Assembly: GCA_020852715.1 (NCBI GenBank)
Contig: JADZAE010000034.1
Location: forward strand, 57,786-121,785
From: Deltaproteobacteria bacterium
GTDB taxonomy: Bacteria > Bdellovibrionota_C > UBA2361 > SZUA-149 > JADZAE01
Reading direction: 5' to 3'
Length of the DNA: 64,000 nucleotides
Positions 1-64,000 of the stretch are shown in pieces. The translations under genes and the position numbers were made by a program. The notes beneath the pieces are model-generated. The model was not told the origin of the DNA, made no database searches, and saw only the letters and a list, made by a program, of their open reading frames with translations. The number at the start of each line of letters is the position of its first letter. The first letter of the stretch is position 1.

Positions 1-318
1 CCAAGAAAGGTAAAGGACAAAAAACTTAAACAATAACAACATTCCCACTGAAGCTTGTGCGTATATATAACCAACAATCAGTTCGAAAATATAACTGGAA
101 GATGTAAGTGGACTACCTGCAGCCAGAATACTTATAAAAGTATTGTTATTTAAGGTGGATAAGCCTTGAGCAATAAAATAAAACGACGCTCCATCCACTA
201 TGGGCAACAATAAGTAGCTAGCAGCAACACCTATAATTAGTAACGAAAAAGCTAATGTCCGCGTACTGAGTGAGCGCTTGTAAATATTTGCATCTTGTAA
301 TAAGCAGGAATCCAACAT
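1..318 (-). CDS. hypothetical polytopic membrane protein, N-terminal part (gene runs off the left edge)
   Basis: A reverse-strand ATG at 318-316 opens a frame that stays open to base 1 (106 codons, MLDSCLLQDANIYKRSLSTRTLAFSLLIIGVAASYLLLPIVDG...). The sequence is hydrophobic and helical. It is missing from the ORF track because it is edge-truncated. Confidence 0.35.
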   Translation of the reverse strand, partial: MLDSCLLQDANIYKRSLSTRTLAFSLLIIGVAASYLLLPIVDGASFYFIAQGLSTLNNNTFISILAAGSPLTSSSYIFELIVGYIYAQASVGMLLLFKFFVLYLSW

Positions 319-366
319 AATTTTATTAAATGTTTAGGTTTATTCAATAAAAGCTACTAGCATTAA

Positions 367-1281
367 ATGGCTCTTTGCAAAACGAACAAAAACAGTTTTT
401 CACTGACTCTTTGGGCAATGTTTTTATGCTTAAATTTTTGCACCGCCAGCCTAAGCTATGCTTGCCCTGACATCAATGGTCTTGTTGACGTCAATTGCGA
501 TAAGCAATTGGTGATACTAACTTTTGGTGACTCGATCACTTTCGGCGTGGGGGACGAATTGAAGATTGGCGGATACCCGACTCGTCTAAGATACCATTTT
601 CCTCAAGCTATTGTCATTAACGCCGGTCGCCCAGGAGAACAAACGCCTTACGGAAGAACCAGGGCGGCTACTATTTTTGCAAGCAATCCCAACGCTGACT
701 ATATTGTTATACTCGAAGGCGTAAATGATTGGTGGATACCAAATCACTCACCTACAAATACCAGCAGTAATTTATACGCCATGGTGAGAAACGCGCGTTC
801 GACAGGGGCAACAAGCTTGCTCTCGACGATCTGTGCTACACGCCGCTCCGATGAAGCGTCTTGGGTAAGATCGCTAAACTCTGTTATTCGCCCATATACT
901 CAAGTTGATTTTTACTCATTGGGAACATCTATTATCGGCGGGGATGCCTTACATCCCAATGCTAATGGTTATGATCAGATGGCCTTAAAGGCGGCGCAAA
1001 GCCTCATCTACTATGCTAATGTTTATCGGCCGGCAGACACTGACGGCGATGGGCTGTATAATTGGAAAGAGCAACAAATGGGTTCTAATCCGCTAATCGC
1101 CGATACTGACGGTGATGGGTTAAATGATGGAGAAGAGTTTATTTACAATACCAATGCGCTGATTAAAGACACTGACGGCGATGGACAAAACGATTATAAA
1201 GAAATTAAAGTGCTCGGCTCGGATCCATTAAATTCTTCATTCGGCGCACCAAAAATCACATCTTATAGGATTATTTCGTGA
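367..1281 (+). CDS. secreted SGNH/GDSL-family hydrolase with C-terminal thrombospondin type-3-like calcium-binding repeats
   Basis: Signal-like N-terminus. SGNH blocks are present: FGDSITFG (block I), EGVND (block III), DALHPNANGY (block V). Three DTDGDG(L/Q)xD repeats sit near the C-terminus. Confidence 0.75.
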   Translation: MALCKTNKNSFSLTLWAMFLCLNFCTASLSYACPDINGLVDVNCDKQLVILTFGDSITFGVGDELKIGGYPTRLRYHFPQAIVINAGRPGEQTPYGRTRAATIFASNPNADYIVILEGVNDWWIPNHSPTNTSSNLYAMVRNARSTGATSLLSTICATRRSDEASWVRSLNSVIRPYTQVDFYSLGTSIIGGDALHPNANGYDQMALKAAQSLIYYANVYRPADTDGDGLYNWKEQQMGSNPLIADTDGDGLNDGEEFIYNTNALIKDTDGDGQNDYKEIKVLGSDPLNSSFGAPKITSYRIIS

Positions 1282-1589
1282 GTTTGTTCGGGATCGCGAG
1301 CATTCGCAATACCGCACGCGTAAGCACCAATTGCGCTAATAATTTGCACAGCGTTTTTGAAACGCGCACTCATCTTCGTAGCGGAGCGGAGAAGTGAGTC
1401 GCCTACGACATCGCGTGTACGCGATCGGTCTCGGTTATTCCGCGCACCACCGCTGGCATTCGTGACGTCGGCGCGTCAGATCTTCCGGCCTTCAGCCTCC
1501 AGATCATGCCACGCGCCTCACAGCGCCCACAGCATTTTGTGCGCCGGAGGCGCTAGCGCGTGCAGCCACCGTGATCACGCGGTCCTAGC
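1282..1589 (+). repeat. GC-rich intergenic repeat family, copy A (diverged, full length)
   Basis: Starts right after the stop codon at 1281. Shares ...aataatttgcac..., ...tgagtcgcctacgac... and ...acgtcggcgcgtc...cattttgtgcgccggaggcgct.gcgcgtgc... with copy B (15631-15886). GC is far above the surrounding DNA. ORFs called here (1357..1713) are not conserved between copies. Confidence 0.6.
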
Positions 1590-1617
1590 GGGCAGGCGCA
1601 GCCTGCCCCTACTTTTT
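1590..1617 (+). terminator. intrinsic-terminator-like hairpin between convergent genes
   Basis: Stem gggcagg (1590-1596), loop cgcag, stem cctgccc (1602-1608), followed by ctacttttta. It abuts the stop codon of the minus-strand gene at 1609-1611. Confidence 0.45.
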
Positions 1618-4600
1618 ATCTTCTTCAAAGCGCTCGCGGCATTTATCGGACTTTTCGCCCTGAACGCCTTCTTGATGCTCGCCCATATTAAACGGGTAAG
1701 CCTGATATGCTGAGCAGGCAAAACGTTCGTCTTTATCATCTGGTTCTGCCTTGTAGTCAGGATCGGGGTTTTGATTTCCTTGACCGCGGCCTTCTTTTTT
1801 GCCGTCTTTTGTTTTTGGTTTATCCATTCCGTCATAGGCCTGGCAACCCGTACCTTTATCTTGTTCGGTTGCACTAACTTTAAGCTCCTTACAAGACTCG
1901 TTACTTTCCTTCGGGTCACCTAGACATTTAATCCACTTAACATTATCGTCGCCTTTCTGGTCTTGGATCTCTTTCTTTCCCTCACCGCTATCATTTTTGT
2001 CATCTTTAATACTATAGAGATTACCCTTATACAGACCATCGGTTTCGTCTTGTTTTTTAAGGAATTCGTCAATCTTCTTAAACATATCGCTTTCTTCGTT
2101 GTTCGCCACTACTGAGCGATACTGACAGGTGCAAGCGGTCCTACGATTCCAAATAAGCATTCTTCGCGAACCATTCATACCGGGATCATCTGCTTGACCG
2201 GCAAGATCATCGGAAAACTGGTTAACAAAAGAGTTTAAAGACTTTTGAAAATCAGATGGCTGTAAATTACTCTGCTCGAAAGCTCCGAGATAATTATTAA
2301 GCCAGCTGATGTCTCTGGTAATAGGAACACCTTCCAGGAAGTTACCGGTGTTGAACTTAGTCCAAGGAAACATGATCCAATTGCCATCGGAGCCATTCAT
2401 TATTTGTTGATGGATATATTCATCGGAAGTTCCACAAGAAGCACCGATAATATGGACCACAGTCTGATTATTGAGTTGTAAATTCGGTCCATAAGCACCG
2501 GTTTCTTGTATCTGATCAGGCGTCATTCCAGGAACATAAGGCCGTATCCCCCGATCGTAGATAAAGGGTGTCACGTGATCCTGTACCTGGTTATTTGCTT
2601 CCAGAGCCGCTTTATCATTGGTCGCTTTATCTCCAAACATACTCATACAACCAGTGACAGTGGGGTAAACGAGCTGAATTTTATCTATCTGCTCTTGTCC
2701 TCCACCTGGAGCAGCATCAGTAAAATAAGGAAGTCCGCCTTTTTGCATTGTGCTATCCACACCCGGAGCCAGCGATTTTAGATTCAAGCCTTTAGCATTT
2801 AGCGTCTGCATATGCCGCTTCATATTAGCTGCAGCAAAACTATTCTTCTTGGCGCTCATCATTTGAGCAAGCTCATAGCCAATGCGGCCGAAAGCCATCC
2901 CCTGCACATTAGGATGACTAGGATAAGCGGAGTCGAGATTATAAGGAATCAGCTGAAAAGCATCATCAAAACAATAACGGCTGCAAAATTCATCGTTTCG
3001 TGCTTGCACACCCATCATATCACCTAGACCGGCAGTCATACGATTAGCTAGCGGTCTACCCATGCGACAAGCTAAACAAACATCTATCTCGCCATAATCA
3101 TCAATGGTCTGCTCTTTGGGCAAAGCAGCACTGTCAGTAACCAAAGCATCAGTCGGGTTAGCACTGCCGGCCGACAAAGTCTTCATCAAAGATTTAGTTT
3201 TTACTGCGGTATTCGCCAGCTTTTTATCAGCTTTAAATAAGAAAGCCCGAACGCTGCTCGCCGATGCCGAAGAGTTTAAAAAGCAAGTGCGATCACCAAA
3301 TAGGCAAGCCTGAGCCGAACTACTAGACGAAGAGGAAAAAGATGACACGCTTGAGCTTAAGCTATTTGAGCTAGAGGATAATGCAGAGCTACTGCTCAAA
3401 ACAGAGCTCTGCGACTCAGAAGAAAGCTCACTGGAAAAAGAACTTTCGGAGCTATAAAACGAGCTAGATGAACTATACAAGCTAGAAGAGCTGCGATAGT
3501 CGTTATTATTACCTTTTCCACCACCGGCGCCACCACCGCCTTTTCCCTTGCCCATTCCTGGAATCTTAAACGGCAATTTCATGCCTCCGCCGCCACCTTT
3601 CTTTGATCCACCGCTACAACCTCCGCCGCTACAGCTCCCACTGGGGCCTTGCATCTTCTGATAAGCATAAGGATTTAACAATTTAGATAGATTCGGATTA
3701 TGCGCCCAAGCATAAAAACGCGGATCTTCGGTCCACATCGCCAAATATTGAGAGTTGACGCTATCTTTTTTATCGGGAAGAGTATCACCAAAACAACGCT
3801 GCCCGTTGTCATTCGGAACTTTATAATCACTACCGCCGGCGGCCGGGGCACTTTTCATTGAGAATTCCTTTGCTAGTATATCGCCTGTGGCCAGTGATTT
3901 TTGCTTAGCGACAGTAGTCCCACTGTTCGCAGCCGAGCTATCTCCGCTTGATGGAGTAAATGGTTTTTGATCTTTGTTATCATGGCCAAATATATAGCCG
4001 TTATACCAAAACTTTGCTTTTAAGCATTTGGTCTCCTTTGAATTTAATTCTCGATACCAATAACTGTCATCTTTACCAAATTTCAATCTATCTTCTTTTT
4101 TCGTGTGATTATCAGCGACCAGCTTGGTGGCATAAAGATGACCTTCGCTACGCTCTGTATCATTAGAATCTTTACTGTTACTGCCAAAGCCGGCGCCAAA
4201 CGGTATTCCTACTTGTCCAGGCTCAGCCCCTAAATTAACAGCTAATCCACGCGCAGCAGAATTAGATAACTTTTCACTGGTTTGCTGATAATACTTTTCA
4301 CCTATCCCTAAATATTTATCTTTGTTCTGGAAAAGGTTTGAGTATTGAAGGTCAGGCCGATCAAATACGGCCGGATTTATTGCCGCAACGCCGAAATCAT
4401 TTATTTCAATTTGCCACTCCGGCCATAAATATTCCCAAACCTCACCATGATTAGGAAGCGGTTTATTATCTTCGCAATCTTTTTCGGTTTTATAAATCTT
4501 TTTGGGTTGGCAATAGGTACAACGAGGAGTTTCTTCGCTTTTCTTCTCTTTAGCACCGCCAATTACTTTATCTCGTTTATTATTATAAGCCCCCCCCTTA

Positions 4601-5055
4601 CCGCTTAACGGAGCCTTATCATCCTTTTCGTTTACAATCAGCTGAGGATTAAAGCAGGTATGAAAATTTTCCCAATTCACCTTGCTTTCGTCTCTTTTAA
4701 AACCAACTCCTCCGGCAGGCATCTTTTCTTTAAGGCCTACCCCAACACGCGAGTCATTATGCCAATCCTGAATGGACTCCTCTATCGGACGAGGTTTTTC
4801 TTTCCAGAGCTCATTAGTCTGCTTCATCACATCTGAAACACTACCTAAAATCGTATTTCGTGTTTCCACGGGATGAGAAACCGGTGCCTTGCTCGCTCCA
4901 CAACCATTTGGCCCACATTCAGCAAACGAGTAGTTAGAAAACAAAAGAGAAGCAGAAACTCCCAGTCCAATGAGAACTGCATACGAATAACTATGTCTGC
5001 TTAACGAAAAGAGAATGGAAGACAAAAAATGTTTTTTCATTTTACACACTGCCAA
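1609..5055 (-). CDS. giant secreted Cys-rich protein, tentatively TraU-like (F-type T4SS periplasmic component) with a Gly/Lys- and Ser-rich low-complexity insert
   Basis: 1148-aa ORF. The likely true start is the ATG at 5040 (MKKHFLSSILFSL..., signal peptide). Short motifs recall F-plasmid TraU from memory: TEDPRFYAWAHNPNLSKLLNPYA (cf. EIDPTWTDSSLTTILNPEA), GMAFGRIGYELAQMM (cf. RMAFKLHRQGMIM), and RMLIWNRRTACTC near the C-terminal third (cf. LMWRKRNC). There are many Cys residues. The family call is unverified. Confidence 0.45.
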   Translation of the reverse strand: MAVCKMKKHFLSSILFSLSRHSYSYAVLIGLGVSASLLFSNYSFAECGPNGCGASKAPVSHPVETRNTILGSVSDVMKQTNELWKEKPRPIEESIQDWHNDSRVGVGLKEKMPAGGVGFKRDESKVNWENFHTCFNPQLIVNEKDDKAPLSGKGGAYNNKRDKVIGGAKEKKSEETPRCTYCQPKKIYKTEKDCEDNKPLPNHGEVWEYLWPEWQIEINDFGVAAINPAVFDRPDLQYSNLFQNKDKYLGIGEKYYQQTSEKLSNSAARGLAVNLGAEPGQVGIPFGAGFGSNSKDSNDTERSEGHLYATKLVADNHTKKEDRLKFGKDDSYWYRELNSKETKCLKAKFWYNGYIFGHDNKDQKPFTPSSGDSSAANSGTTVAKQKSLATGDILAKEFSMKSAPAAGGSDYKVPNDNGQRCFGDTLPDKKDSVNSQYLAMWTEDPRFYAWAHNPNLSKLLNPYAYQKMQGPSGSCSGGGCSGGSKKGGGGGMKLPFKIPGMGKGKGGGGAGGGKGNNNDYRSSSSLYSSSSSFYSSESSFSSELSSESQSSVLSSSSALSSSSNSLSSSVSSFSSSSSSSAQACLFGDRTCFLNSSASASSVRAFLFKADKKLANTAVKTKSLMKTLSAGSANPTDALVTDSAALPKEQTIDDYGEIDVCLACRMGRPLANRMTAGLGDMMGVQARNDEFCSRYCFDDAFQLIPYNLDSAYPSHPNVQGMAFGRIGYELAQMMSAKKNSFAAANMKRHMQTLNAKGLNLKSLAPGVDSTMQKGGLPYFTDAAPGGGQEQIDKIQLVYPTVTGCMSMFGDKATNDKAALEANNQVQDHVTPFIYDRGIRPYVPGMTPDQIQETGAYGPNLQLNNQTVVHIIGASCGTSDEYIHQQIMNGSDGNWIMFPWTKFNTGNFLEGVPITRDISWLNNYLGAFEQSNLQPSDFQKSLNSFVNQFSDDLAGQADDPGMNGSRRMLIWNRRTACTCQYRSVVANNEESDMFKKIDEFLKKQDETDGLYKGNLYSIKDDKNDSGEGKKEIQDQKGDDNVKWIKCLGDPKESNESCKELKVSATEQDKGTGCQAYDGMDKPKTKDGKKEGRGQGNQNPDPDYKAEPDDKDERFACSAYQAYPFNMGEHQEGVQGEKSDKCRERFEEDKK

Positions 5056-5232
5056 TGAAAATAAACTGCGCTTCTATTAACGGCATAATGGCCAAATAAT
5101 CTAAGTAACTACTTAGCGTTATTGACAAAACAAAGAAAATAACGCGCTTTAAAATAGCAACAATACTGCGCGACTTAACAAGCTGAAATAATTGAATATT
5201 ATAAGGACAAAAGGGCTTGCTTCGGTAAAATA

Positions 5233-6099
5233 TCACTCCAGACCAATAAATTTTTTCACAAAAAAGCCAACAATAAATGAAAATCCGGCCACAGAAAAGC
5301 TAATTCCAATCATCTCAGCGAAGCGTTTACGGAAGGGTAAATCCATGGCGATAGCCGTGTAAAAAGTGAAAAATAAAATAATGATAGTGGCGTGACACAA
5401 TGTCCAGCCAAGGCTTGCTATCGGATTAGCCAAAACCAAATAAGGGAAGATGAGGAAAAGAACGGTGAAGATATAGGCAAGACCGGTGTAGAGACTAGCC
5501 CTAATCGGGCTTTTATCTGTCTGCTCGGACTTGGTCGATAAATACTCAGAAGCAGCCATAGAAAACGATGCGGCAATGCCTGTGATAAATCCGGCCGTGG
5601 CTACAAGTTTAGGTTCCTGCAAAGCTAAGGTAAAACCAGCTAGCGCGCCGGTGAGTTCAACTAAAGCATCATTTAAACCAAGCACCACCGAACCGACATA
5701 CTTTAATCTGTCTTCATTGAGCATATCAATCAAAGCCTTTTCATGTGCCTCTTCCTCTTCTTTGATTAATTTCAGCTCAGGTATCACATCATAAACCGAG
5801 GCATAGGCTTCCTGTGCGCGTTCCTCGGCATTCTCCATCAGCTTAATACCGAAAGTCAGGCCTAGCACTCTAGACAACAGATAAAACTTCCAAACTTTCC
5901 ACTTATTGACTCCGACTTCTACTCTCGAAAGTTTTTTTAAATTATGGTAATGTTTCTTTTCATCAGCCGCAATTTTCTTAAGCACAGACTTATTATTCTC
6001 ATCGCGAACGACAGCCGCCAGCTTTTCATAAATCACAGCCTCTGTAATTTCATTGTTTTGAAAGATTACCAGTTTTTTCTTTAATTCATCTGTCAGCAT
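5233..6099 (-). CDS. VIT1/CCC1-family iron transporter with N-terminal ferritin-like (erythrin) domain, MbfA-like
   Basis: The N-terminal region has ferritin-like helices with E..H pairs (ADEKKHYHNL, EEEEAHEKAL). The C-terminal region has VIT1-type motifs LGLNDALVELTGALAG and SMAASEYLS plus transmembrane helices. Confidence 0.7.
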   Translation of the reverse strand: MLTDELKKKLVIFQNNEITEAVIYEKLAAVVRDENNKSVLKKIAADEKKHYHNLKKLSRVEVGVNKWKVWKFYLLSRVLGLTFGIKLMENAEERAQEAYASVYDVIPELKLIKEEEEAHEKALIDMLNEDRLKYVGSVVLGLNDALVELTGALAGFTLALQEPKLVATAGFITGIAASFSMAASEYLSTKSEQTDKSPIRASLYTGLAYIFTVLFLIFPYLVLANPIASLGWTLCHATIIILFFTFYTAIAMDLPFRKRFAEMIGISFSVAGFSFIVGFFVKKFIGLE

Positions 6100-6126
6100 A
6101 AACGCCTACCTATTCTCTGATGAAAG

Positions 6127-7308
6127 TTATTTAACCCCTTGCTTGTCCAAAAGTATGAGATTGAGAAAGGCAAGGCGTCCACCACGCACGGGGAGTCCGT
6201 TTTTATCAACAATTGCTGCTGCCTGCATCAGTAAACGAACAACTGTTTTATAATCTTCTTCCCCTTGAGCCTGCTGCATTTTAGCTACGGCTAAATTATT
6301 GATAATAGCAGCCATAATAAAAGGATCAGTTTTAAGCATGATTTTTCCTGCCGCCCTTTGAAAATCAGTGACAGCGCAATCCACTAATCCCCGATCTTCG
6401 CCAACTACCAAGGTTGCTCTTAAGAGAAAAAAATTGCCCCGCAAAAAGTGCATGAAAGCCTGCGCCACTAATGACTTCCAACTTCCGTGCACCATCAATC
6501 CTCCGGAAAGAGCAGATTGAGCCTGCGACATCGCCTTTTCACTTTCTAACAAAGACACGGGCCGAAGAGTTAAGTCATTCAAGGCTTTACCAAGAAAGCC
6601 AATCACCTGAAGAATTAATTCCATCGGCTCAAGTGGAACATGCACGGCCTCCGGCGTTAATGCTAATAAAAGCAAGTCAGCTTGCGGCGATGAAGCTAAG
6701 CTGAAATAATCTCGGCCCTCTCGTAAGTCATATTTCTTGGCCTCACCGGCTATCCACCTTTCGGCATTATGCTTCACAGAATCAGTCGGAATGTATCTGG
6801 CGATATCTTCCCCGGCCACGCTGATATCCGCCCAGTTTTTCTGTCCATATATAAATACTACGCTAGCCGCCTTGCTTTGCCACCAACGATAAGCATCATT
6901 TTGTTTTGCAAATTTTCTGTGCAACATAGAGAGCTTGGGCATGACTAAATAGCGTGAAATATCACGATATTGGAGCTTCATTTGCTGGCTATATAAATCG
7001 CTATCATCTTTATTTAATTCCGCTAATAAAATGGGCGGACGATAAACAGTTCCATAAAAGAAACCTTGTACATGTAAAGCCGATAGAGCCCAGCAAAATA
7101 GTGCGCCTCCAATTAATACTCCAGGAATACGCCATTGAGGCTTATGCGGCATTTTCCAAACAGCCAGTAGGGCTAAAGGAAATAACCAAAACTGCAGCTG
7201 TCTATTAAGTATTAGCTGAAGATTAATTATTCTTAAAACTATTAAAATCACGGCAGCGAATAACAGTAACAAAGTAATTCGTTTATTTATGTATGCCCAA
7301 ATCTTCAT
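6127..7308 (-). CDS. hypothetical membrane-anchored protein
   Basis: 393-aa ORF with 3-4 N-terminal hydrophobic helices followed by a soluble helical domain. No family recognised. Confidence 0.55.
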   Translation of the reverse strand: MKIWAYINKRITLLLLFAAVILIVLRIINLQLILNRQLQFWLFPLALLAVWKMPHKPQWRIPGVLIGGALFCWALSALHVQGFFYGTVYRPPILLAELNKDDSDLYSQQMKLQYRDISRYLVMPKLSMLHRKFAKQNDAYRWWQSKAASVVFIYGQKNWADISVAGEDIARYIPTDSVKHNAERWIAGEAKKYDLREGRDYFSLASSPQADLLLLALTPEAVHVPLEPMELILQVIGFLGKALNDLTLRPVSLLESEKAMSQAQSALSGGLMVHGSWKSLVAQAFMHFLRGNFFLLRATLVVGEDRGLVDCAVTDFQRAAGKIMLKTDPFIMAAIINNLAVAKMQQAQGEEDYKTVVRLLMQAAAIVDKNGLPVRGGRLAFLNLILLDKQGVK

Positions 7309-7459
7309 TATTCACTGAACGCTCTTTTTTCTATTTTGTTACTTAAGAGAAAGATCATTATCACCTACAAATATCCGCTTAATCCGATGGACTAAATAGT
7401 ATAATTCACTTATATATGGCAAGGTAACATTTGGTCACTTTTTTCATGTATAGATAAAA

Positions 7460-8254
7460 ATGGGAAGTAACAATAATCAAATAAGCGCTAGCCAATCAAG
7501 GACATGGATTTATCCGAGCTACTGCGTAGACAAGTTGCGCTCGGGACAAAATCTCTCGGAGTTAATTCATCGTCTTGGTCATGATATCGGTAACCCGCTT
7601 ACTGCTATCATTTCTTTGGGCTCAGTCATTCAAACTTTGGCTGAACTGGAGAGCAAATCAAACACAGAATCAAAATTTCCCGCTTATGCGGCCTCCATCA
7701 TTGCTGAAGCATGGAAAGTTTCACGCATTAGTGAACGCATGGTCTGCATTCTTTCCCAAAGAAAACCAATTGCAGCAGCTTGCAATTTAGAAAATTCGTT
7801 ATCTGAGGTTTTTAATCGCCTCTATAATCGGGATCATGCCCGCTATGAAAATATTGATATAGAATTTGCCGATTCCTCAGAAGATTTAGCAGCCAACATC
7901 GATCAATCGCAACTAAACTTGTTTTTTACCGAGTTAATAATAAATGCCGTCGAAGGCATAGAAAGACGTCTAACTGAAAATAACAATCTCAGCTCGCAAA
8001 TTTATGTGAGAATTTTTAAGGAAGATAATCTTGCTTGTATAACTATCGGTTCTTACAGTGCGCGCAAGAACACGTTAGATTTAATCGATCTTTTTAATCC
8101 CTTCGTTAGCGGTTTTCCCGAAGAAAAACATGTAGGGATCGGATTAACAACTTGTTATGCCATCGCGCAAGGGCACGGTGGGCAAATAGCTATCAGTGAA
8201 GAGAGTAAAGACAACGGTTACTATTTTACCGTTAAAGTATGCTTACCCATGTGA
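7460..8254 (+). CDS. soluble sensor histidine kinase (HisKA + HATPase_c), with no transmembrane or obvious sensor domain
   Basis: H-box LGHDIGNPLTAI, N-box ELIINAVEGI, G2-like GIGLTTCYAIAQGHGGQIAI. No response regulator is adjacent. Confidence 0.7.
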   Translation: MGSNNNQISASQSRTWIYPSYCVDKLRSGQNLSELIHRLGHDIGNPLTAIISLGSVIQTLAELESKSNTESKFPAYAASIIAEAWKVSRISERMVCILSQRKPIAAACNLENSLSEVFNRLYNRDHARYENIDIEFADSSEDLAANIDQSQLNLFFTELIINAVEGIERRLTENNNLSSQIYVRIFKEDNLACITIGSYSARKNTLDLIDLFNPFVSGFPEEKHVGIGLTTCYAIAQGHGGQIAISEESKDNGYYFTVKVCLPM

Positions 8255-8267
8255 AGCAAGGTGAACA

Positions 8268-8774
8268 ATGGCTATTCTGGAGATTCTCACATATCCTAAT
8301 CCTATTTTAAAAAAAGCCTGCGCACCCGTAACCGATGTTAATGATGAGCTGCGCAAATTTCTCGATGATATGTTGGAGACAATGTATCAAAACGCCGGCA
8401 TTGGATTAGCTGCCATTCAGGTTGGCCGATTGATTCGGGCAATTGTCGTTGATATCCGCGAAGATGAGCGCGGCAGTAGTGAATCCAAAGTTCATAAACT
8501 AATCAATCCCGAGATTCTGGAAAAAGAAGGAAGCAAAAAATGTGAAGAAGGCTGCCTCAGCGTTCCGGGAGTCAGAGAAGAAGTTATTCGTGCTGAAAAA
8601 ATCAAGGTGCGCGCCCTAAACGAGAACGGAAAGAAAGTCGAATTTATCGCCGAAGGGCTATTAGCTATTTGCATCCAGCATGAAATAGATCATCTCGATG
8701 GCATTTTGTTTGTTGACCGCTTAAGCAAACTAAGACGCACGATGATCAAAAAGAAATTAAATAAATTAACTTAG
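8268..8774 (+). CDS. def: peptide deformylase
   Basis: All three signature motifs are present: GIGLAAIQVG, EGCLSVPG, QHEIDHLDG. 168 aa. Confidence 0.95.
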   Translation: MAILEILTYPNPILKKACAPVTDVNDELRKFLDDMLETMYQNAGIGLAAIQVGRLIRAIVVDIREDERGSSESKVHKLINPEILEKEGSKKCEEGCLSVPGVREEVIRAEKIKVRALNENGKKVEFIAEGLLAICIQHEIDHLDGILFVDRLSKLRRTMIKKKLNKLT

Positions 8775-8790
8775 GTAAATTGATAATACT

Positions 8791-9801
8791 TTGACCAAGA
8801 ACGAAAATAAATTACGTTTAGTTTTCTTTGCCACCCCTGAGTTCGCTTTGCCCTGCCTTGAGCAAGTCCGGGAATGTGCTAACTTTGAAATAACAGCTGT
8901 CGTGACAGCATCGGATAAACCTTCAGGACGCGGGTTAAAGCTTACTCCGTCGCCAGTGAAGGTCTTCGCAGAAAAACATAACATCCCCTGCTTCCAGCCT
9001 CCTTCTTTGAAGTCTTTAACTTTATCCGAGGATAAACATTTTTCAAGCACGCAAGAACATTTACAGGATTTTTGTGCATTGCTGAATCAGCAGCCTCCTG
9101 ATTTTTTTGTTGTTGTCGCTTATGGAAAAATAATACCTGATGCCTTAATTAACTATCGGCAATATCGCGTCGTTAATGTGCATCCTTCATTGCTGCCGCG
9201 TTGGCGAGGGGCTGCGCCAATTCAATATGCGCTATTTAGCGGAGATCAAGAAACCGGTGTTTCAATTATGGCTCTGGACTCCGGGATCGATACCGGACCT
9301 GTGTTTGCCCAGGAAAAGCTGCCTATAGGACACGATGATACGCTTGCCTCGCTGCACGATAAGCTCTCTGAGCTTAGTTCAACGCTGCTTGTAAAAACGC
9401 TGCATGATATTCAGGCCGCTAATCTGCTCCCAGATGAGCAGCCACAAGAAGGCGTTACTTATGCCAATAAGTGGGACAAACCGGATTGCATTATTAACTG
9501 GTTAGAGGATACCGAAACCATTAGTCGGCGTGTGAGAACTTGCTATCCGTCACCCGGAGCCAAGGCAAGTTTTCGCGCACAGGAAGTAAAAATATTAAAA
9601 ATTGCCATGAAGAAAGATCGAAATTATCCGCGTGGCAGCGCGGGTGAAGTCGTGGAAGCCAACAGAGAAGAACTGATTATTGCTGCCGGCAAAGATACTT
9701 ATTTGGCTATCGAAGAAATGCAGTTTCCCGGTAAAAGCAAACTACCAATCAAAGAAATATTAAAAGGCTATCAGATAAAAATCGGAGAGAGGTTTAGCTG
9801 A
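8791..9801 (+). CDS. fmt: methionyl-tRNA formyltransferase
   Basis: Immediately downstream of def. Motifs LRLVFFATPEFALPCL, VVVAYGKIIP, VNVHPSLLPRWRGAAPIQ. Apparent TTG start. Confidence 0.9.
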   Translation: MTKNENKLRLVFFATPEFALPCLEQVRECANFEITAVVTASDKPSGRGLKLTPSPVKVFAEKHNIPCFQPPSLKSLTLSEDKHFSSTQEHLQDFCALLNQQPPDFFVVVAYGKIIPDALINYRQYRVVNVHPSLLPRWRGAAPIQYALFSGDQETGVSIMALDSGIDTGPVFAQEKLPIGHDDTLASLHDKLSELSSTLLVKTLHDIQAANLLPDEQPQEGVTYANKWDKPDCIINWLEDTETISRRVRTCYPSPGAKASFRAQEVKILKIAMKKDRNYPRGSAGEVVEANREELIIAAGKDTYLAIEEMQFPGKSKLPIKEILKGYQIKIGERFS

Positions 9802-9802
9802 A

Positions 9803-10447
9803 ATGACAATCATTGCTCCATCTATTCTGTCTGCAGACTTCGGCAATTTAGCTGCAGATATCGAAGCAGTCACCGCTGCCGGCGCTGACTGGATACATAT
9901 TGATGTTATGGACGGACATTACGTGCCGCCAATCACTATTGGCGCAGGGGTGGTGAAAGCCCTACGTCCGATAGTCGCTGTCCCCTACGATGTGCATCTG
10001 ATGGTCAGTAACCCCGACAATCATATTAAAGACTTTGCCCAAGCCGGTGCCGATATTATCACTGTACATGCTGAGGCCGGCACTCATCTGCATCGCACTG
10101 TTCAGGCCATACATGAACACGGCAAAAAAGCCGGCGTCGCCCTAAATCCGGCAACCCCCGTGGCTCAGCTCAGTAAAATCATCGAAGATATAGAGCTGAT
10201 ACTGATTATGACGGTGAACCCCGGCTGGGGAGGTCAGGCCTATATTGATTCTATGACAGCTAAAATTGCTGAGACCAAGACTTTAATTCAATCCAGTGGC
10301 AAAGATATCTATCTGGAAGTCGATGGTGGAATAAATGAAGTCACTGCTCAAACTGTAAAAACTGCCGGCGCCAATGTTTTAGTCGCCGGCAATTATATAT
10401 TTTCTAAGCGCCAAGATTATTCCAGCCAAATAAAAAGCTTACGCTAA
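9803..10447 (+). CDS. rpe: ribulose-phosphate 3-epimerase
   Basis: Motifs IAPSILSADF, HIDVMDGHYVPPIT, MTVNPGWGGQ, EVDGGIN. 214 aa. Confidence 0.95.
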   Translation: MTIIAPSILSADFGNLAADIEAVTAAGADWIHIDVMDGHYVPPITIGAGVVKALRPIVAVPYDVHLMVSNPDNHIKDFAQAGADIITVHAEAGTHLHRTVQAIHEHGKKAGVALNPATPVAQLSKIIEDIELILIMTVNPGWGGQAYIDSMTAKIAETKTLIQSSGKDIYLEVDGGINEVTAQTVKTAGANVLVAGNYIFSKRQDYSSQIKSLR

Positions 10448-10560
10448 TCCGAATGCTCAAGGAGTAGGTGTGGCACGTATTTCGAGGGTCCCTCTTGATT
10501 TTTTTGTCAGTATCACATTCGAGCTATATTTATCCGGGAAAAACAAATACCTCGCCTTTG

Positions 10561-11944
10561 TTACTTCCACCGGATAGCTGCCGAGGCCACATTAGAAACA
10601 ACAAATCGTCCCAAAGAATCGGTATAGGCAGATGAATCACCAATTGATACCAATGCCATAGCTAGACCTTTACCCTGATAAGAATGTAATTTACCTCTGG
10701 TAAAGTCCACGGCGCTTGTCTCTAGGTCCACTTGCAAAAAAGTATCCCATTTGAGCTTCATGCCACTAGCATTGCCATTGATATAAATAAACGTTTGCTT
10801 AGATGCCGGGGAAAGCGTGGCCATATCCTTCCAGGAGTCGCCACTAAAATCCCAATCATGATGCGCGTAGCTCCGCTGGGAGCTTGGACAACGAAACTAG
10901 TAGTAAAGACGCCATCGTCACTAAGAATCGCTTTTGCGTATTCATTGTTTCCTAAAAGCACAATATCCGATAGGGCATCTTTGTTAATGTCACCGACAGC
11001 AAAATCAACAAAATTATCACTGAGATAATAGTAGTTTTTGCCAACACCATTAGTGTCCCCTTGATAAAGGCGCATGTCTCCTTTATTAGCATACACTGAT
11101 ACCGCTTGGCCGTTACTACTTAAAGATAATAAATCAAGATCGCCATCCCGATCTAAATCTTCAAGAAGCACTTTTTTAGGAGAAACATTGAGCAAAGAAG
11201 GATTATAAGCTTCGCCATTTATCGTTACTGTCGACTGGAAAATGGGATTATTTTCTAAATTTTTACCTTTATTGGCTAAAATAATAATATTGCCGAGATT
11301 GGAAATCACAAACACCGGATCAAGAAACCCATCGTTATTCAAATCCCCAAGCAACACTTTCACGCTTTGCGCGTTTTTTAGCTCTAACTTGTAAGAGCTC
11401 TTAGTAAAATTGCCGAATCCATCGTTCCAGAACACTTTTACGTATGATTTATTAAAACTTGAACTGGGCGTATTACAGCTGGTCACAGTAATAATATCCG
11501 GTTTTAAATCATTATCCAGATCTCCAATGGCTACAGCCCCGGCAACTTGAACCACTAAGCCCGCAGGACAACTGATAGTAAAGAGATCTTCTGGTGCAGA
11601 GAATTTTCCTGTGCTGCTATTAGTTAGTACACGCAGCGTGGGTTTATTTTTTTACATCACCACTAGGTCTTCATCATTATCAAAGTCGATATCTCCTCTT
11701 GCCAAATCCCCGTACTGATCTGCTTTTTCGACGCTCGACGGTTTTAAACTCGACTTTTTGGGAGCGGTAAATAACTTAGAGTCACTAGGGCTAAAATTCG
11801 ATAATTTGTTGGAAGTGGTATCCAGAGTTAGAATACTTTCTCCAAGAGGGCTGTTAGTTCTAACATATCCCCAAACAATTTTTGATGTTTCGGCGGTGGC
11901 ATTAAGGGAAAATGCTAAAAAATAAGGCAGATTATCTTTTTCAT
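10561..11944 (-). pseudogene. disrupted FG-GAP/VCBS-repeat secreted protein
   Basis: FG-GAP-type repeats are present (GDLDNDLKPDIITV, GDLNNDGFLDPVFV, DLDRDGDLDLLSL, GDINKDALSDIVLL). Three lesions are visible. The ATG at 11944 (MKKIICLIF) hits a stop after 9 codons, and the long frame continues in +1 across an A6/T6 run (11927-11932). There is an in-frame TAA at 11652-11654. A frameshift near 10870 joins the 265-aa ORF to the 87-aa ORF (...YAHHDWDFSGDSWKDMATLSPASK...). Confidence 0.6.
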
Positions 11945-12130
11945 TGGCTTATCCTTATGCTTAGTTTTTTAACTCCGCTAACAACTGATACTCTATAAAA
12001 ACTTATTCTTGTCAGCAATTTCCATATCCACCGAATAATGGGAACTTATAAGTATATATCTGTGCTAATCTGCATATTTTTAGCACAGGCCGTCCATAGC
12101 CACTACGCAATTAGTTTCGATCGGGCATTC

Positions 12131-13360
12131 TTAATAAAGAATGCGCGTCTTTATATTCGATGGCAAAGCCTCTATCGCGTCCTTCACTTGATCCGATACA
12201 TTTTTATCTATGTCTAAGATCAAATAACCTATATTTTTATAGGTAGATAAATACTGAGCGTTAACATTCGCCCCCAAGTCAGCGACAATTTTATTCACAT
12301 CTTTCAGCACACCGGGCTCGTTTTTGTGAACATTTAGAACACGGTGTGATTGCGGAAAATCCGAAAGATCCAGTGACGGGAAATTAACAGCACCATTAGT
12401 TGTCCCTTCATTAATGAACTTCATCAAGGACACGGCGACTTCTAAGCCGATATTTAGCTGCGCTTCTTCTGTGCTACCGCCAATATGCGGGGTGAGCACA
12501 ACATTATCCACGCTGGTTACGGCACAGCGAAATTCTTCTTTATTGCTCTTCGGCTCAGTAGGATAAACATCTAGGGCGGCACCAGCAATAGTTCCGCTCT
12601 CGACAGCCGTTTTTAATGCTTCTAAATCAACAACTGTGCCGCGACTGAGGTTGATGATGAAAGCAGTTTTCTTCATCATTTCTAGTTCTTTAGTTGTGAT
12701 CAGAGCTTTGTTCCCCTGCATCGCCGGCACATGTAACGTAATGAAATCTGCTTTTTTTAATATCGCTTCCACATCCTGTTCGGGCATGGCGTTACCTAAA
12801 GGCAGTTTTTTCATTTTATCATAGAACACTACGCGCATACCCAAAGCTTCAGCCATTAGTCCGACTTGCGCACCGATATGCCCATAGCCAATTACACCTA
12901 AAGTTTTGCCTTTGATCTCATAGGTTCCTTTGGCTGACTTTTCCCAAAAGCCGCTGTGCATTTTATTATTGCAGCGGCCCATACCGCGAGCCAGCATCAG
13001 AACATAGCCAATAGCCAGCTCGGCAACACTGCGCGTGCTGCTAAATGGTGCATTAAACACGGGCACACCATGTTCGGTAGCAGTATTCAAATCAACCTGA
13101 TTAGTGCCAATACCAAAGCAGCCGATAGTCAACAGCTTTTTAGCTGCCTTGATATGCTCAGCATTGACTTTAGTTTTGGAGCGAATACCTAAAACATGGA
13201 CATTGGCTATTTTTTGCAATAAATCATCAGGCCCCAGCGAGTCCGGTAGGCATTCTACATGATATCCCTCGTCAGTTAATCTCTGCGCAGCTGATTTGTG
13301 AATATTTTCCAGAAATAGAATATTGATATTTTCTTTTGGATAAGAATATTGCTTGCCCAT
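12131..13360 (-). CDS. serA: D-3-phosphoglycerate dehydrogenase (long form with ACT domain)
   Basis: Colinear over the full length with E. coli SerA as I recall it: GCFGIGTNQVDL, VFNAPFSSTRSVAEL, GVIGYGHIGAQVG, LSRGTVVD, TPHIGGSTEEAQ, and a C-terminal ...TRILY. 409 aa. Confidence 0.92.
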   Translation of the reverse strand: MGKQYSYPKENINILFLENIHKSAAQRLTDEGYHVECLPDSLGPDDLLQKIANVHVLGIRSKTKVNAEHIKAAKKLLTIGCFGIGTNQVDLNTATEHGVPVFNAPFSSTRSVAELAIGYVLMLARGMGRCNNKMHSGFWEKSAKGTYEIKGKTLGVIGYGHIGAQVGLMAEALGMRVVFYDKMKKLPLGNAMPEQDVEAILKKADFITLHVPAMQGNKALITTKELEMMKKTAFIINLSRGTVVDLEALKTAVESGTIAGAALDVYPTEPKSNKEEFRCAVTSVDNVVLTPHIGGSTEEAQLNIGLEVAVSLMKFINEGTTNGAVNFPSLDLSDFPQSHRVLNVHKNEPGVLKDVNKIVADLGANVNAQYLSTYKNIGYLILDIDKNVSDQVKDAIEALPSNIKTRILY

Positions 13361-13372
13361 TGCTCCTCTCCT

Positions 13373-14086
13373 TTATTCTCTAATATCAGTAATCACGTAA
13401 CCGCATTCAATATCTTCAATAATTTTTGCCGGACAATCAGCGATAGCTTTATCCGCCGAGCAAAACGTCAGATAAGCATCTTTTTTTGCCTCACCAATGA
13501 AAAGTGCCATCGCCACTTTAGCTTTTCGCAACAGCTGCAGCGATGAAGTCATCCGTTGGCTGGGTGGCTTGGGCGAATCTAATAGCGTTAAAAATCCAAC
13601 ATGCTCCGATGACAACAAAGGATGCCGCGGGTAGAGGGCAGCTGCATGACCATCTTCCCCTACTCCCAAAAGCACGATATCAAAAACTCCACCGCAAGCA
13701 TTTAATTCTTGTTCGTAGGTGGACGCACCAAAATCTTTCTGTTGGGGTTGGTAAATAAATGGGTGCAATTGCTTCTCGCTAATTAATCCTTGTTTTACAA
13801 AGTCACAAAAACATAACTCGAAAACTAATTTATAGTTAGAATCCTCGCTATCAATCGGCACGAGACGCTCATCGACCATAAAAAAGTTTAATCTGCCCCA
13901 AACCTCATGGGGCAACTCAGCGGCGCGGCTAGCCAGCTGCTTAAGCAATCCGACAATTGAACGTCCGCCCGGAACCGCAATGACTATCTTATCTTTGGTC
14001 AATTGGTTAATTTCCCGAAATAATACTACTACCATCTGAGCAAATAACTCCTGATGATCAGTATTAAAAATCATTTTACTTTTCAT
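13373..14086 (-). CDS. pgl: 6-phosphogluconolactonase (NagB/DevB family)
   Basis: IAVPGGRSI and LLGVGEDGHAAALYP motifs. 237 aa. Confidence 0.75.
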   Translation of the reverse strand: MKSKMIFNTDHQELFAQMVVVLFREINQLTKDKIVIAVPGGRSIVGLLKQLASRAAELPHEVWGRLNFFMVDERLVPIDSEDSNYKLVFELCFCDFVKQGLISEKQLHPFIYQPQQKDFGASTYEQELNACGGVFDIVLLGVGEDGHAAALYPRHPLLSSEHVGFLTLLDSPKPPSQRMTSSLQLLRKAKVAMALFIGEAKKDAYLTFCSADKAIADCPAKIIEDIECGYVITDIRE

Positions 14087-14170
14087 GGAATGCCACTTTT
14101 GAGGAGACTAATCGTTATCATTTATAGACATACGTAACCTAATTCTCTACCGAAGCCTAGGAACTGCCTC

Positions 14171-15613
14171 TTGCCCAATACCGCCACCGTTAGTATGAAG
14201 CAATCCATGATAGAGAATCAAATCAACACGAGTAATAAATTCCCTTATCGCAGCTTTCTTTGCTACGCGGTTTTAGCCTTAATTATGCTAATTAACCTCG
14301 CTCAGCTAGTAAAAAATGACACTAAGAGCAGTTCGCTTGAGCAGGTTGACAACCGTAGCCCAATTGCTAATACTTTAGTAGAAAAAGAATTTATTTTTGC
14401 CATCCATTATCTAGCTAAACCCTGCGTTCCTGCCTTAGAGTCTTTAGATTCCCTTCTCAAAGATAAGGTAAAAAAATACTGGCATACAAAAACAGAAAAA
14501 CTATCCCGGCAAAAGAATGCTCTATTTTCAGCAGCTGCTATTAGTATTTTTTTAGAGTTTTATGATTTTGCGCCGACACTCAATCAATCACTGCCTAGCG
14601 GTGACAGTCTTACAGATTTAGCAATCAGTCTCTTAAATGATCCCCGAAAATTACTTTCCGAAGAAGAAGAACTAGGGCTGGCTAATCAATCTTTTTTTGG
14701 CCGCTTAATTGTCTCCAAGCGGGCAAACGACAAGCAAACCCGGCTGGACACATATCGTCAGCTTATCGACAGTGCTACTGCCACCGCTAACCGTTATACG
14801 ACATTAACTACGGCTTCCCTGTTCATGACCATATTTGGACTTATTGTTGCCTTTCGTTTTGTGAGACAAGTATTTAAAAGGCAGTTAACCATGAGTTATC
14901 GGCTAAGCATATTACCGGCAGGCATTGAGCTGGAAACTTTTTGTTTATATCTAGCACTGATGATGGGTCTACCTTCTTTATTTCCTTTGCTGAAGGAATA
15001 TGTAAATCCGTCTTACCAGACGCTTCTTTTAAGTAATATTCTAGCTATCTCTTCGATGTTGATTTTATTAGCATGGCCAAGTAGCGCAGCTGTCCCCATT
15101 GGCAATACTTTGTCAGCGCTTGGCATAACTATTCCCCCGAAAAATATTGGCCTAAGTTTACGCTTTGCCTTAAGCGCTTATTGCGCTTTTTTGCCTTTTT
15201 TGTTTTTACTTCTAACCATCTATTCCGTTTTTTTGGAACGTGTCGGCGTGGACATGACTGAAGCAAGCCATCCGCTGGTTAACGTTTTGTTGGCGCCCGG
15301 AGGACAGTCTTTATTTTTCTATTCCCTATTTTTAGCAGTTGTCGTTGCGCCACTGGTTGAGGAGATTATGTTTCGCGGATTCTTATACAATTGGCTCAGG
15401 GGTTTTTGTAACGCATTTTTTAGCATTATCATCAGCTCACTCGTTTTCGCTATTCTGCATCCGCAAGGCTTACTCGGAATTCTACCCTTATTTCTTATTG
15501 CCTGCCTGTTAGGTTTCCTCAGGGAATGGAAAAATGACTTGTGGATTAATATTTTCGCCCACGCCGCTGTTAATAGCGGAACTTTGATTTTAGTTTACAC
15601 TCTTCTCCTTTGA
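14171..15613 (+). CDS. CPBP (CAAX) family intramembrane metalloprotease, long multi-TM form
   Basis: The C-terminal region carries EEIMFRGFLY, FAILH and FAHAAVN motifs in hydrophobic helices. The start codon is uncertain. Confidence 0.75.
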   Translation: MPNTATVSMKQSMIENQINTSNKFPYRSFLCYAVLALIMLINLAQLVKNDTKSSSLEQVDNRSPIANTLVEKEFIFAIHYLAKPCVPALESLDSLLKDKVKKYWHTKTEKLSRQKNALFSAAAISIFLEFYDFAPTLNQSLPSGDSLTDLAISLLNDPRKLLSEEEELGLANQSFFGRLIVSKRANDKQTRLDTYRQLIDSATATANRYTTLTTASLFMTIFGLIVAFRFVRQVFKRQLTMSYRLSILPAGIELETFCLYLALMMGLPSLFPLLKEYVNPSYQTLLLSNILAISSMLILLAWPSSAAVPIGNTLSALGITIPPKNIGLSLRFALSAYCAFLPFLFLLLTIYSVFLERVGVDMTEASHPLVNVLLAPGGQSLFFYSLFLAVVVAPLVEEIMFRGFLYNWLRGFCNAFFSIIISSLVFAILHPQGLLGILPLFLIACLLGFLREWKNDLWINIFAHAAVNSGTLILVYTLLL

Positions 15614-15630
15614 AAGCGGCTCTAGCCGCC

Positions 15631-15886
15631 GAGTCTTATACACGAATCGTAAAAGCGTGCGTTCGTGATAAATTTTGCAACACTCTTGGCGGTGCCGCCA
15701 CGGGGATAAACAATTTCACAGGCGACTGTGTTACCCGACCTATGTTGTGAGCGTCAGCGAACAACTGGGTCGCCTACGTCCAATAGGCACACGGCATTTG
15801 GCGGCTTAGCCGCATACCGCAGCTGGGATTCCCAACGTCGGCGCGTCCGCGGCATTTTCTTACGCCGGAGGCGCTGACGTGTGCTG
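15631..15886 (+). repeat. GC-rich intergenic repeat family, copy B (full length)
   Basis: The core gagtcttatacacgaatcgtaaaagcgtgcgttcgtgataaattttgcaacactc...atgttgtgagcgtcagcgaacaactgggtcgcctacg is shared with copies C and D. The 3-prime module acgtcggcgcgtc...cattttcttacgccggaggcgctgacgtgtgc is shared with copy A. It begins 18 nt after the stop codon at 15613. Confidence 0.75.
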
Positions 15887-15950
15887 TTCCAAAGTAACGC
15901 ATTCTATGAATTTGTATATGACTCACCTGACCCGAGCAACAAGTTGCAAA

Positions 15951-16109
15951 TTACACCGCACACAAAAAGTAAGTTAAACGGTGCTTTAGTAGGTAATACT
16001 ATTTTTGTGTGCGGTGTAAAGGAAACCAAGGATGGTTTCTTCGGGAGCGAGACGCCGACTCGCTCCCGAAAATGCTCTTAATGAAGCCATGGATGGCTGA
16101 ATTAAGAGC
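15951..16109. other. array of four different near-perfect stem-loops
   Basis: H1 is a perfect 18-bp inverted repeat, ttacaccgcacacaaaaa (15951-15968) / tttttgtgtgcggtgtaa (16002-16019). H2 is gaaacc/ggtttc (16022-16039). H3 is gggagcgag/ctcgctccc (16043-16067). H4 is gctcttaat...agcca/tggct...attaagagc (16074-16109). The 66-aa ORF 15881..16081 overlaps these and is probably spurious. Confidence 0.6.
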
Positions 16110-16119
16110 TAAACAAAAA

Positions 16120-16200
16120 TATACCATTACCTTAGAACAAAGATAAAAAGCATTTATGCTTTTCCGCTTATAAGTTAATTTACTTTTTGCTAATGGTATA
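16120..16200 (+). repeat. 81-nt palindromic intergenic element, copy E1
   Basis: Terminal inverted repeat tataccatta (16120-16129) / taatggtata (16191-16200), with an internal hairpin aaagca-ttta-tgcttt and a conserved gttaatttactttttg. About 80 % identical to copy E2 at 18404-18497. Confidence 0.7.
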
Positions 16201-16213
16201 ACGGATTCTGCTA

Positions 16214-17578
16214 TTGGAAAACCTGCAGCTATGTCGAAACAATGGTTTGCCGTATAAAATGTTTAACTATCAATTTATTACAATCTTTCCTGAGCTCATT
16301 GAGCAATTTATCAAAGCTGGCCTGATCAGTCGCGCCAGATCCTCAGGACTGATAGATATCAGCTGTATTAACCTGCGCGACTTTGCCATCAATACCCATG
16401 GTCAAGTTGACGATTCACCATACGGCGGAGGATCGGGAATGGTGCTTAGAGTTGAGCCGGCTTTTGCCGCCATCGACAACGCTCGACAAAAATCTCCGCA
16501 AGCTAAAGTCCTTTCCTTCACTCCACGCGGGCAGGTGTTTAACCAAGGTATGGCTCATCGTCTGCTACAGGAAGCAAACGAGAACAATGCCGGATTTATT
16601 TTGCTCTGCAATCGCTACGAAGGAGTTGACGAACGCGTTGTTCAGCAGCGTGTGGATTACGAGATCAATATGGGCGACTATATTATGATGGGCGGAGAAA
16701 CCCCGGCATTAGCTTTTCTGGAAGCGACAAGCCGTCTGATTCCCGGCGTTCTAGGCAATGCCGATTCTATCGCCGAAGAATCATTTGAAAACAATTTGCT
16801 TGAGTATCCGCAATATACAAAACCTGCAGAGTTTCAGGGGCTAAAAGTTCCTGAGGTGCTGCTTTCTGGTAACCACGCCGAAATAAAAAAATGGCGCGAA
16901 GATAAGTCCTTAGCAGACACTCTGGAAAAACGTCCGGATCTGGCTGCCAAAGCCGATTATCTCCGGAGTAAAACACCACGGATAGACACGACAAAAATCT
17001 CTTTAGCCTTAATCCATTATCCGGTGTTAGATAAACAAGGAGATATCATCACATCTTCAGTTACCAATATAGATTTGCATGACATTGCTCGCAGCTGCCG
17101 CACTTACGACATTGATAAACTCTACATAGTTCACCCGACAAAAATTCTCCGTCGTCTATCTGAGAAAATTTGCGATCACTGGGAGTTCGGCTATGGGCTT
17201 AAATATAATCCCAACCGCTCTGAGGCCCTGTCGTTAATTAAAGTATGCCCTGAATTACAAGACGTTTTGTTAGATATTAAGGAGCGCCACGGTAGGCTTC
17301 CTAAAATCGTCACAACCTCGGCGCGCTCAACATCGGATACCATCTCCTATGTGGATTTTCGTGGCATTCTCGCAACAACAACCGTGCCACATCTGATTTT
17401 ATTTGGCACCGGCTGGGGACTAGCTGATGAGGTTATGAGTTTGTCCGACTACCGCCTTGATCCTATCTACGGTTGCAGCCATTATAACCATTTGTCAGTG
17501 CGTAGCGCCGCAGCTATAATACTCGATAGATTACTGGGCAGCTTTGCCCCAAACAACCAGACTAAAGAAAGCATATGA
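16214..17578 (+). CDS. trmD: tRNA (guanine37-N1)-methyltransferase TrmD fused to a second C-terminal domain of about 190 aa (putative SPOUT-type RNA methyltransferase-like)
   Basis: The N-terminal 240 aa is TrmD (ITIFPELIEQF, DDSPYGGGSGMVL, LCNRYEGVDERV, SGNHAEIKKWR). The likely true start is the ATG at 16259 (MFNYQF...). The C-terminal half (ISLALIHYPVLDKQGDIITSSVTNIDLHDIARS..., LILFGTGWGL, NHLSVRSAAAIILDRL) resembles the Methyltrn_RNA_4-type domain from memory, but this is unverified. Confidence 0.85.
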   Translation: MENLQLCRNNGLPYKMFNYQFITIFPELIEQFIKAGLISRARSSGLIDISCINLRDFAINTHGQVDDSPYGGGSGMVLRVEPAFAAIDNARQKSPQAKVLSFTPRGQVFNQGMAHRLLQEANENNAGFILLCNRYEGVDERVVQQRVDYEINMGDYIMMGGETPALAFLEATSRLIPGVLGNADSIAEESFENNLLEYPQYTKPAEFQGLKVPEVLLSGNHAEIKKWREDKSLADTLEKRPDLAAKADYLRSKTPRIDTTKISLALIHYPVLDKQGDIITSSVTNIDLHDIARSCRTYDIDKLYIVHPTKILRRLSEKICDHWEFGYGLKYNPNRSEALSLIKVCPELQDVLLDIKERHGRLPKIVTTSARSTSDTISYVDFRGILATTTVPHLILFGTGWGLADEVMSLSDYRLDPIYGCSHYNHLSVRSAAAIILDRLLGSFAPNNQTKESI

Positions 17579-17955
17579 GTGAGCTAACCACGATACTGGA
17601 ACAGCTGGAGAGTTATAAATCCAAATATGACAGCGCTCAACAGAAGCTGGCCACTCAGACTGAAACTATGTCCCGCTTGGCCCAGGACAATGAAGAATTA
17701 AAAGAAAAAGCTCAGAAGTGCCAAAATGTTGAGCAGGAACTGGAAAAGCTTAAGCAGGAATTTGCTGAGTATAAAGTGCAAATGCGTTATATCAACGATC
17801 GTAACGAGCAGCTTTTGCACAAGGAACACGTATTAAATTGCGTAACATCTTCTGCTTCCTATCGCTTAACCCGCAAACTAGTTGAGCTGGTAAAAAAGTT
17901 TCCATTGGCCAGTAAAATAAAGAAAATCGCTCAGCTGATTAAAAGTCGTATTTAA
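17575..17955 (+). CDS. coiled-coil protein of unknown function, translationally coupled to trmD
   Basis: ATGA start/stop overlap with trmD. The sequence is heptad-like and Q/E/K-rich (QEFAEYKVQMRYINDRNEQLL). No family recognised. Confidence 0.5.
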   Translation: MSELTTILEQLESYKSKYDSAQQKLATQTETMSRLAQDNEELKEKAQKCQNVEQELEKLKQEFAEYKVQMRYINDRNEQLLHKEHVLNCVTSSASYRLTRKLVELVKKFPLASKIKKIAQLIKSRI

Positions 17956-18403
17956 GCAAAAAGAGGGATTTTACTAAAACCCGAGATGGGCAACATTACT
18001 CTTACTGCGCACGAAGGAGCTAATATGACTAATAATATTACTATTGATACAGATAAAATCGATGAAATGACTTTGGCATTGATGTCGCTAGAGAGCTTTT
18101 CTGAGCATGGGATTTGAACCTCCCCCGATTTACCGGACAGTAATAATGGAGTAAGTAAAACTGTCAGGAAATAAAAAGGGCATTAGCTCTAAATTTATCA
18201 CCAGATTTTTTAATAGTTTTCAGTGGTTAATGTCTCCTTCTGTATATTGCTCTTATAAAATGCAATATGCATGTATTTTGCATTTATTACAAATGATTCA
18301 CAAATCACAGCCTTATTTCTAAAACAGCTTGGGGTAAGAAACGGCAAATATGTTCCGCAAACTTATCTGACTAGACCTGAAAAGAAAACATTTAAAAACA
18401 TCT

Positions 18404-18497
18404 GCGGGGATATACCATTACCTTAGAGTAAAGATTGAAAGCATTTATGCTTTTCAGCACAAAAGTTAATTTACTTTTTGGTATGGTATATCCCCGC
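18404..18497 (+). repeat. palindromic intergenic element, copy E2 (extended 14-bp terminal inverted repeat)
   Basis: gcggggatatacca (18404-18417) / tggtatatccccgc (18484-18497) flank the same internal sequence as E1 (ccttaga.taaagat..aaagcatttatgctttt...aagttaatttactttttg). It ends 12 nt beyond the stop of the minus-strand gene 18509..19117. Confidence 0.7.
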
Positions 18498-18508
18498 CGG
18501 GAGAGGAA

Positions 18509-19117
18509 CTACTTGCTTTTTTTGTGCTGTAGATAGCGAGCAATTTCTCGCTCGCCCCAAGCACGGCCTTTAACTCCAAAGGCTGCTGCCGCCTTACGAC
18601 AAGACTTAGTAATCTGCTTTTTGTTAAGGCGAAAATCCTCGATCAGGCGATGAAAGTCTTTGTGCAAGTTTTCATCATTGATCAGCATATAGATAAGTGC
18701 TGTTTCGATAATTTTCTTTTTGGCTTTCGCCGGCAAGGGAAGCAAGCGCAGGACTTGGGCAAATTGGACAATCACATTGTGAGAAAGGTAGCTCACCGCC
18801 AGGCCTGCCCAACAGGCGTTACGAATCAGCTCGCAAACAAAGCCTCGCATATTAGCACTGCCTTTATCTTTTCTCAGTGTTTTTTTCCGCAGCGGAATAA
18901 AACACAAAAGCTCTACCGCCTCGACATATCGAGCATCATTGAGATAAAAATGCAGTACCCACGCAGCTCGTAATTGCACCTGCTCATCATTGGCTACTTC
19001 TTTTGGCACCTCATAGGTATTACGAAACATTTGTGCGCGCTTCGCTCTTTCCCCACTTTCCTGCCCCCAGGCAGACATCACCGGCAACAACAACTCCTTA
19101 CTTAGCTCTTCGCTCAT
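18509..19117 (-). CDS. hypothetical helical protein
   Basis: 202-aa ORF with a plausible coding pattern. No motif recognised. Confidence 0.55.
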   Translation of the reverse strand: MSEELSKELLLPVMSAWGQESGERAKRAQMFRNTYEVPKEVANDEQVQLRAAWVLHFYLNDARYVEAVELLCFIPLRKKTLRKDKGSANMRGFVCELIRNACWAGLAVSYLSHNVIVQFAQVLRLLPLPAKAKKKIIETALIYMLINDENLHKDFHRLIEDFRLNKKQITKSCRKAAAAFGVKGRAWGEREIARYLQHKKSK

Positions 19118-19277
19118 ACTTTTTCCCTTTCTTAAAACCGGATTGGAACCTTAATTCAGGTCTACTCAGATAAACCTATGTATGGAATTGAAAAAGAACA
19201 GAGACACCTTATAAGCAAATTTGTCGCTAATTTCAAGGAAAGAGTCCTTCTCCCAGCCCTATCACTTACGCCAATCG

Positions 19278-22200
19278 CTATAATGTGCGGATATCAGGCA
19301 TATTACGGATAGACTCGCTATCTTCTTCTTTGGTTTTCATCCCCCAAATTTTCAGCCAATCATCAACAGCTCTATCTTCAGCCAGAGCGCTGGATGATTT
19401 TAAACCATGGGCGCGCATTTTAAGCCTCACTTCGCGATTCTTGGCGAGCAAAATTACCTTTTCCGCTGCTTCTTCCGGCTTATCGATATCTACAAGAAAG
19501 GAGTTAAGCGTATCTTCGGCATATCTAAGCACACCACCGGATTTAGAAAGCACAGGCACTGCGCCGCAACTCATCCCTTCTAAGCCCATACGGCCAAAGC
19601 CATGCCAGAAAGACAAATCAACAACGATGTCCGAATTACGATAGAGCTTAGCCACATGACTTGGCGGCAACACCCCACAAAGCTTGACATAATTTCTTAA
19701 GTCTTCCGGAACTTCTGTGGCTTTACCAAAAAGGTTAACTTCCAACTCCGGCAAACGATCATGAAGCACGCGCAGCATGGCGATTAACTCCGCCGTTCCG
19801 CGCCGCGGTGTTTGTGGCCGATAAAGAGCGGCCATGCGCGGGCGTCCATAAAATTTATCTTGCTCACCGGGATAAAATACCAGCTCGTCGATACCCGGAG
19901 TAATTACCGTGATCTCATAGCCATGACGCTCTTTAACCACCTCAGCTAAATATTTTGTTTTAGCCACAGCCGGAAAGCCAAAGTCATAAGAACGCTCAGC
20001 TTTCTTTACTACCGGGAAATTTTCTGGATGAGAATAGAACCACGGCTCATAGTCCTGAATATAATAGTAAGGCTTGATATTGGGATACCTGTCTTTGAGT
20101 GCCTTGAGGACATAAGCCGTTGTCCAAAAAGTAGCGACAACGATTTGTTTTTCCCAGTTCAGCTCAAACAGTTGATCGACAGAGATCTGAATATTTGGTG
20201 CTAAGTATGGCCTGTCTTTAACTTCCGAACGAGAAACTCCCAGCACCCGGGCTTTTATTCCGCGTATCGTCAATTCATCTACATGCTGCAGAACAGACAA
20301 GGTTCCACCACCAAGAACGACAGAAGGTAGGATAAACACAACATCGACACCTTCGATAATTTTGCTAGCGCTATTCTTGCGACCAACGCTTTTTGCATTC
20401 AGCGCAAAATCCTCGCTCAGCTTCTCCGGCTCTAAGTAGCCAATCGGTTCTTGCACCGGAGCCTTTTGCTGATAATATAAATCACGAACACGCTTTATAG
20501 GATCTCTATCCAAAAACTCACGATAAATAGGTCGATAATAAATCTCCCAACGAGCATCAAACACCGGCCTATTTTGTCCGATACGATCAAGTCTTTCCTC
20601 TTTACCAAAAGATGCCGAACGACGATGGTGAATGAGTGCGTTATCGGCAACTACCATATCCACGCCATTTAAGAACATACGCATAGACATGTCCGATTCT
20701 TCGCAAAAACCGCGATTAAAAACGACGTCAAAAAATCCAAACTTATCCAAAGCCCAGCGGCGGATATAAAGGAGCTGTCCTTCTGGTGTGATTACCGTGG
20801 GGTAATCCGGTCGCACAAGTTTCTTTATCTTTTTCGCAGCAGTGAATAAATCGTCTTCGGGATTGATATCCACTTTCAGATGCGGAGAATTCGTCGAAAG
20901 CGTAGAAACCAAACCAATGCGATAACGACTATGCGCAGCCTCTTGCATCAGAGCAATAGTATCCTCGGTGATAACAATATCCGAGTTTACCAACAAAATA
21001 TCATTCTCCGCGTTAGCCTGCGTAACGCCTTCCATACAGGCGCGAACAAACCCGCGGTTGACTTCTAAGTTTACCAGTTTAACTCGCTTCTCTCTTTGGC
21101 TAAACTCATTAAGCCATTTGGTCGTGGCCGGGTCTGAGCAATCATTAACAATGATGATTTCATGGTTGGCAGCAACATACTTCAATAAGCTGCGCAGACA
21201 AAGCACTGTAGCATCCAAGGCATTATATACAGGCATAACAAGACTGATATTTTTCCTCTGCTCTCTTTCCTTAGTCAATCTTGCCACACGGTCAGATTCC
21301 ACATGCTGCATAGATGCCAGAATTGCCGAGATATCCGGCGAGTCGGCTGCGCTTTGATTGATTTTCGCCTGCTCTTTAGCTGCGCCGTTTGTAGCTTGAA
21401 TGAGTTTTACGAGCTGCGCGCACTCCGACGATAAATTCAGCGAAGCGCTAGAAACAGCACAAGCTGCGATCTCGGCAGCCGTGGTAGCGCCTAAATTACC
21501 GCATTTGATCACTAAAGACACCGAGCGATATAAGTCAGCCAAAGCTACAGCATCTAAGCGGTTAAATCGTTTGCTGCTTAACCCAATTAGCTCTGCACCA
21601 AAATGTCCCGGGCCATAGTAATCAAGCAAATAAATCGGCAGATCAAAATAAGCAGAGGCGAGAGCTTGCAATTCTTTAGCCAGAGCAGACTTTTGCTCCT
21701 CGCTAAAAACTTCCATATTACTAAAAACCAGTAGCACCGCTTTATTTTCCTCCGCGTGTTGCGCCGGGAAAAAAGCTTGCTTGTTAATTACTTGAGGAAG
21801 AGCGACCTTTTCTTCCTTGTTGAGTAATAAAGAATTAAGCCAGGCACCGCCGGCAGAACAGGCGAGAGGTAAGTAATCACCGGCATAGGCTAAAGCAGCG
21901 CGCTCTTTTAGGTCGAGCTTATGCGCTAAGGATGAAAGTGAGTTTTCTTCCTGCAAATAAAAAGAAAGAGGATAGCCGTAAATATAGCGAATTGCCTGCG
22001 CTGCGCACATGGCTAGCGGACTGGTAACAATAATTTGCGCTTCCTTAAAGGCGGGAGCTTGATCAATAAAACGATGAAAAGACAAAGCTGGATAGGAATT
22101 GAAATAGCGAAAATATTCCTGCTTACAATCGGCAACAAATATTACGCTATAACCTGCTTTCTCCCACGCGCCAGCTAAAGAAAGTATTGAATACTGCCAT

Positions 22201-23453
22201 CCGGAATAAATTGTTTCAGCCAACCAATCATCAGCTATGGTAAAAATCACAGCTTTATTGCGACTGGCGTTGGCGGCCACCCACTTTACTTCCAGATCGA
22301 CTGAGCGCTGCACAGCCAAGCCAAAGCGCGGTGTATAATGTGCCGGGGAATGTTCAGCCAAGAGAACGGGTTGACGCAAATCAAGCAAATAAAGAAAGCG
22401 CTTCTGCGGCGGGTAAACATAAGCCAACGGCTGGCTTTGATCAGCCATATTTCCCCTAAGCTCTTGTTCGATATTCCTTAAAAGGACAGCACTCGTTAAC
22501 CAAATCGGGTCTAAATGATCAGTGGGGAATAACGCCGGAAGATTTTGACCATCCAAAGATGAGCTTTCTCTAAGCTTGTTCAGTGTGAGCATCTCCGGTC
22601 CATGCACATTGCCTCGTCCACCATAAATCGTCGGCATCAGCAAGGAGATACTCGGTATTTCCAAAAAATCCTTAAAAAAAGCCTCTAAGTCTAACTCCTT
22701 AAAATCGACATCTTCCCGTATATGTAAAATAAGATCGCGATCATCAATTTCTTGTCCGGCAAAAAGCTTATCCCAACCGGCAAACTCACTCTTAGCAAAA
22801 ACCATTTCCGGCAAAACTTTTATTGCCGATCGTGCTTTCAAGATTTCTTGCGTGGCGCCAACCGTCGCTCCTTGGTCACAGATAATTACCAGCTGGCGCA
22901 GCTGCCATTGACCTGATGTTTTACTTTTTAATGTTTCCAGAACGGAAAGCAGGCGAGAATAATCACCGGCCGTTTCCAGAACCACAGATATACGTGGTGT
23001 TTTTTTACTGCCTGTGCGCTTCTCCACATAATTGTCAGCCAAAGCATGTTCTAAGTAGCCACTTAGCTGTGCAACCGCCGATTCTTGCTTCGACCCGGTC
23101 ACGCTCTTGGGCCAGCTCCAAATAAGCTGTTCCCCTTGAGCAGTTAGCGCATATAGCTGCAATGATTCTTCGGGCAAGCCGGCTAATAACTCTACCGGCA
23201 TATTAACTTCAAAGCCGCAAATTACATCCTGCGCACGCAGAGAAAGGTTACGAAAAACATCAAGTCGCGGGATAGAACAGCGTAACGCAAAACGTTGTCC
23301 GCCAAGGCAAAGAACTAAATCGGGAACACCTTTTTGCTCCAATACCCAGCCACGAAGCGCTCCTGAGGGGTTATCCCCGAGCTGTGGTTCTTGGTCGATA
23401 CTGGCATGAAATTTTCTTTTTTCAAAAATTCGCCCTAACCCTAATAAGCTCAT
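19278..23453 (-). CDS. 1391-aa multidomain glycosyltransferase (N-terminal unknown region plus Rossmann-like region, central GT2 domain, C-terminal GT4/GT1 domain)
   Basis: GT2 signature ISLVMPVYNALDATVLCLRSLL...IIIVNDCSDPATTKWL...LLVNSDIVIT in the middle. The C-terminal GT4 motif is FWHGFGRMGLEGMSCGAVPVLS. It is a single uninterrupted ORF. Confidence 0.8.
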   Translation of the reverse strand: MSLLGLGRIFEKRKFHASIDQEPQLGDNPSGALRGWVLEQKGVPDLVLCLGGQRFALRCSIPRLDVFRNLSLRAQDVICGFEVNMPVELLAGLPEESLQLYALTAQGEQLIWSWPKSVTGSKQESAVAQLSGYLEHALADNYVEKRTGSKKTPRISVVLETAGDYSRLLSVLETLKSKTSGQWQLRQLVIICDQGATVGATQEILKARSAIKVLPEMVFAKSEFAGWDKLFAGQEIDDRDLILHIREDVDFKELDLEAFFKDFLEIPSISLLMPTIYGGRGNVHGPEMLTLNKLRESSSLDGQNLPALFPTDHLDPIWLTSAVLLRNIEQELRGNMADQSQPLAYVYPPQKRFLYLLDLRQPVLLAEHSPAHYTPRFGLAVQRSVDLEVKWVAANASRNKAVIFTIADDWLAETIYSGWQYSILSLAGAWEKAGYSVIFVADCKQEYFRYFNSYPALSFHRFIDQAPAFKEAQIIVTSPLAMCAAQAIRYIYGYPLSFYLQEENSLSSLAHKLDLKERAALAYAGDYLPLACSAGGAWLNSLLLNKEEKVALPQVINKQAFFPAQHAEENKAVLLVFSNMEVFSEEQKSALAKELQALASAYFDLPIYLLDYYGPGHFGAELIGLSSKRFNRLDAVALADLYRSVSLVIKCGNLGATTAAEIAACAVSSASLNLSSECAQLVKLIQATNGAAKEQAKINQSAADSPDISAILASMQHVESDRVARLTKEREQRKNISLVMPVYNALDATVLCLRSLLKYVAANHEIIIVNDCSDPATTKWLNEFSQREKRVKLVNLEVNRGFVRACMEGVTQANAENDILLVNSDIVITEDTIALMQEAAHSRYRIGLVSTLSTNSPHLKVDINPEDDLFTAAKKIKKLVRPDYPTVITPEGQLLYIRRWALDKFGFFDVVFNRGFCEESDMSMRMFLNGVDMVVADNALIHHRRSASFGKEERLDRIGQNRPVFDARWEIYYRPIYREFLDRDPIKRVRDLYYQQKAPVQEPIGYLEPEKLSEDFALNAKSVGRKNSASKIIEGVDVVFILPSVVLGGGTLSVLQHVDELTIRGIKARVLGVSRSEVKDRPYLAPNIQISVDQLFELNWEKQIVVATFWTTAYVLKALKDRYPNIKPYYYIQDYEPWFYSHPENFPVVKKAERSYDFGFPAVAKTKYLAEVVKERHGYEITVITPGIDELVFYPGEQDKFYGRPRMAALYRPQTPRRGTAELIAMLRVLHDRLPELEVNLFGKATEVPEDLRNYVKLCGVLPPSHVAKLYRNSDIVVDLSFWHGFGRMGLEGMSCGAVPVLSKSGGVLRYAEDTLNSFLVDIDKPEEAAEKVILLAKNREVRLKMRAHGLKSSSALAEDRAVDDWLKIWGMKTKEEDSESIRNMPDIRTL

Positions 23454-23483
23454 GTTTGCTCCTTGTTCTCTCTGCGATGCTAC

Positions 23484-25079
23484 TTAATCATCACCACCAT
23501 CGGGGGCAGTAGGCGTAGCCGGCGCTGAACCTGCTTCATTTTCCGGCTCCGCAATTGCAGGAGTATGGGATTTGCCGGAGGCTTGCGCGGTGGCCAATTT
23601 ATCATGTTGGGTAATGTCCAACATTTTCTGTAAATTCTCAACGAGCTCATTTTTATCGCCTGCAAAAGTTCGCGCGCTTGTTATATTCAACGTACAAACC
23701 TGCGTAGAATCAAAATTACTGACCACGACCAATGCCGGAAGCGGCATACCTAGCTGCTGCTCATTGTCAGCAACCATGGCCCAGACACCGATAATGACTT
23801 TTTGTAAATTTCCTAGGACATCGTAACTAAAACGATACAAAGGAAGCATCGTCCGCTGATCTACAAATAAAATTTGGCGGCTGTGCTGATAAAAAGGATC
23901 GTTCGGCGTCAATTCCACAATCCAGACTTTACGCGGAATAAAATAGGACGATACCGGTAGCCAAGGAAGGTAGCCGGGATATTTTTGCGTGTCCTGATTC
24001 ATCAACACAAACATATTGTTGCCATCGTAGCGTCGGTGGATTCCGTGCGCGGTCATCGCTCCGGTCGTATCGGGTTTGTCGGTCTGCTCGCTGAGATTGA
24101 GCGCCATTGCCGCAGTTTGCGTATGATAACTAAAATAATCCTTAGCCAAGGACTCGCGTTGCATTTTGATTTTACCGCTGTTTGCATAAAAGGCGAAAAC
24201 TGTCTTTTCCTCCAAGACCCGACCCTGAAAGGCTTGTGGCTTTCCCGACCAGACAAAAAAATCGTCCAAGGTTAAAGGCTCAGACAGTAAGACATCCCCA
24301 CGATTGGCCGCATTTACCTTACGACTGCGCTCTATTACCGGGGAGTAAATCCAATACTGGTCTTCTCGGCTCCCCCAAAATCTTTCACTGACACTGGCAT
24401 AACCATAAATCGCTGCCGGCGATGTGACTTTAAATAAGGAGCGCTGCATTACTACTTCATTATCAATCAACCTTTCCTGAGCATCAGAAATGACTTTGGG
24501 ATATTCAGGCTGCAGGCCATAATAAAACCCCTTAGCTTTGCGCAACAACGATTTATCATTAAACCAAGAAAGTTCTAAGTCCAGTTGCAGGTCGTGGTTA
24601 ACGTAAAATCCCAAATTCATGTTCCATAGAATTTTATCAGCACGCAGCCTAGGATCAGCCTCCTGATTAATGGTTTCCGCAGGATAAAAAGGGAAACCGG
24701 CAAGCTCGCGAGAACTGAGGATATTAACAGCTAAATTTCTTTTATCATCTATTTTATAAGTGCCTTCATTGGTGGCTGAACCAACCTGCCAGGAGTTAGA
24801 TAAGTTGTTATCAACCTCCGCGCCACGCCAAGCGCGGAAAATCGCTTTATTATTAAGCATCCAATCAACAAACGGTTGTAAAAGATAATTCTGATAAGGG
24901 AAATAATTGTCTTTTGTTAAAAGGAATTCTTTGCCCTCCGCAGATTGTCCGACTTGCGGTAGTTGCGCCAAAGGATCAACCGCTGCGGACTTACTGGCAA
25001 CCGGCTCCAAAATATCCTGAGCGAATGTATAGCCCGGCATGAGCAGCGCAAGTAACAAAGTCAAATAATATCTGGTCAT
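23484..25079 (-). CDS. exported protein of unknown function (possibly a lipoprotein-sorting/LolA-like fold, a guess)
   Basis: The ORF track starts at 25118, but the ATG at 25079 gives a clean signal peptide (MTRYYLTLLLALLMPGYTFAQD) and removes the 32-nt overlap with the upstream gene. The C-terminus has a P/A/E-rich tail. Confidence 0.65.
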   Translation of the reverse strand: MTRYYLTLLLALLMPGYTFAQDILEPVASKSAAVDPLAQLPQVGQSAEGKEFLLTKDNYFPYQNYLLQPFVDWMLNNKAIFRAWRGAEVDNNLSNSWQVGSATNEGTYKIDDKRNLAVNILSSRELAGFPFYPAETINQEADPRLRADKILWNMNLGFYVNHDLQLDLELSWFNDKSLLRKAKGFYYGLQPEYPKVISDAQERLIDNEVVMQRSLFKVTSPAAIYGYASVSERFWGSREDQYWIYSPVIERSRKVNAANRGDVLLSEPLTLDDFFVWSGKPQAFQGRVLEEKTVFAFYANSGKIKMQRESLAKDYFSYHTQTAAMALNLSEQTDKPDTTGAMTAHGIHRRYDGNNMFVLMNQDTQKYPGYLPWLPVSSYFIPRKVWIVELTPNDPFYQHSRQILFVDQRTMLPLYRFSYDVLGNLQKVIIGVWAMVADNEQQLGMPLPALVVVSNFDSTQVCTLNITSARTFAGDKNELVENLQKMLDITQHDKLATAQASGKSHTPAIAEPENEAGSAPATPTAPDGGDD

Positions 25080-25086
25080 AAACTGT

Positions 25087-25683
25087 TTATCTCTGGCCGG
25101 TCTTGCGTTCGAGGGCACGCATGTTTTGCAAATGTTCTTTTCTCAAACTATCAATACCTTGCTTTTCTATATCTCGAGAACGCTGGAGCAACACCTCTTT
25201 GTCTTCAATAAACAGACGAGGATCAGCAGGGTAAATAATCGGATGTAAGCCGGTATCCATGCGAATGGCATCTACCGGACATGCTTCTACGCAATACCCA
25301 CAGTAAATACAAAGCAACGTATCAATTTCGTAACGCCGAGGAATTTTTTCGATGGAGGAATCAGGATGCTCCTCCGGCTCTATATATATACACTTTGCCG
25401 GACAAGCGGTGGCGCAGAGAAAACAAGACGTGCATTTGATTTCCCCGTCCTCATTTAAAGTTAGCCGATGCCGCCCTCGGTATCGTGGCGGATAAGGGCG
25501 AATATCATCGGGATATTCAATAGTTATCCATGGTGATCTATTTTTACAAAAGCCGACACACTTCAATAAATAGATTCCCAAGTTTCCAATAAACTTTGAG
25601 CCGGTTAGAAAAACTCCTTTGAGTATTTCCCAATAATAAAAACGCTCGAGCAATGTGAATTTATCTTTTCTTTTCATAACCAA
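25087..25683 (-). CDS. NuoI-like 2x[4Fe-4S] ferredoxin subunit (complex I subunit I family), with no other nuo genes nearby
   Basis: Two CxxCxxCxxxCP motifs, CTSCFLCATACP and CIYCGYCVEACPVDAI, with NuoI-type spacing (RYEIDTLLCIYCGYC). The N-terminal region is a NuoI-like amphipathic segment. Confidence 0.75.
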   Translation of the reverse strand: MVMKRKDKFTLLERFYYWEILKGVFLTGSKFIGNLGIYLLKCVGFCKNRSPWITIEYPDDIRPYPPRYRGRHRLTLNEDGEIKCTSCFLCATACPAKCIYIEPEEHPDSSIEKIPRRYEIDTLLCIYCGYCVEACPVDAIRMDTGLHPIIYPADPRLFIEDKEVLLQRSRDIEKQGIDSLRKEHLQNMRALERKTGQR

Positions 25684-26016
25684 TTGGGTTGCTTACGACG
25701 AGCAAGCTTACGCTTACACGGGTTTAAATTCATAAAAAAACTTATAGAGGCCGCAAATAGTTTACTTGCAGTTTTTCTCGCCGTTTTCTTATCGGAAACA
25801 GCGTGCTGTGTGAAGGCCTTACTCCTCTCCTCACACGTTTTTACTTTGCAAAAACCGCTTCGATCTAGCTATTTTTAAAGCTTCGTTCTTTACACTTATA
25901 CCGTACACAAGAATAGAGTATTCCCCAGTAAACAAGTTTGTTTTATGAATCAGTAGAATATCTTTGACTTTTAGCTCAAATGTTATATTTAGGGCGGGTC
26001 CTTTGGACGTGAATTA

Positions 26017-26646
26017 TTGCATAATTTCGGTGTTGATAAAATGGACCAGATTGTAGAAATATTTTATTCGTTTCATTCCCCTTACTGTTACTTTGCTATC
26101 GATAGGCTATGGCAGATTGGCCAGAAATTTGATGCCCGCGTGATTTGGCAACCGTACTCTTCGAAATTAGCCGGTCAAGGATATCAGGGGAACATGCCAG
26201 AAGAAATGGCCAGCTACGTGCGCGAGGATTCTGTTCGCCTTGCTAAAAAACTAGGCTTGCGATTAGTTTTGAGAGCCGATTGGCCACAGAACGAATTTGA
26301 TGCCGATAAAAGTATACGCGGCGCGCTGGTCGCCTCCGATATGAATATTTTATACGAATATAATATCAAAATGTTTCAACGTTGGTGGGCCGAAGGAGAA
26401 GATCCCAATGAGCAGTCCTTCTTGGTAGAATTGTGCGATGATTTAGATATCGACCCCAATGAGTTTTCCGGAAAAATGAATTCGTCGGATGTTCGTGAAC
26501 GTGTTCGCGGATGCTTCAAACGTGGAAAGAAATTGGGTGTGTTCGATGTACCTACAATAATCATCGGGGAAGAGCGTTTTCACGGCATGGAGCGAATTGA
26601 AGCTGCCGAAGAAAGACTTACCGAGATGGGCCTAAGAAAAGCTTAA
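26017..26646 (+). CDS. DsbA-family 2-hydroxychromene-2-carboxylate isomerase-like protein
   Basis: IFYSFHSPYCY replaces the CxxC region, as is typical of HCCA isomerase/FrnE-like DsbA proteins. The C-terminal region has GVFDVPTIIIGEERFHGMERI. The probable start is the ATG at 26041. Confidence 0.7.
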   Translation: MHNFGVDKMDQIVEIFYSFHSPYCYFAIDRLWQIGQKFDARVIWQPYSSKLAGQGYQGNMPEEMASYVREDSVRLAKKLGLRLVLRADWPQNEFDADKSIRGALVASDMNILYEYNIKMFQRWWAEGEDPNEQSFLVELCDDLDIDPNEFSGKMNSSDVRERVRGCFKRGKKLGVFDVPTIIIGEERFHGMERIEAAEERLTEMGLRKA

Positions 26647-26666
26647 TTCATCAACTTTTTTCATTT

Positions 26667-27470
26667 ATGCATACGCCAAGAGTTATTATGGACGGCGTGT
26701 CTTTTTCTCTTGGAGACTCGTTCACTCTCAACGAACAAGCCCGGCATCATCTAGTTAGAGTCCTGCGTCTTAGTGTAAACGATTTTTTTGAAATTCTTGT
26801 TCAAGGCGATACTCCGCATGCCTACCTCGCTCAATTTTTGTTTACCGACGAAAATAAAAGTGAAGCTAAAATCTTAAAAGAGATTGCTTTAACAAAAACT
26901 AATAACGTCGATTTGATTGTGGGCCTGCCTAAACCATCAATCGCTGACTTCATCGTAGAAAAAAGTATTGAATTGAATGTTAGAAATTTAGTTTTCTTTG
27001 TGGCCTCAAGAACCCAAGGAAAGTTAACTAGCGAACAAATTCTTAGCAAACTCTCTCGCTTCCAACGCATTCAAGAAGCCGCTTTGAAACAATCAGGACC
27101 ACAAAGTTACGTGAGTAAAATAGAAATATACCCCTCATTAGAAAATTATTTAAAAGGACACCTTTCCGGAGATACTGATTCGACTCTCAAGCTCATTTGC
27201 TGCCTAGCCGGCAATAGCTCCCCTCAACCTCCTAAGATTGTTGATTTTTTGTCAACTTCTCGGCGTTTTCGCCAGCAATCTGAACAACTTAAGGACAATG
27301 GTAATTATGCCGAAATCTCTATCATAGTGGGGCCTGAAGGAGGATTAACTGACGAGGAGATTAGTTTGGCAAAAACGTTTGCCTATCAACCTGCTTCGTT
27401 AGGCGAAAAGGTGATGCGCACAGAAACAGCATTCATTGCTGCCGGCTCTATCGCCTCCCTTCTCGGTTAA
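26667..27470 (+). CDS. rsmE: 16S rRNA (uracil1498-N3)-methyltransferase
   Basis: HHLVRVLRL near the N-terminus. IIVGPEGGLTDEEI and VMRTETA near the C-terminus. Confidence 0.8.
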   Translation: MHTPRVIMDGVSFSLGDSFTLNEQARHHLVRVLRLSVNDFFEILVQGDTPHAYLAQFLFTDENKSEAKILKEIALTKTNNVDLIVGLPKPSIADFIVEKSIELNVRNLVFFVASRTQGKLTSEQILSKLSRFQRIQEAALKQSGPQSYVSKIEIYPSLENYLKGHLSGDTDSTLKLICCLAGNSSPQPPKIVDFLSTSRRFRQQSEQLKDNGNYAEISIIVGPEGGLTDEEISLAKTFAYQPASLGEKVMRTETAFIAAGSIASLLG

Positions 27471-27530
27471 AATTTATACTTAGGTCGCTTAAAAAAGCTA
27501 AAGGTCGCAAAGGTTTGCGCGCAGATTGCT

Positions 27531-29363
27531 TTGCGGCAAAAATTGAATTTAGAAAAGGTTTTAATGGACTGTCCGAAGTGTGGTTATCAATGTTCCCCCG
27601 GCTGGAAACAATGTCCAATCTGCGGACAAATGTTAGCCGTCGAACAACGCCATGAGGATGCAAAACCGCGCAGTAACTTAGCCGATCAAACAAAACCTTT
27701 AACCAGTTCACAAGCTTCATGGCTTGAGCGCTTAAAAAAAACAGCACCTAAAGAAGAGAATACGGTAGCCCAAAAACCGAACTCAATTGATAATTTTTCG
27801 CTGGATGATGATGATATTTTCGCCGACGACCCTTTAGAAAAGGCGAAAAGATTACTCAATTCACCCTCGTCAGAACCGACCCCTATTGCAAAAAAACAGA
27901 TTCCTGTGCTTACCGCAAGTAAACAAACCTCCCCGGTATTAACAACGCCAGTGCCTGCTATATCCGCTCCGGTAAAACCCATTAATCCGATCGCTACTCC
28001 CCCTCCCAAGGTAGCGCCCATGGCAGAAAAACTTTCGCCCAAAAAGAAACCATTTATTGATGATCAGGAGGAACAAGAAGAAACAGGGGGACATGCTTAC
28101 TATCTCGACGACGACACCGAAACTAACGGGTCGCTAATGACAGTAATGGAATTCGATGATGACGATTCTATTCTTTCGCAGCAAATCGATGACTTACTAA
28201 GCGATAATATCGAATCGGTTGAAGCCGTTCATTCGCATAGCAGATTGCCTGTCATTAACGGCAACTCCACAACTATTGTTGAAGATGACATCGAAATTGA
28301 AATCGAATTTGAGGTCAAAGAGGAAACAGGGGCAGCCACAGCTAATAGCAATAAAAAACCTGCTCCAGCTACAATTTCTTCCGTTGGCGGACTTCTTGAA
28401 AATATCGAATCTTTGACCAAAAAAACAAACAATGTCTCGTTCTCAAAAACTCAGGATTTAAGCAGCGAAAAAGATCCACTCGTGGCTATGCTGAAAAAAG
28501 GACTGCAAAAGAACAAAAAAGAATCTGTGCAGGAACGCTTGCAGAGTATTTTACAAAACTCCGAGTCTTCCACCGCCATAAAAGAGCTATGCTCCTTGGT
28601 TGCTGAAGCCTACGGAATAACCACTCCATCGCCTGAGAGTATGCCGGAGAATAAAGTATTTTCCGAAGAAGCCCCCGCCGCCGTTAAAATGCCTGTAGAA
28701 GGAATTTTACCCTCCACAGAAAGCACAGAAAAAAAAACTTTAATAACAGCCACTAACCCACTAGCTTCTAACGATCCTTGGGAAATTTTAGATGATGCTC
28801 TAAGCGCTAAACCCTCTCATCTGGAAATTGACATTTTACTAACTGAGCTAACCAACGCGCAACCATCCGACAAAATCTCAGCGATCTTCGATACCTTGGA
28901 GTATGAGCTAATTTGCGGCAAACAACAGTTAGTCGGCGCAACAAAGACAAAAACTGCTTTCATCAGCAATAACAATTTACAAAAAGCCTTTGAAGAATTT
29001 GAACACGAAGAAAAGAAACAAAAAGTTGAGCGTGAAATTCAAAAAGAAGACCCCTTCGCCTATCAGTTAAATATGGTCCCCGCCTGGCGAAAGACTTTAG
29101 CTCGCCTGATTGATATATCATCGGCAATCAGCTGCTGCTTATTATTCTCGTTCATTTTATTTTTTCCCAATGAATCAAAAATGAAGCTATTAAACCCGGC
29201 ACTACTCATCTCCGAAGATTGGCTTCCATATCTACCCCGAACATTTCTAAGTTTTTGCATTACCCTTACTCTTTGCCTCTATTTTTTAAGCGCAATTAAA
29301 TTCACATCTACGGCACAACGCCTTGCCGGAATAAAACCCACCAGGAAAGCGTTAATTAAATAG
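27531..29363 (+). CDS. zinc-ribbon protein with a long acidic disordered region and a C-terminal RDD-like membrane domain
   Basis: CPKCGYQCSPGWKQCPICG at the N-terminus. About 450 aa are low-complexity and D/E/S/P-rich. The C-terminal end reads WRKTLARLIDI followed by two hydrophobic helices. Confidence 0.6.
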   Translation: MRQKLNLEKVLMDCPKCGYQCSPGWKQCPICGQMLAVEQRHEDAKPRSNLADQTKPLTSSQASWLERLKKTAPKEENTVAQKPNSIDNFSLDDDDIFADDPLEKAKRLLNSPSSEPTPIAKKQIPVLTASKQTSPVLTTPVPAISAPVKPINPIATPPPKVAPMAEKLSPKKKPFIDDQEEQEETGGHAYYLDDDTETNGSLMTVMEFDDDDSILSQQIDDLLSDNIESVEAVHSHSRLPVINGNSTTIVEDDIEIEIEFEVKEETGAATANSNKKPAPATISSVGGLLENIESLTKKTNNVSFSKTQDLSSEKDPLVAMLKKGLQKNKKESVQERLQSILQNSESSTAIKELCSLVAEAYGITTPSPESMPENKVFSEEAPAAVKMPVEGILPSTESTEKKTLITATNPLASNDPWEILDDALSAKPSHLEIDILLTELTNAQPSDKISAIFDTLEYELICGKQQLVGATKTKTAFISNNNLQKAFEEFEHEEKKQKVEREIQKEDPFAYQLNMVPAWRKTLARLIDISSAISCCLLFSFILFFPNESKMKLLNPALLISEDWLPYLPRTFLSFCITLTLCLYFLSAIKFTSTAQRLAGIKPTRKALIK

Positions 29364-29381
29364 AAACTCAGCACATCAGCT

Positions 29382-29580
29382 GAGTCTTATCCACAAGTCG
29401 TAAAAGGGTGCCTTGGTGATAAATTTTTGCAACACTCTCGGCGGCGTAAATAATTTCACCAGCGCTTATGGAATGCGACCCATGTTGCGAGCGCCAGCAA
29501 ATAACTGGGTCGCCTGCGCTTCATGAGCACACCGCCGCATCGGGTGCGAATGACAGCAGCGAAGCGAAACGCTGGCTTGC
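29382..29580 (+). repeat. GC-rich intergenic repeat family, copy C
   Basis: gagtcttatccacaagtcgtaaaagggtgccttggtgataaatttttgcaacactctcggcgg...gcgacccatgttgcgagcgccagcaaataactgggtcgcctgcgc contains a perfect 8-bp stem gcgaccca/tgggtcgc. It starts 19 nt after the stop at 29363. The 3-prime boundary is approximate. Confidence 0.75.
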
Positions 29581-29749
29581 TCAAAATTTTTAGCGCTTTT
29601 TTATATCGGCGCTACCGCGCCCAGCTAGCCAGTCAATAAGAGGAAATTTAGCCCTAAAATTAAGATAATTTGACTTGACCCGCAGATTATCGTAAAAAAC
29701 GAACCTGCAAATATTGTTGCCTTTTTATTGAATGATATCAGCAACATAC

Positions 29750-29822
<73 letters not shown>

Positions 29823-29875
29823 CACTTTCCCATCTAAATATCACCCGGTTGCTGCTTTTTAATGCTTAGAAAAAT

Positions 29876-30991
29876 ATGACGAAAGCAAAAGCACGCTCTA
29901 CTTCTGAAGACACTAACGACAAAAAAACAAAGCAATCTTTTCAACCGGCCGACTTATTTCTGTCTAGTCTGAAAGCACAGCTGGCTAAACAATCTCCGGA
30001 CAAATCCTTACGCGGCGGCACTCTTCTAAAAAGTATTAAAATTAATTCGCCCCTTATTATTGTCGGCACCGAACGGTTGCGCATCAAGCGCCTGATCTCT
30101 TGGATCAAGGATAATGTGTTTACTTCGGATGTCACTGTTAATGCCTATTTTGGCACCGAGTTAAGCACAGATAAATCTATTTTATCAATTACTGATGCCC
30201 AACAAAGCCAGTCTTTGTTCAGCCAAGAAGAACTGATTATCATTCATGATATTGACCAGCTTAAATCTGCTCCCGCTAGGCTGCTTGCGGCTGGACTAAG
30301 AAATCATCAAGACTTCATTTTTACTCTAGGCACAGCTTCCTCAATCAACAGTAAAACTATTTTAGTTAATGAGTTAAAGGACGCTTGCTCGATTGTTGAA
30401 ATAAAACCGTTAAAAGACGATGAGCTAAAACTTTGGGTAGCAGGCGAAGTCAAACGTTGCGGCTGCATCGGTGGCATCAGCGCCGAAGCTGTAAATATTC
30501 TCGCTGATGCCTATAAAGACGACGTGGACTCTCTCGCTCAAGAAATAGCTAAGATGGTGCTAATAATTGAACCGAATCAACAAATCAGCAAGGCTCTGGT
30601 TACGGAGGTCATTGCCAAAACCCCGCTTCGTCAGAGTTTTGATCTGTTGCGCTTCATTGCCGGTAAGAATATTGTGCGTGCTTCGCTTCTGGCCCAAGAG
30701 CTTGAGCAACAGGGCATGCATGCTTTACAGCTAGTCGCTTTCTTGTCACGTTGTTTCAGAATTTTATTGGCGTTGAAGACATCACAAAACCGCACCTCTC
30801 TCGGCACCGAATTAGGAAACCCCTGGTTTATTAAAAATTTGCAGTCAAACCTTAATCACTATACCGTCAAGGATCTTCAGCTTTGCTTAAATGCCTTAAA
30901 AAAACTTGATCTTGATCTGAAAAGATCAAAACTTTCTGAAACGATTAACTTATTAACTTGTATTCAAAGACTTACATTAAGAACCGGGTGA
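29876..30991 (+). CDS. holA: DNA polymerase III subunit delta
   Basis: Size (371 aa) and layout fit HolA. The N-terminal clamp-loader-like domain has LFSQEELIIIHD, and the C-terminal region is a helical domain. This is a moderate-confidence motif-level call. Confidence 0.65.
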   Translation: MTKAKARSTSEDTNDKKTKQSFQPADLFLSSLKAQLAKQSPDKSLRGGTLLKSIKINSPLIIVGTERLRIKRLISWIKDNVFTSDVTVNAYFGTELSTDKSILSITDAQQSQSLFSQEELIIIHDIDQLKSAPARLLAAGLRNHQDFIFTLGTASSINSKTILVNELKDACSIVEIKPLKDDELKLWVAGEVKRCGCIGGISAEAVNILADAYKDDVDSLAQEIAKMVLIIEPNQQISKALVTEVIAKTPLRQSFDLLRFIAGKNIVRASLLAQELEQQGMHALQLVAFLSRCFRILLALKTSQNRTSLGTELGNPWFIKNLQSNLNHYTVKDLQLCLNALKKLDLDLKRSKLSETINLLTCIQRLTLRTG

Positions 30992-31959
30992 TGGATAATT
31001 TTACTTACACAATTTTAATACTGGTAACGGTGACTTTGTTTCTGTTTATTTGGCAGCTGCGACGGCGTAGAAAGGGCAGCATGCGCATGAAGCAGGACAA
31101 TACTGGGTATTGGCGCTACCACAAAGACACGATATTTGAAAAACAACTAGCCTGGAACAAAAAAACCAAAAAAACAGAACAAAAAAAACATAAGTCAGAG
31201 AAACAATCGGTGGCCGTATTAAATTTCGCTGGCGATATTAAAGCGAAAGCCAGGAAAGAGCTGGCCCAGTTAATTGATGAGGTCATACTCAATGAGGAAA
31301 AACTGACAGAAGTGGTAATTATAGTCGATTCACCGGGCGGAACAGTTACCGGTTACGGACACGCCTTTGCTGAAATTGAGCGCTTAAGAAATATCGACAT
31401 TCAAATCACTGTTTGCATTGATGCCGTAGCCGCATCCGGCGGCTATTTAATGAGTCTGCCGGCACATAAGATTATTGCCGCACCTTTTGCCGTTATTGGT
31501 TCGATTGGCGTAATCGCTTTTATCCCGAACTTCAGGAAGTTATTACTGGATTGGCAAATCAATCCACGCACTTTTTTGGCGGGAAAATTTAAACGTACAG
31601 TTACCTTAACCGATGACGCCAACGCCGAAGAAATCTCCCATTTTCAAGAGCAACTAGAAGCGATTCATCGCTTGTTTATCGGGGCAGTGCAAAAATACCG
31701 CCCGCAAGCAAATATGCAATTTGTTGAAACCGGCGATCATTGGACAGCTAGAGAAAGCATTGATTTAAACCTGGGGCTAATTGATCAAATCGCGACATCA
31801 CAAGATTATTTGTTGCAAAAAAATCGCAATGTTGATTTAGTCTTTATCAAACAAAAACATAACGTTTGGGAAAGTGGAATCAATAGCCTATTTGCTTCGC
31901 TTGTTGACAATGTCAGTAGTCGGCTATTTTCCTTTTTTTTCCGGAACATAAATTTCTAA
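30991..31959 (+). CDS. S49-family serine peptidase, SohB-like
   Basis: The start is taken as the ATG at 30991, which overlaps the holA stop as ATGA (MDNFTYTILILVTVTLFLF, a transmembrane anchor). Motifs VIIVDSPGGTVTGYG and AASGGYLMS are present. Confidence 0.75.
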   Translation: MDNFTYTILILVTVTLFLFIWQLRRRRKGSMRMKQDNTGYWRYHKDTIFEKQLAWNKKTKKTEQKKHKSEKQSVAVLNFAGDIKAKARKELAQLIDEVILNEEKLTEVVIIVDSPGGTVTGYGHAFAEIERLRNIDIQITVCIDAVAASGGYLMSLPAHKIIAAPFAVIGSIGVIAFIPNFRKLLLDWQINPRTFLAGKFKRTVTLTDDANAEEISHFQEQLEAIHRLFIGAVQKYRPQANMQFVETGDHWTARESIDLNLGLIDQIATSQDYLLQKNRNVDLVFIKQKHNVWESGINSLFASLVDNVSSRLFSFFFRNINF

Positions 31960-31965
31960 TCGCTT

Positions 31966-32406
31966 ATGAAAGAGTTTAAACGTCCAGATTTAGCTTTTCG
32001 TTTTGCCGTACCATTTATTCGCTTTGGCGAATTCGATATGGCTGGAGTGCTTTACCATGGTAACTACTTTCATCTTTACGAAAATGTCCGTGAACTTCTA
32101 TTTCGTAACGCCAATCTTCCTTATGACCGCTATGCTTCTAATGACCAGCATATGGCAATCACTGAAACGCAACAGAATTTTATCGGGCCCTTATATTATG
32201 GCCAGTCCTACACCCTTTATTTATGGGCAGAAGTAATCAAGAAAACCAATGTTATCTTATGTTACGAAATTGAGGATTCTGAGCATAAGATAGTACACCG
32301 AGCTTATACAAAAATGGCCTTTGTGGCTAAGGAAAAGGATAGTTTCCGTGTTTCCTCAATGCCCGCAGAGCTTATTAGATTATTTCAATCAATTGAAAAC
32401 AAGTAG
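31966..32406 (+). CDS. hotdog-fold acyl-CoA thioesterase (YbgC/4HBT-like)
   Basis: 146 aa, with the MAGVLYHGNYFHLYE motif typical of the 4HBT class. Confidence 0.65.
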   Translation: MKEFKRPDLAFRFAVPFIRFGEFDMAGVLYHGNYFHLYENVRELLFRNANLPYDRYASNDQHMAITETQQNFIGPLYYGQSYTLYLWAEVIKKTNVILCYEIEDSEHKIVHRAYTKMAFVAKEKDSFRVSSMPAELIRLFQSIENK

Positions 32407-33508
32407 CGGCACTTTGAATAAAAAAAGCAAAGAATACAGAAATGCTCTCCTCAAATACTGCGCTAGTTTTGCTTATTCTTCTTTTCTTCACTATAGCGGG
32501 CTGCTTGATAAAATATATCGAGAAAATATCACTAAAGGCGATCTCCCCTATCGTATTCTGAATTACCAGCACGTCGCTAATCCAACTGAGCTTCCCTTCC
32601 CGATCATGCCAGACTCTTGGATTTCTCCGGTCGCTTTTGAAAAGCAAATGCGCTATTTAAAAAGAAACACACATTTGATTTCTTTATCTGAACTACTCGA
32701 AAACCTAAAAGAAGAAAAACCGCTACCACCGGCAACCACCGTTGTTACTTTTAGCCCCGGCCATAAAGATTTTTATACTCAAGCCTTACCGATCATCAAG
32801 GATTATCGCATCCCTTGCACATTATTCGTGCCTACTTCTTTTATTGGCACAAACAATTCTCTCTGGTCTGACAAAGTGTTATTAACCTGTCGCATCATGC
32901 AGCACTTATCCATACCTTTTCCAGAACTACCATTTATTGATGAAAAATTTTATCTCCTTACGAGAACAAAGAAAAATGCCGTGAAGATCCATGAAGATTT
33001 TCCCTTTCTTTTGGTGCTTTACCTACAAATTCTTCCCTCGCAGCAATGCTATTTGAATTTACTGCATTTGTTTTCGTATTTTGCAGAAAAAAACTCTTTA
33101 CCTGTATACTCATATTTTCTCAGTTGGGAAGAATTACAAAATATTGCTAAACAGAAAATAGAAATCGCCAGCTGCGGCGATAATTATAAACTATTTAACT
33201 TTACCTCCGCTGAGGAATTACTTGCTGACATTATGCTTAGCGTAAAAACGTTATTTGATCATGGCATTGAACCAATTAGCTGCGTCATGGCTTCGGATAA
33301 GGAGCCGCTTTCACAGTCAATTAGACGGGCCCTAAAGGAAGCAGGCATCAGCGAAGTCCTAAATCCTTATTGCCAAAAAGATATTTTAGATAAAAATACT
33401 TTCGCTCTGGAGCATAAAACGATTATTATAAATCAGGCGTTAGCTTATATCCCCATACTCCTAACAACTATTTGGAAGATAAAACTTTTTAAGGCCAAAA
33501 TAAAATGA
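32321..33508 (+). CDS. polysaccharide deacetylase (NodB-homology)-like protein with a degenerate catalytic motif
   Basis: VVTFSPGHKDFYTQALPIIKDYRIPCTLFVPTSFIG has the NodB layout, but the canonical TFDDG is replaced by TFSPGH. The start is uncertain: the listed ORF overlaps the upstream gene by 86 nt, and a TTG near 32414 is an alternative. Confidence 0.5.
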   Translation: MWLRKRIVSVFPQCPQSLLDYFNQLKTSSGTLNKKSKEYRNALLKYCASFAYSSFLHYSGLLDKIYRENITKGDLPYRILNYQHVANPTELPFPIMPDSWISPVAFEKQMRYLKRNTHLISLSELLENLKEEKPLPPATTVVTFSPGHKDFYTQALPIIKDYRIPCTLFVPTSFIGTNNSLWSDKVLLTCRIMQHLSIPFPELPFIDEKFYLLTRTKKNAVKIHEDFPFLLVLYLQILPSQQCYLNLLHLFSYFAEKNSLPVYSYFLSWEELQNIAKQKIEIASCGDNYKLFNFTSAEELLADIMLSVKTLFDHGIEPISCVMASDKEPLSQSIRRALKEAGISEVLNPYCQKDILDKNTFALEHKTIIINQALAYIPILLTTIWKIKLFKAKIK

Positions 33509-35127
33509 TATCAGATAAAGTATTAGCTTTAGCAGTAGGTTTCTGCGATTTTTGGTCGAATTTATTGAAGGACTCTCCTAAATATCGCCTCGATCATAGT
33601 TGGCCGTCCGTAGGCACAGTCGACTTGGCACTTTCATCTTTTTACAATAAACCTTCTTTTAATGATAATGAGCTAAATATAATCAACGGAGCCGCCGCCT
33701 ATCTCGGTGGTATGTTGCATGATGTCTGGATAGATTTTGCTCCACAAATCGAAGTGAGTTTAACAGCTACAGCTAACAATGAGGTAACTATTAAAGCCGC
33801 CGGGGCCAAATTGGCGCCCAAGCATGAGCCTTTTGAATTAGAAATCAGCAAAGCTCTCATTTCCATATTAAGTAAGCCGCGAAATCCATTTCCTTGTTTT
33901 TCCGAATATGCTCGATCTATTGGTTCTCGTTATAATCGCATTAGTTTATTTGCCTTAGGAGCAATTGCCGGGCTGTGTCCTTATGGCAAAGGCAAATGGG
34001 CAACCGCAACTCCGGAAGATGTTCCCGAACATCTCAATGTTGCCTTAAAATTTTTATCTGAGTCAGCTGCGCAATATTACAAGAATTGTTATCCTGCCGA
34101 AACACTGGGAGCAAATCCCTTACTATATCAGGCGGGGCTAATATTCCCTCCGACCGGACTAAGAGAATTATATCCACTGCAACACGCCGTTCACGGGATA
34201 ATTAAGTTCTTTGAACATGTCCAAGCAAGTCGCGATCAAATGATTAATCTCTGTTACAATTTAGCATTAAGTCCCGATTCGCGGATTGCAGAGACGGGGT
34301 TAGTTATCTCTATGGCGTTATGCTCGTCGCCTGTTCCCAATGAATTAAGACTGCTTGTTGAAACATTTCAGGGCAGCAAGGATAACCTCCGCACTTCTTT
34401 ACTCTTTGCTCGGCGCGCACTAGGAAAGCCAGATAATTGGATGGAGCTTTTGGCAAAGAAATCACCCGAAGAAGCACGTGAGCTATTTAATTGCGAAGTC
34501 GAGCTAGGTCTATTTCCTGACCTAGTCGGAGACTTTGATTTAATAAGCAAAGACGATCTGGCAATGGTTGTTTCGGGGATTGTTTTTGGAAAATTTGCGG
34601 AAGTCCGTGGTTACATTGATAAGCTTTCAGCTAAAGGAAAATTATCAGCGCCAATAATCCTCCAGGGCATCGCTTTGGACATTAAACTTGGCCAGCTGGA
34701 TAGAGCCGAACAAGAGATCCTCAATATGGAAGCTTATTTACCTACCGACATCAACTTAAAAAAACGCTTTTATGAGCTATCTGGGTTATTACACATCATG
34801 CGTGGCCGTTTTAATAGCGCCTTGGAGAGCCTAAAAAAAGCGCACCAAATCGCCGCCCCCGACATTATTGTTGATGTAGATGTGGTTAGTCACTACTCTT
34901 CTGCTCTGCTCTTTACAAAAAACTATTCGGAAGTGCTCGAGCTGACAGATAAAGCAAAAAAATCAGCTTTTATGTCTTTCATCTCATACTTTAACCGTTT
35001 ACAGGCATTGCTAGCCATCAATGATAACCGTTATCCTAGCGAACTACAGCACGTGGCGCGTAAACTTCCCTTTAATCACAACGTGTTCAGTTTAATTCTC
35101 AATCAGCGCAAACGAGAAAACATATAG
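33505..35127 (+). CDS. hypothetical protein with C-terminal TPR-like helical repeats
   Basis: 540-aa ORF with an ATGA overlap with the upstream gene. The C-terminal third is TPR-like (FNSALESLKKAHQIA...). No family recognised. Confidence 0.55.
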   Translation: MISDKVLALAVGFCDFWSNLLKDSPKYRLDHSWPSVGTVDLALSSFYNKPSFNDNELNIINGAAAYLGGMLHDVWIDFAPQIEVSLTATANNEVTIKAAGAKLAPKHEPFELEISKALISILSKPRNPFPCFSEYARSIGSRYNRISLFALGAIAGLCPYGKGKWATATPEDVPEHLNVALKFLSESAAQYYKNCYPAETLGANPLLYQAGLIFPPTGLRELYPLQHAVHGIIKFFEHVQASRDQMINLCYNLALSPDSRIAETGLVISMALCSSPVPNELRLLVETFQGSKDNLRTSLLFARRALGKPDNWMELLAKKSPEEARELFNCEVELGLFPDLVGDFDLISKDDLAMVVSGIVFGKFAEVRGYIDKLSAKGKLSAPIILQGIALDIKLGQLDRAEQEILNMEAYLPTDINLKKRFYELSGLLHIMRGRFNSALESLKKAHQIAAPDIIVDVDVVSHYSSALLFTKNYSEVLELTDKAKKSAFMSFISYFNRLQALLAINDNRYPSELQHVARKLPFNHNVFSLILNQRKRENI

Positions 35128-35160
35128 AAACTTTTTATTGTAGAGAAAACCGCCAGTCCT

Positions 35161-35360
35161 GAGTCTTATACATAAGTCGCGAAAACGTGCCTTCGTGATA
35201 AGTTTTAGCAACACTTTCGGCATTGCCGCCATAGGGGCAAATAATTCCACCGGTGCTTGTGGAGCGCGAACACATGTTGTGAGCGCCAGCAAACAACTGG
35301 GTCGCCTGCGCCCCACATGCACGCGGTAGTTGGCGACACAACCACGCACAGCACCTTCCA
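35161..35360 (+). repeat. GC-rich intergenic repeat family, copy D
   Basis: gagtcttatacataagtcgcgaaaacgtgccttcgtgataagttttagcaacactttcggcattgccgcc...catgttgtgagcgccagcaaacaactgggtcgcctgcgc. It starts 34 nt after the stop at 35127. The minus-strand ORFs called inside it (35092..35349, 35135..35341) are probably spurious. Confidence 0.75.
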
Positions 35361-35368
35361 GGGCAATG

Positions 35369-35875
35369 CTATTCTTTTGTAAGATTTAATATGGCAGCTA
35401 ATTCGCTCAGATCACTGTCGTTAGCTCTTTTGCTATCGTTGGAAGCAATAAAGCCTTCATATGTTTCAAAGTAAGTATCCACTTTACTGGAGACTTGTCT
35501 CCACTCTCCGCTTTTTAGATAGCCGGTGCCGTTTAGAGGAACGAGCTTAATATGTGCATGGTCTATTCCTGTGCCTTCCATGATCAGCCCGATACGCCCA
35601 ACGTCGTCTAGCTTCGAGACTAAGTGCTGAGCTACTTTTTTGGCCTCCAGCACAAACTTGCAAAGCTCATCGTCCGACATTTGCAGCACATCACTTCCGT
35701 AGTGTTGCTTGGGAGCAAGCACCGTAAATCCCTTGGTATTAGGAAAAGGAGAAAGCCATGCAATATAGTAGTCGTTCTCCCAAAATTTGCCGCCGCCCAG
35801 TGGCTGCATTCTCCCCGCAGCAATCTCACAAAAAATACACTTATTGTCCGCAGTCTTACTGTCGTATTTTGCCAT
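35369..35875 (-). CDS. HIT-family nucleotide hydrolase/transferase (variant triad)
   Basis: N-terminal CIFCEI and a HIT fold layout. The triad region reads IDHAHIKLVP (H-x-H-x-K instead of H-x-H-x-H). Confidence 0.7.
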   Translation of the reverse strand: MAKYDSKTADNKCIFCEIAAGRMQPLGGGKFWENDYYIAWLSPFPNTKGFTVLAPKQHYGSDVLQMSDDELCKFVLEAKKVAQHLVSKLDDVGRIGLIMEGTGIDHAHIKLVPLNGTGYLKSGEWRQVSSKVDTYFETYEGFIASNDSKRANDSDLSELAAILNLTKE

Positions 35876-36124
35876 AAAATTTTACCAGCTTAGTTTATGA
35901 ATAATATCCCCCGAAAATTATTACACCGCTTATTTGAAAAGAACATATCCTACGGCATAGATCCATTTGCCGGCCGAAGATTACATGACATAAAGATAAA
36001 AACAAGAGCCCGAAATAACAGGGCAGCTTTATTATTAGAGTGAGATTTACAACTCCCGCTTGCTTGACTATGATCTGATTTGCTGCTCATATCGTCTGGC
36101 TTGAATTTCAAGTAGCGAAATTAT

Positions 36125-37504
36125 TTGGAAAGGAGGCTCGGTTCAATGAGCAAGCCTGAGATTACCGATGTGTTGACGGCTGGGTTTGGAGCAACTGGCG
36201 GAGGCCAATGTCGCATCCATCGCTGGGATCTTCAGGCTCAGGAGGTAAGTGAGATAAAGAAAGGATCCATTGAATGGAGTATGATCAATGGGCTTAAGAT
36301 GTGGAATATCGAGTGGTTAGAAAACTTCGCCAATATATTAGTCGCTCTGCTGAAGCCAGGTTATGCGCTCAAACTTTATGGCTGAGGCGCTGATGTGGCT
36401 GCCATTAAACGAGATTTGTTTGCGCCTTACGGAGTTACTATGTTGGCCGCACCGATATATGCCTCAGTAGTGGAACGCGAAGGGATGCAGCGTTTTGTGG
36501 AAAGCATTGATCATTACCAATGACATATGAACTTTGGCGGGGCTTGCCAAAAACCGTGGCAACCAGTGGCGCAGCTTCGAGCTATTCAGGAAGCCTGCCC
36601 CAACGTGTTAACCGCGGCCGAAGAGATTGTGGCAACAACCGATCTGCTGTTTTATTTGGTAACAAATGAAACAATAGCTGATCCGGTAATGCCCCAGAGA
36701 CAGGGACTAGTCAGAAACGACGGGAAGAAAATGTTCGAAGATAATCTCGGCATTCCCGACATCGATGACAAAATAGCTTCCTGGCCTTTGGGTAGTGGAA
36801 TATGGAAGGCAGGATCTTACTTTTCCACAGCGACACATGATAGCCCGGCGGCGCTAGATGTAGCATTTAGCACAGGAGCACATTTCGCTCTCTGGGCCGG
36901 CACTTTTTTAGGAATCGTCGGAAACCGGAAGCAATTGTCGTGAGATTCATGTGGCGCGACTTGTGATTGCGGATTTGCTTTGGAAGGTCAAGCGGTAGAA
37001 GAAAGTACCTGCCGCGTTCATTAGTGGAAAGACCTGATGCTCAAAGCAGGACTTGCCGGCAACTATGCTCAAACGGCAGAGGCAGTGCTTCAATGCTTTA
37101 CTGCAGTGCTTCCGGCATGCGTTGTTAGGCCCAACGTTGAAGAACTTTCAGTACTCGACACGAGACAAGCGCTTTCGGCGATACTTGAAAGCTGCAATGG
37201 CGATGCCATTCTGGCACCGACCCTGACGGCCGATGCAGCGGCGGATTTGTTAATTCGGCGTTTGCACGATCTTGCTAGCCTAGCGGGGAGCAAGTTATCG
37301 GAAAGAGAACCGGTGGCTATTGTTGGTGGTTGGTCCCAGAATAAAGCCTTTCTGGAACTACTGTGGAGAAAGGGAATCAATGTCGTTGTTCCCCTGCATG
37401 CTTCAGAGGCAACAACGGTTGGGGTAGCGGCAAAAACTTTATTCGAAGCGATGGAGATCAAAATGGATGAAGTCTTAAGCCGCATGCCACAGTTTCGTTG
37501 CTAA
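36125..37504 (+). pseudogene. fragmented FGGY-family sugar kinase, rhamnulokinase (RhaB)-like
   Basis: At least 3-4 frame breaks. The pieces are colinear with E. coli RhaB from memory: GFGATGGG...WNIEWLENFANIL (cf. DLGASSGR...WDVDSLESAIRLGL), QPVAQLRAIQEACPNVL (cf. NTLYQLRALTEQQPELI), ATHDSPAAL (cf. ASHDTASAV), AVLPACVVRPNVE (cf. ALPACRFIINPND), VAIVGGWSQNKAFLELL...ASEATTVG (cf. LHIVGGGCQNTLLNQL...PVEASTLG). A good RBS aaggagg lies before the ATG at 36146. GC is visibly higher than in the flanks. Confidence 0.6.
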
Positions 37505-37517
37505 AAGGTTCAACTCG

Positions 37518-37549
37518 ATAAAGGAGGCCGACATACCGGCCTCCTTTAT
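37518..37549. terminator. bidirectional intrinsic-terminator-like hairpin between convergent transcription units
   Basis: Perfect 13-bp stem ataaaggaggccg / cggcctcctttat with loop acatac, and A/T-rich flanks on both sides. It lies between the kinase pseudogene (+) and the last TraG-like gene (-). Confidence 0.55.
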
Positions 37550-37740
37550 AAAATTTCGAAGGTTTTGTTTTTCCGTTGCTTCTTCGGATAAAAAGCAGCA
37601 AATCTCTTTTCTTCGCAAAGCACTTCCAAGGCTTAAGATTTCTTAATGTAAAAGCCTAATTTGCAGGGTATATTGAAGCTAAAATCGTAGCATATACCCA
37701 GACGCCGATCACGACTAATGCTCGGCACCAATTTAAAGCC

Positions 37741-40302
37741 CTACTGATTGTCCTGAGGTAGGAACATGTCGTTCCAGCTGGTGGCAATAGTATCTGCCGA
37801 CTCAATTGCTGTGCTCCACAAAGCTTTTTGGCGTTCGATATCCATAACCCGCATATAATCAGCAGCTTCGCCAAGCGCCATTGCTGGGGTACCCGAAAGA
37901 GAAAAATAAGGGGCATTAAAAGCTCCGAAGCTTGTAGTCATCGCTCCAAAGCCCATATATTCAAATTCGGTTTTGGCTCTATCATAGACCCCCTGTAAAG
38001 CCATTCCTGATTGCATCAATTCTGCTTCATAATCCTGAGCCTTTTTTACAAATATGTTCCCCACGCCTACAGCCGTCTGGAACATTTTACCTACCTGAGT
38101 ATCGTCAGCTTTATTACTCTCGTACTCGGTTGGTAGTAACTTAGTCAAACTATCAATTGTTTTTGAATTTAAGCCACCTAATATACCTCTGCTTCGGGCA
38201 TTAGCTAAATATCTACCTGCTACACTTTTAGAATTAACATGCTCCACCGGATTAGTGCTATGATCAATCGGATTAACGCTTAATCCAGCCGGGATAGATT
38301 GAAAACCAATCGCTTCGGGATTTCTAACCGGAATTCTATCTTCCTGCTTAAAATAATTCATGGGAGCGAGATTGGCACCCTTACCGTATAAATCATTATG
38401 CAATGCTCCATAGGCTCTTTGTCCTTGATCCAAAATAAAGCTAGAGCGTAAATAGGCGGCAGCTTGGTTCACATCACTTACTGCCGGAGTAGAATAGTCA
38501 CCGGCAAAGCTTTTCATGCTAGCCGTTACATAGCCGTGGCTAGCACCAAGACCGCCTAATAATAACAAGGCTGTTATAATGGGTATTGATTGTAGTGCTA
38601 CTGCAATCATTTGATAATAAGTTGAAATATTAAATGTAGGATCAAGTTCTCTGATAGCATATAAAGCTGTTGCTAAATCAGCGCTAAGCATTGCTGCGGG
38701 AGTATTAACATCAGGCGACTTGCCAACTGAGATCATGTTAAATAAAAAGGAATCGATCAGCATAACTACCGAAAAGCCGACATCCCAGCTTTTTACCCAA
38801 AGCCATAACATAAACCAATAAATAAAAAATCCTTGCTTACCCGGCCAGAGTAAAACCAGAGCAAAAAAAGGATAACAAATAGCCAAGAAATATAAGAGTA
38901 TGCCTTGATAGTAAGGTAGTTGTTGCGCATGAGTTATCAGCACTGAACGATAGCGCCATTCATTCATTTTCTGCCGCTGTTTTTCTATTCCGGCCATAGT
39001 CATTGTATCAGCAGGCATGGCAATAGTTCCAGCCATACCTTCCACATCACTAAGACTTCCAATAAAAACAGAGTTATTATGCGCCTCAGCTGCTGTGTTG
39101 GACATTATATATTTGGCTACTACGCCATAAAGTAATTTGGGATTTTTTATTGTCTCCGAATCATCCAGATTCAAGCGAAACGCATCCGCTTTGCCATCGT
39201 TATAATTTGCACCCAATATTTGATATAAAGATTTAACCACATCTTTTTCGGCCACCCCCATGCCTCGACCTCTCTTTTTGGCGTTCTCGACAGCTTTTTT
39301 TGCCGATCTATACAAGCCTCCATAAGTAAAATTCCAAATATCTTTACAGGTGAAAGGTGGATCAACATTCTTAAGTTCTTCTTTCACCAATTCATACTCG
39401 GCTATCTTGGGATCGGCTTGTTTGTAATCTCCGCTTACTACACCCCCATTGGCACCATCCTTATCCGAGAGTTTATCTAACCACCTCGTTACCTTGTCTG
39501 TACCTTCATCCTCATTGGGAATTTGATCTAAGTTGATAAATTCTTCATTCCATTCTCCGGGAAAATCAACCTTCATTCGCGCTACATAATCCAAAGCATT
39601 TTCGCTTAAGCGCACGGGGTGAGTTTTTAAATATTCCTCATATTCTTTAATTTTCTCCTCACGCTCTTTTGCATTATATCTTAAAGTCAGATCTGTGCCA
39701 TAGCCGATACTTGCTAAAGTATAGGCTTCGCGGCATTCATTTAGAAATCCTAATTGTACTAGCTCGCGCAAGCCATCATCTTGAATGCGATAGCCTTGGG
39801 TATCAACAATCAGTTCCAGTTGGTTCATGAACTTAAGATCGATATTTTTCTTTTCAGCAATCATCACCCTAACCATCTCTTGAACAGTGTTGCTGATAAA
39901 ATTATTATAATAAGAAAATAACCAAGACACCTCGGCCTTAGTATCTTGGCCGGCCAGCTTTTCGTCCTTCATGGCCTCAAGCACAGCAGTATCTACTGAT
40001 TTCGATGAGCGCACCTGATTAGCAAAACGCCACTCGGCTGATTCGACTTTAGCTAAATTAAAAACACAAAACGCATATAACCCCGGACCAATCACAAACC
40101 AATAGAGATGCTTAAATGATCCGGTAACCACAAGTCGGACCAAGGCAATAATAGCAATTACACTAAAGATAAGCGCAGGAACGGTAGATTTAAGAGGCGT
40201 AGCTAACTGCTCAAGTAGATGGGCTTGATAATAGTAACCCACTGACTCCATCACAGAGCTGACAAATGATCCACCGGAGGCTACTGAGCTAAAATCTGCC
40301 AT
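37741..40302 (-). CDS. TraG N-terminal-domain (VirB6-like) family polytopic membrane protein, paralog 5 of 5
   Basis: 853 aa. The N-terminal pair of transmembrane helices follows a short conserved head (SFVSSVMESVGYYYQAHLL). The periplasmic loop carries two conserved Cys (FLNECREAYTL, PPFTCKDIWNF). The conserved block is QLPYYQGILLYFLAICYPFFALVLLWPGKQGFFIYWFMLWLWVKSWDVGFSVVML, followed by ELDPTFNISTYYQMIAVALQSIPIITALLL. Confidence 0.6.
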   Translation of the reverse strand: MADFSSVASGGSFVSSVMESVGYYYQAHLLEQLATPLKSTVPALIFSVIAIIALVRLVVTGSFKHLYWFVIGPGLYAFCVFNLAKVESAEWRFANQVRSSKSVDTAVLEAMKDEKLAGQDTKAEVSWLFSYYNNFISNTVQEMVRVMIAEKKNIDLKFMNQLELIVDTQGYRIQDDGLRELVQLGFLNECREAYTLASIGYGTDLTLRYNAKEREEKIKEYEEYLKTHPVRLSENALDYVARMKVDFPGEWNEEFINLDQIPNEDEGTDKVTRWLDKLSDKDGANGGVVSGDYKQADPKIAEYELVKEELKNVDPPFTCKDIWNFTYGGLYRSAKKAVENAKKRGRGMGVAEKDVVKSLYQILGANYNDGKADAFRLNLDDSETIKNPKLLYGVVAKYIMSNTAAEAHNNSVFIGSLSDVEGMAGTIAMPADTMTMAGIEKQRQKMNEWRYRSVLITHAQQLPYYQGILLYFLAICYPFFALVLLWPGKQGFFIYWFMLWLWVKSWDVGFSVVMLIDSFLFNMISVGKSPDVNTPAAMLSADLATALYAIRELDPTFNISTYYQMIAVALQSIPIITALLLLGGLGASHGYVTASMKSFAGDYSTPAVSDVNQAAAYLRSSFILDQGQRAYGALHNDLYGKGANLAPMNYFKQEDRIPVRNPEAIGFQSIPAGLSVNPIDHSTNPVEHVNSKSVAGRYLANARSRGILGGLNSKTIDSLTKLLPTEYESNKADDTQVGKMFQTAVGVGNIFVKKAQDYEAELMQSGMALQGVYDRAKTEFEYMGFGAMTTSFGAFNAPYFSLSGTPAMALGEAADYMRVMDIERQKALWSTAIESADTIATSWNDMFLPQDNQ

Positions 40303-40307
40303 AGTTT

Positions 40308-42653
40308 TTAATATCCTCTTCCCCGAGAACGTCCCATTTCTCCCTCGGTAGGTATTTCAGCAGTCGAAGGACCCTGCATCGGCAACTTTTCACTCGGTTC
40401 AGCTAGTTGAGCACCTAGCGCCGGAATTACCGTAATAATGCTATCCTGGACCTTTTCAGCATAATTAAAATCTGTTTGTGCTTTTAATGGCGCAATAAAT
40501 TTCTCATGATCAATAGCGGCCACCAAGTCATGACTATTCCAGCCTAGCATATTCATATCTTGAGCAAGTTGTATATTTCTAAGACTATTAGCTTCATTAA
40601 GCATAGCAAAATGAAGATTCTTCTCCACTTCGGCACCCACGAGCTCTTTTTTCTGGGCAGCCTCAGCTGCCGTCAGGCCACTGAAGATAGAATTCATTTC
40701 CTTAGTATAGGCATTAGCAATTTCGCCGAGAGCTACAGAATCTACCGCTTTGTCCGACGCTGCCTTCATATATTGAGAAGACAAACTTAGCAGCTTTTCT
40801 CCGCCAATAGCTTTAGCGACATTTGGTTGGAGATAGGCATTATAGAAATTGTTTTCGGTGGCCTGCCATATTCTTTTTTCGAATAGTGCTTTATTCTCCT
40901 GTAATTTTGTACTTGTCATATAGCGACCAATAGTAGTGCCAACATTGCCGGCAAAATTTGAAACGCCATTACTTACCGCATCTAATATTTCAGAACCTCC
41001 TTTTTTCACGATCAGCGCCATAATAGCCGGCATAGTAACAATACAAGCCGCGATTAAATTATAATATGTTGCGACCGAATAGGAAGGATCAACTTCCATT
41101 GCTCTTTTCAGAGCTTCGGCCGGTCCTTGCTGAACGTTCAGCAATTCAGTGGTCATGGGAGCTCCATGCGGCATGAACGCATATAAAATATCATCTATCA
41201 TCATCACAAAGGCCATACCCAAATCCCAAGATTTAACCCAAAACCACAGACTCATCCAAGAAAACACTACGTGGTGTCGTCCTGGAACCAAAAACATAAA
41301 AGCGACAAAAGGAAAAGCAGCAGCAAGGAAATAAAGCAATAATCCTTGTATATAAGGAAGGGTTTGGGCAACGGCAAGAAAGTCCCCCTTTCTATACCAA
41401 TGATCAAATGATCCAAACAACCTCATTGACCTGGCAATATCAGGATTATTGTATTTACTAGCCTCGGGCACACGCGATCCACTAGCGCCCTCTGTCCTTG
41501 TTACATCCTTAGACTCCAGAGCTGTCGGTATATAATTCATTTGCACTATCGTCGGATTTACCTGGCCTAGTTCTTTTACGAACATATTCATGGCGACTTC
41601 ATTAAGTAGGGCTTGCAATTTTTGATCATTACTCAATCCTTGAGTTTTTATTTTGTCATCATCGGTGCGCACTTCCATATCAAACTTCATCAATAACCTT
41701 TCCCGTGCTTTTTTGCGCATGTCTTTAGCAGCTTCGCTAGAATCATTGGCATTATCCATGCTTAATACAGCATCAAGAGTTTCCGTGGCATGTGCCTGCA
41801 AAATGGCAAAGCTAAGTTTCCAAGTGTCTAAGCAAGTAAGCGGGGAATCTTTCTTGATAGAACCATCGGTTTCTACCTTATCACCTAGAGTTTTAGCGGC
41901 AATGTCAGAAATTCCGTCTGTCTTTAGCCATTTAAGCAGTGGGGCGCGTGAGTCATCAGCTGTTAAAGCAACAAGGTTTCCGGCTTTCTTCATTTTTTCT
42001 TCTATTTCTGCGCGCTCAGGATTAGTAACACCTAAGTTATTTAAAGTACGAGCCAAAGTATAATAGGAGCTACAGTTATTTATTGTAGCTAAATTGACTA
42101 GTTGTTTTAGATTTTCGTCGGTAATCGTTGCTTTAAAAAGACCTTCGTATTTTTTTACTTGATTTAAAAAATGCACATCACCATCTTTTTTTACCACCCC
42201 TAAAGCATCAATCGTGGCTTGGATGACTCCGCTAGTAAATCTATTCCATTCAGCAAACATCGTCGATACTTTCATTGATGTCGCAGCTTGAGAGCCTTGA
42301 CTGTCACTATTATAAGTTACTCCTTTGGTATATTTTTCTACATAGGCGCTATCTCTCTTTTTACTACCAAACTGCCAAGCTGCTCCTGTCGAATCTTCAG
42401 TATTAAGAATAGCAACGTAAAATAAGGCGGGACCAATTAAAAACCAACGAAAGAATTTATAATCGCCACCCATGGCATAAGTGACAAAGGCAATTAAAGC
42501 CGAGAGGAGATAACAGAGAGCACCGAGTGAATAAGCTAAGCCATCAGTATCTAAATGTTTTAAGATTTCGGATTGCAAATATTGGCCGCTTGTTTCCAAA
42601 GTAGCAGCAATTATGTTGCTTACGCTACCAATTTGTGAAGTATCAAGCGACAT
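40308..42653 (-). CDS. TraG N-terminal-domain (VirB6-like) family polytopic membrane protein, paralog 4 of 5
   Basis: 781 aa. Motifs TINNCSSYYTL, SPLTCLDTWKL, TLPYIQGLLLYFLAAAFPFVAFMFLVPGRHHVVFSWMSLWFWVKSWDLGMAFVMM, EVDPSYSVATYYNLIAACIVTMPAIMALIV. The C-terminal tail is divergent. Confidence 0.6.
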   Translation of the reverse strand: MSLDTSQIGSVSNIIAATLETSGQYLQSEILKHLDTDGLAYSLGALCYLLSALIAFVTYAMGGDYKFFRWFLIGPALFYVAILNTEDSTGAAWQFGSKKRDSAYVEKYTKGVTYNSDSQGSQAATSMKVSTMFAEWNRFTSGVIQATIDALGVVKKDGDVHFLNQVKKYEGLFKATITDENLKQLVNLATINNCSSYYTLARTLNNLGVTNPERAEIEEKMKKAGNLVALTADDSRAPLLKWLKTDGISDIAAKTLGDKVETDGSIKKDSPLTCLDTWKLSFAILQAHATETLDAVLSMDNANDSSEAAKDMRKKARERLLMKFDMEVRTDDDKIKTQGLSNDQKLQALLNEVAMNMFVKELGQVNPTIVQMNYIPTALESKDVTRTEGASGSRVPEASKYNNPDIARSMRLFGSFDHWYRKGDFLAVAQTLPYIQGLLLYFLAAAFPFVAFMFLVPGRHHVVFSWMSLWFWVKSWDLGMAFVMMIDDILYAFMPHGAPMTTELLNVQQGPAEALKRAMEVDPSYSVATYYNLIAACIVTMPAIMALIVKKGGSEILDAVSNGVSNFAGNVGTTIGRYMTSTKLQENKALFEKRIWQATENNFYNAYLQPNVAKAIGGEKLLSLSSQYMKAASDKAVDSVALGEIANAYTKEMNSIFSGLTAAEAAQKKELVGAEVEKNLHFAMLNEANSLRNIQLAQDMNMLGWNSHDLVAAIDHEKFIAPLKAQTDFNYAEKVQDSIITVIPALGAQLAEPSEKLPMQGPSTAEIPTEGEMGRSRGRGY

Positions 42654-42665
42654 TTTCCCTCCTAA

Positions 42666-44732
42666 TTAGTTACCATCTAAATCTATCTCATTAGAGGACT
42701 TTGGCGGCGTTGGGTCTTCATCACTTTGAACTCCCGGTCGTGAGTTTCCAGCGCCAAGCATTTTATTATACTCAAATATATTACGCGCCTGAATATCTTG
42801 ATTTCCCTTTAGGCGTTCTGCTGCAGTCAGCGAGGAAAAGTTTGCATCGGTACCCGCGGCGCCGCGTGGCTCCATTCCTGATCTAAGAAGAGCAGTTTTT
42901 CCTAAATCAGTTTCACGTCCTGGCTGAGTATTATAACTCCTAGCTTGCGATAGCTGCGCTTGTCTATTCATTTCATTTCGATGAGTTCTATCGCCAGCTA
43001 AAGCTATGGGAACACCGCTATCAGTATAGCCGGGGTTATTAGCTGCTTTCTCCGCACCACCCACATTATATAGCGCGCTATTTACTCCAATCATTAACGC
43101 TTGATCAGATGCATATTGACGTCTTGCCGATTGCAAAAATCTTTTCTCAAAACTTCCTAACGGTTTCATGGCCTTAGAAACAAAACCTTTAACATGACCC
43201 GCCCCTAAACATAAATTTGCAGTCAAAATAGGTATAGATAAAGTAATCAGAGAAATGATTGTACTATAAGTATTTGGCGTAGCTATAGGATCATTAACCG
43301 AGATGAACGAATAAATTGAATCTATATTTTCCCAATTAATTGTTCCGGCTACATGGTTTATGTCACGCGAGGTAAACTGCCAGAGAAAGTCTTTAAAAAA
43401 GACGACTATGGCAAAACCAACGTCCCAACTTTTCGCCCAAAGCCAAATAAACATCCAATTAAAAAACACTGTCGCGCGACCAGGCATTAACAAAAACAAT
43501 GCAAAAAATGGGAAAAGCGTAGTCATAACCATAAGAATTAATCCCTGGATATAAGGAATAAGGCCGGCAAAATACACCATTTTAGAAATCATTGTTGAGC
43601 TATTGGCCGCAGCAACTTGCGTGTAGACTGAAGATACGTGCTCGCCGGAAATAGCGTTTTGCTCATATATCTGATTAATCAACAAAGAGTGAGCATTTTT
43701 TTGCATAGTGTTTCTTAAAAGAAAAGCCGCTATTACATCAACGGCTCTCTCTGAGGAATTCCCATTTTGTCCGTTCTGCCCGGCAATAGTCTTTTCTACT
43801 TCAGCCCAAACCTCTTTCCATGGAATATCTGACTCGCCCATTCCATCAGCACCTGCCGTGCGCTCTTGTTGTTTATTCTTTAATATTATGGCCTCGTCAT
43901 GACATGCTTTTTTAATTACTTCATATAAGCGCTGACAACTAATGCTCTTAGTCTCTTCCTCAGGGCTTATTAGACCACCATCTAGTGCTTTAAGATAATC
44001 TATTACTCCATGATCGAGATTAATGAATGTATTTTCCCTTCGTATCCTGGCCTTAGTTTTTAGATCTTCCTTTTGCGTGACATTAGTAATGCGTGCCGCT
44101 TCATTGGCATAACTGGACGGATCAGCACACTTACCCATAAGGCCAAAGGACAATAAGCGCATAAAATGCGGGTTTTTATTTTCATAATTAAGCAAATAAT
44201 TAAACAATCGCTCTCTGCCGGCAATTATCATATCCTCTCTATTTTCAGTATCCAGCAATACGCCGACAAGAGACTGCACTAAGCTGCTAATAAATTGATC
44301 ATAGTAAACATAAAAACGAGAGACTTTCTTTTCTTGATTATCGTTTGAACTGCTACCATCTTCTTTTTTATACAGCATGTTATAAAACGTTTCTTGCCCC
44401 TCGACAGAATTAGCGACGACACGGTTTCCGAACTTCACTGTGGTCGCATCCACCGGAATTGTGTCTTTTAAAAAGAAAAAGAATAGCGCCGGGGAAATCA
44501 CCAAATATAAAGCTTTTTTATAATTACCAAACACACCATAAGAAATTAAGGCTCCGACTAAAGAAACCAAATAAATTAAAGCTCCGATAGAAGTAATCAT
44601 CTCGCTCATATTAGATAGCACAGAAGCCTGACCATCAAGCCCTGTGCTTTGCAGCAAAGCAGAGACAAAGTGACCTACAGATCCTATCTCTGCACTACTG
44701 ATCGACTCTCCTATTTCGCCAATTTCTGCCAT
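42666..44732 (-). CDS. TraG N-terminal-domain (VirB6-like) family polytopic membrane protein, paralog 3 of 5
   Basis: 688 aa. Motifs LMGKCADPSSYA, KSISCQRLYEV, LIPYIQGLILMVMTTLFPFFALFLLMPGRATVFFNWMFIWLWAKSWDVGFAIVVF, NDPIATPNTYSTIISLITLSIPILTANLCL. Confidence 0.6.
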   Translation of the reverse strand: MAEIGEIGESISSAEIGSVGHFVSALLQSTGLDGQASVLSNMSEMITSIGALIYLVSLVGALISYGVFGNYKKALYLVISPALFFFFLKDTIPVDATTVKFGNRVVANSVEGQETFYNMLYKKEDGSSSNDNQEKKVSRFYVYYDQFISSLVQSLVGVLLDTENREDMIIAGRERLFNYLLNYENKNPHFMRLLSFGLMGKCADPSSYANEAARITNVTQKEDLKTKARIRRENTFINLDHGVIDYLKALDGGLISPEEETKSISCQRLYEVIKKACHDEAIILKNKQQERTAGADGMGESDIPWKEVWAEVEKTIAGQNGQNGNSSERAVDVIAAFLLRNTMQKNAHSLLINQIYEQNAISGEHVSSVYTQVAAANSSTMISKMVYFAGLIPYIQGLILMVMTTLFPFFALFLLMPGRATVFFNWMFIWLWAKSWDVGFAIVVFFKDFLWQFTSRDINHVAGTINWENIDSIYSFISVNDPIATPNTYSTIISLITLSIPILTANLCLGAGHVKGFVSKAMKPLGSFEKRFLQSARRQYASDQALMIGVNSALYNVGGAEKAANNPGYTDSGVPIALAGDRTHRNEMNRQAQLSQARSYNTQPGRETDLGKTALLRSGMEPRGAAGTDANFSSLTAAERLKGNQDIQARNIFEYNKMLGAGNSRPGVQSDEDPTPPKSSNEIDLDGN

Positions 44733-44747
44733 AGTTATGATAAAATT

Positions 44748-47255
44748 TTATTTAATAAATCCTACCGCCGATTCTACATTTGTCGTCCACTTCCTTTGCT
44801 CAGTAGTCGCCTCGCTCCTTACCTTTGTCATCATTGGAGTCATTAGATCTCCGGGACTAAACTCTACTAAGCCAAATGGCTCACCGCGTCCATTGGACAT
44901 AGCGCGCAGTTGTTCAAACTGTCTAACTCCGACATTATTAGAGTAATACTCACCAAGCATCATACCGGCTTGCCTCTGTCTTTGCTGAGCTTCCAAGGCT
45001 GTAGCATCTCTGGCACTGTCTTGAGTGGCTCTATTTTGGGCAAGCGTTGCATTTGCCCCACCCCAAGCGGAAATTGGATTAATCATTGCACCCCCGGCCG
45101 TAGCCACCATACCCAACCCACGCTGAAAGGCCGATTCTTCCTCAGTGCTTTTAAAGTTTGCTCGCGCTTCTGTCATTTTCTCATTCATATCTTTCATGAA
45201 AGGAATATTGCTTTGAAAAGAATTAACATCGTTAGCATACATACTTTGAATAGTGCGTGCTTCAAAATTACGTCGCATGTTATTATACTGCGAGGAAAGG
45301 CGGGCTGATTCTGTCGTTCCTACCGCTCCGGCCATAGTAGAACCAACGCTTTTAAAATTATCAACAAATGCCGATAACCCTGCTGCTTTAGCCCCAATAA
45401 TCAGTCGCGCCATGATTACAGGAACTGAGGTCACTAAAAGCGCAATCAAGGTGTAATAATTGGCCATATTATAACCAGGATCACCAAAGAATGCTTGCTC
45501 CATTATGGTAATAGGAGTTTGTGCGTAGCTACTCGTGGGATCGTAAAAACCACTATGTGGCATTAGTTGCCATAAAATATTGTCTAGAATCATGACCAAT
45601 GACCAACCAAAATCCCAGCTTTTTAGCCATGCCCATAGAGCACACCAAGAGAAAAATACATTGGCTTTTCCCGGTAATACAACAGCCAGACAAACAAATG
45701 GAAAAGCTAAAGCTAAAGTGTAAAGCAAAACACCTTGCACATAAGGTATCATCATGGCAAAAATAAAAAGTTCATGTTTTTTTCGATTAGCAATAATATG
45801 GTTGATAATCTGATTACCAAACTGCCACATTTCTTTTTCCGAATAAGCAGTGGCTCCGGTTGGATCAAAAACAGAAGAGGTAGGAATTACGCCGGAGTGC
45901 TCGGCAAATGAAGTTATTACTTTTCCATGCGTTCCATCAGCTTGAGCTTTCCTCAGCATATATCCACCGATGATAACAGGGATCAATGAGATTTTAGGAT
46001 CAGATTTTTTATTATCTATTACTATTTCCTCAGCTGGATACTCAAAAGACGAGCCTCCTTCAGGATCGTATTGATAGTTAGGCCGGCTTTGCAATTTGAT
46101 AGCTATATCATCCATGATCGCCTTTAGAAAATCGCCCTTTGAAGTATCATTGTTTTTAGCTACTTTATCTTTAACGGCTTTTTGTAAATACTCCGCTCCT
46201 TCTTTGTATAAACCTAGCCCCATCAGCACCCAAAGCTGATTACAACTGGCTTTGTTGTGCATAAAGGTAAGCTCTTTCTCTACTTTTAAGGCTTCATAGT
46301 CTTCGGCGAATGTGTTTCTAACATCCCTATCCATGACCCCAAACCCCCCATTAGAACCCTCGGCTGAATTCCCAAGATTTAATCCAGCTAAAGGATCAGT
46401 AAACACGCCATTTGCTTGTGCGTCTTGAATTTGATTGATGTAGCGGGTGAGAGGACCGGTGCGTAACGGTTTGGTTTCAGCATTGCCATCATAAAGCTTG
46501 GCGTAATCAGCAGCAGCTCTTCTATATTCGGGTGAATTTTTATATTCTGGATCTTTTTCTCCCAAAGCTAAGATCCTTGCCGCTTCTAATTCATCAGCAC
46601 ATACGGCCAAGGTATACTGAGTAAAAGTATTTAAATCAGGAGAGCCAATGCGCGCAGTGATAATATCTTCGTATAGCTGCTGGCGAATAGTAAATTTCAT
46701 TTTATTCATCAAAGCTTTGTCTGAAATAACAGTAATCATCTGTTGCACTGTTTCGGAAACAAATTTGTTGTATTGATGAAAGAACCAAGAGACTTTTGGC
46801 GCTTTCTCATCGGCTTTGAGCCAGCGCACTTGCTCATTTTGCGGATCTAGAGCAGCCTCTTTAATTAGAGCTGAGGCAGCAGCCGTCTTTTCAGCATATT
46901 GCCATTCGACACCTTGCCCGGAGTCCGTAGTTCGTATTAAAAAAAACAATAACCCCGGGCCAATAAAAAACCATAATGCCGTACCGTAGCTTCCCGAAAT
47001 GACAAAAGTGATCATTGCAGCTAAAGCCGCACCGATAAAGAACAATGCCCCTAAACCAGTAAGCATTTTTGCTAAGTCTTCTAACACAATTGATTGTGCT
47101 TTATAGCCGGCTGATTCTAAACCAGCGGCAGCTAAAGTACCTGTGCTGGCGTATTCTGTGCTGTTGTTGCTAGACTGAGCATAAACAGACAGAGGCGATA
47201 AAACTATCATTAGGCATAAGATTATCAATATGTATTTATGCCATCTCATAATCAT
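44748..47255 (-). CDS. TraG N-terminal-domain (VirB6-like) family polytopic membrane protein, paralog 2 of 5 (the only one with a cleavable-looking signal peptide)
   Basis: 835 aa. It has an extra N-terminal MIMRWHKYILIILCLMIVLSPLSVYAQS. Motifs TLAVCADELEAA, NKASCNQLWVL, MIPYVQGVLLYTLALAFPFVCLAVVLPGKANVFFSWCALWAWLKSWDFGWSLVMI, GDPGYNMANYYTLIALLVTSVPVIMARLII. There is a 4-nt ATGA overlap with paralog 1. Confidence 0.6.
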   Translation of the reverse strand: MIMRWHKYILIILCLMIVLSPLSVYAQSSNNSTEYASTGTLAAAGLESAGYKAQSIVLEDLAKMLTGLGALFFIGAALAAMITFVISGSYGTALWFFIGPGLLFFLIRTTDSGQGVEWQYAEKTAAASALIKEAALDPQNEQVRWLKADEKAPKVSWFFHQYNKFVSETVQQMITVISDKALMNKMKFTIRQQLYEDIITARIGSPDLNTFTQYTLAVCADELEAARILALGEKDPEYKNSPEYRRAAADYAKLYDGNAETKPLRTGPLTRYINQIQDAQANGVFTDPLAGLNLGNSAEGSNGGFGVMDRDVRNTFAEDYEALKVEKELTFMHNKASCNQLWVLMGLGLYKEGAEYLQKAVKDKVAKNNDTSKGDFLKAIMDDIAIKLQSRPNYQYDPEGGSSFEYPAEEIVIDNKKSDPKISLIPVIIGGYMLRKAQADGTHGKVITSFAEHSGVIPTSSVFDPTGATAYSEKEMWQFGNQIINHIIANRKKHELFIFAMMIPYVQGVLLYTLALAFPFVCLAVVLPGKANVFFSWCALWAWLKSWDFGWSLVMILDNILWQLMPHSGFYDPTSSYAQTPITIMEQAFFGDPGYNMANYYTLIALLVTSVPVIMARLIIGAKAAGLSAFVDNFKSVGSTMAGAVGTTESARLSSQYNNMRRNFEARTIQSMYANDVNSFQSNIPFMKDMNEKMTEARANFKSTEEESAFQRGLGMVATAGGAMINPISAWGGANATLAQNRATQDSARDATALEAQQRQRQAGMMLGEYYSNNVGVRQFEQLRAMSNGRGEPFGLVEFSPGDLMTPMMTKVRSEATTEQRKWTTNVESAVGFIK

Positions 47256-50200
47256 TTCTCCTCTCCCGAACCATTTCCCCAGTGAAAATCATTAGAGCTA
47301 GCAGGAGCAGGTTGAAGATGAGCAGGCTGTTCATCATTTAAATTATCAATTACATACGGCATCGTGCGATCAGCAATCTTTTTAGTATCCGGATAGGTAA
47401 CACCAAGTTCATGATATTGACCCTGATAACCCAGAGCGTCTAGTGTTGCGGCTCCATAGCCATAAGGGAAATGTAAGATATTTAACGACTCATTTTCGAT
47501 GGCTGCTCTTCTTTGTTCTTCTGTTACAGGCATTAACCAGTCCATGGCATTACCGGTAAAATTCAAATATTGTTCGCCAATCGCTTGATCATCAGCTTCG
47601 CCCCAATAACCCATACCTGTGGTAGCGGCGAAACCGCCACCTTGACCAAAAAACCCGCTTCCTGGTTTAAATCCGGCGATAAATTTTGGGTTAAAAACAC
47701 TACTAAAAGCATTACCTACAACAGCATTCACTACATCAAACTTCGCCTTAAATAAATTTTTTGAGGTTTCGACTGTTGCTCCATACGCATGGTCTATAAC
47801 CTGCATTTCAAAACCACTTTCTGAATCACCTAAGGCGTTCGATCGGGATTCCATTGCAATACCTCTATCGCTAAAGCGGCCATAATCGGGATTCCAGACT
47901 CTATTGTATCCTATTCCTGCTGTAATTTCAGCGTCACGCACTTTTGTATAATTACTAAAAGCTTCTTTAGCTATGCCGGTGACAGAGGATTTGATCTGTG
48001 GAAGTGATATAGGCGCAGCATTGACACCGCCGGTTTTAACGATATCGCTGGCATTATTAGTAACAACTGTGGCGGCTCCTAACATGCCGGCATTGGCCCA
48101 TCCGGTAAGGTTATTGAGATAAGTTCTACCATATTCACCTGTAGTCATAGGAGCATAAGCTAACGCACCCATCGCCTGGTTCGCACCGGCCTGAGTATTA
48201 GCAAAATCTGTAGCATACCCACTCCCACGAATAGAACCTGAAGCGGAGGCAGATGAGGCCATCTGATCAGAAAATATCGCCAAAGCGCTACGTTTCCCTT
48301 TAAGAATAAGTAAACCCGTAATTGCCGGGATAGCAAAAATCCCCATTGAGATCATCATGTAATAACTATGTAAGTTATAGGTGGGATCTACACGCATTGC
48401 TTCTTGAAGAATGGTTTCAAACTCCATCGACTGAAAGCTCATATCTTTAATCCGAACCCCAATATCGGTCTTAGGGAAAATATTCCAAATAATTCTATCC
48501 GTGACCATAATAATGGCCATACCGATGTCCCAACTTTTCACCCATAGCCAGGTTAAGAAATATGTAAGCATTGATTGAGCACGATTAGGAACCAAGACGA
48601 TCAACGCTACAAAAGGATAGGCGGCTGCGAGCAAATAAAGAATCAGTCCCTGCCAATATGGAAGCTGCAGAGCATAAGCATAAATACTTTGTCTTAGGGT
48701 CCTGGTATGATAGCGCTGCTGTTCCACATAAGCCATATCCAATGGCCCACCAATCTTACCTATTGTTGTATAAACCGAAGTTCTAGTCTGATTTGTCTTC
48801 TTATGTTTAAATACCCCTAAGCCCATGGTATCCTGCGATACATTGCCGGAAGTATAAACGAACAAGGCATCAAAAAATTTTCTTGTTTCTACATTAGTAG
48901 AATCTTGAACGAATTCCCAATTCTGTGAATCTTCTAAGGCCGCAATTTTCTTCCCGGGGATATCACCGAGAAAATTCATTTGGTTTTTCTTGATATTAAT
49001 TGCGTGTGAGCGTTCAGATCCAGCGATTCCATTTCGCAACATGTAAATCAGAGACACTCGCACTAAGTCACAATCCCCGACTAATGACTCAGCGGCTACA
49101 TTTCCTGTGTAGTTTTCTTTCTGCAGCACTTCCAAAACAGACCAACACAATTCGTTTTGTAACCGTTCTCTGTCTTCTTCTGCTACTTCTCCCTTCGGGA
49201 CATGCTTTTCCTTGAGCTCGTTACTTAACCAGTCGGCTTCTTTAACCATGGCGTGCTTAAGTATTTCCCACATTGCGCCACAGGGGATAGCAGTTGATTT
49301 CCAGTTGTTTCCCTGAGCATAACTTATTAAATCTTGCACCCCCGGATATTGCTTATACTTCTCAATATAATCATCTAAACGGCCGGCTAAGCCATTCTCT
49401 ATACTCTGACCCAGATTTGCTTTTACGTAATTTGCAGTATCCGCAGTGGGCGTCATGTATTTTTTAAACCTAGCTGTTTCTAGATCTTGTTCGCTGATAA
49501 TTTTTGCCGCATCGAGATAGTTAGTGTAATCACTTAATCCCTCAGCATTCGAACCGTCTTCCTGAATATGCTCTTTAAACTTGTCTATTCGGGTTTGACT
49601 TAGTTTTTTGGAATCAAATACCGTTGCTCCGGTTAAAGACGAGCAGCGGTCAAATAAATCTGACGTTAACATTTTAGTAACTTCGGGCAGATTAGGATTA
49701 GCGTTTAATACTCCTTCCAGCATTTTAGCTTTATTTAAAGACATCAACGCTTTGTCATCTTTATGGGAAATAATAAGGCTAACAAACTGTGCTACCAGTT
49801 GGTCGATCAGCTTGATCATTTGCGCAAAAACGCTAGACACCCTAATGTTGTCGCTGTCGGATATTGATCCCTCGCCTTTACGCACCGCATTGAGATTTTT
49901 GTTAGAATCCTTGTAAGTCACAACATTGACGGCTAAGGCGGCCGGGTCTGTATTTTCTTTCTCATAGACTTTAGTTAAAGAGCGCGGATAGCCCGTTGCA
50001 CCGAGGCGCCAAATTGAACCGCTTAAATCTTCACGTGGAGTAATCAATAGATAATAAATAAAAGGCATGATGAATAAATAGCGGAAAAGCTTAAAGCTAC
50101 CAAAAACTACCATTGAAATCATGGCACCCAGTGCAGCAAATAAGAAGAGTAAGGCGCCTGTCGAATTAAAAAAGTTCTCGAAGGCGTCCAAAAACTGCGC

Positions 50201-50275
50201 CTGAGTGATGTAACCGGCAGTCTCTAATGCTGCCGTCACAAATGATGCTGCTGAAGTTACATCAGCCATGATCAA
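47252..50275 (-). CDS. TraG N-terminal-domain (VirB6-like) family polytopic membrane protein, paralog 1 of 5 (the largest)
   Basis: 1007 aa. Motifs LFDRCSSLTGAT, TAIPCGAMWEI, QLPYWQGLILYLLAAAYPFVALIVLVPNRAQSMLTYFLTWLWVKSWDIGMAIIMV, RVDPTYNLHSYYMMISMGIFAIPAITGLLIL. It has a unique C-terminal soluble region of about 330 aa. Confidence 0.6.
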   Translation of the reverse strand: MIMADVTSAASFVTAALETAGYITQAQFLDAFENFFNSTGALLFLFAALGAMISMVVFGSFKLFRYLFIMPFIYYLLITPREDLSGSIWRLGATGYPRSLTKVYEKENTDPAALAVNVVTYKDSNKNLNAVRKGEGSISDSDNIRVSSVFAQMIKLIDQLVAQFVSLIISHKDDKALMSLNKAKMLEGVLNANPNLPEVTKMLTSDLFDRCSSLTGATVFDSKKLSQTRIDKFKEHIQEDGSNAEGLSDYTNYLDAAKIISEQDLETARFKKYMTPTADTANYVKANLGQSIENGLAGRLDDYIEKYKQYPGVQDLISYAQGNNWKSTAIPCGAMWEILKHAMVKEADWLSNELKEKHVPKGEVAEEDRERLQNELCWSVLEVLQKENYTGNVAAESLVGDCDLVRVSLIYMLRNGIAGSERSHAINIKKNQMNFLGDIPGKKIAALEDSQNWEFVQDSTNVETRKFFDALFVYTSGNVSQDTMGLGVFKHKKTNQTRTSVYTTIGKIGGPLDMAYVEQQRYHTRTLRQSIYAYALQLPYWQGLILYLLAAAYPFVALIVLVPNRAQSMLTYFLTWLWVKSWDIGMAIIMVTDRIIWNIFPKTDIGVRIKDMSFQSMEFETILQEAMRVDPTYNLHSYYMMISMGIFAIPAITGLLILKGKRSALAIFSDQMASSASASGSIRGSGYATDFANTQAGANQAMGALAYAPMTTGEYGRTYLNNLTGWANAGMLGAATVVTNNASDIVKTGGVNAAPISLPQIKSSVTGIAKEAFSNYTKVRDAEITAGIGYNRVWNPDYGRFSDRGIAMESRSNALGDSESGFEMQVIDHAYGATVETSKNLFKAKFDVVNAVVGNAFSSVFNPKFIAGFKPGSGFFGQGGGFAATTGMGYWGEADDQAIGEQYLNFTGNAMDWLMPVTEEQRRAAIENESLNILHFPYGYGAATLDALGYQGQYHELGVTYPDTKKIADRTMPYVIDNLNDEQPAHLQPAPASSNDFHWGNGSGEEK

Positions 50276-50287
50276 CCTTCATCGAGC

Positions 50288-52135
50288 TCAGTTATTATTC
50301 ATTGGATTCATACCTTCCGCCACACCGCCTAAAGTGCTTTGCGCCTGTTCACGACCATTCTGCGCAGTGAAAGCATTATTAGCATTTTGACTTTCCATCA
50401 CACGAGCATCTCTGGTTGCCGCCAACTGCAGTTGCTCTTCCACTAAATACTGCGCAGCAATTTCAGCATCAGCCTGCCGAAACTTGCGTTCAAAGCGAGC
50501 AATCATGTTGCGCATTTCCGCTTTCTGCTGCTCATCCATTACTCGATTCAGCATCAAATGATCCTCAATAATGGCTTTTGTGTTTTCATGTATTTTCTTT
50601 AACGCAGCAACTGCCGAAGCATCGCAAAAAGAGTTGACAAATTTAAGCATCTGACCGGTTGGTTTCCAATTCTGCGGAACAGGAGGCTTGACTGGCGAAA
50701 ACACAAACCAAGACTCAATATCAGCGGCCTTCAATATTTTACCCAATGAAGCATCCGGCCATAACTCTCTTAACTTCGCCATCTTGTCCTCAGTAGGGGG
50801 CCAATTTTTCAGTATGTCGATAACTGCCGGACAGATTCCGCCCCACCTAATTCGTCCATTTTCATCTCCCGGAGCGAAATTCTCTCCTCCGCCAGTTGGA
50901 GCATTTTTGCCGTCACGTAAAATAGCAATATACTGACTCACGGAAAGCAATGGCGGTATATACTTAAACTGCAAAGGCACAGGGCTTTGTTCGTCCGCTT
51001 GACCAGGCTCTCCATTTCCACTCGAACTCTCAATTATAAAAGCAATATCTCCGTATAATTCCTTCGCAACAAGTGCAGCATCTGGCACCAGTAATTCTTC
51101 TCCATTTGCTGCTTGGCCATTTATAGAATTAGCTTCTGGCTTGCTTGTTCCCATAAAAATGCGATCGACTAGGCTCCAGACGCCCTCTTTATTGACATCA
51201 AGAACACCGGTGTTCACCGACGTTAAAGTTTCTGCACAACATACACAAAATTCATATAATCCCTTAGTGCCCTTTTGATCATTATTTCCCGAAGCGGTTG
51301 GAAAGGTGCCGCATTTTTTCTTACAAATTGGATTAGTTTGCATTTCCTCTGCTTTAACCCGCTTCTTAAAATTTTCAAGTTCCTTAGACTGAGGTCCATA
51401 CGCTGCTTGACTCAGCATGCACGCTTCTACTTTTTCATCAACATCAGAAAAAAGTTGTTTTCTCTGCGGGTCAGTTAATTCTTTCGTTGCCCAATTTATC
51501 TGCTTTAGTAAGTGGATGCTGGTATTGTCATCGGCCTGCTGCTGTGTGGTCGCTAGAGCAGCCGCTACAGTTTTATCTGCAAAACTAAGAGTCAAAATGG
51601 TTGTGCCTCTTAGTGTTGTATATAGCTGGCGAAAATCCTGATCGCTGGTTACATTTTCGGTAAAATCTTTACGCATAGATCTAACTGACTGAAATACCGG
51701 CATTTGAGCCTTGCGCACTTCATCATCGACGCCTAGAGTTAGTGCTCCAAGACTAGTTGGCGATTTCTCCCAATTTGTTTCCTGCCCACCACTTCTTAAC
51801 TCCGGATATTGGTTATTAGCAGCAACATTACTTTTTTTAAGCAGCAAAGTAGATCCTAAATAACCATCATAAGCTGAGGCCCAACCATCAAAGGTCAGGA
51901 TGGGGTCATTTACCTCCTTACCTTCTATTTTAATATCATCAGTAACAAAATCGTAATGAGTACTAAATGGGTCGGCGCCTTCAGTAGTCTTCGTTACTTT
52001 AGTAAATTGGCCCGTTCTCATCTTATCTTCAATATTCGGTCGAGCTTCAGTTGTTTGTGAAAATGTGTCGCTAGTTAAAAAACTTGATCCGATGATGATT
52101 AGAAGGATTACTAAAGTTTTATTTATAGTTTTCAT
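50288..52135 (-). CDS. secreted Cys-rich protein with a C-terminal coiled coil. It occupies the TraH position (between the TraF-like and TraG-like genes), but homology to TraH is not established.
   Basis: Signal peptide MKTINKTLVILLIIIGSSFLTSDTFSQ. Cys cluster NPICKKKCGTFPT...YEFCVCCAETL. The C-terminus is a Q/E/R-rich coiled coil (QKAEMRNMIARFERKFRQADAEIAAQYLVEEQLQLAATRD). It is separated from its neighbours by 12-21 nt. Confidence 0.4.
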   Translation of the reverse strand: MKTINKTLVILLIIIGSSFLTSDTFSQTTEARPNIEDKMRTGQFTKVTKTTEGADPFSTHYDFVTDDIKIEGKEVNDPILTFDGWASAYDGYLGSTLLLKKSNVAANNQYPELRSGGQETNWEKSPTSLGALTLGVDDEVRKAQMPVFQSVRSMRKDFTENVTSDQDFRQLYTTLRGTTILTLSFADKTVAAALATTQQQADDNTSIHLLKQINWATKELTDPQRKQLFSDVDEKVEACMLSQAAYGPQSKELENFKKRVKAEEMQTNPICKKKCGTFPTASGNNDQKGTKGLYEFCVCCAETLTSVNTGVLDVNKEGVWSLVDRIFMGTSKPEANSINGQAANGEELLVPDAALVAKELYGDIAFIIESSSGNGEPGQADEQSPVPLQFKYIPPLLSVSQYIAILRDGKNAPTGGGENFAPGDENGRIRWGGICPAVIDILKNWPPTEDKMAKLRELWPDASLGKILKAADIESWFVFSPVKPPVPQNWKPTGQMLKFVNSFCDASAVAALKKIHENTKAIIEDHLMLNRVMDEQQKAEMRNMIARFERKFRQADAEIAAQYLVEEQLQLAATRDARVMESQNANNAFTAQNGREQAQSTLGGVAEGMNPMNNN

Positions 52136-52156
52136 ATACTACTCCCTAAGGTTAAC

Positions 52157-53371
52157 CTAAAACTTTTCACTTAGCTTGTTCTCCGCAGAAGTTCGAGAAA
52201 CAACTCCGCTTACTGTTTTCAAACCACTTGTTTTGTTTTTGGAATCACTGATAATAAGCCGACCGGCAGCTAGCTTCTCTTGCTCTATTTTTCCAATCGG
52301 GGTTTCCATTAACTTGGCTATCTCCGGCGTAATTTGCGCTGGCAATCCCTGAACGGTGCGAGCAAATTCATAAAGACGAGCAAATTCTTGTTTGCCGGAT
52401 TTAATGTAGGCGGTTTTACTATTCGGGGCGACGATAACAACTGCAGGCACTAAACCAATATTAAATGATTTGGCAACTTGTGAACCTTCAAAAATGGGCA
52501 GAGTCATTCCAGTATAGTCACGATAAGACTGCACATGTGTTTTAGAAACGGGAACAAGCGACATTGCCGCCATTCTTAAATTTTTATCACCTTTGGTAAC
52601 TTGCCATAAGCGCTCAATATCGGCCGCCATCTCGCGACAGTATGTGCAAGATAAAGTAAAAAAGTAATAGATCTCTGCTTGGTTTTTCGTATCCGGAGTA
52701 ATGCGCTTCATCGCTTCTTCGTGCGTCGGCTTTAGAATAGACATATTGTCTTCACGACCTTCAGCAAACGCCATATCGGCATATTGTCCGACACCAACAA
52801 AATCATCTTCTTTTATTGCCCCCTTATTAATTAAAGCTTTGCCAATGAGATTGGTAATCTGCTTAACTTCAAACATTAGATTCATCATGTAATCAACAAA
52901 CGCTCCGGCATACTGTTCGGCGCCTCGCATGTCGCCCATGCGGTAGGAAATCATCATCTCTTTAAATTCATCGGGGGCATCAGCAGATATTCGGCCTAGG
53001 GCTTTATTTCGATTTTGTTGTTGCTTGGCTTGCTCCAAACGCTGAGAGTTTTCTTCTTGTCGTTTCCTTTCTTCTAGCGCATCGGCTTTCATTTGTTCTG
53101 CTTGATCAAGCGGGACCAGCATACCGTCAAAGACATTATCGTTGGTCAGCTTCTTTTTGAAAAAATCTGTCATGAAAGTATTTTTCGGTTTATAACCGGG
53201 AACACTTTGCGCATGACTCGAAGGCGCACCAAAGACGACAAGGCTTAGGCTAAACGCAAAGAGCATCAACAATGAACGCGCTGACTTTATATTCAGTATC
53301 GCCGGCATGAACTTATCCTTCGTATATATAGTCTCTGCTGCCACCACTTTCTTTGCCTTATCCTTCCGCAT
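52157..53371 (-). CDS. TraF-like periplasmic thioredoxin-fold protein with an intact CxxC motif (TraF/TrbB class of F-type T4SS)
   Basis: The probable start is the ATG at 53308 (MPAILNIKSARSLLMLFAFSLSLVVFGAPSSHAQ, with an aagga RBS 9 nt upstream). The layout is a coiled-coil Q-rich linker (QRLEQAKQQQNRNKALG) followed by a thioredoxin-like core, IYYFFTLSCTYCREMAADIERL ... GLVPAVVIVAPNSKTAYIKSGKQEFARLYEF. This parallels F TraF from memory (GIMFFYRG...YFPAMMLVDPKQGSVRPLSYGFISQDDL). Confidence 0.55.
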   Translation of the reverse strand: MRKDKAKKVVAAETIYTKDKFMPAILNIKSARSLLMLFAFSLSLVVFGAPSSHAQSVPGYKPKNTFMTDFFKKKLTNDNVFDGMLVPLDQAEQMKADALEERKRQEENSQRLEQAKQQQNRNKALGRISADAPDEFKEMMISYRMGDMRGAEQYAGAFVDYMMNLMFEVKQITNLIGKALINKGAIKEDDFVGVGQYADMAFAEGREDNMSILKPTHEEAMKRITPDTKNQAEIYYFFTLSCTYCREMAADIERLWQVTKGDKNLRMAAMSLVPVSKTHVQSYRDYTGMTLPIFEGSQVAKSFNIGLVPAVVIVAPNSKTAYIKSGKQEFARLYEFARTVQGLPAQITPEIAKLMETPIGKIEQEKLAAGRLIISDSKNKTSGLKTVSGVVSRTSAENKLSEKF

Positions 53372-53584
53372 TATTATTATGAGCCGCTCTAGCCTTCTGG
53401 TTTCTTTTAAGGAGCTAAAGTTATTAAATAAATTCGTCTTCAGATTTTCTTTGCGATTTAATATTTTTTGCTTTCGGCAAAAAATGAGCGCAAGAAATCT
53501 GCAGACTTAACACCACGTCTATCAATCAATCGGGCAATTTTGTAGGCTGCTTCAGAAAGCAAAGCAGTTTTATTTAGATAAGAT

Positions 53585-53608
53585 AACCTCTTGAGAATAC
53601 AAGAGGTT
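53585..53608. terminator. 9-bp stem-loop in the gap between the PhoH-like gene and the Tra-like operon
   Basis: aacctcttg-agaata-caagaggtt with T/A runs on both sides. It is a candidate terminator for the PIN-PhoH transcription unit, or it may be part of the leader of the downstream operon. Confidence 0.35.
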
Positions 53609-53859
53609 TTAAATCACGAATTGATTGTTTGTATCCTTTCACGATTTTTACTGAGATTCTATCCAAAAACCCCAAGAGGGGGCAAGTTTTGCGAAGCAAA
53701 ACTATGGGGGGATAAAGACTAAGCCTTCACAAGATTAGTCGTTTCTGATGAGGAAACGTTAATAAAATTAAAAATATCCATTTTTATAATACCCCCAAAT
53801 TTTTAATAAAACTTATCCCGTGAAGGCTTACGATTGTTTTTCGGCTAAATTACGAGATA

Positions 53860-55329
53860 TCAGAGCAGGCGGGTCGCCGCGTCGGCTAAATCCGAACGAA
53901 CAATCGTTGTAAGATTAACATGCACAGCTTGGGGCCAGGCCCTAAAAGCATTAATTGCATGCACAAGACCATTATTACGAGAGCTAAGAAATTGATTATC
54001 TATCTGACTGCGATCGCCAATAACTACAACTACGCTGCCCTCACCCAAACGAGTAAGTAGCACTTTTAGTGGCCCACGCTCCAAATTTTGCGCTTCTTCA
54101 AGAATGACAAAGCTTCTTCTAAATGTTCTCCCGCGAACATAAGTTAAGGGCACTATTTCTAATCTATTTTCCATCTCCAACCAAGACTTGGCATCAAACG
54201 GTCTTGGCGAACGATGCACGCCTTTTTTTCCGGGCCCGCGGCCTTCATCTGGAGAAGGCATACTGACAATCGCCCGCAAATTATCTTCAACCAAACCCGA
54301 CCAAGGCTGAACCTTTTCCTCTAATGTCCCAGGCAAAAATCCAATCCCACGACCAACTTCCACCATCGGGCGTGTGATCACAATGCGATCAAAGTGACCG
54401 CGCTCCAGCCTTTCCCAAGCAGCCGCCAAAGTCAGAAATGACTTACCACTACCAGCCGGACCGGAAACAGTAATTAGTCTAATACCATCCGAGGCCATGG
54501 GATCAGATTCTCCGCAACCCATCAAAGCCCAAAGTAGCAATTTCTGTCGGACATTTTTACCCATAACCTCACCGGCCACTTTAAGATAGTCGACGCTGGC
54601 GCGATCAATGACTTCTACGCTATTTTCATTAGCGGCATCACGAGGAATGCCATAACAATAATGGACTTCCGGGTTGTCCCTATCCACAAAATGAAAAAAT
54701 TCATTAATCATACACGGCTCAGGCGAATTATAGTAGCCTTGAGCAATAATCTCGTCTATCTCCTCACTCGGTAGCTCAACATAATTATACCCAGGCTCAT
54801 TATCTAACTCCGGCGTGCAAACGCTTTTTAATTCTTCGGCATGAATTCCATACATACTTTTGGCAAGTACTCGCAAAATACTATCTTGGGATATCAACAC
54901 TACTTCTTTACCATGATTGCCTGATTTATTTTTGAGGCCCTTACCGTTTCTTTTGAAATCATCTACCTCAATGGCCGTAGCTAAGATCTCATGATCTTCG
55001 ATCTCCGGCGAAAGACCCAAGACGGACATTTTTTCAACAGAAGGGCGTGGGGCAATTTGCAGAATACCTCCCTTTTCAGTCTCGACGCCATCTTGTAAGC
55101 TTCCCATATTGGAATACTGTTCTATCTGGCGCGCAGCTTCAAGTGCTGTCTTGGAGCGATCTCCGGCACTATGTCTTAGACTGCGTAGTTCATCAAGCAC
55201 CACGCGCGGAATAATTATTTCATTATCAGCTAACACGCCGGCAAAATGCGGGCCATCACGAAAAGTCGTAATGTCTTGCACTAAACTCATAATGGCTGAT
55301 GTATCAAGAACAAATGTTTTTTTGAACAT
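53860..55329 (-). CDS. PIN-domain PhoH-like ATPase (YlaK/PhoH2 type)
   Basis: N-terminal PIN (FVLDTSAIMSL ... ISQDSILR). C-terminal PhoH ATPase with Walker A GPAGSGKSF, Walker B FVILEEAQN, and GDRSQID. Confidence 0.85.
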   Translation of the reverse strand: MFKKTFVLDTSAIMSLVQDITTFRDGPHFAGVLADNEIIIPRVVLDELRSLRHSAGDRSKTALEAARQIEQYSNMGSLQDGVETEKGGILQIAPRPSVEKMSVLGLSPEIEDHEILATAIEVDDFKRNGKGLKNKSGNHGKEVVLISQDSILRVLAKSMYGIHAEELKSVCTPELDNEPGYNYVELPSEEIDEIIAQGYYNSPEPCMINEFFHFVDRDNPEVHYCYGIPRDAANENSVEVIDRASVDYLKVAGEVMGKNVRQKLLLWALMGCGESDPMASDGIRLITVSGPAGSGKSFLTLAAAWERLERGHFDRIVITRPMVEVGRGIGFLPGTLEEKVQPWSGLVEDNLRAIVSMPSPDEGRGPGKKGVHRSPRPFDAKSWLEMENRLEIVPLTYVRGRTFRRSFVILEEAQNLERGPLKVLLTRLGEGSVVVVIGDRSQIDNQFLSSRNNGLVHAINAFRAWPQAVHVNLTTIVRSDLADAATRLL

Positions 55330-55342
55330 TATCTTCCCTGTC

Positions 55343-55984
55343 CTATATTTCTAAGCTCAACATTACGCCCGCTTCACACCTGCCGAAGCTGACACTTTTA
55401 AATTCATTTTCCAAAACACAAGTAGCAAACCAAAGACCAACACAGCTGGCCCCCTTTAATCCTCGCCAAATGGAACGCAAAGGGGATAATTCGACCTTTA
55501 AAAGATCGCGACAATCGCCGGCACAAATTAATATTTGTCCCCTCCTTTCTTTCTCCAAAGGAAGAGCACTGATCCGTAAAACATAATTATTACTTTTTAA
55601 TTCTTTATCCACCAGCAAAATAAATATCCGCAAGGCCTTGTCTAATAAGGCTGGATTGCTTATCTGATATTCCTGGTCAAACCCCGACCACTGGCAGGAG
55701 TTACGCTGAAGGTCAAAACAAGTATTGGCACGCGAAGCAAAATAATCAACCAATAAAATTGGTCGCACGATTAAATCCGTGGACTTGGTGACTTCTTTAA
55801 GCGAATCTAGCTCTTTCATCAGTGAGGCTAGCGTCTCATCTGCTAACGCCCAATCACTTGCCCCAATTTGATAACCCTGTCTCTGATCGTTAACAATCCC
55901 CGCGGGAATAGCTAAAGAGTTTCGCAAATCATGCAGGAAACCACGCCATAGCGCCTGAATATCTTCTAATTCGCTTTCTTTCAT
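55343..55984 (-). CDS. degenerate histidine-kinase-like protein (H-box present, ATP-binding G-boxes decayed)
   Basis: FLHDLRNSLAIPAGI is an H-box-like motif. The C-terminal half has only a vestigial GLKGASCVGLWFATCVLE in place of GxGLGL. 213 aa with no transmembrane segment. Confidence 0.45.
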   Translation of the reverse strand: MKESELEDIQALWRGFLHDLRNSLAIPAGIVNDQRQGYQIGASDWALADETLASLMKELDSLKEVTKSTDLIVRPILLVDYFASRANTCFDLQRNSCQWSGFDQEYQISNPALLDKALRIFILLVDKELKSNNYVLRISALPLEKERRGQILICAGDCRDLLKVELSPLRSIWRGLKGASCVGLWFATCVLENEFKSVSFGRCEAGVMLSLEI

Positions 55985-55997
55985 TAGCAGCCGTTAA

Positions 55998-57758
55998 TCA
56001 CAATCCTTTGAAAATGTAGGACTCAATTAAATCCTCAATCATTTCCTCTTTCTGCTCAGCTGTCACCGCGTTTCGTCGTGGGCGACGTAGTGCTAAACGC
56101 GGAGTGACCCCCAAGTAATCGGCATAATCATAATGCTGGCGGAAACTGGCAATTTCATTGCGAACAGTAAGATCTTTATCGTTAAAATAAAGCAACGCCA
56201 AATCAGATTTGATAAAATTCTTTCTGTTGATTTCAATATCCGGAGCCCAAGGAGTAGCTCCTACCCCAGTAGGAAATAAATGCTTAACATCAGGCGATTC
56301 CACGTTATTTGTATCAATCATCGCTCGTCCTACACGCTCAGGATAGGCAAGAGTGAAATTGTAAACAAACTCCCCTCCCGTACCCACGCCATAGAAATAC
56401 ATTTCGCGCGTATCTATTCCACCTTTTGTTTTCAATAATTCCAGTATCTCAAAAAAGCGCTTGTCCGAGCGGTACTCCATAAGATTAAATTTATGGTAAT
56501 AAGGGAAAGTATAGAGATCAAAAATCGGAACCAAGACACCAAACTTATAATTCCGTGCTATCCTCTGACAGGTATCAAAAAGCTGATCATAGGCAAAATC
56601 GTTACCATGAATACAAACCATCAAGCGTGGTCTGTTCTTGTCATCAGCACGACGCGTAGGAATATAAAGCAAATACTTTGTTCCTTTATAATTAGCTACG
56701 ATCTTTGCTTGGCCGGGGATAAAAACTTCATCGATACTCTCCCGATCTTGTTTTTTTCGTAGGGTGTCTACACTGTAACGATATAATCTAGCCACGTTAG
56801 TGACTAATAAATCATCCAGGCCTTGTTCTAATCCCTTAAGCGCCTTTGGTGTTCCGATACGCGTCAAAGCCGATAAAGCCAGACCATAGGAATCATAACT
56901 GTTAAGCAGCGCTTCTTTTTTTCCATAGGTATTTACAACACTGAGCAACAGAGGGATGGCCCGCTCGTCACCAAGATAACCAAGTGCAACAATGATGGCA
57001 TCGCGAACTTCCGTATTCGAAGATCTTCTGAACTCATCATATAACGTTTTAAAAACACGTCTGTCTTTAAGCTTACCCAGAACTTTTACCAAAGTAGATT
57101 GACTAAAATCGTTAAAGCCACCTTTTTGCACAATATTAGCCAGCTGTTCAGCATCCACATCTCTAATTACTCGAAAGAGAAGCACAGCAGCCTCATTAGC
57201 TTTATATTCATCATTAGAGGCAAGCTGATCCATTAAAAGCTCAATCACTTGCTCATGACTATAGCCGTCCAGAAGTTTTTCCTCCGCATCTTTCGGAAAG
57301 AGGTAGCGCACAGCTTCTTCGTGTTCAATGGAATCCTTAGCTAAGATATCCATTAAAGCTTTCTTGCCAGCAGGAATATTCGCACTTATCGCACTAGCAG
57401 AAGAATTCATGTTCTGATTATCGGAATTAGTTAGCGGATTCAAAAAGGGCGCGTCAGCCGCAAAGGTTTTATAAATATCCGCCGTCGCCATCGCTGAGGC
57501 TGCAGAACTCTGGGAAAGACTTTCCGGCGAGGACAAGGCGCCTGCTACTTGCTCTGATGAAGATATTGTCTGCACTGCAGCAACCGATGACGGCAAAGAA
57601 GCGACCGATGAGCTAACGACCGACGACGAGCTTACATCTTTCTCTGGGAAATAAGGTTTGGGCGGCGTAAAGTTGTCGCTAGGAGTAAATAATAAATAAA
57701 GGATAAACAACAAAACAAGAATAACTAAAACAACTACTACCTTTTTAAGCTTCTCCAT
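55998..57758 (-). CDS. membrane-anchored HEAT-repeat protein with a C-terminal alpha/beta-hydrolase-like region that lacks an obvious Ser nucleophile
   Basis: N-terminal transmembrane helix plus a Ser-rich linker. HEAT/PBS-lyase-like repeats (VRDAIIVALGYLGDERAIPLL). C-terminal LMVCIHGND...FYGVGTGGEF sits where GxSxG would be expected. Confidence 0.5.
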   Translation of the reverse strand: MEKLKKVVVVLVILVLLFILYLLFTPSDNFTPPKPYFPEKDVSSSSVVSSSVASLPSSVAAVQTISSSEQVAGALSSPESLSQSSAASAMATADIYKTFAADAPFLNPLTNSDNQNMNSSASAISANIPAGKKALMDILAKDSIEHEEAVRYLFPKDAEEKLLDGYSHEQVIELLMDQLASNDEYKANEAAVLLFRVIRDVDAEQLANIVQKGGFNDFSQSTLVKVLGKLKDRRVFKTLYDEFRRSSNTEVRDAIIVALGYLGDERAIPLLLSVVNTYGKKEALLNSYDSYGLALSALTRIGTPKALKGLEQGLDDLLVTNVARLYRYSVDTLRKKQDRESIDEVFIPGQAKIVANYKGTKYLLYIPTRRADDKNRPRLMVCIHGNDFAYDQLFDTCQRIARNYKFGVLVPIFDLYTFPYYHKFNLMEYRSDKRFFEILELLKTKGGIDTREMYFYGVGTGGEFVYNFTLAYPERVGRAMIDTNNVESPDVKHLFPTGVGATPWAPDIEINRKNFIKSDLALLYFNDKDLTVRNEIASFRQHYDYADYLGVTPRLALRRPRRNAVTAEQKEEMIEDLIESYIFKGL

Positions 57759-57782
57759 AATTACTTCCCCTGTCGTAAGAAA

Positions 57783-58787
57783 CTAATTGTGTTTCAAAAA
57801 ATTATTTATACCGTCAATTCCCTCAATCTTCTTGGCTAGCCGTGCCCCTAATTGTCCGACTATTTGCGAAGCTAGCAAGTTAGCTAGCCCGGCCGAATCT
57901 TTTAGTGCATAGCCATGATTAATTCCATACAAGAAGCCTCCGGCAAACATATCTCCTGCTCCTGTGGTATCCAACGCTTTTACGACAATTCCCGGAAGTT
58001 CAACGATTTCACTGTCCCATTTTACCAATACCCCGGCAGCGCCTTTGGTAATAACATAACTTCTTGTTTCGTCTTTTATGGCAGCAAAAGCATCGGATAC
58101 GTTATCCTTCTCTGTCAGTTTACAGATCTCTGCGGCATTCGCAAAAACCAAATCACTCTTAGCTACAACTTCTCTTAGTAAATCTCCGACAACATCAACC
58201 AGAAAACTATCAGAACAACTAATAGCAATTTTAGTTTTATTTCTTTCTGCTAAATCAATTGCCGAACGCACCAACTCCGGCCCCTGCGGCGACATTAATA
58301 AATAACCCTCAATGTAAAGCCAATTGCTACGAGCAATAATTGACTCACTCAAGTCGGCTGGGCCCAGATCACTGGCCGCGCCTAAACAAGTATTCATTGT
58401 CCGTTCAGCATCAGGAGTAATAACAATTAAACAAGTTCCTGTCGGCTTGTTGTGACGTGAAGAAACAGGCAGCTCAATTCCCAGCTGCTTCATTTCCTGA
58501 TTATAAAATTTACCGTATTGATCGCTCCCCGTAACACCAAAGAATGCCCCCCTCCCTCCTAGCTGGGAAAGAATAATCACGGAATTTGCTGCTGATCCGC
58601 CGCTGCAACGACTAAGCGGAAATTCATTGAGAGATTCCAGTAATTTTTCCTGATCTTCCTCGCTAACCAAACACATTCTTCCGCGCGTTAGGTTAAGCGT
58701 AGAAAATACCCCCTCAGATACACTTATTTGCAAATCAACTATCGCATGCCCCAAAGCGCAAACATCTATTGTCTTATTCCTATCCAT
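57783..58787 (-). CDS. pfkB-family carbohydrate/nucleoside kinase (adenosine kinase-like)
   Basis: GGSAANS near the N-terminus and DTTGAGDMFAGGFLYG near the C-terminus. Confidence 0.8.
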   Translation of the reverse strand: MDRNKTIDVCALGHAIVDLQISVSEGVFSTLNLTRGRMCLVSEEDQEKLLESLNEFPLSRCSGGSAANSVIILSQLGGRGAFFGVTGSDQYGKFYNQEMKQLGIELPVSSRHNKPTGTCLIVITPDAERTMNTCLGAASDLGPADLSESIIARSNWLYIEGYLLMSPQGPELVRSAIDLAERNKTKIAISCSDSFLVDVVGDLLREVVAKSDLVFANAAEICKLTEKDNVSDAFAAIKDETRSYVITKGAAGVLVKWDSEIVELPGIVVKALDTTGAGDMFAGGFLYGINHGYALKDSAGLANLLASQIVGQLGARLAKKIEGIDGINNFLKHN

Positions 58788-59070
58788 TCTCCTACAAATC
58801 CCTACGAAATAAACGCACTATGTATATGGACTGCTGTATAAACACATCGCGGCTTTTATAACAGCCAAAAACTAGTTTCGGCGCAATGATTCTATTTGGC
58901 AGAGTTCTGAAAAGGCGAAGGATCAGCATGGGCACTGTCAGATTCACACGTAAATTTTGATGCTCTCGTCAATAGGTCAACACCCCCAGCGCGTGATTAG
59001 TATAACTTAAATGCAGTAACTTATTTAGTTATTTTATCTGTTTAGAACAAATCTGATCGCGTGCTTATTC

Positions 59071-59086
59071 AGGAACGGTCCTTGCA
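59071..59086 (+). promoter_or_regulatory. candidate sigma-54 (-24/-12) promoter upstream of motA
   Basis: aGGaACGgtccTTGCA compared with the consensus TGGCACG-N4-TTGCW. The GG-N10-GC spacing is exact. It lies about 150-230 nt upstream of the possible motA starts. Confidence 0.4.
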
Positions 59087-59231
59087 ACCCAAGAGCCAAG
59101 CAGAACTTTAGCAAAAGACTGGGAATGTACCGAGGGCCAGATAAGTATCCGCTAGGGCGCAGCATATCCTGTGACTAGTGAAAGAAAATCATGGTTTAAC
59201 TACAAACGCAGATTAGATACCGAGTGAAAAT

Positions 59232-60032
59232 ATGTTTTATACAAGCAATAAATATAACTTTTTTACCCAAGAGCAAGAGCTTAATCATTGTTCTATAATT
59301 GGCATGCTCTCAGCCTTTTCGTTGGTCATTATAGCTATTTTTTTAGGCGGGAACTTAACCTCCTTCTTTGATTTTGATAGCATGCTAATTGTGGTGGGCG
59401 GCACGGTCGGGGCCGCTTTTATAAACTTTTCGGTAAGCGATTTTTCCAATCTCTTAAACAGCTTAAAATCCATCTTGTTTCCCGAAACGCAGCATCCCCA
59501 ACAGCGTATCGAAAGAATTCTGTCGTTAGCTGAACGTTGCCGACGCGAAGGACATTTAGCTCTACAAAATGAGGCCGTTTACGAAAACGATCCTTTCCTA
59601 AGAAAAGCGCTAGAGCTAGTAGCCGACGATATTAAAGCTGAGCAAGTGGAACGCATCCTGGAAATCGAACTCTCCTTTCACAATGATCAGTATCGAAAAA
59701 GTTCTCAACTACTCCAAGCTATGGGGAGCACCGCGCCAGCAATGGGCTTAATCGGCACATTAATCGGACTCGTGCAAATGCTTAATCAACTGAATAACTA
59801 CGCAGCTATTGGCCCATCCCTGGCGCTTGCTCTGCTGACAACTTTTTACGGGGCAATGCTAGCCAACTTAGTTTTTCTGCCATTAGCCGGTAAAATGCTC
59901 AGACAAAGCGAAGAGGAACACTTAATTTATGAAATCACCATGGAAGGAGTATTAGATATTCTAAATCGCACCCATCCACGCTTAGTAGAGCAGCGACTAA
60001 GTGGTTTCATATCGCAGCGAGAAAGGGTTTAG
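59232..60032 (+). CDS. motA: flagellar stator protein MotA/PomA
   Basis: APAMGLIGTLIGLVQML and TTFYGAMLANLVFLPLAGKM. The likely true start is the ATG at 59304 (MLSAFSLVIIAIFLGG). Confidence 0.85.
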   Translation: MFYTSNKYNFFTQEQELNHCSIIGMLSAFSLVIIAIFLGGNLTSFFDFDSMLIVVGGTVGAAFINFSVSDFSNLLNSLKSILFPETQHPQQRIERILSLAERCRREGHLALQNEAVYENDPFLRKALELVADDIKAEQVERILEIELSFHNDQYRKSSQLLQAMGSTAPAMGLIGTLIGLVQMLNQLNNYAAIGPSLALALLTTFYGAMLANLVFLPLAGKMLRQSEEEHLIYEITMEGVLDILNRTHPRLVEQRLSGFISQRERV

Positions 60033-60035
60033 ACC

Positions 60036-60569
60036 ATGAGGAGCTACTGTCGGAGAAAACATCATAACCTTTCCGCTCACAGTGCTGATACTTTTATTAC
60101 ATCGTATCTTACGCTGATCATCATTTTGGTCGGAGTTTTTGTTTACTTGACTTCCGGCGCAGAAATAAATCTCACTGCAGTGGCGGCACCTGTTTCCAGC
60201 ACTACAAATAGTGAAGAAGCGAGTGCTCCCGTTTTTATTAAAGAAGTGTATCTCCCACAAATATTTGCCGTAAATAATAAAATCAACTCGCATTCGGAGA
60301 ATTTATTAAAACTTATTTCCAGCTATGCCCGAGCAAGAAATTTAACTATAATTGGCGAAATTAACTTCCCGGCAAACCAAGCTACACAATTAGCGCAGGC
60401 TACGCCCCATGGGGAGCAAACCGCTATCTTATGGCAGTATTTTCAGCGCCATGGCATCCGCCGCAATAATAGTTTTTTTATGCTAACTCCGGCGCGCAGT
60501 GCTATTTTTAGCAATATGTTAGCCATCAAATTATATAAAAACTTTCCAACCGCTAGTTACCCCTTATGA
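60036..60569 (+). CDS. short MotB-like stator protein 1
   Basis: The single transmembrane helix is preceded by an Asp (SADTFITSYLTLIIILVGVFV), as in the MotB plug/channel segment. The C-terminal region is only weakly OmpA-like. 177 aa. Confidence 0.45.
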   Translation: MRSYCRRKHHNLSAHSADTFITSYLTLIIILVGVFVYLTSGAEINLTAVAAPVSSTTNSEEASAPVFIKEVYLPQIFAVNNKINSHSENLLKLISSYARARNLTIIGEINFPANQATQLAQATPHGEQTAILWQYFQRHGIRRNNSFFMLTPARSAIFSNMLAIKLYKNFPTASYPL

Positions 60570-61144
60570 AAAGAGGCATATCTTCAACAAATTCTTCTCT
60601 GGCTTTAACCGGCAATACACAGCCGGCATGGTTATTAACTTTTTCTGATCTACTTACATTGCTTTTAACATTTTTTGTTGTTCGTTACGCCCTTATTCAT
60701 CAAGCGCCTGAAGAAGTGCGCAAATCATTATCTCTAGTTCTCAACAGCAATTTCAGAGAAGCCGGCACGAGAGGAAACGACTCATTACCGGCCAGCATTT
60801 CCGGCTCAGCACTGGAAATCAATGAGGATATATTTCAACTTGGCCAAAGTACATTAAATTTCGAAAATACGATTAAGGTTCGATCAATTGCGAAAGCGCT
60901 CGTCGCCAGAAAGGCAAAATCAATTATTATTTATGCGGAGACTTCCGCCAACAAAGGCAATAACTGGGATTTAGCTAAGGAAAGAGCATTGGTAATATAT
61001 CGACAATTTATTGACGCTGGTGTCGAAAGAAAGTCAATTTCTCTTTCTTTTTATGACTTAACGTTGGCAGATAATAAAAGTTTACCAGTAATTGCGGATT
61101 ATCATCGAGGCGAACTAAAAATCATGGTTAAAGGACTGCAATGA
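60566..61144 (+). CDS. motB: short MotB-like stator protein 2
   Basis: PAWLLTFSDLLTLLLTFFVV is a classic MotB transmembrane helix with the conserved Asp. The C-terminal OmpA-like remnant is NWDLAKERALVIYRQFIDAGVERKSISL. ATGA overlap with the preceding gene. 192 aa. Confidence 0.65.
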   Translation: MKRGISSTNSSLALTGNTQPAWLLTFSDLLTLLLTFFVVRYALIHQAPEEVRKSLSLVLNSNFREAGTRGNDSLPASISGSALEINEDIFQLGQSTLNFENTIKVRSIAKALVARKAKSIIIYAETSANKGNNWDLAKERALVIYRQFIDAGVERKSISLSFYDLTLADNKSLPVIADYHRGELKIMVKGLQ

Positions 61145-61264
61145 TCAACGCAAATATCACTAATTCGGATTTTCATGTTTGCGCGCAAAAAAATATTCTC
61201 TTGCATAGCGGCACGTTACCTGTTTTACTCACAAATATATAGTCACTAATTACTGAGGATTGAT

Positions 61265-61798
61265 ATGGCTAAAGATGACTTAGACGAGAAAGAAAACGAA
61301 GAGCAAGCTCAAGAAGATAAACCTAAAAGCAAGAAAAAGTTCTTCATAATTATAGGCGTTGTGGTCCTGGTTTTGATCTTAGGAGGAGTTGGCGCGTTTC
61401 TCGCATTATCTCCAAAAGCAGAGGTTGCCACTGAAGAAGGTGGGGAAGAAGCCAAGACTGAAGAAGCTGCCAGCGAGGGAGAAGGAGCTGAGACTGAGGC
61501 CGCAGGGGCTCTGTTCTCTTTAGATACTTTCATTGTCAATTTGCAGATCAAGGGAAGTTTTCTAAAGACAGATATTCAGCTTGAGATGAAATCTTCAGAA
61601 GATATGGCTAAGGCGGAAGAAGCAGTACCACGCCTACGTGACATTATCATTCAGGTGCTAAGCAGTAAGATGTCTTCAGAGATTTTGACAAACGAGGGAA
61701 AGCTTAAACTCAAAGATGAAATAAAGCAGAATATCAATGATATTCTCGGTGAAGAAAAAGTCATTGAGGTTTATTTCACAGAGTTTATCATTCAGTAA
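61265..61798 (+). CDS. fliL: flagellar basal-body-associated protein FliL
   Basis: Charged N-terminus, one transmembrane helix (FFIIIGVVVLVLILGGVGAFL), then FSLDTFIVNL and the typical FliL C-terminal domain. Its position before fliM fits. Confidence 0.8.
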   Translation: MAKDDLDEKENEEQAQEDKPKSKKKFFIIIGVVVLVLILGGVGAFLALSPKAEVATEEGGEEAKTEEAASEGEGAETEAAGALFSLDTFIVNLQIKGSFLKTDIQLEMKSSEDMAKAEEAVPRLRDIIIQVLSSKMSSEILTNEGKLKLKDEIKQNINDILGEEKVIEVYFTEFIIQ

Positions 61799-61819
61799 AA
61801 TAAGGTCAATAAAGGTTTT

Positions 61820-62842
61820 ATGAACCAGGTTTTAACTCAGGATGAAATAAACGCGCTGCTTCGCGGCTTATCTGACGGTGAAATTGAAACCGAGGTCGTG
61901 CAAGAGCAAGCTGCCAAAGAGGGCGGCATTCGTGGTTATGATTTAGCAAGTCAAGAAAGAATTATTCGCGGCCGCATGCCGACCATGGAACTTATCCATG
62001 ACCGTTTCTGCCGTTCATTTCGCGCTTCCATGTCTAAATTCCTTAGTCGCACATGTTTTGTCAGTGTGGGCGGTATAGAAATTGTAAAATTCGGAATTTT
62101 TCTTAAAAAGCTCCCCTTACCCTCAAGTTTGCATATTTTCCGTATGCCTCCCTTACAAGGGTATGCGCTATTGGTCATTTCCAGTCCGCTGGTATTCGGC
62201 ATAGTGGATACCCTGTTTGGTGGCAAAGGATCAGGTAAAGTAAAAATCGAAGGGCGCGAATTCACGGCGATTGAAACGCGCCTCGTGGGCAAGGTGACAA
62301 TGATGGCCTTGGAAACGATGAAAGAAGCTTGGTCTCCTGTGCATCCAGTCGATTTTGTATATGTTCGTTCCGAATTTAATCCCTTGGCAATAGCAATTGT
62401 TCCACCAACCGATGTGGTAATTATTGTTACTATTGAAGTCGAATTAGAGAATGATAGCACAACATTAACAATGTGCATCCCTTATTCAACGATTGAACCG
62501 ATCCGACAAAAACTTACAACCGGGTTTCAGAGCACAAGATTAGAGGTAGACAACACGGCTTATCAGCGGATGAATGCTAACCTGCAAAAAACTGAGGCCA
62601 ATCTTAAAGTTGAACTCGCTCGCGGGAAAATTAAAGCATTAACCGCGGCCTCTATTAAACCAGGGGATATTATACCGCTAGAAACAAATCCTACCGATGA
62701 AGCTATTATCTTCGTTGAGGGAGTTCCTAAATATAGAGGATTTGTCGGTAGCTATCGCGGCAGTAAGGCTATTCGCATTACCGGCGCAATTCAGAAAACA
62801 GATAGTTCGAATAACGATAATAATGAGAATCAAGTACCGTAA
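61820..62842 (+). CDS. fliM: flagellar motor switch protein FliM
   Basis: The N-terminal LTQDEINALL is the CheY-P binding motif. The middle domain and the C-terminal SpoA-like domain are present. 340 aa. Confidence 0.9.
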   Translation: MNQVLTQDEINALLRGLSDGEIETEVVQEQAAKEGGIRGYDLASQERIIRGRMPTMELIHDRFCRSFRASMSKFLSRTCFVSVGGIEIVKFGIFLKKLPLPSSLHIFRMPPLQGYALLVISSPLVFGIVDTLFGGKGSGKVKIEGREFTAIETRLVGKVTMMALETMKEAWSPVHPVDFVYVRSEFNPLAIAIVPPTDVVIIVTIEVELENDSTTLTMCIPYSTIEPIRQKLTTGFQSTRLEVDNTAYQRMNANLQKTEANLKVELARGKIKALTAASIKPGDIIPLETNPTDEAIIFVEGVPKYRGFVGSYRGSKAIRITGAIQKTDSSNNDNNENQVP

Positions 62843-62851
62843 AGAGGAATT

Positions 62852-63202
62852 ATGGCACAAGAAACAGAAAACATAGTTAAGGGAGTCGCTGAGGCAGCTG
62901 AGGGAATCGTCAAGGCCACTAGCGAAGCATCCGCTGAAATGCCACGCAATTTGGATTTCTTACTCGACGTCACTTTGCAGGTATCTGTCGAGGTGGGGAA
63001 AACGAGAATGAGTATCCAAGATTTGTTGCAGCTCGCGCAAGGATCCGTGATCGAACTCTCCAAGCTTGCCGGTGAACCCTTGGATATCTTCATCAACGAG
63101 AAACATATTGCCCGTGGTGAAGCGGTTATTGTTAATGAAAAGTTTGGCGTGCGCGTCACCGATATTGTTTCCCAGCAAGATCGTCTGCAATCATTAGGAT
63201 AA
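62852..63202 (+). CDS. fliN: flagellar motor switch protein FliN
   Basis: SpoA domain LLDVTLQVSVEVGKTRMSIQDLLQLAQGSVIELSKLAGEPLDIFINEKHIARGEAVIVNEKFGVRVTDI. Confidence 0.9.
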   Translation: MAQETENIVKGVAEAAEGIVKATSEASAEMPRNLDFLLDVTLQVSVEVGKTRMSIQDLLQLAQGSVIELSKLAGEPLDIFINEKHIARGEAVIVNEKFGVRVTDIVSQQDRLQSLG

Positions 63203-63248
63203 GCGCAGACAAAATTTTTAGGTTTTATTTCAGGTTAGTATTAAGGCG

Positions 63249-63746
63249 TTGTTTATGAAAAGCATTCTCTTTATCTTTTTGATAACCGTTATTTATTCTT
63301 TGGGTATGCCAACAGCTTTCGCTGTCGACAAAAACAGTCCAATATTTTCGGCTAACGCAGATAAAAATGATTCTCTCAATGCTAACAAAGCTATCGGAAG
63401 CCAAACTATTAAAGTTGCTGACCTGGCAAAAAAAAGTTCAAAAGGGCTTATTTATTGTTTGGCTGTTTTCCTGATCGCCCTAGCGGTAAAAAACAAACTT
63501 CGCCAACGTCCGGAGAACAACAATAATAAATCTATTAATATCCTCGCGCGCAAAGCCATTACAGCTAAATCTTCTCTGCTACTTGTTACTGTAGAAAATC
63601 AAAAACTACTTCTTGCTCAAAATGGCGATTCCTTAGCTTTAATTTCGGAAATGAATTCATTCGCCCCCTACTTAGCGGAAAAGCTGAGTGCTAGCGGCGA
63701 AAATCCCGATCAAGAACAGCCAATTATGCAAGTGGTAAAAAAATAG
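63249..63746 (+). CDS. fliO: flagellar biosynthesis protein FliO (long form)
   Basis: Located between fliN and fliP. It has a signal/anchor plus an internal transmembrane helix (LIYCLAVFLIALAV), then LLLVTVENQKLLLAQ, which is typical of the FliO C-terminal region. Confidence 0.55.
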   Translation: MFMKSILFIFLITVIYSLGMPTAFAVDKNSPIFSANADKNDSLNANKAIGSQTIKVADLAKKSSKGLIYCLAVFLIALAVKNKLRQRPENNNNKSINILARKAITAKSSLLLVTVENQKLLLAQNGDSLALISEMNSFAPYLAEKLSASGENPDQEQPIMQVVKK

Positions 63747-63751
63747 GTTTT

Positions 63752-64000
63752 ATGAATGTAACTTACAAACAAATTTTCAAATTCACGATCGTAGCATTAA
63801 CTGCGACCTTGATTCTTTATCCCGAGCTGGCATTTGCTAGCTCCAATATGCCTTTGATCAGCATCAACACCGATGGCAAAGAAATGACCAATCCTGAGGT
63901 TTATTCAGGTCTCAAGATTGTCGCTATGTTAACGGCGCTCGTTTTCTTACCCTCAATTATTATGAGCGGTACTTGTTTTACGCGTATCGCTATTGTGCTA
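63752..64000 (+). CDS. fliP: flagellar export apparatus protein FliP, N-terminal part (runs off the right edge)
   Basis: The ATG at 63752 opens a frame that stays open to the end of the window (83 codons). It has a signal peptide and then LKIVAMLTALVFLPSIIMSGTCFTRIAIVL, matching the conserved FliP SFTRI(V/A)IVL segment. Confidence 0.85.
   Translation, partial: MNVTYKQIFKFTIVALTATLILYPELAFASSNMPLISINTDGKEMTNPEVYSGLKIVAMLTALVFLPSIIMSGTCFTRIAIVL

What the first reader, a model, noticed from the sequence alone, without database searches (positions are those of the whole stretch)
37741..53371. Chromosomal operon built only from F-type T4SS accessory envelope proteins (TraF-like, TraH-position protein, 5x TraG_N-like) with no secretion ATPase, pilin, coupling protein or relaxase in view
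Seven co-directional genes are packed with gaps of -4 to 21 nt, in this order: a thioredoxin-fold TraF-like protein, a Cys-rich secreted 615-aa protein, and five TraG_N-like polytopic membrane proteins. In F-like plasmids the order traF ... traH - traG is conserved, so the synteny matches. Everything that makes a T4SS a DNA or protein pump is absent from the 64 kb: VirB4/TraC, TraD, TraA pilin, TraB/K/V core, relaxase, oriT. No integrase or transposase is present either. The operon's composition looks like that of its housekeeping flanks (HIT protein, PhoH, flagellar genes). A TraU-like protein is encoded separately at 1609-5055. This points to an ancient, domesticated derivative of the F-type mating-pair-formation/stabilisation module used for something other than conjugation, for example envelope-to-envelope contact, membrane remodelling or prey attachment if the host is predatory. 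That last part is speculation. I cannot tell from here whether the arrangement has been described before.
Basis: partly seen in the sequence, partly recalled or inferred. Interest (0 to 1): 0.9.

Follow-up and report, generated by a model that had tools for sequence, protein, structure and literature searches.

The report
Five-paralog VirB6/TraG-like membrane operon
A chromosomal seven-gene operon, conserved in a group of uncultured Bdellovibrionota, encodes five anciently diverged copies of the central membrane protein of DNA/protein-injecting type IV secretion machines plus two novel periplasmic helpers; five matches the number of subunits this protein forms in solved machines, so it may be a built-in five-part ring.

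Summary
Seven co-directional minus-strand genes lie at 37741-53371 with gaps of -4 to 21 nt, host-like composition and housekeeping flanks.

What the genes are:
- The five large proteins are mutual paralogues of the TraG_N / "extended VirB6" family. Support is Pfam (31 of 52 orthologues) and hhalign against F-type TraG (E 2.8e-5).
- The 404-aa protein is a periplasmic CxxC thioredoxin-fold protein. Its resemblance to TraF is weak.
- The 615-aa Cys-rich coiled-coil protein shows no detectable TraH similarity by sequence profile. Its confident model has no match in PDB.
- The "TraU-like" ORF at 1609-5055 is not TraU-like.

The same order, F-H-G1-G2-G3-G4-G5, recurs at 22-47% identity in about 20 Bdellovibrionota MAG loci, in shared chromosomal synteny. 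All 14 arrays bounded on both sides, the window's included, have exactly five G genes. VirB6 homologues are pentamers in solved T4SSs, so a hetero-pentameric platform is my best guess. This is inferred, not shown. Rickettsia's five rvhB6 genes are the closest precedent.

No VirB4, pilin or relaxase was seen in 683 kb of related sequence. However, a VirD4-type coupling-protein gene lies 5-6 kb from the operon in two relatives. The "no ATPase" reading is therefore unsafe.

Verdict: a new variant of a known kind, and moderately interesting.

The parts
52157..53371 (-). F: periplasmic thioredoxin-fold protein (404 aa). It has a signal peptide or anchor at about residues 28-51, a conserved helical N-domain, a CxxC motif at C242/C245, and an invariant C-terminal [KR]-F.
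   Evidence: Pfam gives Thioredoxin_2 at 1e-4 and TraF PF13728 at only E 0.015 (15.6 bits, below the gathering score of 23). Among 11 orthologues, Thioredoxin_8 hits 9 (best 3.6e-8) and TraF hits 5 (best 1.8e-4). The alignment shows CxxC lost in L025 and L026 and the invariant terminal Phe. hhalign against F-type TraF gives probability 28.6% over 22 columns.
50288..52135 (-). H: secreted Cys-rich protein (615 aa). It has a signal peptide, six (near-)invariant Cys (239, 271, 275, 297, 299, 300) and a long C-terminal coiled coil (about residues 494-602). It is a family with no known relatives.
   Evidence: Only 111 representatives were found among 1.84 billion proteins. No TraH or TraN Pfam hits appeared in 13 orthologues at E<=1 or in 10 distant members at E<=0.01. 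The AF2 model has pLDDT 78.8 and pTM 0.74, with no Foldseek match in PDB or BFVD. hhalign against TraH gives probability 0.6%.
47252..50275 (-). G1: TraG_N/extended-VirB6-like polytopic membrane protein, paralogue 1 (1007 aa, TTG start).
   Evidence: It has no Pfam hit of its own but is homologous to G2-G5 (BLASTP 1e-16 to 5e-41). It scores 2e-134 against the family HMM. Orthologues occupy the same position in the other loci.
44748..47255 (-). G2: paralogue 2 (835 aa). It is the only one with an N-terminal cleavable-looking signal peptide.
   Evidence: BLASTP to G4 and G5 gives 5e-52 and 6e-49. A signal peptide is present in 11 of 12 G2 sequences inspected, the window's included. This places the conserved N-terminal helix, and hence the Cys-containing loop, in the periplasm.
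42666..44732 (-). G3: paralogue 3 (688 aa), the best TraG_N match.
   Evidence: PF07916 TraG_N at E 6.1e-13 and 49 bits, above the gathering score of 36.1. The AF2 model has pLDDT 70 and is all-helical. In the Foldseek PDB search, the R388 TrwI/VirB6 and DotA chains are the only hits with probability >0.1, but none is significant.
40308..42653 (-). G4: paralogue 4 (781 aa).
   Evidence: TraG_N at E 2.3e-8 and 33.9 bits, just below the gathering score. phmmer with pLPL TraG hits a G4 orthologue at E 0.002.
37741..40302 (-). G5: paralogue 5 (853 aa). In other lineages its C-terminal extension carries peptidoglycan-hydrolase domains.
   Evidence: TraG_N at E 6.8e-7. The L033 orthologue has a C-terminal SLT domain at E 7e-32. 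The L038 orthologue has a weak Peptidase_M23 hit.
53372..53859 (-). A 488-nt upstream intergenic region that separates the operon from the PhoH-like gene. It is the likely promoter region.
   Evidence: Terminator-like hairpins at 53683-53669 and 53608-53585, and a promoter-like site at 53685-53656, all on the minus strand. These are consensus matches only.
33505..35127 (+). A conserved neighbour: a 540-aa TPR-like protein, convergent with the operon.
   Evidence: Orthologues lie directly after G5 in most complete loci, or directly before F in L026, L032 and L044. Pfam gives TPR_19, weakly.
31966..33508 (+). Conserved neighbours: a 4HBT thioesterase (31966-32406) and a Polysacc_deac_1 protein (32321-33508).
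   Evidence: The same genes flank the array in L001, L002, L003, L007, L008, L010-L012, L014, L015, L018-L021, L024, L034 and L038.

Best explanation
The locus is a vertically inherited, clade-specific envelope apparatus derived from a type IV secretion system. It is found in uncultured Bdellovibrionota.

Its core is five anciently separated paralogues (G1-G5) of the TraG_N / 'extended VirB6' polytopic membrane protein. VirB6 homologues form pentamers at the centre of solved T4SSs, and exactly five distinct, orthologously conserved, tightly coupled copies are kept in every array that is bounded on both sides. I therefore propose that G1-G5 assemble 1:1:1:1:1 into one hetero-pentameric inner-membrane/periplasmic platform.

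Each G protein has a large periplasmic loop with two invariant cysteines. The secreted Cys-rich coiled-coil protein H probably docks on this platform. The operon's own thioredoxin-fold protein F (CxxC) probably oxidises, isomerises or chaperones both, as TraF/TrbB do for TraH/TraU/TraN in F plasmids. The periplasmic C-terminal tail of G5 reaches the cell wall; in some lineages it carries SLT or M23 hydrolase domains.

The module is not self-sufficient as a pump. It most likely works with components encoded elsewhere, at least a VirD4-type coupling ATPase.

Shown: the gene content, the TraG_N homology, the conservation, the count of five, the topology clues and the nearby T4CP in relatives. Inferred: the pentamer, the F/H roles, the substrate and the biological purpose. 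Prey contact or injection is speculation.
For: - Operon anatomy.
- TraG_N homology: G3 scores 49 bits, above the gathering score. TraG_N is the only recurrent Pfam family among 52 orthologues, hitting 31 (best 6.3e-12). hhalign against four MPF_F TraG N-domains gives probability 74% and E 2.8e-5 over the hydrophobic core.
- Mutual paralogy and retained core residues: all five are homologous to one another. All keep the same invariant residues (2 Cys, P..QG, FP, WD).
- Orthology: 94 of 99 G ORFs in other loci match one window paralogue unambiguously, and in positional order.
- Count of five: exactly five G genes in all 14 arrays bounded on both sides, the window's included.
- Pentamer precedent: VirB6 homologues are pentamers in R388 and Dot/Icm and in AF3 models (PMC12857230).
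- Topology: G2 has a signal peptide and G5 carries an SLT fusion in L033.
- F and H roles: F has a CxxC thioredoxin fold. H has a signal peptide, conserved cysteines and a coiled coil. In F plasmids TraH is Cys-rich with a C-terminal coiled coil and binds TraF (PMC7555446).
- Gene-order precedent: traF-trbB-traH-traG are contiguous in pLPL.
- Chromosomal inheritance: synteny with TPR, deacetylase, 4HBT and 2-oxoacid dehydrogenase genes.
- Coupling protein: a T4CP lies near the operon in L038 and L039.
Against: - No oligomer was modelled or measured; 'five paralogues = pentamer' is numerology until tested.
- Foldseek of the G3 monomer against PDB gives no significant match. TrwI/VirB6 scores probability 0.18-0.28 at E about 1-4, and DotA 0.14 at E 3.
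- A family HMM of the G proteins does not hit plasmid TraG directly, and tblastn finds no plasmid relative. The link to T4SS therefore rests on profile-level similarity over about 135-260 residues.
- H has no detectable relative of known function.
- One genome has the array starting at G2 (L001), and one MAG has an extra F-G-H mini-locus (L029). Stoichiometry may not be rigid.
- No VirB4 was seen anywhere in 683 kb of related sequence (sensitivity is low).
- The T4CP is near the operon in only one sub-clade and is absent from the window.
Confidence: 0.45

Rival explanations
1. Dispersed complete T4SS, as in the Rickettsiales rvh system. The operon is merely the VirB6-plus-accessory islet of a full chromosomal T4SS. 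The VirB4, VirB8-10-like, pilin and coupling-protein genes would lie in other islets of the genome, and the machine would secrete effectors or DNA conventionally. This is compatible with a hetero-pentamer.
For: Rickettsia has five divergent rvhB6 paralogues in a scattered T4SS (PMC8035066). A conserved VirD4-family T4CP with intact Walker A/B motifs lies 5-6 kb from the operon in L038 and L039, and it has 58-64% identical orthologues on other contigs. Peptidoglycan-hydrolase domains fused to G5 resemble a VirB1 function.
Against: No VirB4, TraB/K/V, pilin or relaxase was found in the window or in about 620 kb of flanks from 40 related loci. This was checked by precomputed Pfam on 8 loci and by phmmer with all F and pLPL Tra proteins. 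That search is insensitive, however: it missed the known T4CP. No genome was searched in full.
Confidence: 0.3
2. Stand-alone domesticated module. The seven proteins act without any T4SS ATPase, as a passive envelope structure. Possible roles are contact or adhesion stabilisation, membrane remodelling, or a prey-attachment/entry pore.
For: No ATPase is encoded in the operon in any of the ~20 loci with the array or its flanks; the nearest is the T4CP 5-6 kb away in L038 and L039. The operon has its own conserved chromosomal position and non-T4SS neighbours: TPR, polysaccharide deacetylases and a thioesterase. In F, TraG together with TraN has a non-pumping mating-pair-stabilisation role (PMC7555446).
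Against: A T4CP is present next to the operon in two relatives. No known VirB6-family protein works outside a T4SS. Absence elsewhere in the genome is untested.
Confidence: 0.2
3. Alternative-use paralogues. The five G proteins are interchangeable variants, each forming its own homo-oligomer. They would be used for different targets or conditions rather than as subunits of one complex.
For: This possibility is discussed as open for the Rickettsia paralogues (PMC8035066). The C-terminal tails differ greatly in length and sequence.
Against: All five are retained in fixed order in every both-sides-bounded array across deep divergence. Their spacing is overlapping or near-zero, which is typical of stoichiometric co-translation. 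No lineage-specific gain or loss of copies was seen apart from the split at L001.
Confidence: 0.05

Closest known systems
Rickettsiales vir homolog (rvh) T4SS with five tandem, divergent 'extended VirB6' paralogues (rvhB6a-e)
   Same: Both are chromosomal and vertically inherited. Both have five strongly diverged tandem paralogues of the VirB6-class polytopic protein with large extra hydrophilic extensions, and in both the T4SS genes are not on a mobile element (PMC8035066).
   Different: The rvhB6 genes belong to the P-type VirB6/TrbL branch, and other rvh T4SS genes (rvhB4, B8, B9 and others) are known elsewhere in the same genome; from memory, the rvhB6 genes sit directly beside rvhB3/rvhB4. 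Here the paralogues match TraG_N (PF07916) rather than TrbL. They are preceded by a thioredoxin-fold protein and a novel Cys-rich protein. No VirB3/VirB4 is in view. The host is Bdellovibrionota, not Alphaproteobacteria.
F-type (MPF_F) traF-trbB-traH-traG segment of conjugative plasmids (F, pLPL)
   Same: The gene order is the same: periplasmic thioredoxin-fold protein(s), then a secreted Cys-rich protein with a C-terminal coiled coil, then a TraG_N polytopic protein with a periplasmic C-terminal extension. There are two Cys in the TraG N-region, as in the G family. The thioredoxin protein occurs with or without CxxC, as with TrbB and TraF.
   Different: Plasmids have a single traG and are embedded in a full T4SS with TraC, TraB/K/V, pilin, TraD and a relaxase. 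Here there are five G genes and none of those. H is not detectably homologous to TraH. F is only faintly TraF-like. tblastn finds no similarity to any of 72,556 plasmids.
VirB6 pentamer of solved T4SSs (R388 TrwI with TrwJ/VirB5; Legionella DotA with IcmX)
   Same: These are central pentameric platforms or protochannels made of a VirB6-family protein and capped by a secreted helical partner (PMC12857230). The number five matches. TrwI and DotA chains are the only above-background Foldseek hits of the G3 model.
   Different: Those are homo-pentamers of one gene product inside an ATPase-driven machine. The structural similarity found here is not significant (E about 1-4). H does not resemble VirB5 or IcmX.

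Membership tests
TraG_N (PF07916) / extended-VirB6 superfamily | Significant match to the family profile | tested here: met
   G3 scores 49 bits at E 6e-13, above the gathering score of 36.1. G4 (33.9 bits) and G5 (29 bits) fall just below it. G1 and G2 have no direct hit but are BLAST-homologous to the others. Of 52 orthologues, 31 hit at E<=1e-3. hhalign against MPF_F TraG N-domains gives probability 74% and E 2.8e-5.
TraG_N (PF07916) / extended-VirB6 superfamily | Polytopic architecture: an N-terminal TM pair, a large periplasmic loop, a hydrophobic helical core and a hydrophilic C-terminal extension in the periplasm | tested here: met
   Hydropathy profile and Cys positions. Two invariant loop Cys. 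A signal peptide on G2 places the N-terminus outside. An SLT domain on the G5 C-terminus in L033.
TraG_N (PF07916) / extended-VirB6 superfamily | 3D similarity to solved VirB6 (TrwI) or DotA | tested here: inconclusive
   In the Foldseek PDB search, TrwI chains score probability 0.18-0.28 with target-normalised TM-score 0.23-0.36, and DotA scores probability 0.14. All have E>1. The G3 model has pLDDT 70.
TraG_N (PF07916) / extended-VirB6 superfamily | Pentameric assembly | not testable with these tools
   No multimer prediction was available. The only evidence is the count of five conserved paralogues.
Complete F-type T4SS (MPF_F) or ICE | VirB4/TraC ATPase, TraB/K/V core, pilin, coupling protein, relaxase and integrase encoded with the locus | tested here: not met
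   None is in the window (Pfam on nearly all non-nested ORFs of at least 120 aa). None is in the flanks of 40 related loci, except a T4CP in L038 and L039. Whole genomes could not be searched.
TraH (PF06122) | Match to the TraH profile, or homology to TraH sequences | tested here: not met
   No PF06122 hit in 13 orthologues at E<=1 or in 10 distant members at E<=0.01. hhalign of the 55-sequence H profile against a 4-sequence TraH profile gives probability 0.6%. tblastn against plasmids finds no match.
TraH (PF06122) | General features: signal peptide, conserved cysteines, C-terminal coiled coil, gene placed between the thioredoxin gene and traG | tested here: met
   with the TraH description in PMC7555446. 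This is a resemblance in kind only. The Cys spacing differs from F TraH.
TraF / TrbB thioredoxin-like T4SS proteins (PF13728) | Thioredoxin fold exported to the periplasm, with a separate N-terminal domain | tested here: met
   Thioredoxin_2 and Thioredoxin_8 hits, a signal peptide, and a conserved N-domain.
TraF / TrbB thioredoxin-like T4SS proteins (PF13728) | Specific match to the TraF family profile above threshold | tested here: not met
   The window protein scores 15.6 bits at E 0.015 against a gathering score of 23. Five of 11 orthologues hit at E<=0.1 (best 1.8e-4), and generic thioredoxin families score better. hhalign gives probability 28.6% over 22 columns.
TraU (PF06834), for ORF 1609-5055 | Match to the TraU profile or sequence | tested here: not met
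   No Pfam hit at E<=1. BLASTP against F TraU gives E=1. phmmer with F and pLPL TraU finds nothing.
Rickettsiales-type VirB6 expansion | Multiple (4-5) tandem, divergent extended VirB6 paralogues in a chromosomal locus | tested here: met
   There are five tandem paralogues at about 21-39% local BLASTP identity to one another, compared with the description in PMC8035066.
Rickettsiales-type VirB6 expansion | Other components of the same T4SS (VirB3/VirB4 and the rest) present in the same genome; membership of TrbL/VirB6 PF04610 | tested here: not met
   There is no PF04610 hit and no VirB3/VirB4 in the locus or its flanks. The rest of the genome was not testable.

The most novel reading that the evidence does not exclude
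An uncultured Bdellovibrionota lineage has turned the central VirB6/TraG element of a conjugation-type machine into a genetically hard-wired hetero-pentamer of five different subunits. Together with two proteins of new folds, it works as a new kind of envelope-spanning device independent of VirB4. It might be driven only by a VirD4-type ATPase, or by none. Its role could be prey contact, invasion or injection.
Probability: 0.2. Interest if true: 0.85.

Novelty: new variant of a known kind. Interest (0 to 1): 0.62.

Why it matters
If the five paralogues form one ring, this would be a natural hetero-pentameric VirB6. Each position of the ring could then be mutated separately, which would help settle how the VirB6 "protochannel" opens. 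That question is open for the homo-pentamers of R388 and Dot/Icm.

It would also give an independent second case, beside Rickettsia's five rvhB6 genes, in which the number of VirB6 paralogues equals the subunit number. That would suggest a general route by which homo-oligomeric secretion-system parts become hetero-oligomeric.

For Bdellovibrionota biology, it flags a conserved, undescribed envelope system in uncultured relatives of bacterial predators. It includes two protein families (H, and the F N-domain) with no known relatives.

It also bears on whether T4SS parts can function without VirB4.

Tried and rejected
- **Retrieving the window's own contig.** I tried to look beyond 64 kb, but three look-ups found no record.
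- **Second H-family homologue search.** A word-index search with a 13-sequence H alignment returned the same four proteins and was wasted, probably because Gly-rich words swamped it.
- **H profile against PDB sequences.** This gave only Gly-linker artefacts such as scFv linkers. The G profile gave only a spurious low-complexity hit.
- **Single-sequence hhalign.** Comparisons against F TraH, TraN and TraG were uninformative. I replaced them with four-sequence profiles from F, pLPL, a Citrobacter plasmid and a Klebsiella plasmid.
- **Collecting diverse TraH by tblastn.** The search saturated on near-identical enterobacterial F plasmids.
- **H as a TraN-like Cys-rich outer-membrane protein.** Rejected: no Pfam or hhalign signal, and the model is helical rather than a beta-barrel.
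- **H as a VirB5/IcmX-like cap.** Foldseek gives no support.
- **A decaying ICE or plasmid remnant.** Rejected on host-like GC, absence of an integrase, and conserved chromosomal synteny across genomes at only 22-47% protein identity.
- **PhoH, the 213-aa ORF and the HEAT gene upstream as operon members.** Rejected: they are not conserved next to the operon elsewhere, and a 488-nt gap with hairpins separates them.
- **Literature searches.** TraG_N + Bdellovibrio, Bdellovibrionota + T4SS + TraG, STL-BDEC1, and RvhB6 + pentamer all found nothing.

Full report
**1. Observation**

The seven ORFs exist at exactly the coordinates given, all on the minus strand.

| Name | Coordinates | Length |
|---|---|---|
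| F | 52157-53371 | 404 aa |
| H | 50288-52135 | 615 aa |
| G1 | 47252-50275 | 1007 aa |
| G2 | 44748-47255 | 835 aa |
| G3 | 42666-44732 | 688 aa |
| G4 | 40308-42653 | 781 aa |
| G5 | 37741-40302 | 853 aa |

- The spacings are 21, 12, -4, 15, 12 and 5 nt.
- GC content is 0.40-0.43 in the operon, like the rest of the window.
- A 488-nt gap with terminator-like hairpins and a promoter-like site separates the operon from the upstream PIN-PhoH gene.
- The window is ordinary chromosome. It carries def, fmt, rpe, serA, pgl, a trmD fusion, holA, tRNA-Phe, glycosyltransferases, and motA/motB/fliL/fliM/fliO.
- No integrase, transposase, VirB4, coupling protein, relaxase or pilin was found among the ORFs that were Pfam-scanned (nearly all non-nested ORFs of at least 120 aa).

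**2. What the proteins are**

*G1-G5*
- All five are homologous to one another (BLASTP E 1e-16 to 5e-52).
- Pfam places G3 in TraG_N above the gathering score (49 bits, E 6e-13). G4 and G5 fall just below it. G1 and G2 are not hit directly.
- Among 52 orthologues from other genomes, TraG_N is the only recurrent family. It hits 31 of them, with a best E of 6.3e-12.
- A profile of these 52 aligns to a profile of four MPF_F TraG N-domains with probability 74% and E 2.8e-5. The alignment covers the hydrophobic core, where LPYxQG...FPFF pairs with LPxxQ...FPL.
- The relationship is remote. tblastn against 72,556 plasmids finds nothing, and the family HMM does not reach plasmid TraG directly.
- All paralogues keep the same invariant residues, including two Cys in the roughly 300-residue loop after the first two TM segments. 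F-plasmid TraG likewise has exactly two Cys, in its N-region.
- G2 orthologues carry a cleavable-looking signal peptide before the conserved N-terminal helix, in 11 of 12 G2 sequences inspected, the window's included. One G5 orthologue ends in an SLT lytic transglycosylase domain (E 7e-32), and another has a weak M23 hit. Together these place the N-terminus, the Cys loop and the C-terminal tail in the periplasm. That is the topology described for F TraG (PMC7555446).
- The AF2 model of G3 (pLDDT 70) is all-helical. Foldseek finds no significant PDB match. R388 TrwI/VirB6 and DotA chains are the only hits with probability >0.1, which is suggestive only.

*F (404 aa)*
- It has a signal peptide, a conserved helical N-domain and a thioredoxin fold with CxxC.
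- Generic thioredoxin families score better than TraF. Thioredoxin_8 hits 9 of 11 orthologues (best 3.6e-8), while TraF hits 5 of 11 (best 1.8e-4). The window protein scores 15.6 bits against TraF's gathering score of 23. hhalign against TraF gives probability 28.6% over 22 columns.
- Two lineages have lost the CxxC but keep the protein. This parallels the TraF (no CxxC) and TrbB (CxxC) pair of F.

*H (615 aa)*
- It has a signal peptide, six (near-)invariant Cys and a long C-terminal coiled coil. The AF2 model is confident (pLDDT 78.8, pTM 0.74).
- It has no Pfam family. There is no TraH or TraN hit in 13 orthologues at E<=1 or in 10 distant members at E<=0.01.
- hhalign against TraH gives probability 0.6%. 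There is no plasmid match and no Foldseek match in PDB or BFVD.
- An exhaustive HMM search finds only 111 representatives among 1.84 billion proteins. The ten checked for source and name are metagenomic, near-singleton clusters.
- H shares the general description of TraH: Cys-rich, secreted, with a C-terminal coiled coil, and a partner of TraF (PMC7555446). Membership of the TraH family is not supported.

*The 1148-aa ORF at 1609-5055* is not TraU-like by any test.

**3. Conservation**

- A scan of one genome per species returned 28 loci. All are from MAGs, most of them titled Bdellovibrionales, Bdellovibrionota, Oligoflexia or (Delta)proteobacteria.
- In about 20 loci the order F-H-G1-G2-G3-G4-G5 is preserved at 22-47% identity to the window proteins.
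- Of 99 G ORFs, 94 match one window paralogue unambiguously and in positional order. The five paralogues therefore predate the clade.
- All 14 arrays that are bounded on both sides, the window's included, contain exactly five G genes. Two of them have one gene split into two ORFs. More divergent loci (L032-L034, L038, L044) show the same plan.
- The array sits in shared chromosomal synteny. A TPR-like protein, one or two polysaccharide deacetylases, a 4HBT thioesterase and a 2-oxoacid dehydrogenase E2 recur beside it. In the window, a block of about 2.6 kb (35128-37740) is inserted between G5 and the TPR gene.
- Variants exist:
  - L001 starts at G2.
  - L029 is a second F-G-H mini-locus within one MAG.
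  - One sub-clade has an extra gene of about 260 aa between G2 and G3.
  - L034 has an IS110 after G5.

**4. Is a pump nearby?**

- In the window, no.
- In 683 kb (the window plus 40 related loci), phmmer with all F and pLPL Tra proteins found only a marginal TraG-to-G4 hit. This search is insensitive.
- Precomputed Pfam annotation on eight loci shows no VirB4, core or pilin genes.
- There is one exception. In L038 and L039 a 682/701-aa VirD4-family coupling protein lies 5-6 kb upstream of F. It carries the T4SS-DNA_transf, TrwB_AAD_bind and TraG-D_C domains and intact Walker A and B motifs.
- The two copies are 79% identical to each other, while the F proteins of the same loci are 54% identical and the H proteins 42-48%.
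- Orthologues at 58-64% identity sit in unrelated contexts on other metagenomic contigs.
- The protein is 24-26% identical to plasmid VirD4-like proteins.
- The statement 'no coupling protein' therefore holds for this window but not for the system's relatives.

**5. Mechanism**

*Established from the literature*
- VirB6 homologues form central pentamers in R388 (TrwI) and Dot/Icm (DotA), and in AF3 models of other systems. 'Extended VirB6' proteins with added hydrophilic domains are a recognised class (PMC12857230).
- Rickettsia keeps five divergent rvhB6 paralogues, and how they are used is unknown (PMC8035066).

*Inferred here*
- Five distinct, co-translated, universally retained paralogues that all keep the core motifs are best explained as the five positions of one hetero-pentameric platform.
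- F would mature the disulfide-bearing periplasmic parts of the G proteins and of H.
- H would be the periplasmic or outer-membrane-facing partner.
- The G5 tail would deal with peptidoglycan.

Whether the platform belongs to a dispersed full T4SS, works with only a T4CP, or stands alone cannot be decided with the data at hand. The biological role (prey contact or injection) is speculation.

**6. Comparison and novelty**

- The closest known systems are the Rickettsiales rvhB6a-e expansion, the traF-trbB-traH-traG segment of MPF_F plasmids (contiguous in pLPL), and the VirB6/VirB5 stalk.
- This locus differs from them in several ways:
  - it belongs to the TraG_N branch;
  - it has five copies without adjacent VirB3/VirB4;
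  - it has two partner proteins without known relatives;
  - its hosts are Bdellovibrionota.
- Four literature searches found no description of it.
- I rate it a new variant of a known kind.

**7. Verdict**

TraG_N homology, the synteny resemblance, and ancient chromosomal inheritance hold. TraH and TraU homology do not, TraF-likeness is weak, and 'no pump' is unsafe.
- Interest is 0.62.

Noticed in passing
L038:1242-3290(+) and L039:2061-4166(-); orthologues at L040:9980-12115, L041:4010-6487, L042:9533-11944, L043:1-1245: A chromosomal VirD4-family type IV coupling protein with intact Walker A and B motifs. The L038 and L039 copies are 79% identical and sit next to a LOG-family gene. It lies 5-6 kb from the operon in two relatives. 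On other contigs it sits in unrelated contexts, beside a hybrid histidine kinase in L042 (the syntenic L041 neighbour was not itself checked). It is only 24-26% identical to plasmid VirD4-like proteins.
   Followed up: partly
window 1609-5055 (-): A 1148-aa protein with 26 cysteines and no strongly hydrophobic segment. It has no Pfam hit (E<=1), no PDB sequence hit and no similarity to TraU. It is not a member of the F, H or G families. Its function is unknown.
   Followed up: partly
window 35128-37740: A block with higher GC (0.476 against about 0.42) and positive GC skew. It holds a HIT-family gene and short ORFs with no hits. No equivalent block separates G5 from the TPR gene in the other loci, so it looks like a lineage-specific insertion or decayed genes.
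   Followed up: partly
L033:12283-15204 and L038:22475-22805 (gene continues off the locus): G5 orthologues carry C-terminal peptidoglycan-hydrolase domains in some lineages. L033 has SLT at E 7e-32, and L038 has a weak Peptidase_M23 hit. The window's G5 has no such domain.
   Followed up: partly
window 52157-53371 and alignment A5: The thioredoxin-fold protein family ends in an invariant [K/R]-Phe at the very C-terminus in all 11 sequences aligned. Two lineages (L025, L026) have lost the CxxC motif.
   Followed up: no
L002:4307-5086, L034:6041-6847, and the gaps between G2 and G3 in L011-L015: One sub-clade has an extra gene of about 260 aa inserted between G2 and G3. It has no Pfam family.
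   Followed up: partly
L029:6831-14040: The MAG that also yields L006 and L017 has a second, reduced locus. Two unknown genes (304 and 365 aa) are followed by an F-like gene, a single G-like gene (653 aa) and an H-like gene. The order differs from the main operon (G before H).
   Followed up: partly
L001:1-9981: In this genome the array begins at G2, directly after divergently oriented sulfatase/phosphodiesterase genes. F, H and G1 must be elsewhere or lost.
   Followed up: no
window 16214-17578 (+): A TrmD tRNA (m1G37) methyltransferase domain is fused to a second SAM-dependent RNA methyltransferase domain (Methyltrn_RNA_4) in one 454-aa ORF.
   Followed up: no
L034:15517-16470: An IS110-family transposase is inserted between G5 and the conserved downstream neighbours in one relative. 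This shows the junction tolerates insertions, as in the window.
   Followed up: no

Follow-up and report, generated by a model that had tools for sequence, protein, structure and literature searches.

A tightly packed chromosomal operon of seven genes in an uncultured Bdellovibrionota lineage encodes five large membrane proteins (P1–P5), which almost certainly represent an ancient, fixed set of TraG_N-related paralogs. TraG_N is the F-type counterpart of VirB6, and VirB6/TrwI, F TraG and DotA constitute one class of pentameric stalk components (PMC12624023). We propose that the five paralogs co-assemble as a pseudo-fivefold VirB6-class platform, an explanation to which we give slightly less than even weight.

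Organization of the Operon

The window, i.e., the whole 64-kb stretch of DNA analyzed here, harbors on its minus strand a tandem array of five ORFs (37741-50275). The first-pass annotation had described five back-to-back large paralogs with one architecture. The ORFs lie exactly where it had placed them, with the same lengths, and the ORF coordinates, a MAFFT alignment and a family HMM all bear the description out. The operon and its neighbors comprise the following genes:

52157..53371, minus strand: Trx404, operon gene 1, thioredoxin-like
50288..52135, minus strand: U615, secreted (signal peptide), Cys-rich, of no known family
47252..50275, minus strand: P1 (paralog 1), 1007 aa from a TTG start vs. 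1005 aa in the database copy; longest periplasmic loop and C-tail; no direct Pfam match
44748..47255, minus strand: P2 (paralog 2), 835 aa; sole paralog with a signal-peptide-like N-terminal extension
42666..44732, minus strand: P3 (paralog 3), 688 aa; shortest, with the best TraG_N match
40308..42653, minus strand: P4 (paralog 4), 781 aa; TraG_N match just under the gathering score
37741..40302, minus strand: P5 (paralog 5), 853 aa; final operon gene, TraG_N match under the gathering score
33505..35127, plus strand: TPR-containing protein, 540 aa; convergent with the operon, weak TPR_19 match
32321..33508, plus strand: polysaccharide deacetylase, 395 aa; Pfam Polysacc_deac_1

A periplasmic thioredoxin-like CxxC protein and a secreted Cys-rich protein thus precede P1–P5. 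From Trx404 to P5 the successive intergenic gaps are 21, 12, -4, 15, 12, and 5 nt, the P2 start overlapping the P1 stop by 4 nt. The overlapping or near-abutting arrangement within a single operon suggests co-expression.

Trx404 begins with a hydrophobic segment (signal peptide or anchor), continues through a middle part resembling a coiled coil and ends in a thioredoxin-like domain, in which the CxxC motif reads CTYC (242-245). The match to Pfam Thioredoxin_2 remains below the cut-off (E 1e-4), the best NCBIfam match is the TraF-like TIGR02740 (E 2e-3, 17 bits vs. a cut-off of 232), and BLASTP against F TrbB aligns only the CxxC neighborhood (E 0.15). The CxxC motif is retained in 11 of 14 Trx sequences (the window and 13 orthologs). 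Judged from sequence, Trx404 is a thioredoxin-like CxxC protein and an analog, at most a candidate homolog, of TrbB/TraF. U615 combines a signal peptide, eight cysteines and a long C-terminal helix or coiled coil. Five of the cysteines (C239, C275, C297, C299, and C300, the last three forming CxCC) are invariant in a 17-ortholog alignment. The protein belongs to no Pfam or NCBIfam family and shows no similarity to F TraH, and its AF2 model (pLDDT 42) is unusable.

Five Ancient Orthologous Groups

The identity of P2–P5 to P1 is 21-23% in the MAFFT alignment. The five paralogs share about 20 invariant residues, and the alignment has 39 invariant columns, including LPYxQG, PF, P, WxWxKSWDxG, and DP. 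The family HMM recognizes each paralog far past chance (E about 1e-180 to 1e-224). In nucleotide sequence, the five genes have in common only a 38-nt element (63-84% identity), which encodes WxWxKSWDxG. As DNA likeness is confined to this motif, recent duplication or an assembly artefact, which the first-pass annotation had named among the cases that would overturn its reading, is ruled out.

We compared related loci from uncultured Bdellovibrionota metagenome-assembled genomes (MAGs) and metagenome contigs. Gene order (Trx-like, Cys-rich secreted, P1–P5) does not change among the related loci that cover the whole array. Best matches are position-specific in every locus, each array position pairing with its own counterpart. 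The sequences from each position group in a separate clade of orthologs (200/200 bootstrap, 13 genomes), with 32-34% identity within clades vs. 21% between them, and all 159 database representatives are assigned to one clade each with margins of 153 bits or more. In the loci spanning the array no paralog is missing and copy number does not vary, so that the proposed copy-number survey in relatives returns five genes in fixed order in all of these loci. The five paralogs are five separate orthologous groups and not a lineage-specific expansion. The earlier claim that the duplications are old and maintained is thereby strengthened, resting now on five orthologous clades in fixed order across deeply diverged genomes. 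A strict search for positions conserved inside every clade yet differing between clades found none, and each clade has only 4-8 diagnostic residues. Among orthologs the core is about 50% identical, the loops 22-27% and the C-tails 17-21%; no other part of the P proteins evolves as fast as the loops and tails.

Fourteen loci have a Trx404 ortholog immediately upstream of the array, and in 18 U615 lies between the Trx gene and P1. Homologs of the TPR protein adjoin the array in 17 loci, whereas in two (L025 and L026) the TPR homolog is placed upstream of the Trx gene instead. Polysaccharide deacetylase homologs, of which related loci contain one or two, are adjacent in 15 loci. The TPR protein, known here as a syntenic neighbor, is a possible accessory. 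More distant lineages possess a three-gene module of a Trx-like gene, a large protein and a single P gene, and these single-copy relatives retain all invariants. In one such locus (L042), a Trx404 homolog (BLASTP 5e-17) precedes a single-copy P protein that carries a signal peptide.

Could the array lack any current function, as an integrated conjugative element in decay, a product of recent duplication or an assembly artefact? TraG_N proteins typically belong to conjugative elements, and a tRNA-Phe gene is located 8 kb from the array. However, none of the seven ORFs is broken, either here or in dozens of genomes that have diverged deeply, the cores are conserved at an overall ortholog identity of only about 33%, and the low paralog identity and single short DNA repeat are as described above. 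Furthermore, the array resembles the remainder of the window in GC content (0.40-0.43), no match to a plasmid was obtained, no integrase or relaxase family turned up when the window ORFs were scanned with Pfam, and T4SS/relaxase homologs of the F/R388 set were not found nearby. The conservation data effectively refute this reading, which we regard as extremely improbable.

Relationship to TraG_N and VirB6

P3 matches Pfam TraG_N (PF07916) above the gathering threshold of 36.1 bits (E 6.1e-13, 49 bits), its residues 260-523 corresponding to positions 203-455 of the 462-position profile. P4 (E 2.3e-8, 33.9 bits; residues 191-561 on profile 165-451) and P5 (E 6.8e-7, 29 bits) score below it, and the P4 alignment takes in both invariant loop cysteines. 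Neither P1 nor P2 matches TraG_N directly at E<=0.1, and both are joined to it only via the family profile. Sixteen of the 21 family members match TraG_N at E<=0.01 (best 2.3e-14), and it is the sole Pfam family matched, with no other membrane family among the results. By these profile matches the five paralogs are, as a family, a distant TraG_N branch, though individual members miss the cut-off.

Comparison with F TraG itself places LPYxQG..FPF..WxWxKSWD on residues 324-379 in hhalign, at an insignificant probability of 2.5%, and phmmer with full-length F TraG finds no match in the window and the 44 loci. Of the F TraG strings given in the first-pass annotation, two are indeed present: LPMVQTILTGIAIGIFPLL starts at residue 325 and ALMWLQTWPLLYAIL at 363. 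The third, given as FLTCKDA, is actually FITCKDA (206-212). The only two cysteines of F TraG, 164 and 210, are loop residues. Its C-terminal (mating-pair stabilization) half shows no likeness to the P proteins by phmmer, and Pfam detects no domain in the P tails, which are variable, the least conserved region and predicted to be cytoplasmic.

Of the proposed TraG_N/VirB6-like identity, the distant TraG_N relationship stands; on the VirB6 side, a Pfam match is lacking and structural likeness to R388 VirB6 is sub-threshold. TrbL/VirB6 (PF04610) is matched neither by the five paralogs (E<=0.1) nor by the 21 family members (E<=0.01), and hhalign against a single TrwI sequence is insignificant (probability 0.4%). 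The AF2 model of P3 is all-helical (pLDDT 69.9), and a Foldseek search with it against the PDB returned nothing at E<1e-3. The highest-probability matches, all non-significant, are TrwI chains (7o3v_J, 7o3v_G, and 8rt9_F) and R388 stalk chains (8rtd_H, 8rtd_I, and 8rtd_L), with E 0.7-2.5, probability 0.14-0.63 and target TM-score 0.29-0.37. For the TrwI chains, likewise none significant, probability is 0.28-0.63 and target-normalized TM-score 0.32-0.37. DotA is matched weakly (probability 0.13).

Membrane Topology

Hydropathy and charge bias predict the same topology for all five paralogs: N-out, five TM helices, C-in. Net charge is -1.8 for the head, +0.9 for the TM1-2 turn, +0.8 for the TM3-4 turn, -3.6 for the TM4-5 segment and +1.3 after TM5. 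Since two TM helices separate the N-terminal head from the large loop, head and loop face the same compartment. Two loop cysteines are invariant in the P family. In this predicted topology, the P proteins are polytopic and combine a loop bearing a cysteine pair with a subsequent LP..Q / FP / W..W TM core. Agrobacterium tumefaciens VirB6 has been reported as N-out with five TM helices, C-in and a large periplasmic loop, matching the predicted P topology.

The signal-peptide-like extension of P2 is kept in 12 of 14 P2 orthologs, and no such segment is seen at the other array positions. The first-pass annotation was right that it is present in P2 only; its conclusion of a different topology for P2 is probably mistaken, because the charge bias supports N-out, five TM, C-in in all paralogs and a signal peptide fits this shared topology. 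The signal peptide on the single-copy L042 protein supports the same orientation. Its conservation on P2 alone suggests a distinct structural role.

Genomic Context

The window is chromosomal core, with def, fmt, rpe, serA, holA and flagellar genes. MotA, MotB, FliL, FliM, and FliO at 59.2-63.7 kb confirm that the DNA comes from a flagellated bacterium, as had been stated earlier. The host is an uncultured predatory-type bacterium (Bdellovibrionota). T4SS families are absent from the window ORFs in Pfam/NCBIfam scans. In the window and the 44 related loci, phmmer searches (E<0.01) with 17 F and 10 R388 T4SS proteins gave zero matches, homologs of R388 VirB2-B11 and VirD4 are absent, and no VirB4-type genes are seen near the array, which leaves a stalk base there without its functional context. 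An expansion on an F-type T4SS, as first suggested, is thus unproven, with no T4SS genes in the window or the flanks of the 44 loci.

It might be argued that the array is the VirB6-class part of a bona fide T4SS or conjugation system, serving classical pilus biogenesis or substrate transfer, with the remaining genes (VirB4/TraC, VirB9/10-like, coupling protein) scattered elsewhere. TraG_N homology points this way, and the succession of thioredoxin-like, Cys-rich periplasmic and TraG-related proteins recalls the F order trbB/traF, traH, traG. Moreover, rickettsial T4SS genes are dispersed, and five rvhB6 genes are among them (PMC8035066). However, the 64 kb around the array hold housekeeping and flagellar genes and no T4SS gene, all 27 F/R388 queries failed in the 44 loci, no small pilin-like ORF is found at the operon start, U615 is not TraH-like, and the stable synteny of the module is with TPR and deacetylase genes instead. 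We consider a scattered T4SS rather unlikely. It concerns the genomic context and would be compatible with a hetero-oligomer of the paralogs.

A Putative Pseudo-Fivefold Platform

In the assembly that we propose, each P protein would expose to the periplasm its N-terminus with the short head, the 250-450-aa helical loop with its invariant cysteine pair and the DPxY segment, cross the membrane with five TM helices and place its variable C-terminal tail in the cytoplasm. The Trx-like protein would form or isomerize disulfides of the P loops and U615. The five paralogs would co-assemble, most simply as 1:1:1:1:1, into a single pseudo-fivefold inner-membrane ring, the counterpart of the VirB6 (TrwI) or DotA pentamer at the T4SS stalk base. 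The helical loops, possibly together with U615, would build a periplasmic projection, and single-gene relatives would form the corresponding homo-oligomer.

Because VirB6-class proteins are pentamers and five paralogs are fixed, one hetero-oligomer containing all five is probable. A 1:1:1:1:1 pentamer specifically is a more tentative possibility, suggested by the numerical match to the known pentamer (PMC12624023). The match between five genes and a fivefold ring could be coincidence, given the four virB6 paralogs of Ehrlichia (PMC8035066).

A contrasting view is that the paralogs do not co-assemble and instead form separate homo-oligomers or are used alternatively, as five device variants with different periplasmic loops, e.g., for target/prey specificities or conditions. 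Such models are among those considered for the VirB6 paralogs of Rickettsiales, and the Rickettsia review keeps a homogeneous-complex model open (PMC8035066). The fast evolution of loops and tails relative to the core is consistent with this view. On the other hand, strict 1:1 orthology, fixed order and constant copy number in the array-spanning loci argue against it, as do the co-expression suggested by gene spacing and the distinct structural role suggested by the P2-only signal peptide. Families shaped by specificity usually gain and lose members lineage by lineage, and nothing of the kind is seen here. Independent use of the five paralogs hence appears improbable.

The proposed platform may function with T4SS parts encoded elsewhere or be an exapted, T4SS-independent envelope device, e.g., for predator cell-cell contact. 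An obligate heteropentamer that would have arisen from a single-gene homopentamer still present in sister lineages, within a chromosomal envelope machine that is T4SS-independent or radically reduced, is an unlikely but specific version. If true, each position of a normally homopentameric VirB6-class ring would be filled by a dedicated paralog, and the machine would plausibly serve contact with or entry into other cells.

Comparison With Known Systems

F TraG resembles the P family in its LP..Q / FP / W..W core, its two loop cysteines and its polytopic layout, in which a large loop separates the N-terminal TM pair from the conserved TM core. The F plasmid likewise encodes thioredoxin-fold partners nearby, TrbB with and TraF without CxxC. 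Yet the relationship is very distant, F has one copy where the array has five, and the array sits in the chromosomal core, not on a plasmid or ICE, without tra genes around it. The C-terminal domain of F TraG has been reported to be periplasmic, whereas the P tail is predicted to be C-in.

VirB6/TrwI of R388 (PDB 7O3V, 8RT9, and 8RTD) is a pentamer at the T4SS stalk base, so that five paralogs would equal its five subunits. The P proteins are two to three times larger, and VirB5, VirB3, and VirB4 partners were not detected around the array (window and 44 loci). VirB5 is also missing from the rickettsial T4SS (PMC8035066), and F likewise has no listed VirB5 counterpart (PMC12624023). In the Legionella Dot/Icm system, DotA and IcmX together make up a pentameric protochannel (PDB 9NGY). 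DotA is similarly large and polytopic, with a big periplasmic domain and a secreted periplasmic partner, to which U615 could be analogous. However, no sequence similarity to DotA was detected, and DotA is single-copy and part of a system of about 27 genes.

The rvhB6 genes, cited as precedent in the first-pass annotation, are an apt analogy. Rickettsia has five tandem VirB6 paralogs, rvhB6a-e, and Ehrlichia four (PMC8035066), as does Anaplasma. Like the P proteins, RvhB6a-e are several tandem VirB6-class paralogs with about 80% divergence and large extensions, kept across their clade. The likeness is one of analogy only, since protein family and phylum differ: Rvh proteins are of the TrbL/VirB6 family and part of a demonstrable P-type T4SS with VirB3/4/8-11 and VirD4, whereas the array is TraG_N-like, in a free-living flagellated host phylum, with no T4SS context visible. 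The two expansions are of independent origin and convergent.

Five Diverged Paralogs in One Operon

Five consecutive ORFs on the minus strand of the window, P1-P5, encode large proteins that can be aligned along one architecture at 21-23% identity. They are preceded by the genes of a thioredoxin-like protein (Trx404) and a secreted cysteine-rich protein (U615).

Genes of the operon, from first to last
52157-53371, minus strand: Trx404, N-terminal hydrophobic segment and C-terminal thioredoxin-like domain with CTYC
50288-52135, minus strand: U615, signal peptide, eight cysteines, invariant CxCC and long C-terminal helix
47252-50275, minus strand: P1, 1007 aa
44748-47255, minus strand: P2, 835 aa
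42666-44732, minus strand: P3, 688 aa
40308-42653, minus strand: P4, 781 aa
37741-40302, minus strand: P5, 853 aa

The P1-P5 alignment has 39 invariant columns, mostly in the head (G..xQ), the VS helix, the two cysteines of the middle region and the core (LPYxQG...PF...P...WxWxKSWDxG...DP...Y...P), and a profile built from the family matches each of the five at E about 1e-180 or better. The description of 37741-50275 in the first-pass annotation as five tandem, deeply diverged paralogs is thus borne out. The DNA common to all five genes is solely the 38 nt encoding WxWxKSWDxG, at 63-84% identity. Hence, the paralogs are neither recent duplicates nor an assembly artefact, as that annotation had also maintained.

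The gaps across the seven genes (21, 12, -4, 15, 12, and 5 nt) are so short that they indicate one transcription unit, whose translation is probably coupled. Neither the promoter nor the terminator scan of the operon ends exceeded shuffled expectation, and the small ORFs upstream of the operon include no pilin-like candidate.

A Distant Branch of the TraG_N Family

TraG_N (PF07916) is the sole Pfam family found for P1-P5. P3 (E 6e-13, 49 bits; residues 260-523 on profile positions 203-455) scores above the gathering score of 36.1 bits, P4 (33.9 bits) and P5 (29 bits) fall slightly under it, and P1 and P2 have no TraG_N match. In Pfam searches with 21 family members, 16 match TraG_N (best 2.3e-14) and none matches TrbL/VirB6 or another membrane family. 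NCBIfam holds no family matching P1-P5, a PDB sequence search with the family profile returned noise only and no relative, and a tblastn search for plasmid relatives of P3 gave no match among 72,556 plasmids (PLSDB). An exhaustive profile search of 1.84 billion representatives retrieved just 822 proteins at E<=1e-3, which imply roughly 160 lineages, and 690 of the 822 reach E<=1e-30; the family is compact and does not comprise the bulk of canonical TraG proteins.

In hhalign comparisons of the family profile with single sequences, the expected core of F TraG (324-379) and the expected region of R388 TrwI were aligned, in both cases below significance. The first-pass annotation had quoted three F TraG strings. 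Those at residue 325 (LPMVQTILTGIAIGIFPLL) and residue 363 (ALMWLQTWPLLYAIL) occur as given; the third reads FITCKDA and not FLTCKDA. F TraG has exactly two cysteines (164 and 210), both in the loop, and the P family has two invariant loop cysteines, both of which lie inside the Pfam alignment of P4 (residues 191-561 on profile positions 165-451). Judged by sequence, P1-P5 form a group of their own that branches distantly within TraG_N.

The AF2 model of P3, built on a shallow 21-sequence alignment, is all-helical (pLDDT 69.9). Foldseek found nothing in the PDB at E<1e-3 for this model. The likeliest non-significant matches are R388 stalk chains (probability 0.28-0.63, target-normalised TM-score 0.32-0.37), where 7o3v_J, 7o3v_G, and 8rt9_F are TrwI/VirB6 going by length and chain assignment; the DotA-IcmX protochannel is also among the non-significant matches (probability 0.13). 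The P3 model is consistent with a VirB6-class fold. VirB6, TrwI, F TraG, TrbL, and DotA are regarded as one component class, which forms a pentamer in the stalk (PMC12624023).

An Ancient, Fixed Set of Five

Related loci were collected by a scan of one genome per GTDB species, which yielded 28 loci and, being seeded with the WxKSWDxG motif, may let cultured Bdellovibrio-and-like organisms escape. Most of the 28 are labelled as uncultured Bdellovibrionales, Bdellovibrionota, or Oligoflexia MAGs, and the rest more loosely (Deltaproteobacteria, unclassified bacterium). A metagenome scan added 14 further loci. All relatives are MAGs or metagenome contigs. The database copies sampled are unnamed or labelled "hypothetical protein" (e.g., [Deltaproteobacteria bacterium]), and we found no earlier description in the literature on Bdellovibrio(nota) with TraG/T4SS and on PF07916/TraG_N.

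Every array-spanning locus (L002-L005, L009-L015, L018, L020, L021, and L036) carries five consecutive family members, and none of these loci was found to lack one. Each locus member has its best window match, by a wide margin, in the paralog of the same position. In a neighbour-joining tree (638 columns, 13 genomes) each array position forms one clade (200/200 bootstrap), with 32-34% identity within a position versus 21% between positions. All 159 database representatives retrieved were assigned to one of the five clade profiles, with a margin of at least 153 bits. Split ORFs occur in two MAG contigs (P1 of L007 and P2 of L010).

Identity between orthologs is about 50% in the TM core, 34-45% in the head and TM1-2, 22-27% in the loop, and 17-21% in the tail. 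Under a strict test, no position was conserved inside each clade yet different between clades; a laxer one gave 4-8 diagnostic residues per clade.

Besides the split ORFs, the gene layout is irregular in two respects only. The L011-L015 subclade carries an insertion of ~1 kb between P2 and P3 (e.g., L001:4307-5086) with a 259-aa gene matching no Pfam family, and the order (Trx)-P1-U615-P2 replaces the usual Trx-U615-P1-P2 in L029:8888-14040 and L039:3-5955. The MAG SRP302895_co1_434 has three separate loci (L006, L017, and L029); it either mixes strains or has the system in more than one copy.

Single-Copy Relatives

Six loci have one family member each, of 1068-1366 aa: L030:3569-6775 (Bdellovibrionales MAG), L042:5191-15168 (317-kb marine contig), L043:4965-12220, L044, L045, and L046. 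These proteins keep all family invariants, both cysteines included, lie at about equal distance to all five clade profiles, and form their own clade (200/200) with 20-22% identity to each paralog clade. With this outgroup added to the tree, support for P5 falls to 80/200 and the root of the six clades has no clear placement. A metagenome scan with the L030 protein as query gave no match.

In these loci, the P gene comes third in a module that begins with a Trx-like gene and continues with a 520-830-aa protein belonging to no known family. In L042 and L043, where the P gene lies at L042:8366-12466 and L043:8588-12220, a gene of ~370 aa and then one of 690-830 aa stand ahead of it. The first gene of L042 is a Trx404 homolog (BLASTP 5e-17) without CxxC, and the middle protein has no detectable relation to U615. 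Since the succession of Trx-like gene, large protein, and P gene also occurs in single-copy lineages, the unit is older than the quintuplication. The L042 module is followed by a protein of 900 aa that ends in a DnaJ domain.

Predicted Topology

Hydropathy gives P1-P5 two N-terminal TM helices and a loop of 250-450 aa, and the conserved core contributes three more TM helices. Because two TM helices precede the loop, head and loop are on the same side of the membrane. Across 65 sequences, the mean net charge is -1.8 for the head, +0.9 for the TM1-2 turn, +0.8 for the TM3-4 turn (PGRA), -3.6 for the TM4-5 segment, and +1.3 for the 30 residues past TM5. By the positive-inside rule, the P proteins are thus predicted to be N-out and C-in with five TM helices, which would place the loop and its cysteine pair in the periplasm, alongside the CxxC protein. 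The reported topology of A. tumefaciens VirB6 is likewise N-out, five TM helices, and C-in.

The signal-peptide-like extension of P2 had been read in the first-pass annotation as a sign of a different topology. It is kept in 12 of 14 P2 orthologs and the single-copy P protein of L042 has one too; hence, it agrees with the common N-out topology and the earlier reading probably does not hold.

Partner Proteins and Neighbours

Trx404 orthologs stand ahead of the array in 14 loci, and 11 of the 14 Trx sequences, including that of the window, retain CxxC. Trx-like genes without CxxC are seen in some lineages (L025, L026, L029, and L042). The F plasmids offer a parallel to this loss in a Trx-like partner: TrbB retains CxxC, and TraF shows the fold but not the motif. 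The best NCBIfam match of Trx404 is "TraF-like", far under the cut-off; the alignment with F TrbB is limited to the CxxC neighbourhood. U615 could not be equated with TraH, VirB5, or another known protein: 17 orthologs give no Pfam or NCBIfam match, and hhalign against F TraH gives 0.2%. The AF2 model of U615 (4-sequence alignment) has a pLDDT of 42 and is unusable.

Convergent syntenic neighbours in 15-17 loci are a TPR protein and one or two polysaccharide deacetylases. Along with these genes, a 4HBT thioesterase is retained beside the array even between deeply diverged loci (window 32321-35127 and equivalents); in L025 and L026, a TPR paralog is shifted upstream of the Trx gene. This synteny hints at a functional link of the TPR, deacetylase, and thioesterase genes, which might for example remodel the cell wall around an envelope machine.

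Chromosomal Context and Search for a T4SS

The window is ordinary chromosome with def, fmt, rpe, serA, trmD, tRNA-Phe, holA, sppA, and rsmE, besides a DsbA-family gene, a PIN-PhoH gene, a pfkB-family kinase, motA, motB, fliL, fliM, and fliO. The GC content of the operon (0.40-0.43) is like that of its surroundings. An ICE remnant, a recent duplication or an assembly artefact is excluded as the source of the array by this composition together with the conservation across loci, the divergence of the paralogs, and the absence of DNA repeats.

No T4SS family was matched among the window ORFs. Phmmer searches with 17 F Tra and 10 R388 Trw proteins (VirB2-B11, VirD4) gave 0 matches at E<0.01 among the ORFs of the window and of all 44 related loci, and very divergent T4SS parts would escape detection with these queries. 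It is plausible that the P array belongs to a complete T4SS whose genes are dispersed.

Several other features of the window were recorded.

Further features of the window
36125-37504, plus strand: short ORFs of 86, 42, 138, and 155 aa, richer in GC (0.476), with positive GC skew
16214-17578: 454-aa ORF joining TrmD (tRNA m1G methyltransferase) to a second SAM-dependent RNA methyltransferase domain (Methyltrn_RNA_4)
53860-55329: 489-aa PIN-domain/PhoH-like ATPase fusion, directly upstream of the operon on the same strand, not next to the operon elsewhere
19278-23453: 1391-aa protein with family-2 and family-1 glycosyltransferase domains
1609-5055: 1148-aa ORF without any Pfam family
59232-63746: flagellar motor/switch cluster motA, motB, fliL, fliM, and fliO, with a family-less 177-aa ORF between motA and motB

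The ORFs of 36125-37504 match no Pfam family and the stretch is not conserved at any of the related loci; it may be a decayed gene, or else an insertion specific to this lineage that separates the operon from the TPR/deacetylase genes usually found beside it. The fusion of TrmD and Methyltrn_RNA_4 looks uncommon.

A Proposed Hetero-Oligomer Derived From a Homo-Oligomer

A protein that is single-copy in some lineages and kept strictly at exactly five copies in another would be most simply explained by the replacement of a homo-oligomer with a hetero-oligomer. One paralog would then occupy each position of the ring. That the array instead provides five alternative homo-oligomers is disfavoured by the 1:1 orthology of its members, their constant copy number, the single operon, and the signal peptide specific to P2.

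In a hetero-oligomer, the periplasmic part would consist of the helical loops, perhaps joined by U615, and the divergent tails would face the cytoplasm. The Trx-like protein might oxidise or isomerise the disulfides of the P loops and U615, a role ascribed to F TrbB for cysteine-rich periplasmic proteins of the F system. The assembly may serve as a platform that nucleates a pilus or channel whose other parts have their genes elsewhere, or it may act in a T4SS-independent envelope device.

Comparison With Known Systems

VirB6-class proteins form a fivefold ring at the heart of the T4SS, which is symmetry-mismatched with the sixfold ATPase complex. Rickettsiales retain four or five diverged copies of this component. 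P1-P5 are a second, independent case, with exactly five paralogs, an order frozen across the clade, and single-copy relatives at hand; the fixed number and these relatives make the question of a hetero-ring versus alternative rings directly testable. With a hetero-ring, the fivefold symmetry would be broken, which would help structural studies. Should the genomes prove to be without VirB4, the TraG/VirB6 module would be separable from the T4SS into another envelope device. Furthermore, roughly 800 database proteins can be assigned to a family and placed in the context of an operon.

By sequence, the nearest known relative of P1-P5 is the N-terminal domain of F-type TraG; by arrangement, the nearest known case is the rvhB6a-e array of Rickettsia, five paralogs ~80% diverged in a system with no VirB5 (PMC8035066). 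While rvhB6 proteins are TrbL/VirB6, P1-P5 are TraG_N-like. In further contrast to rvhB6a-e, they belong to a free-living, flagellated Bdellovibrionota host, stand without visible T4SS context, are accompanied by dedicated Trx and U615 partners, and have single-copy sister modules for comparison.
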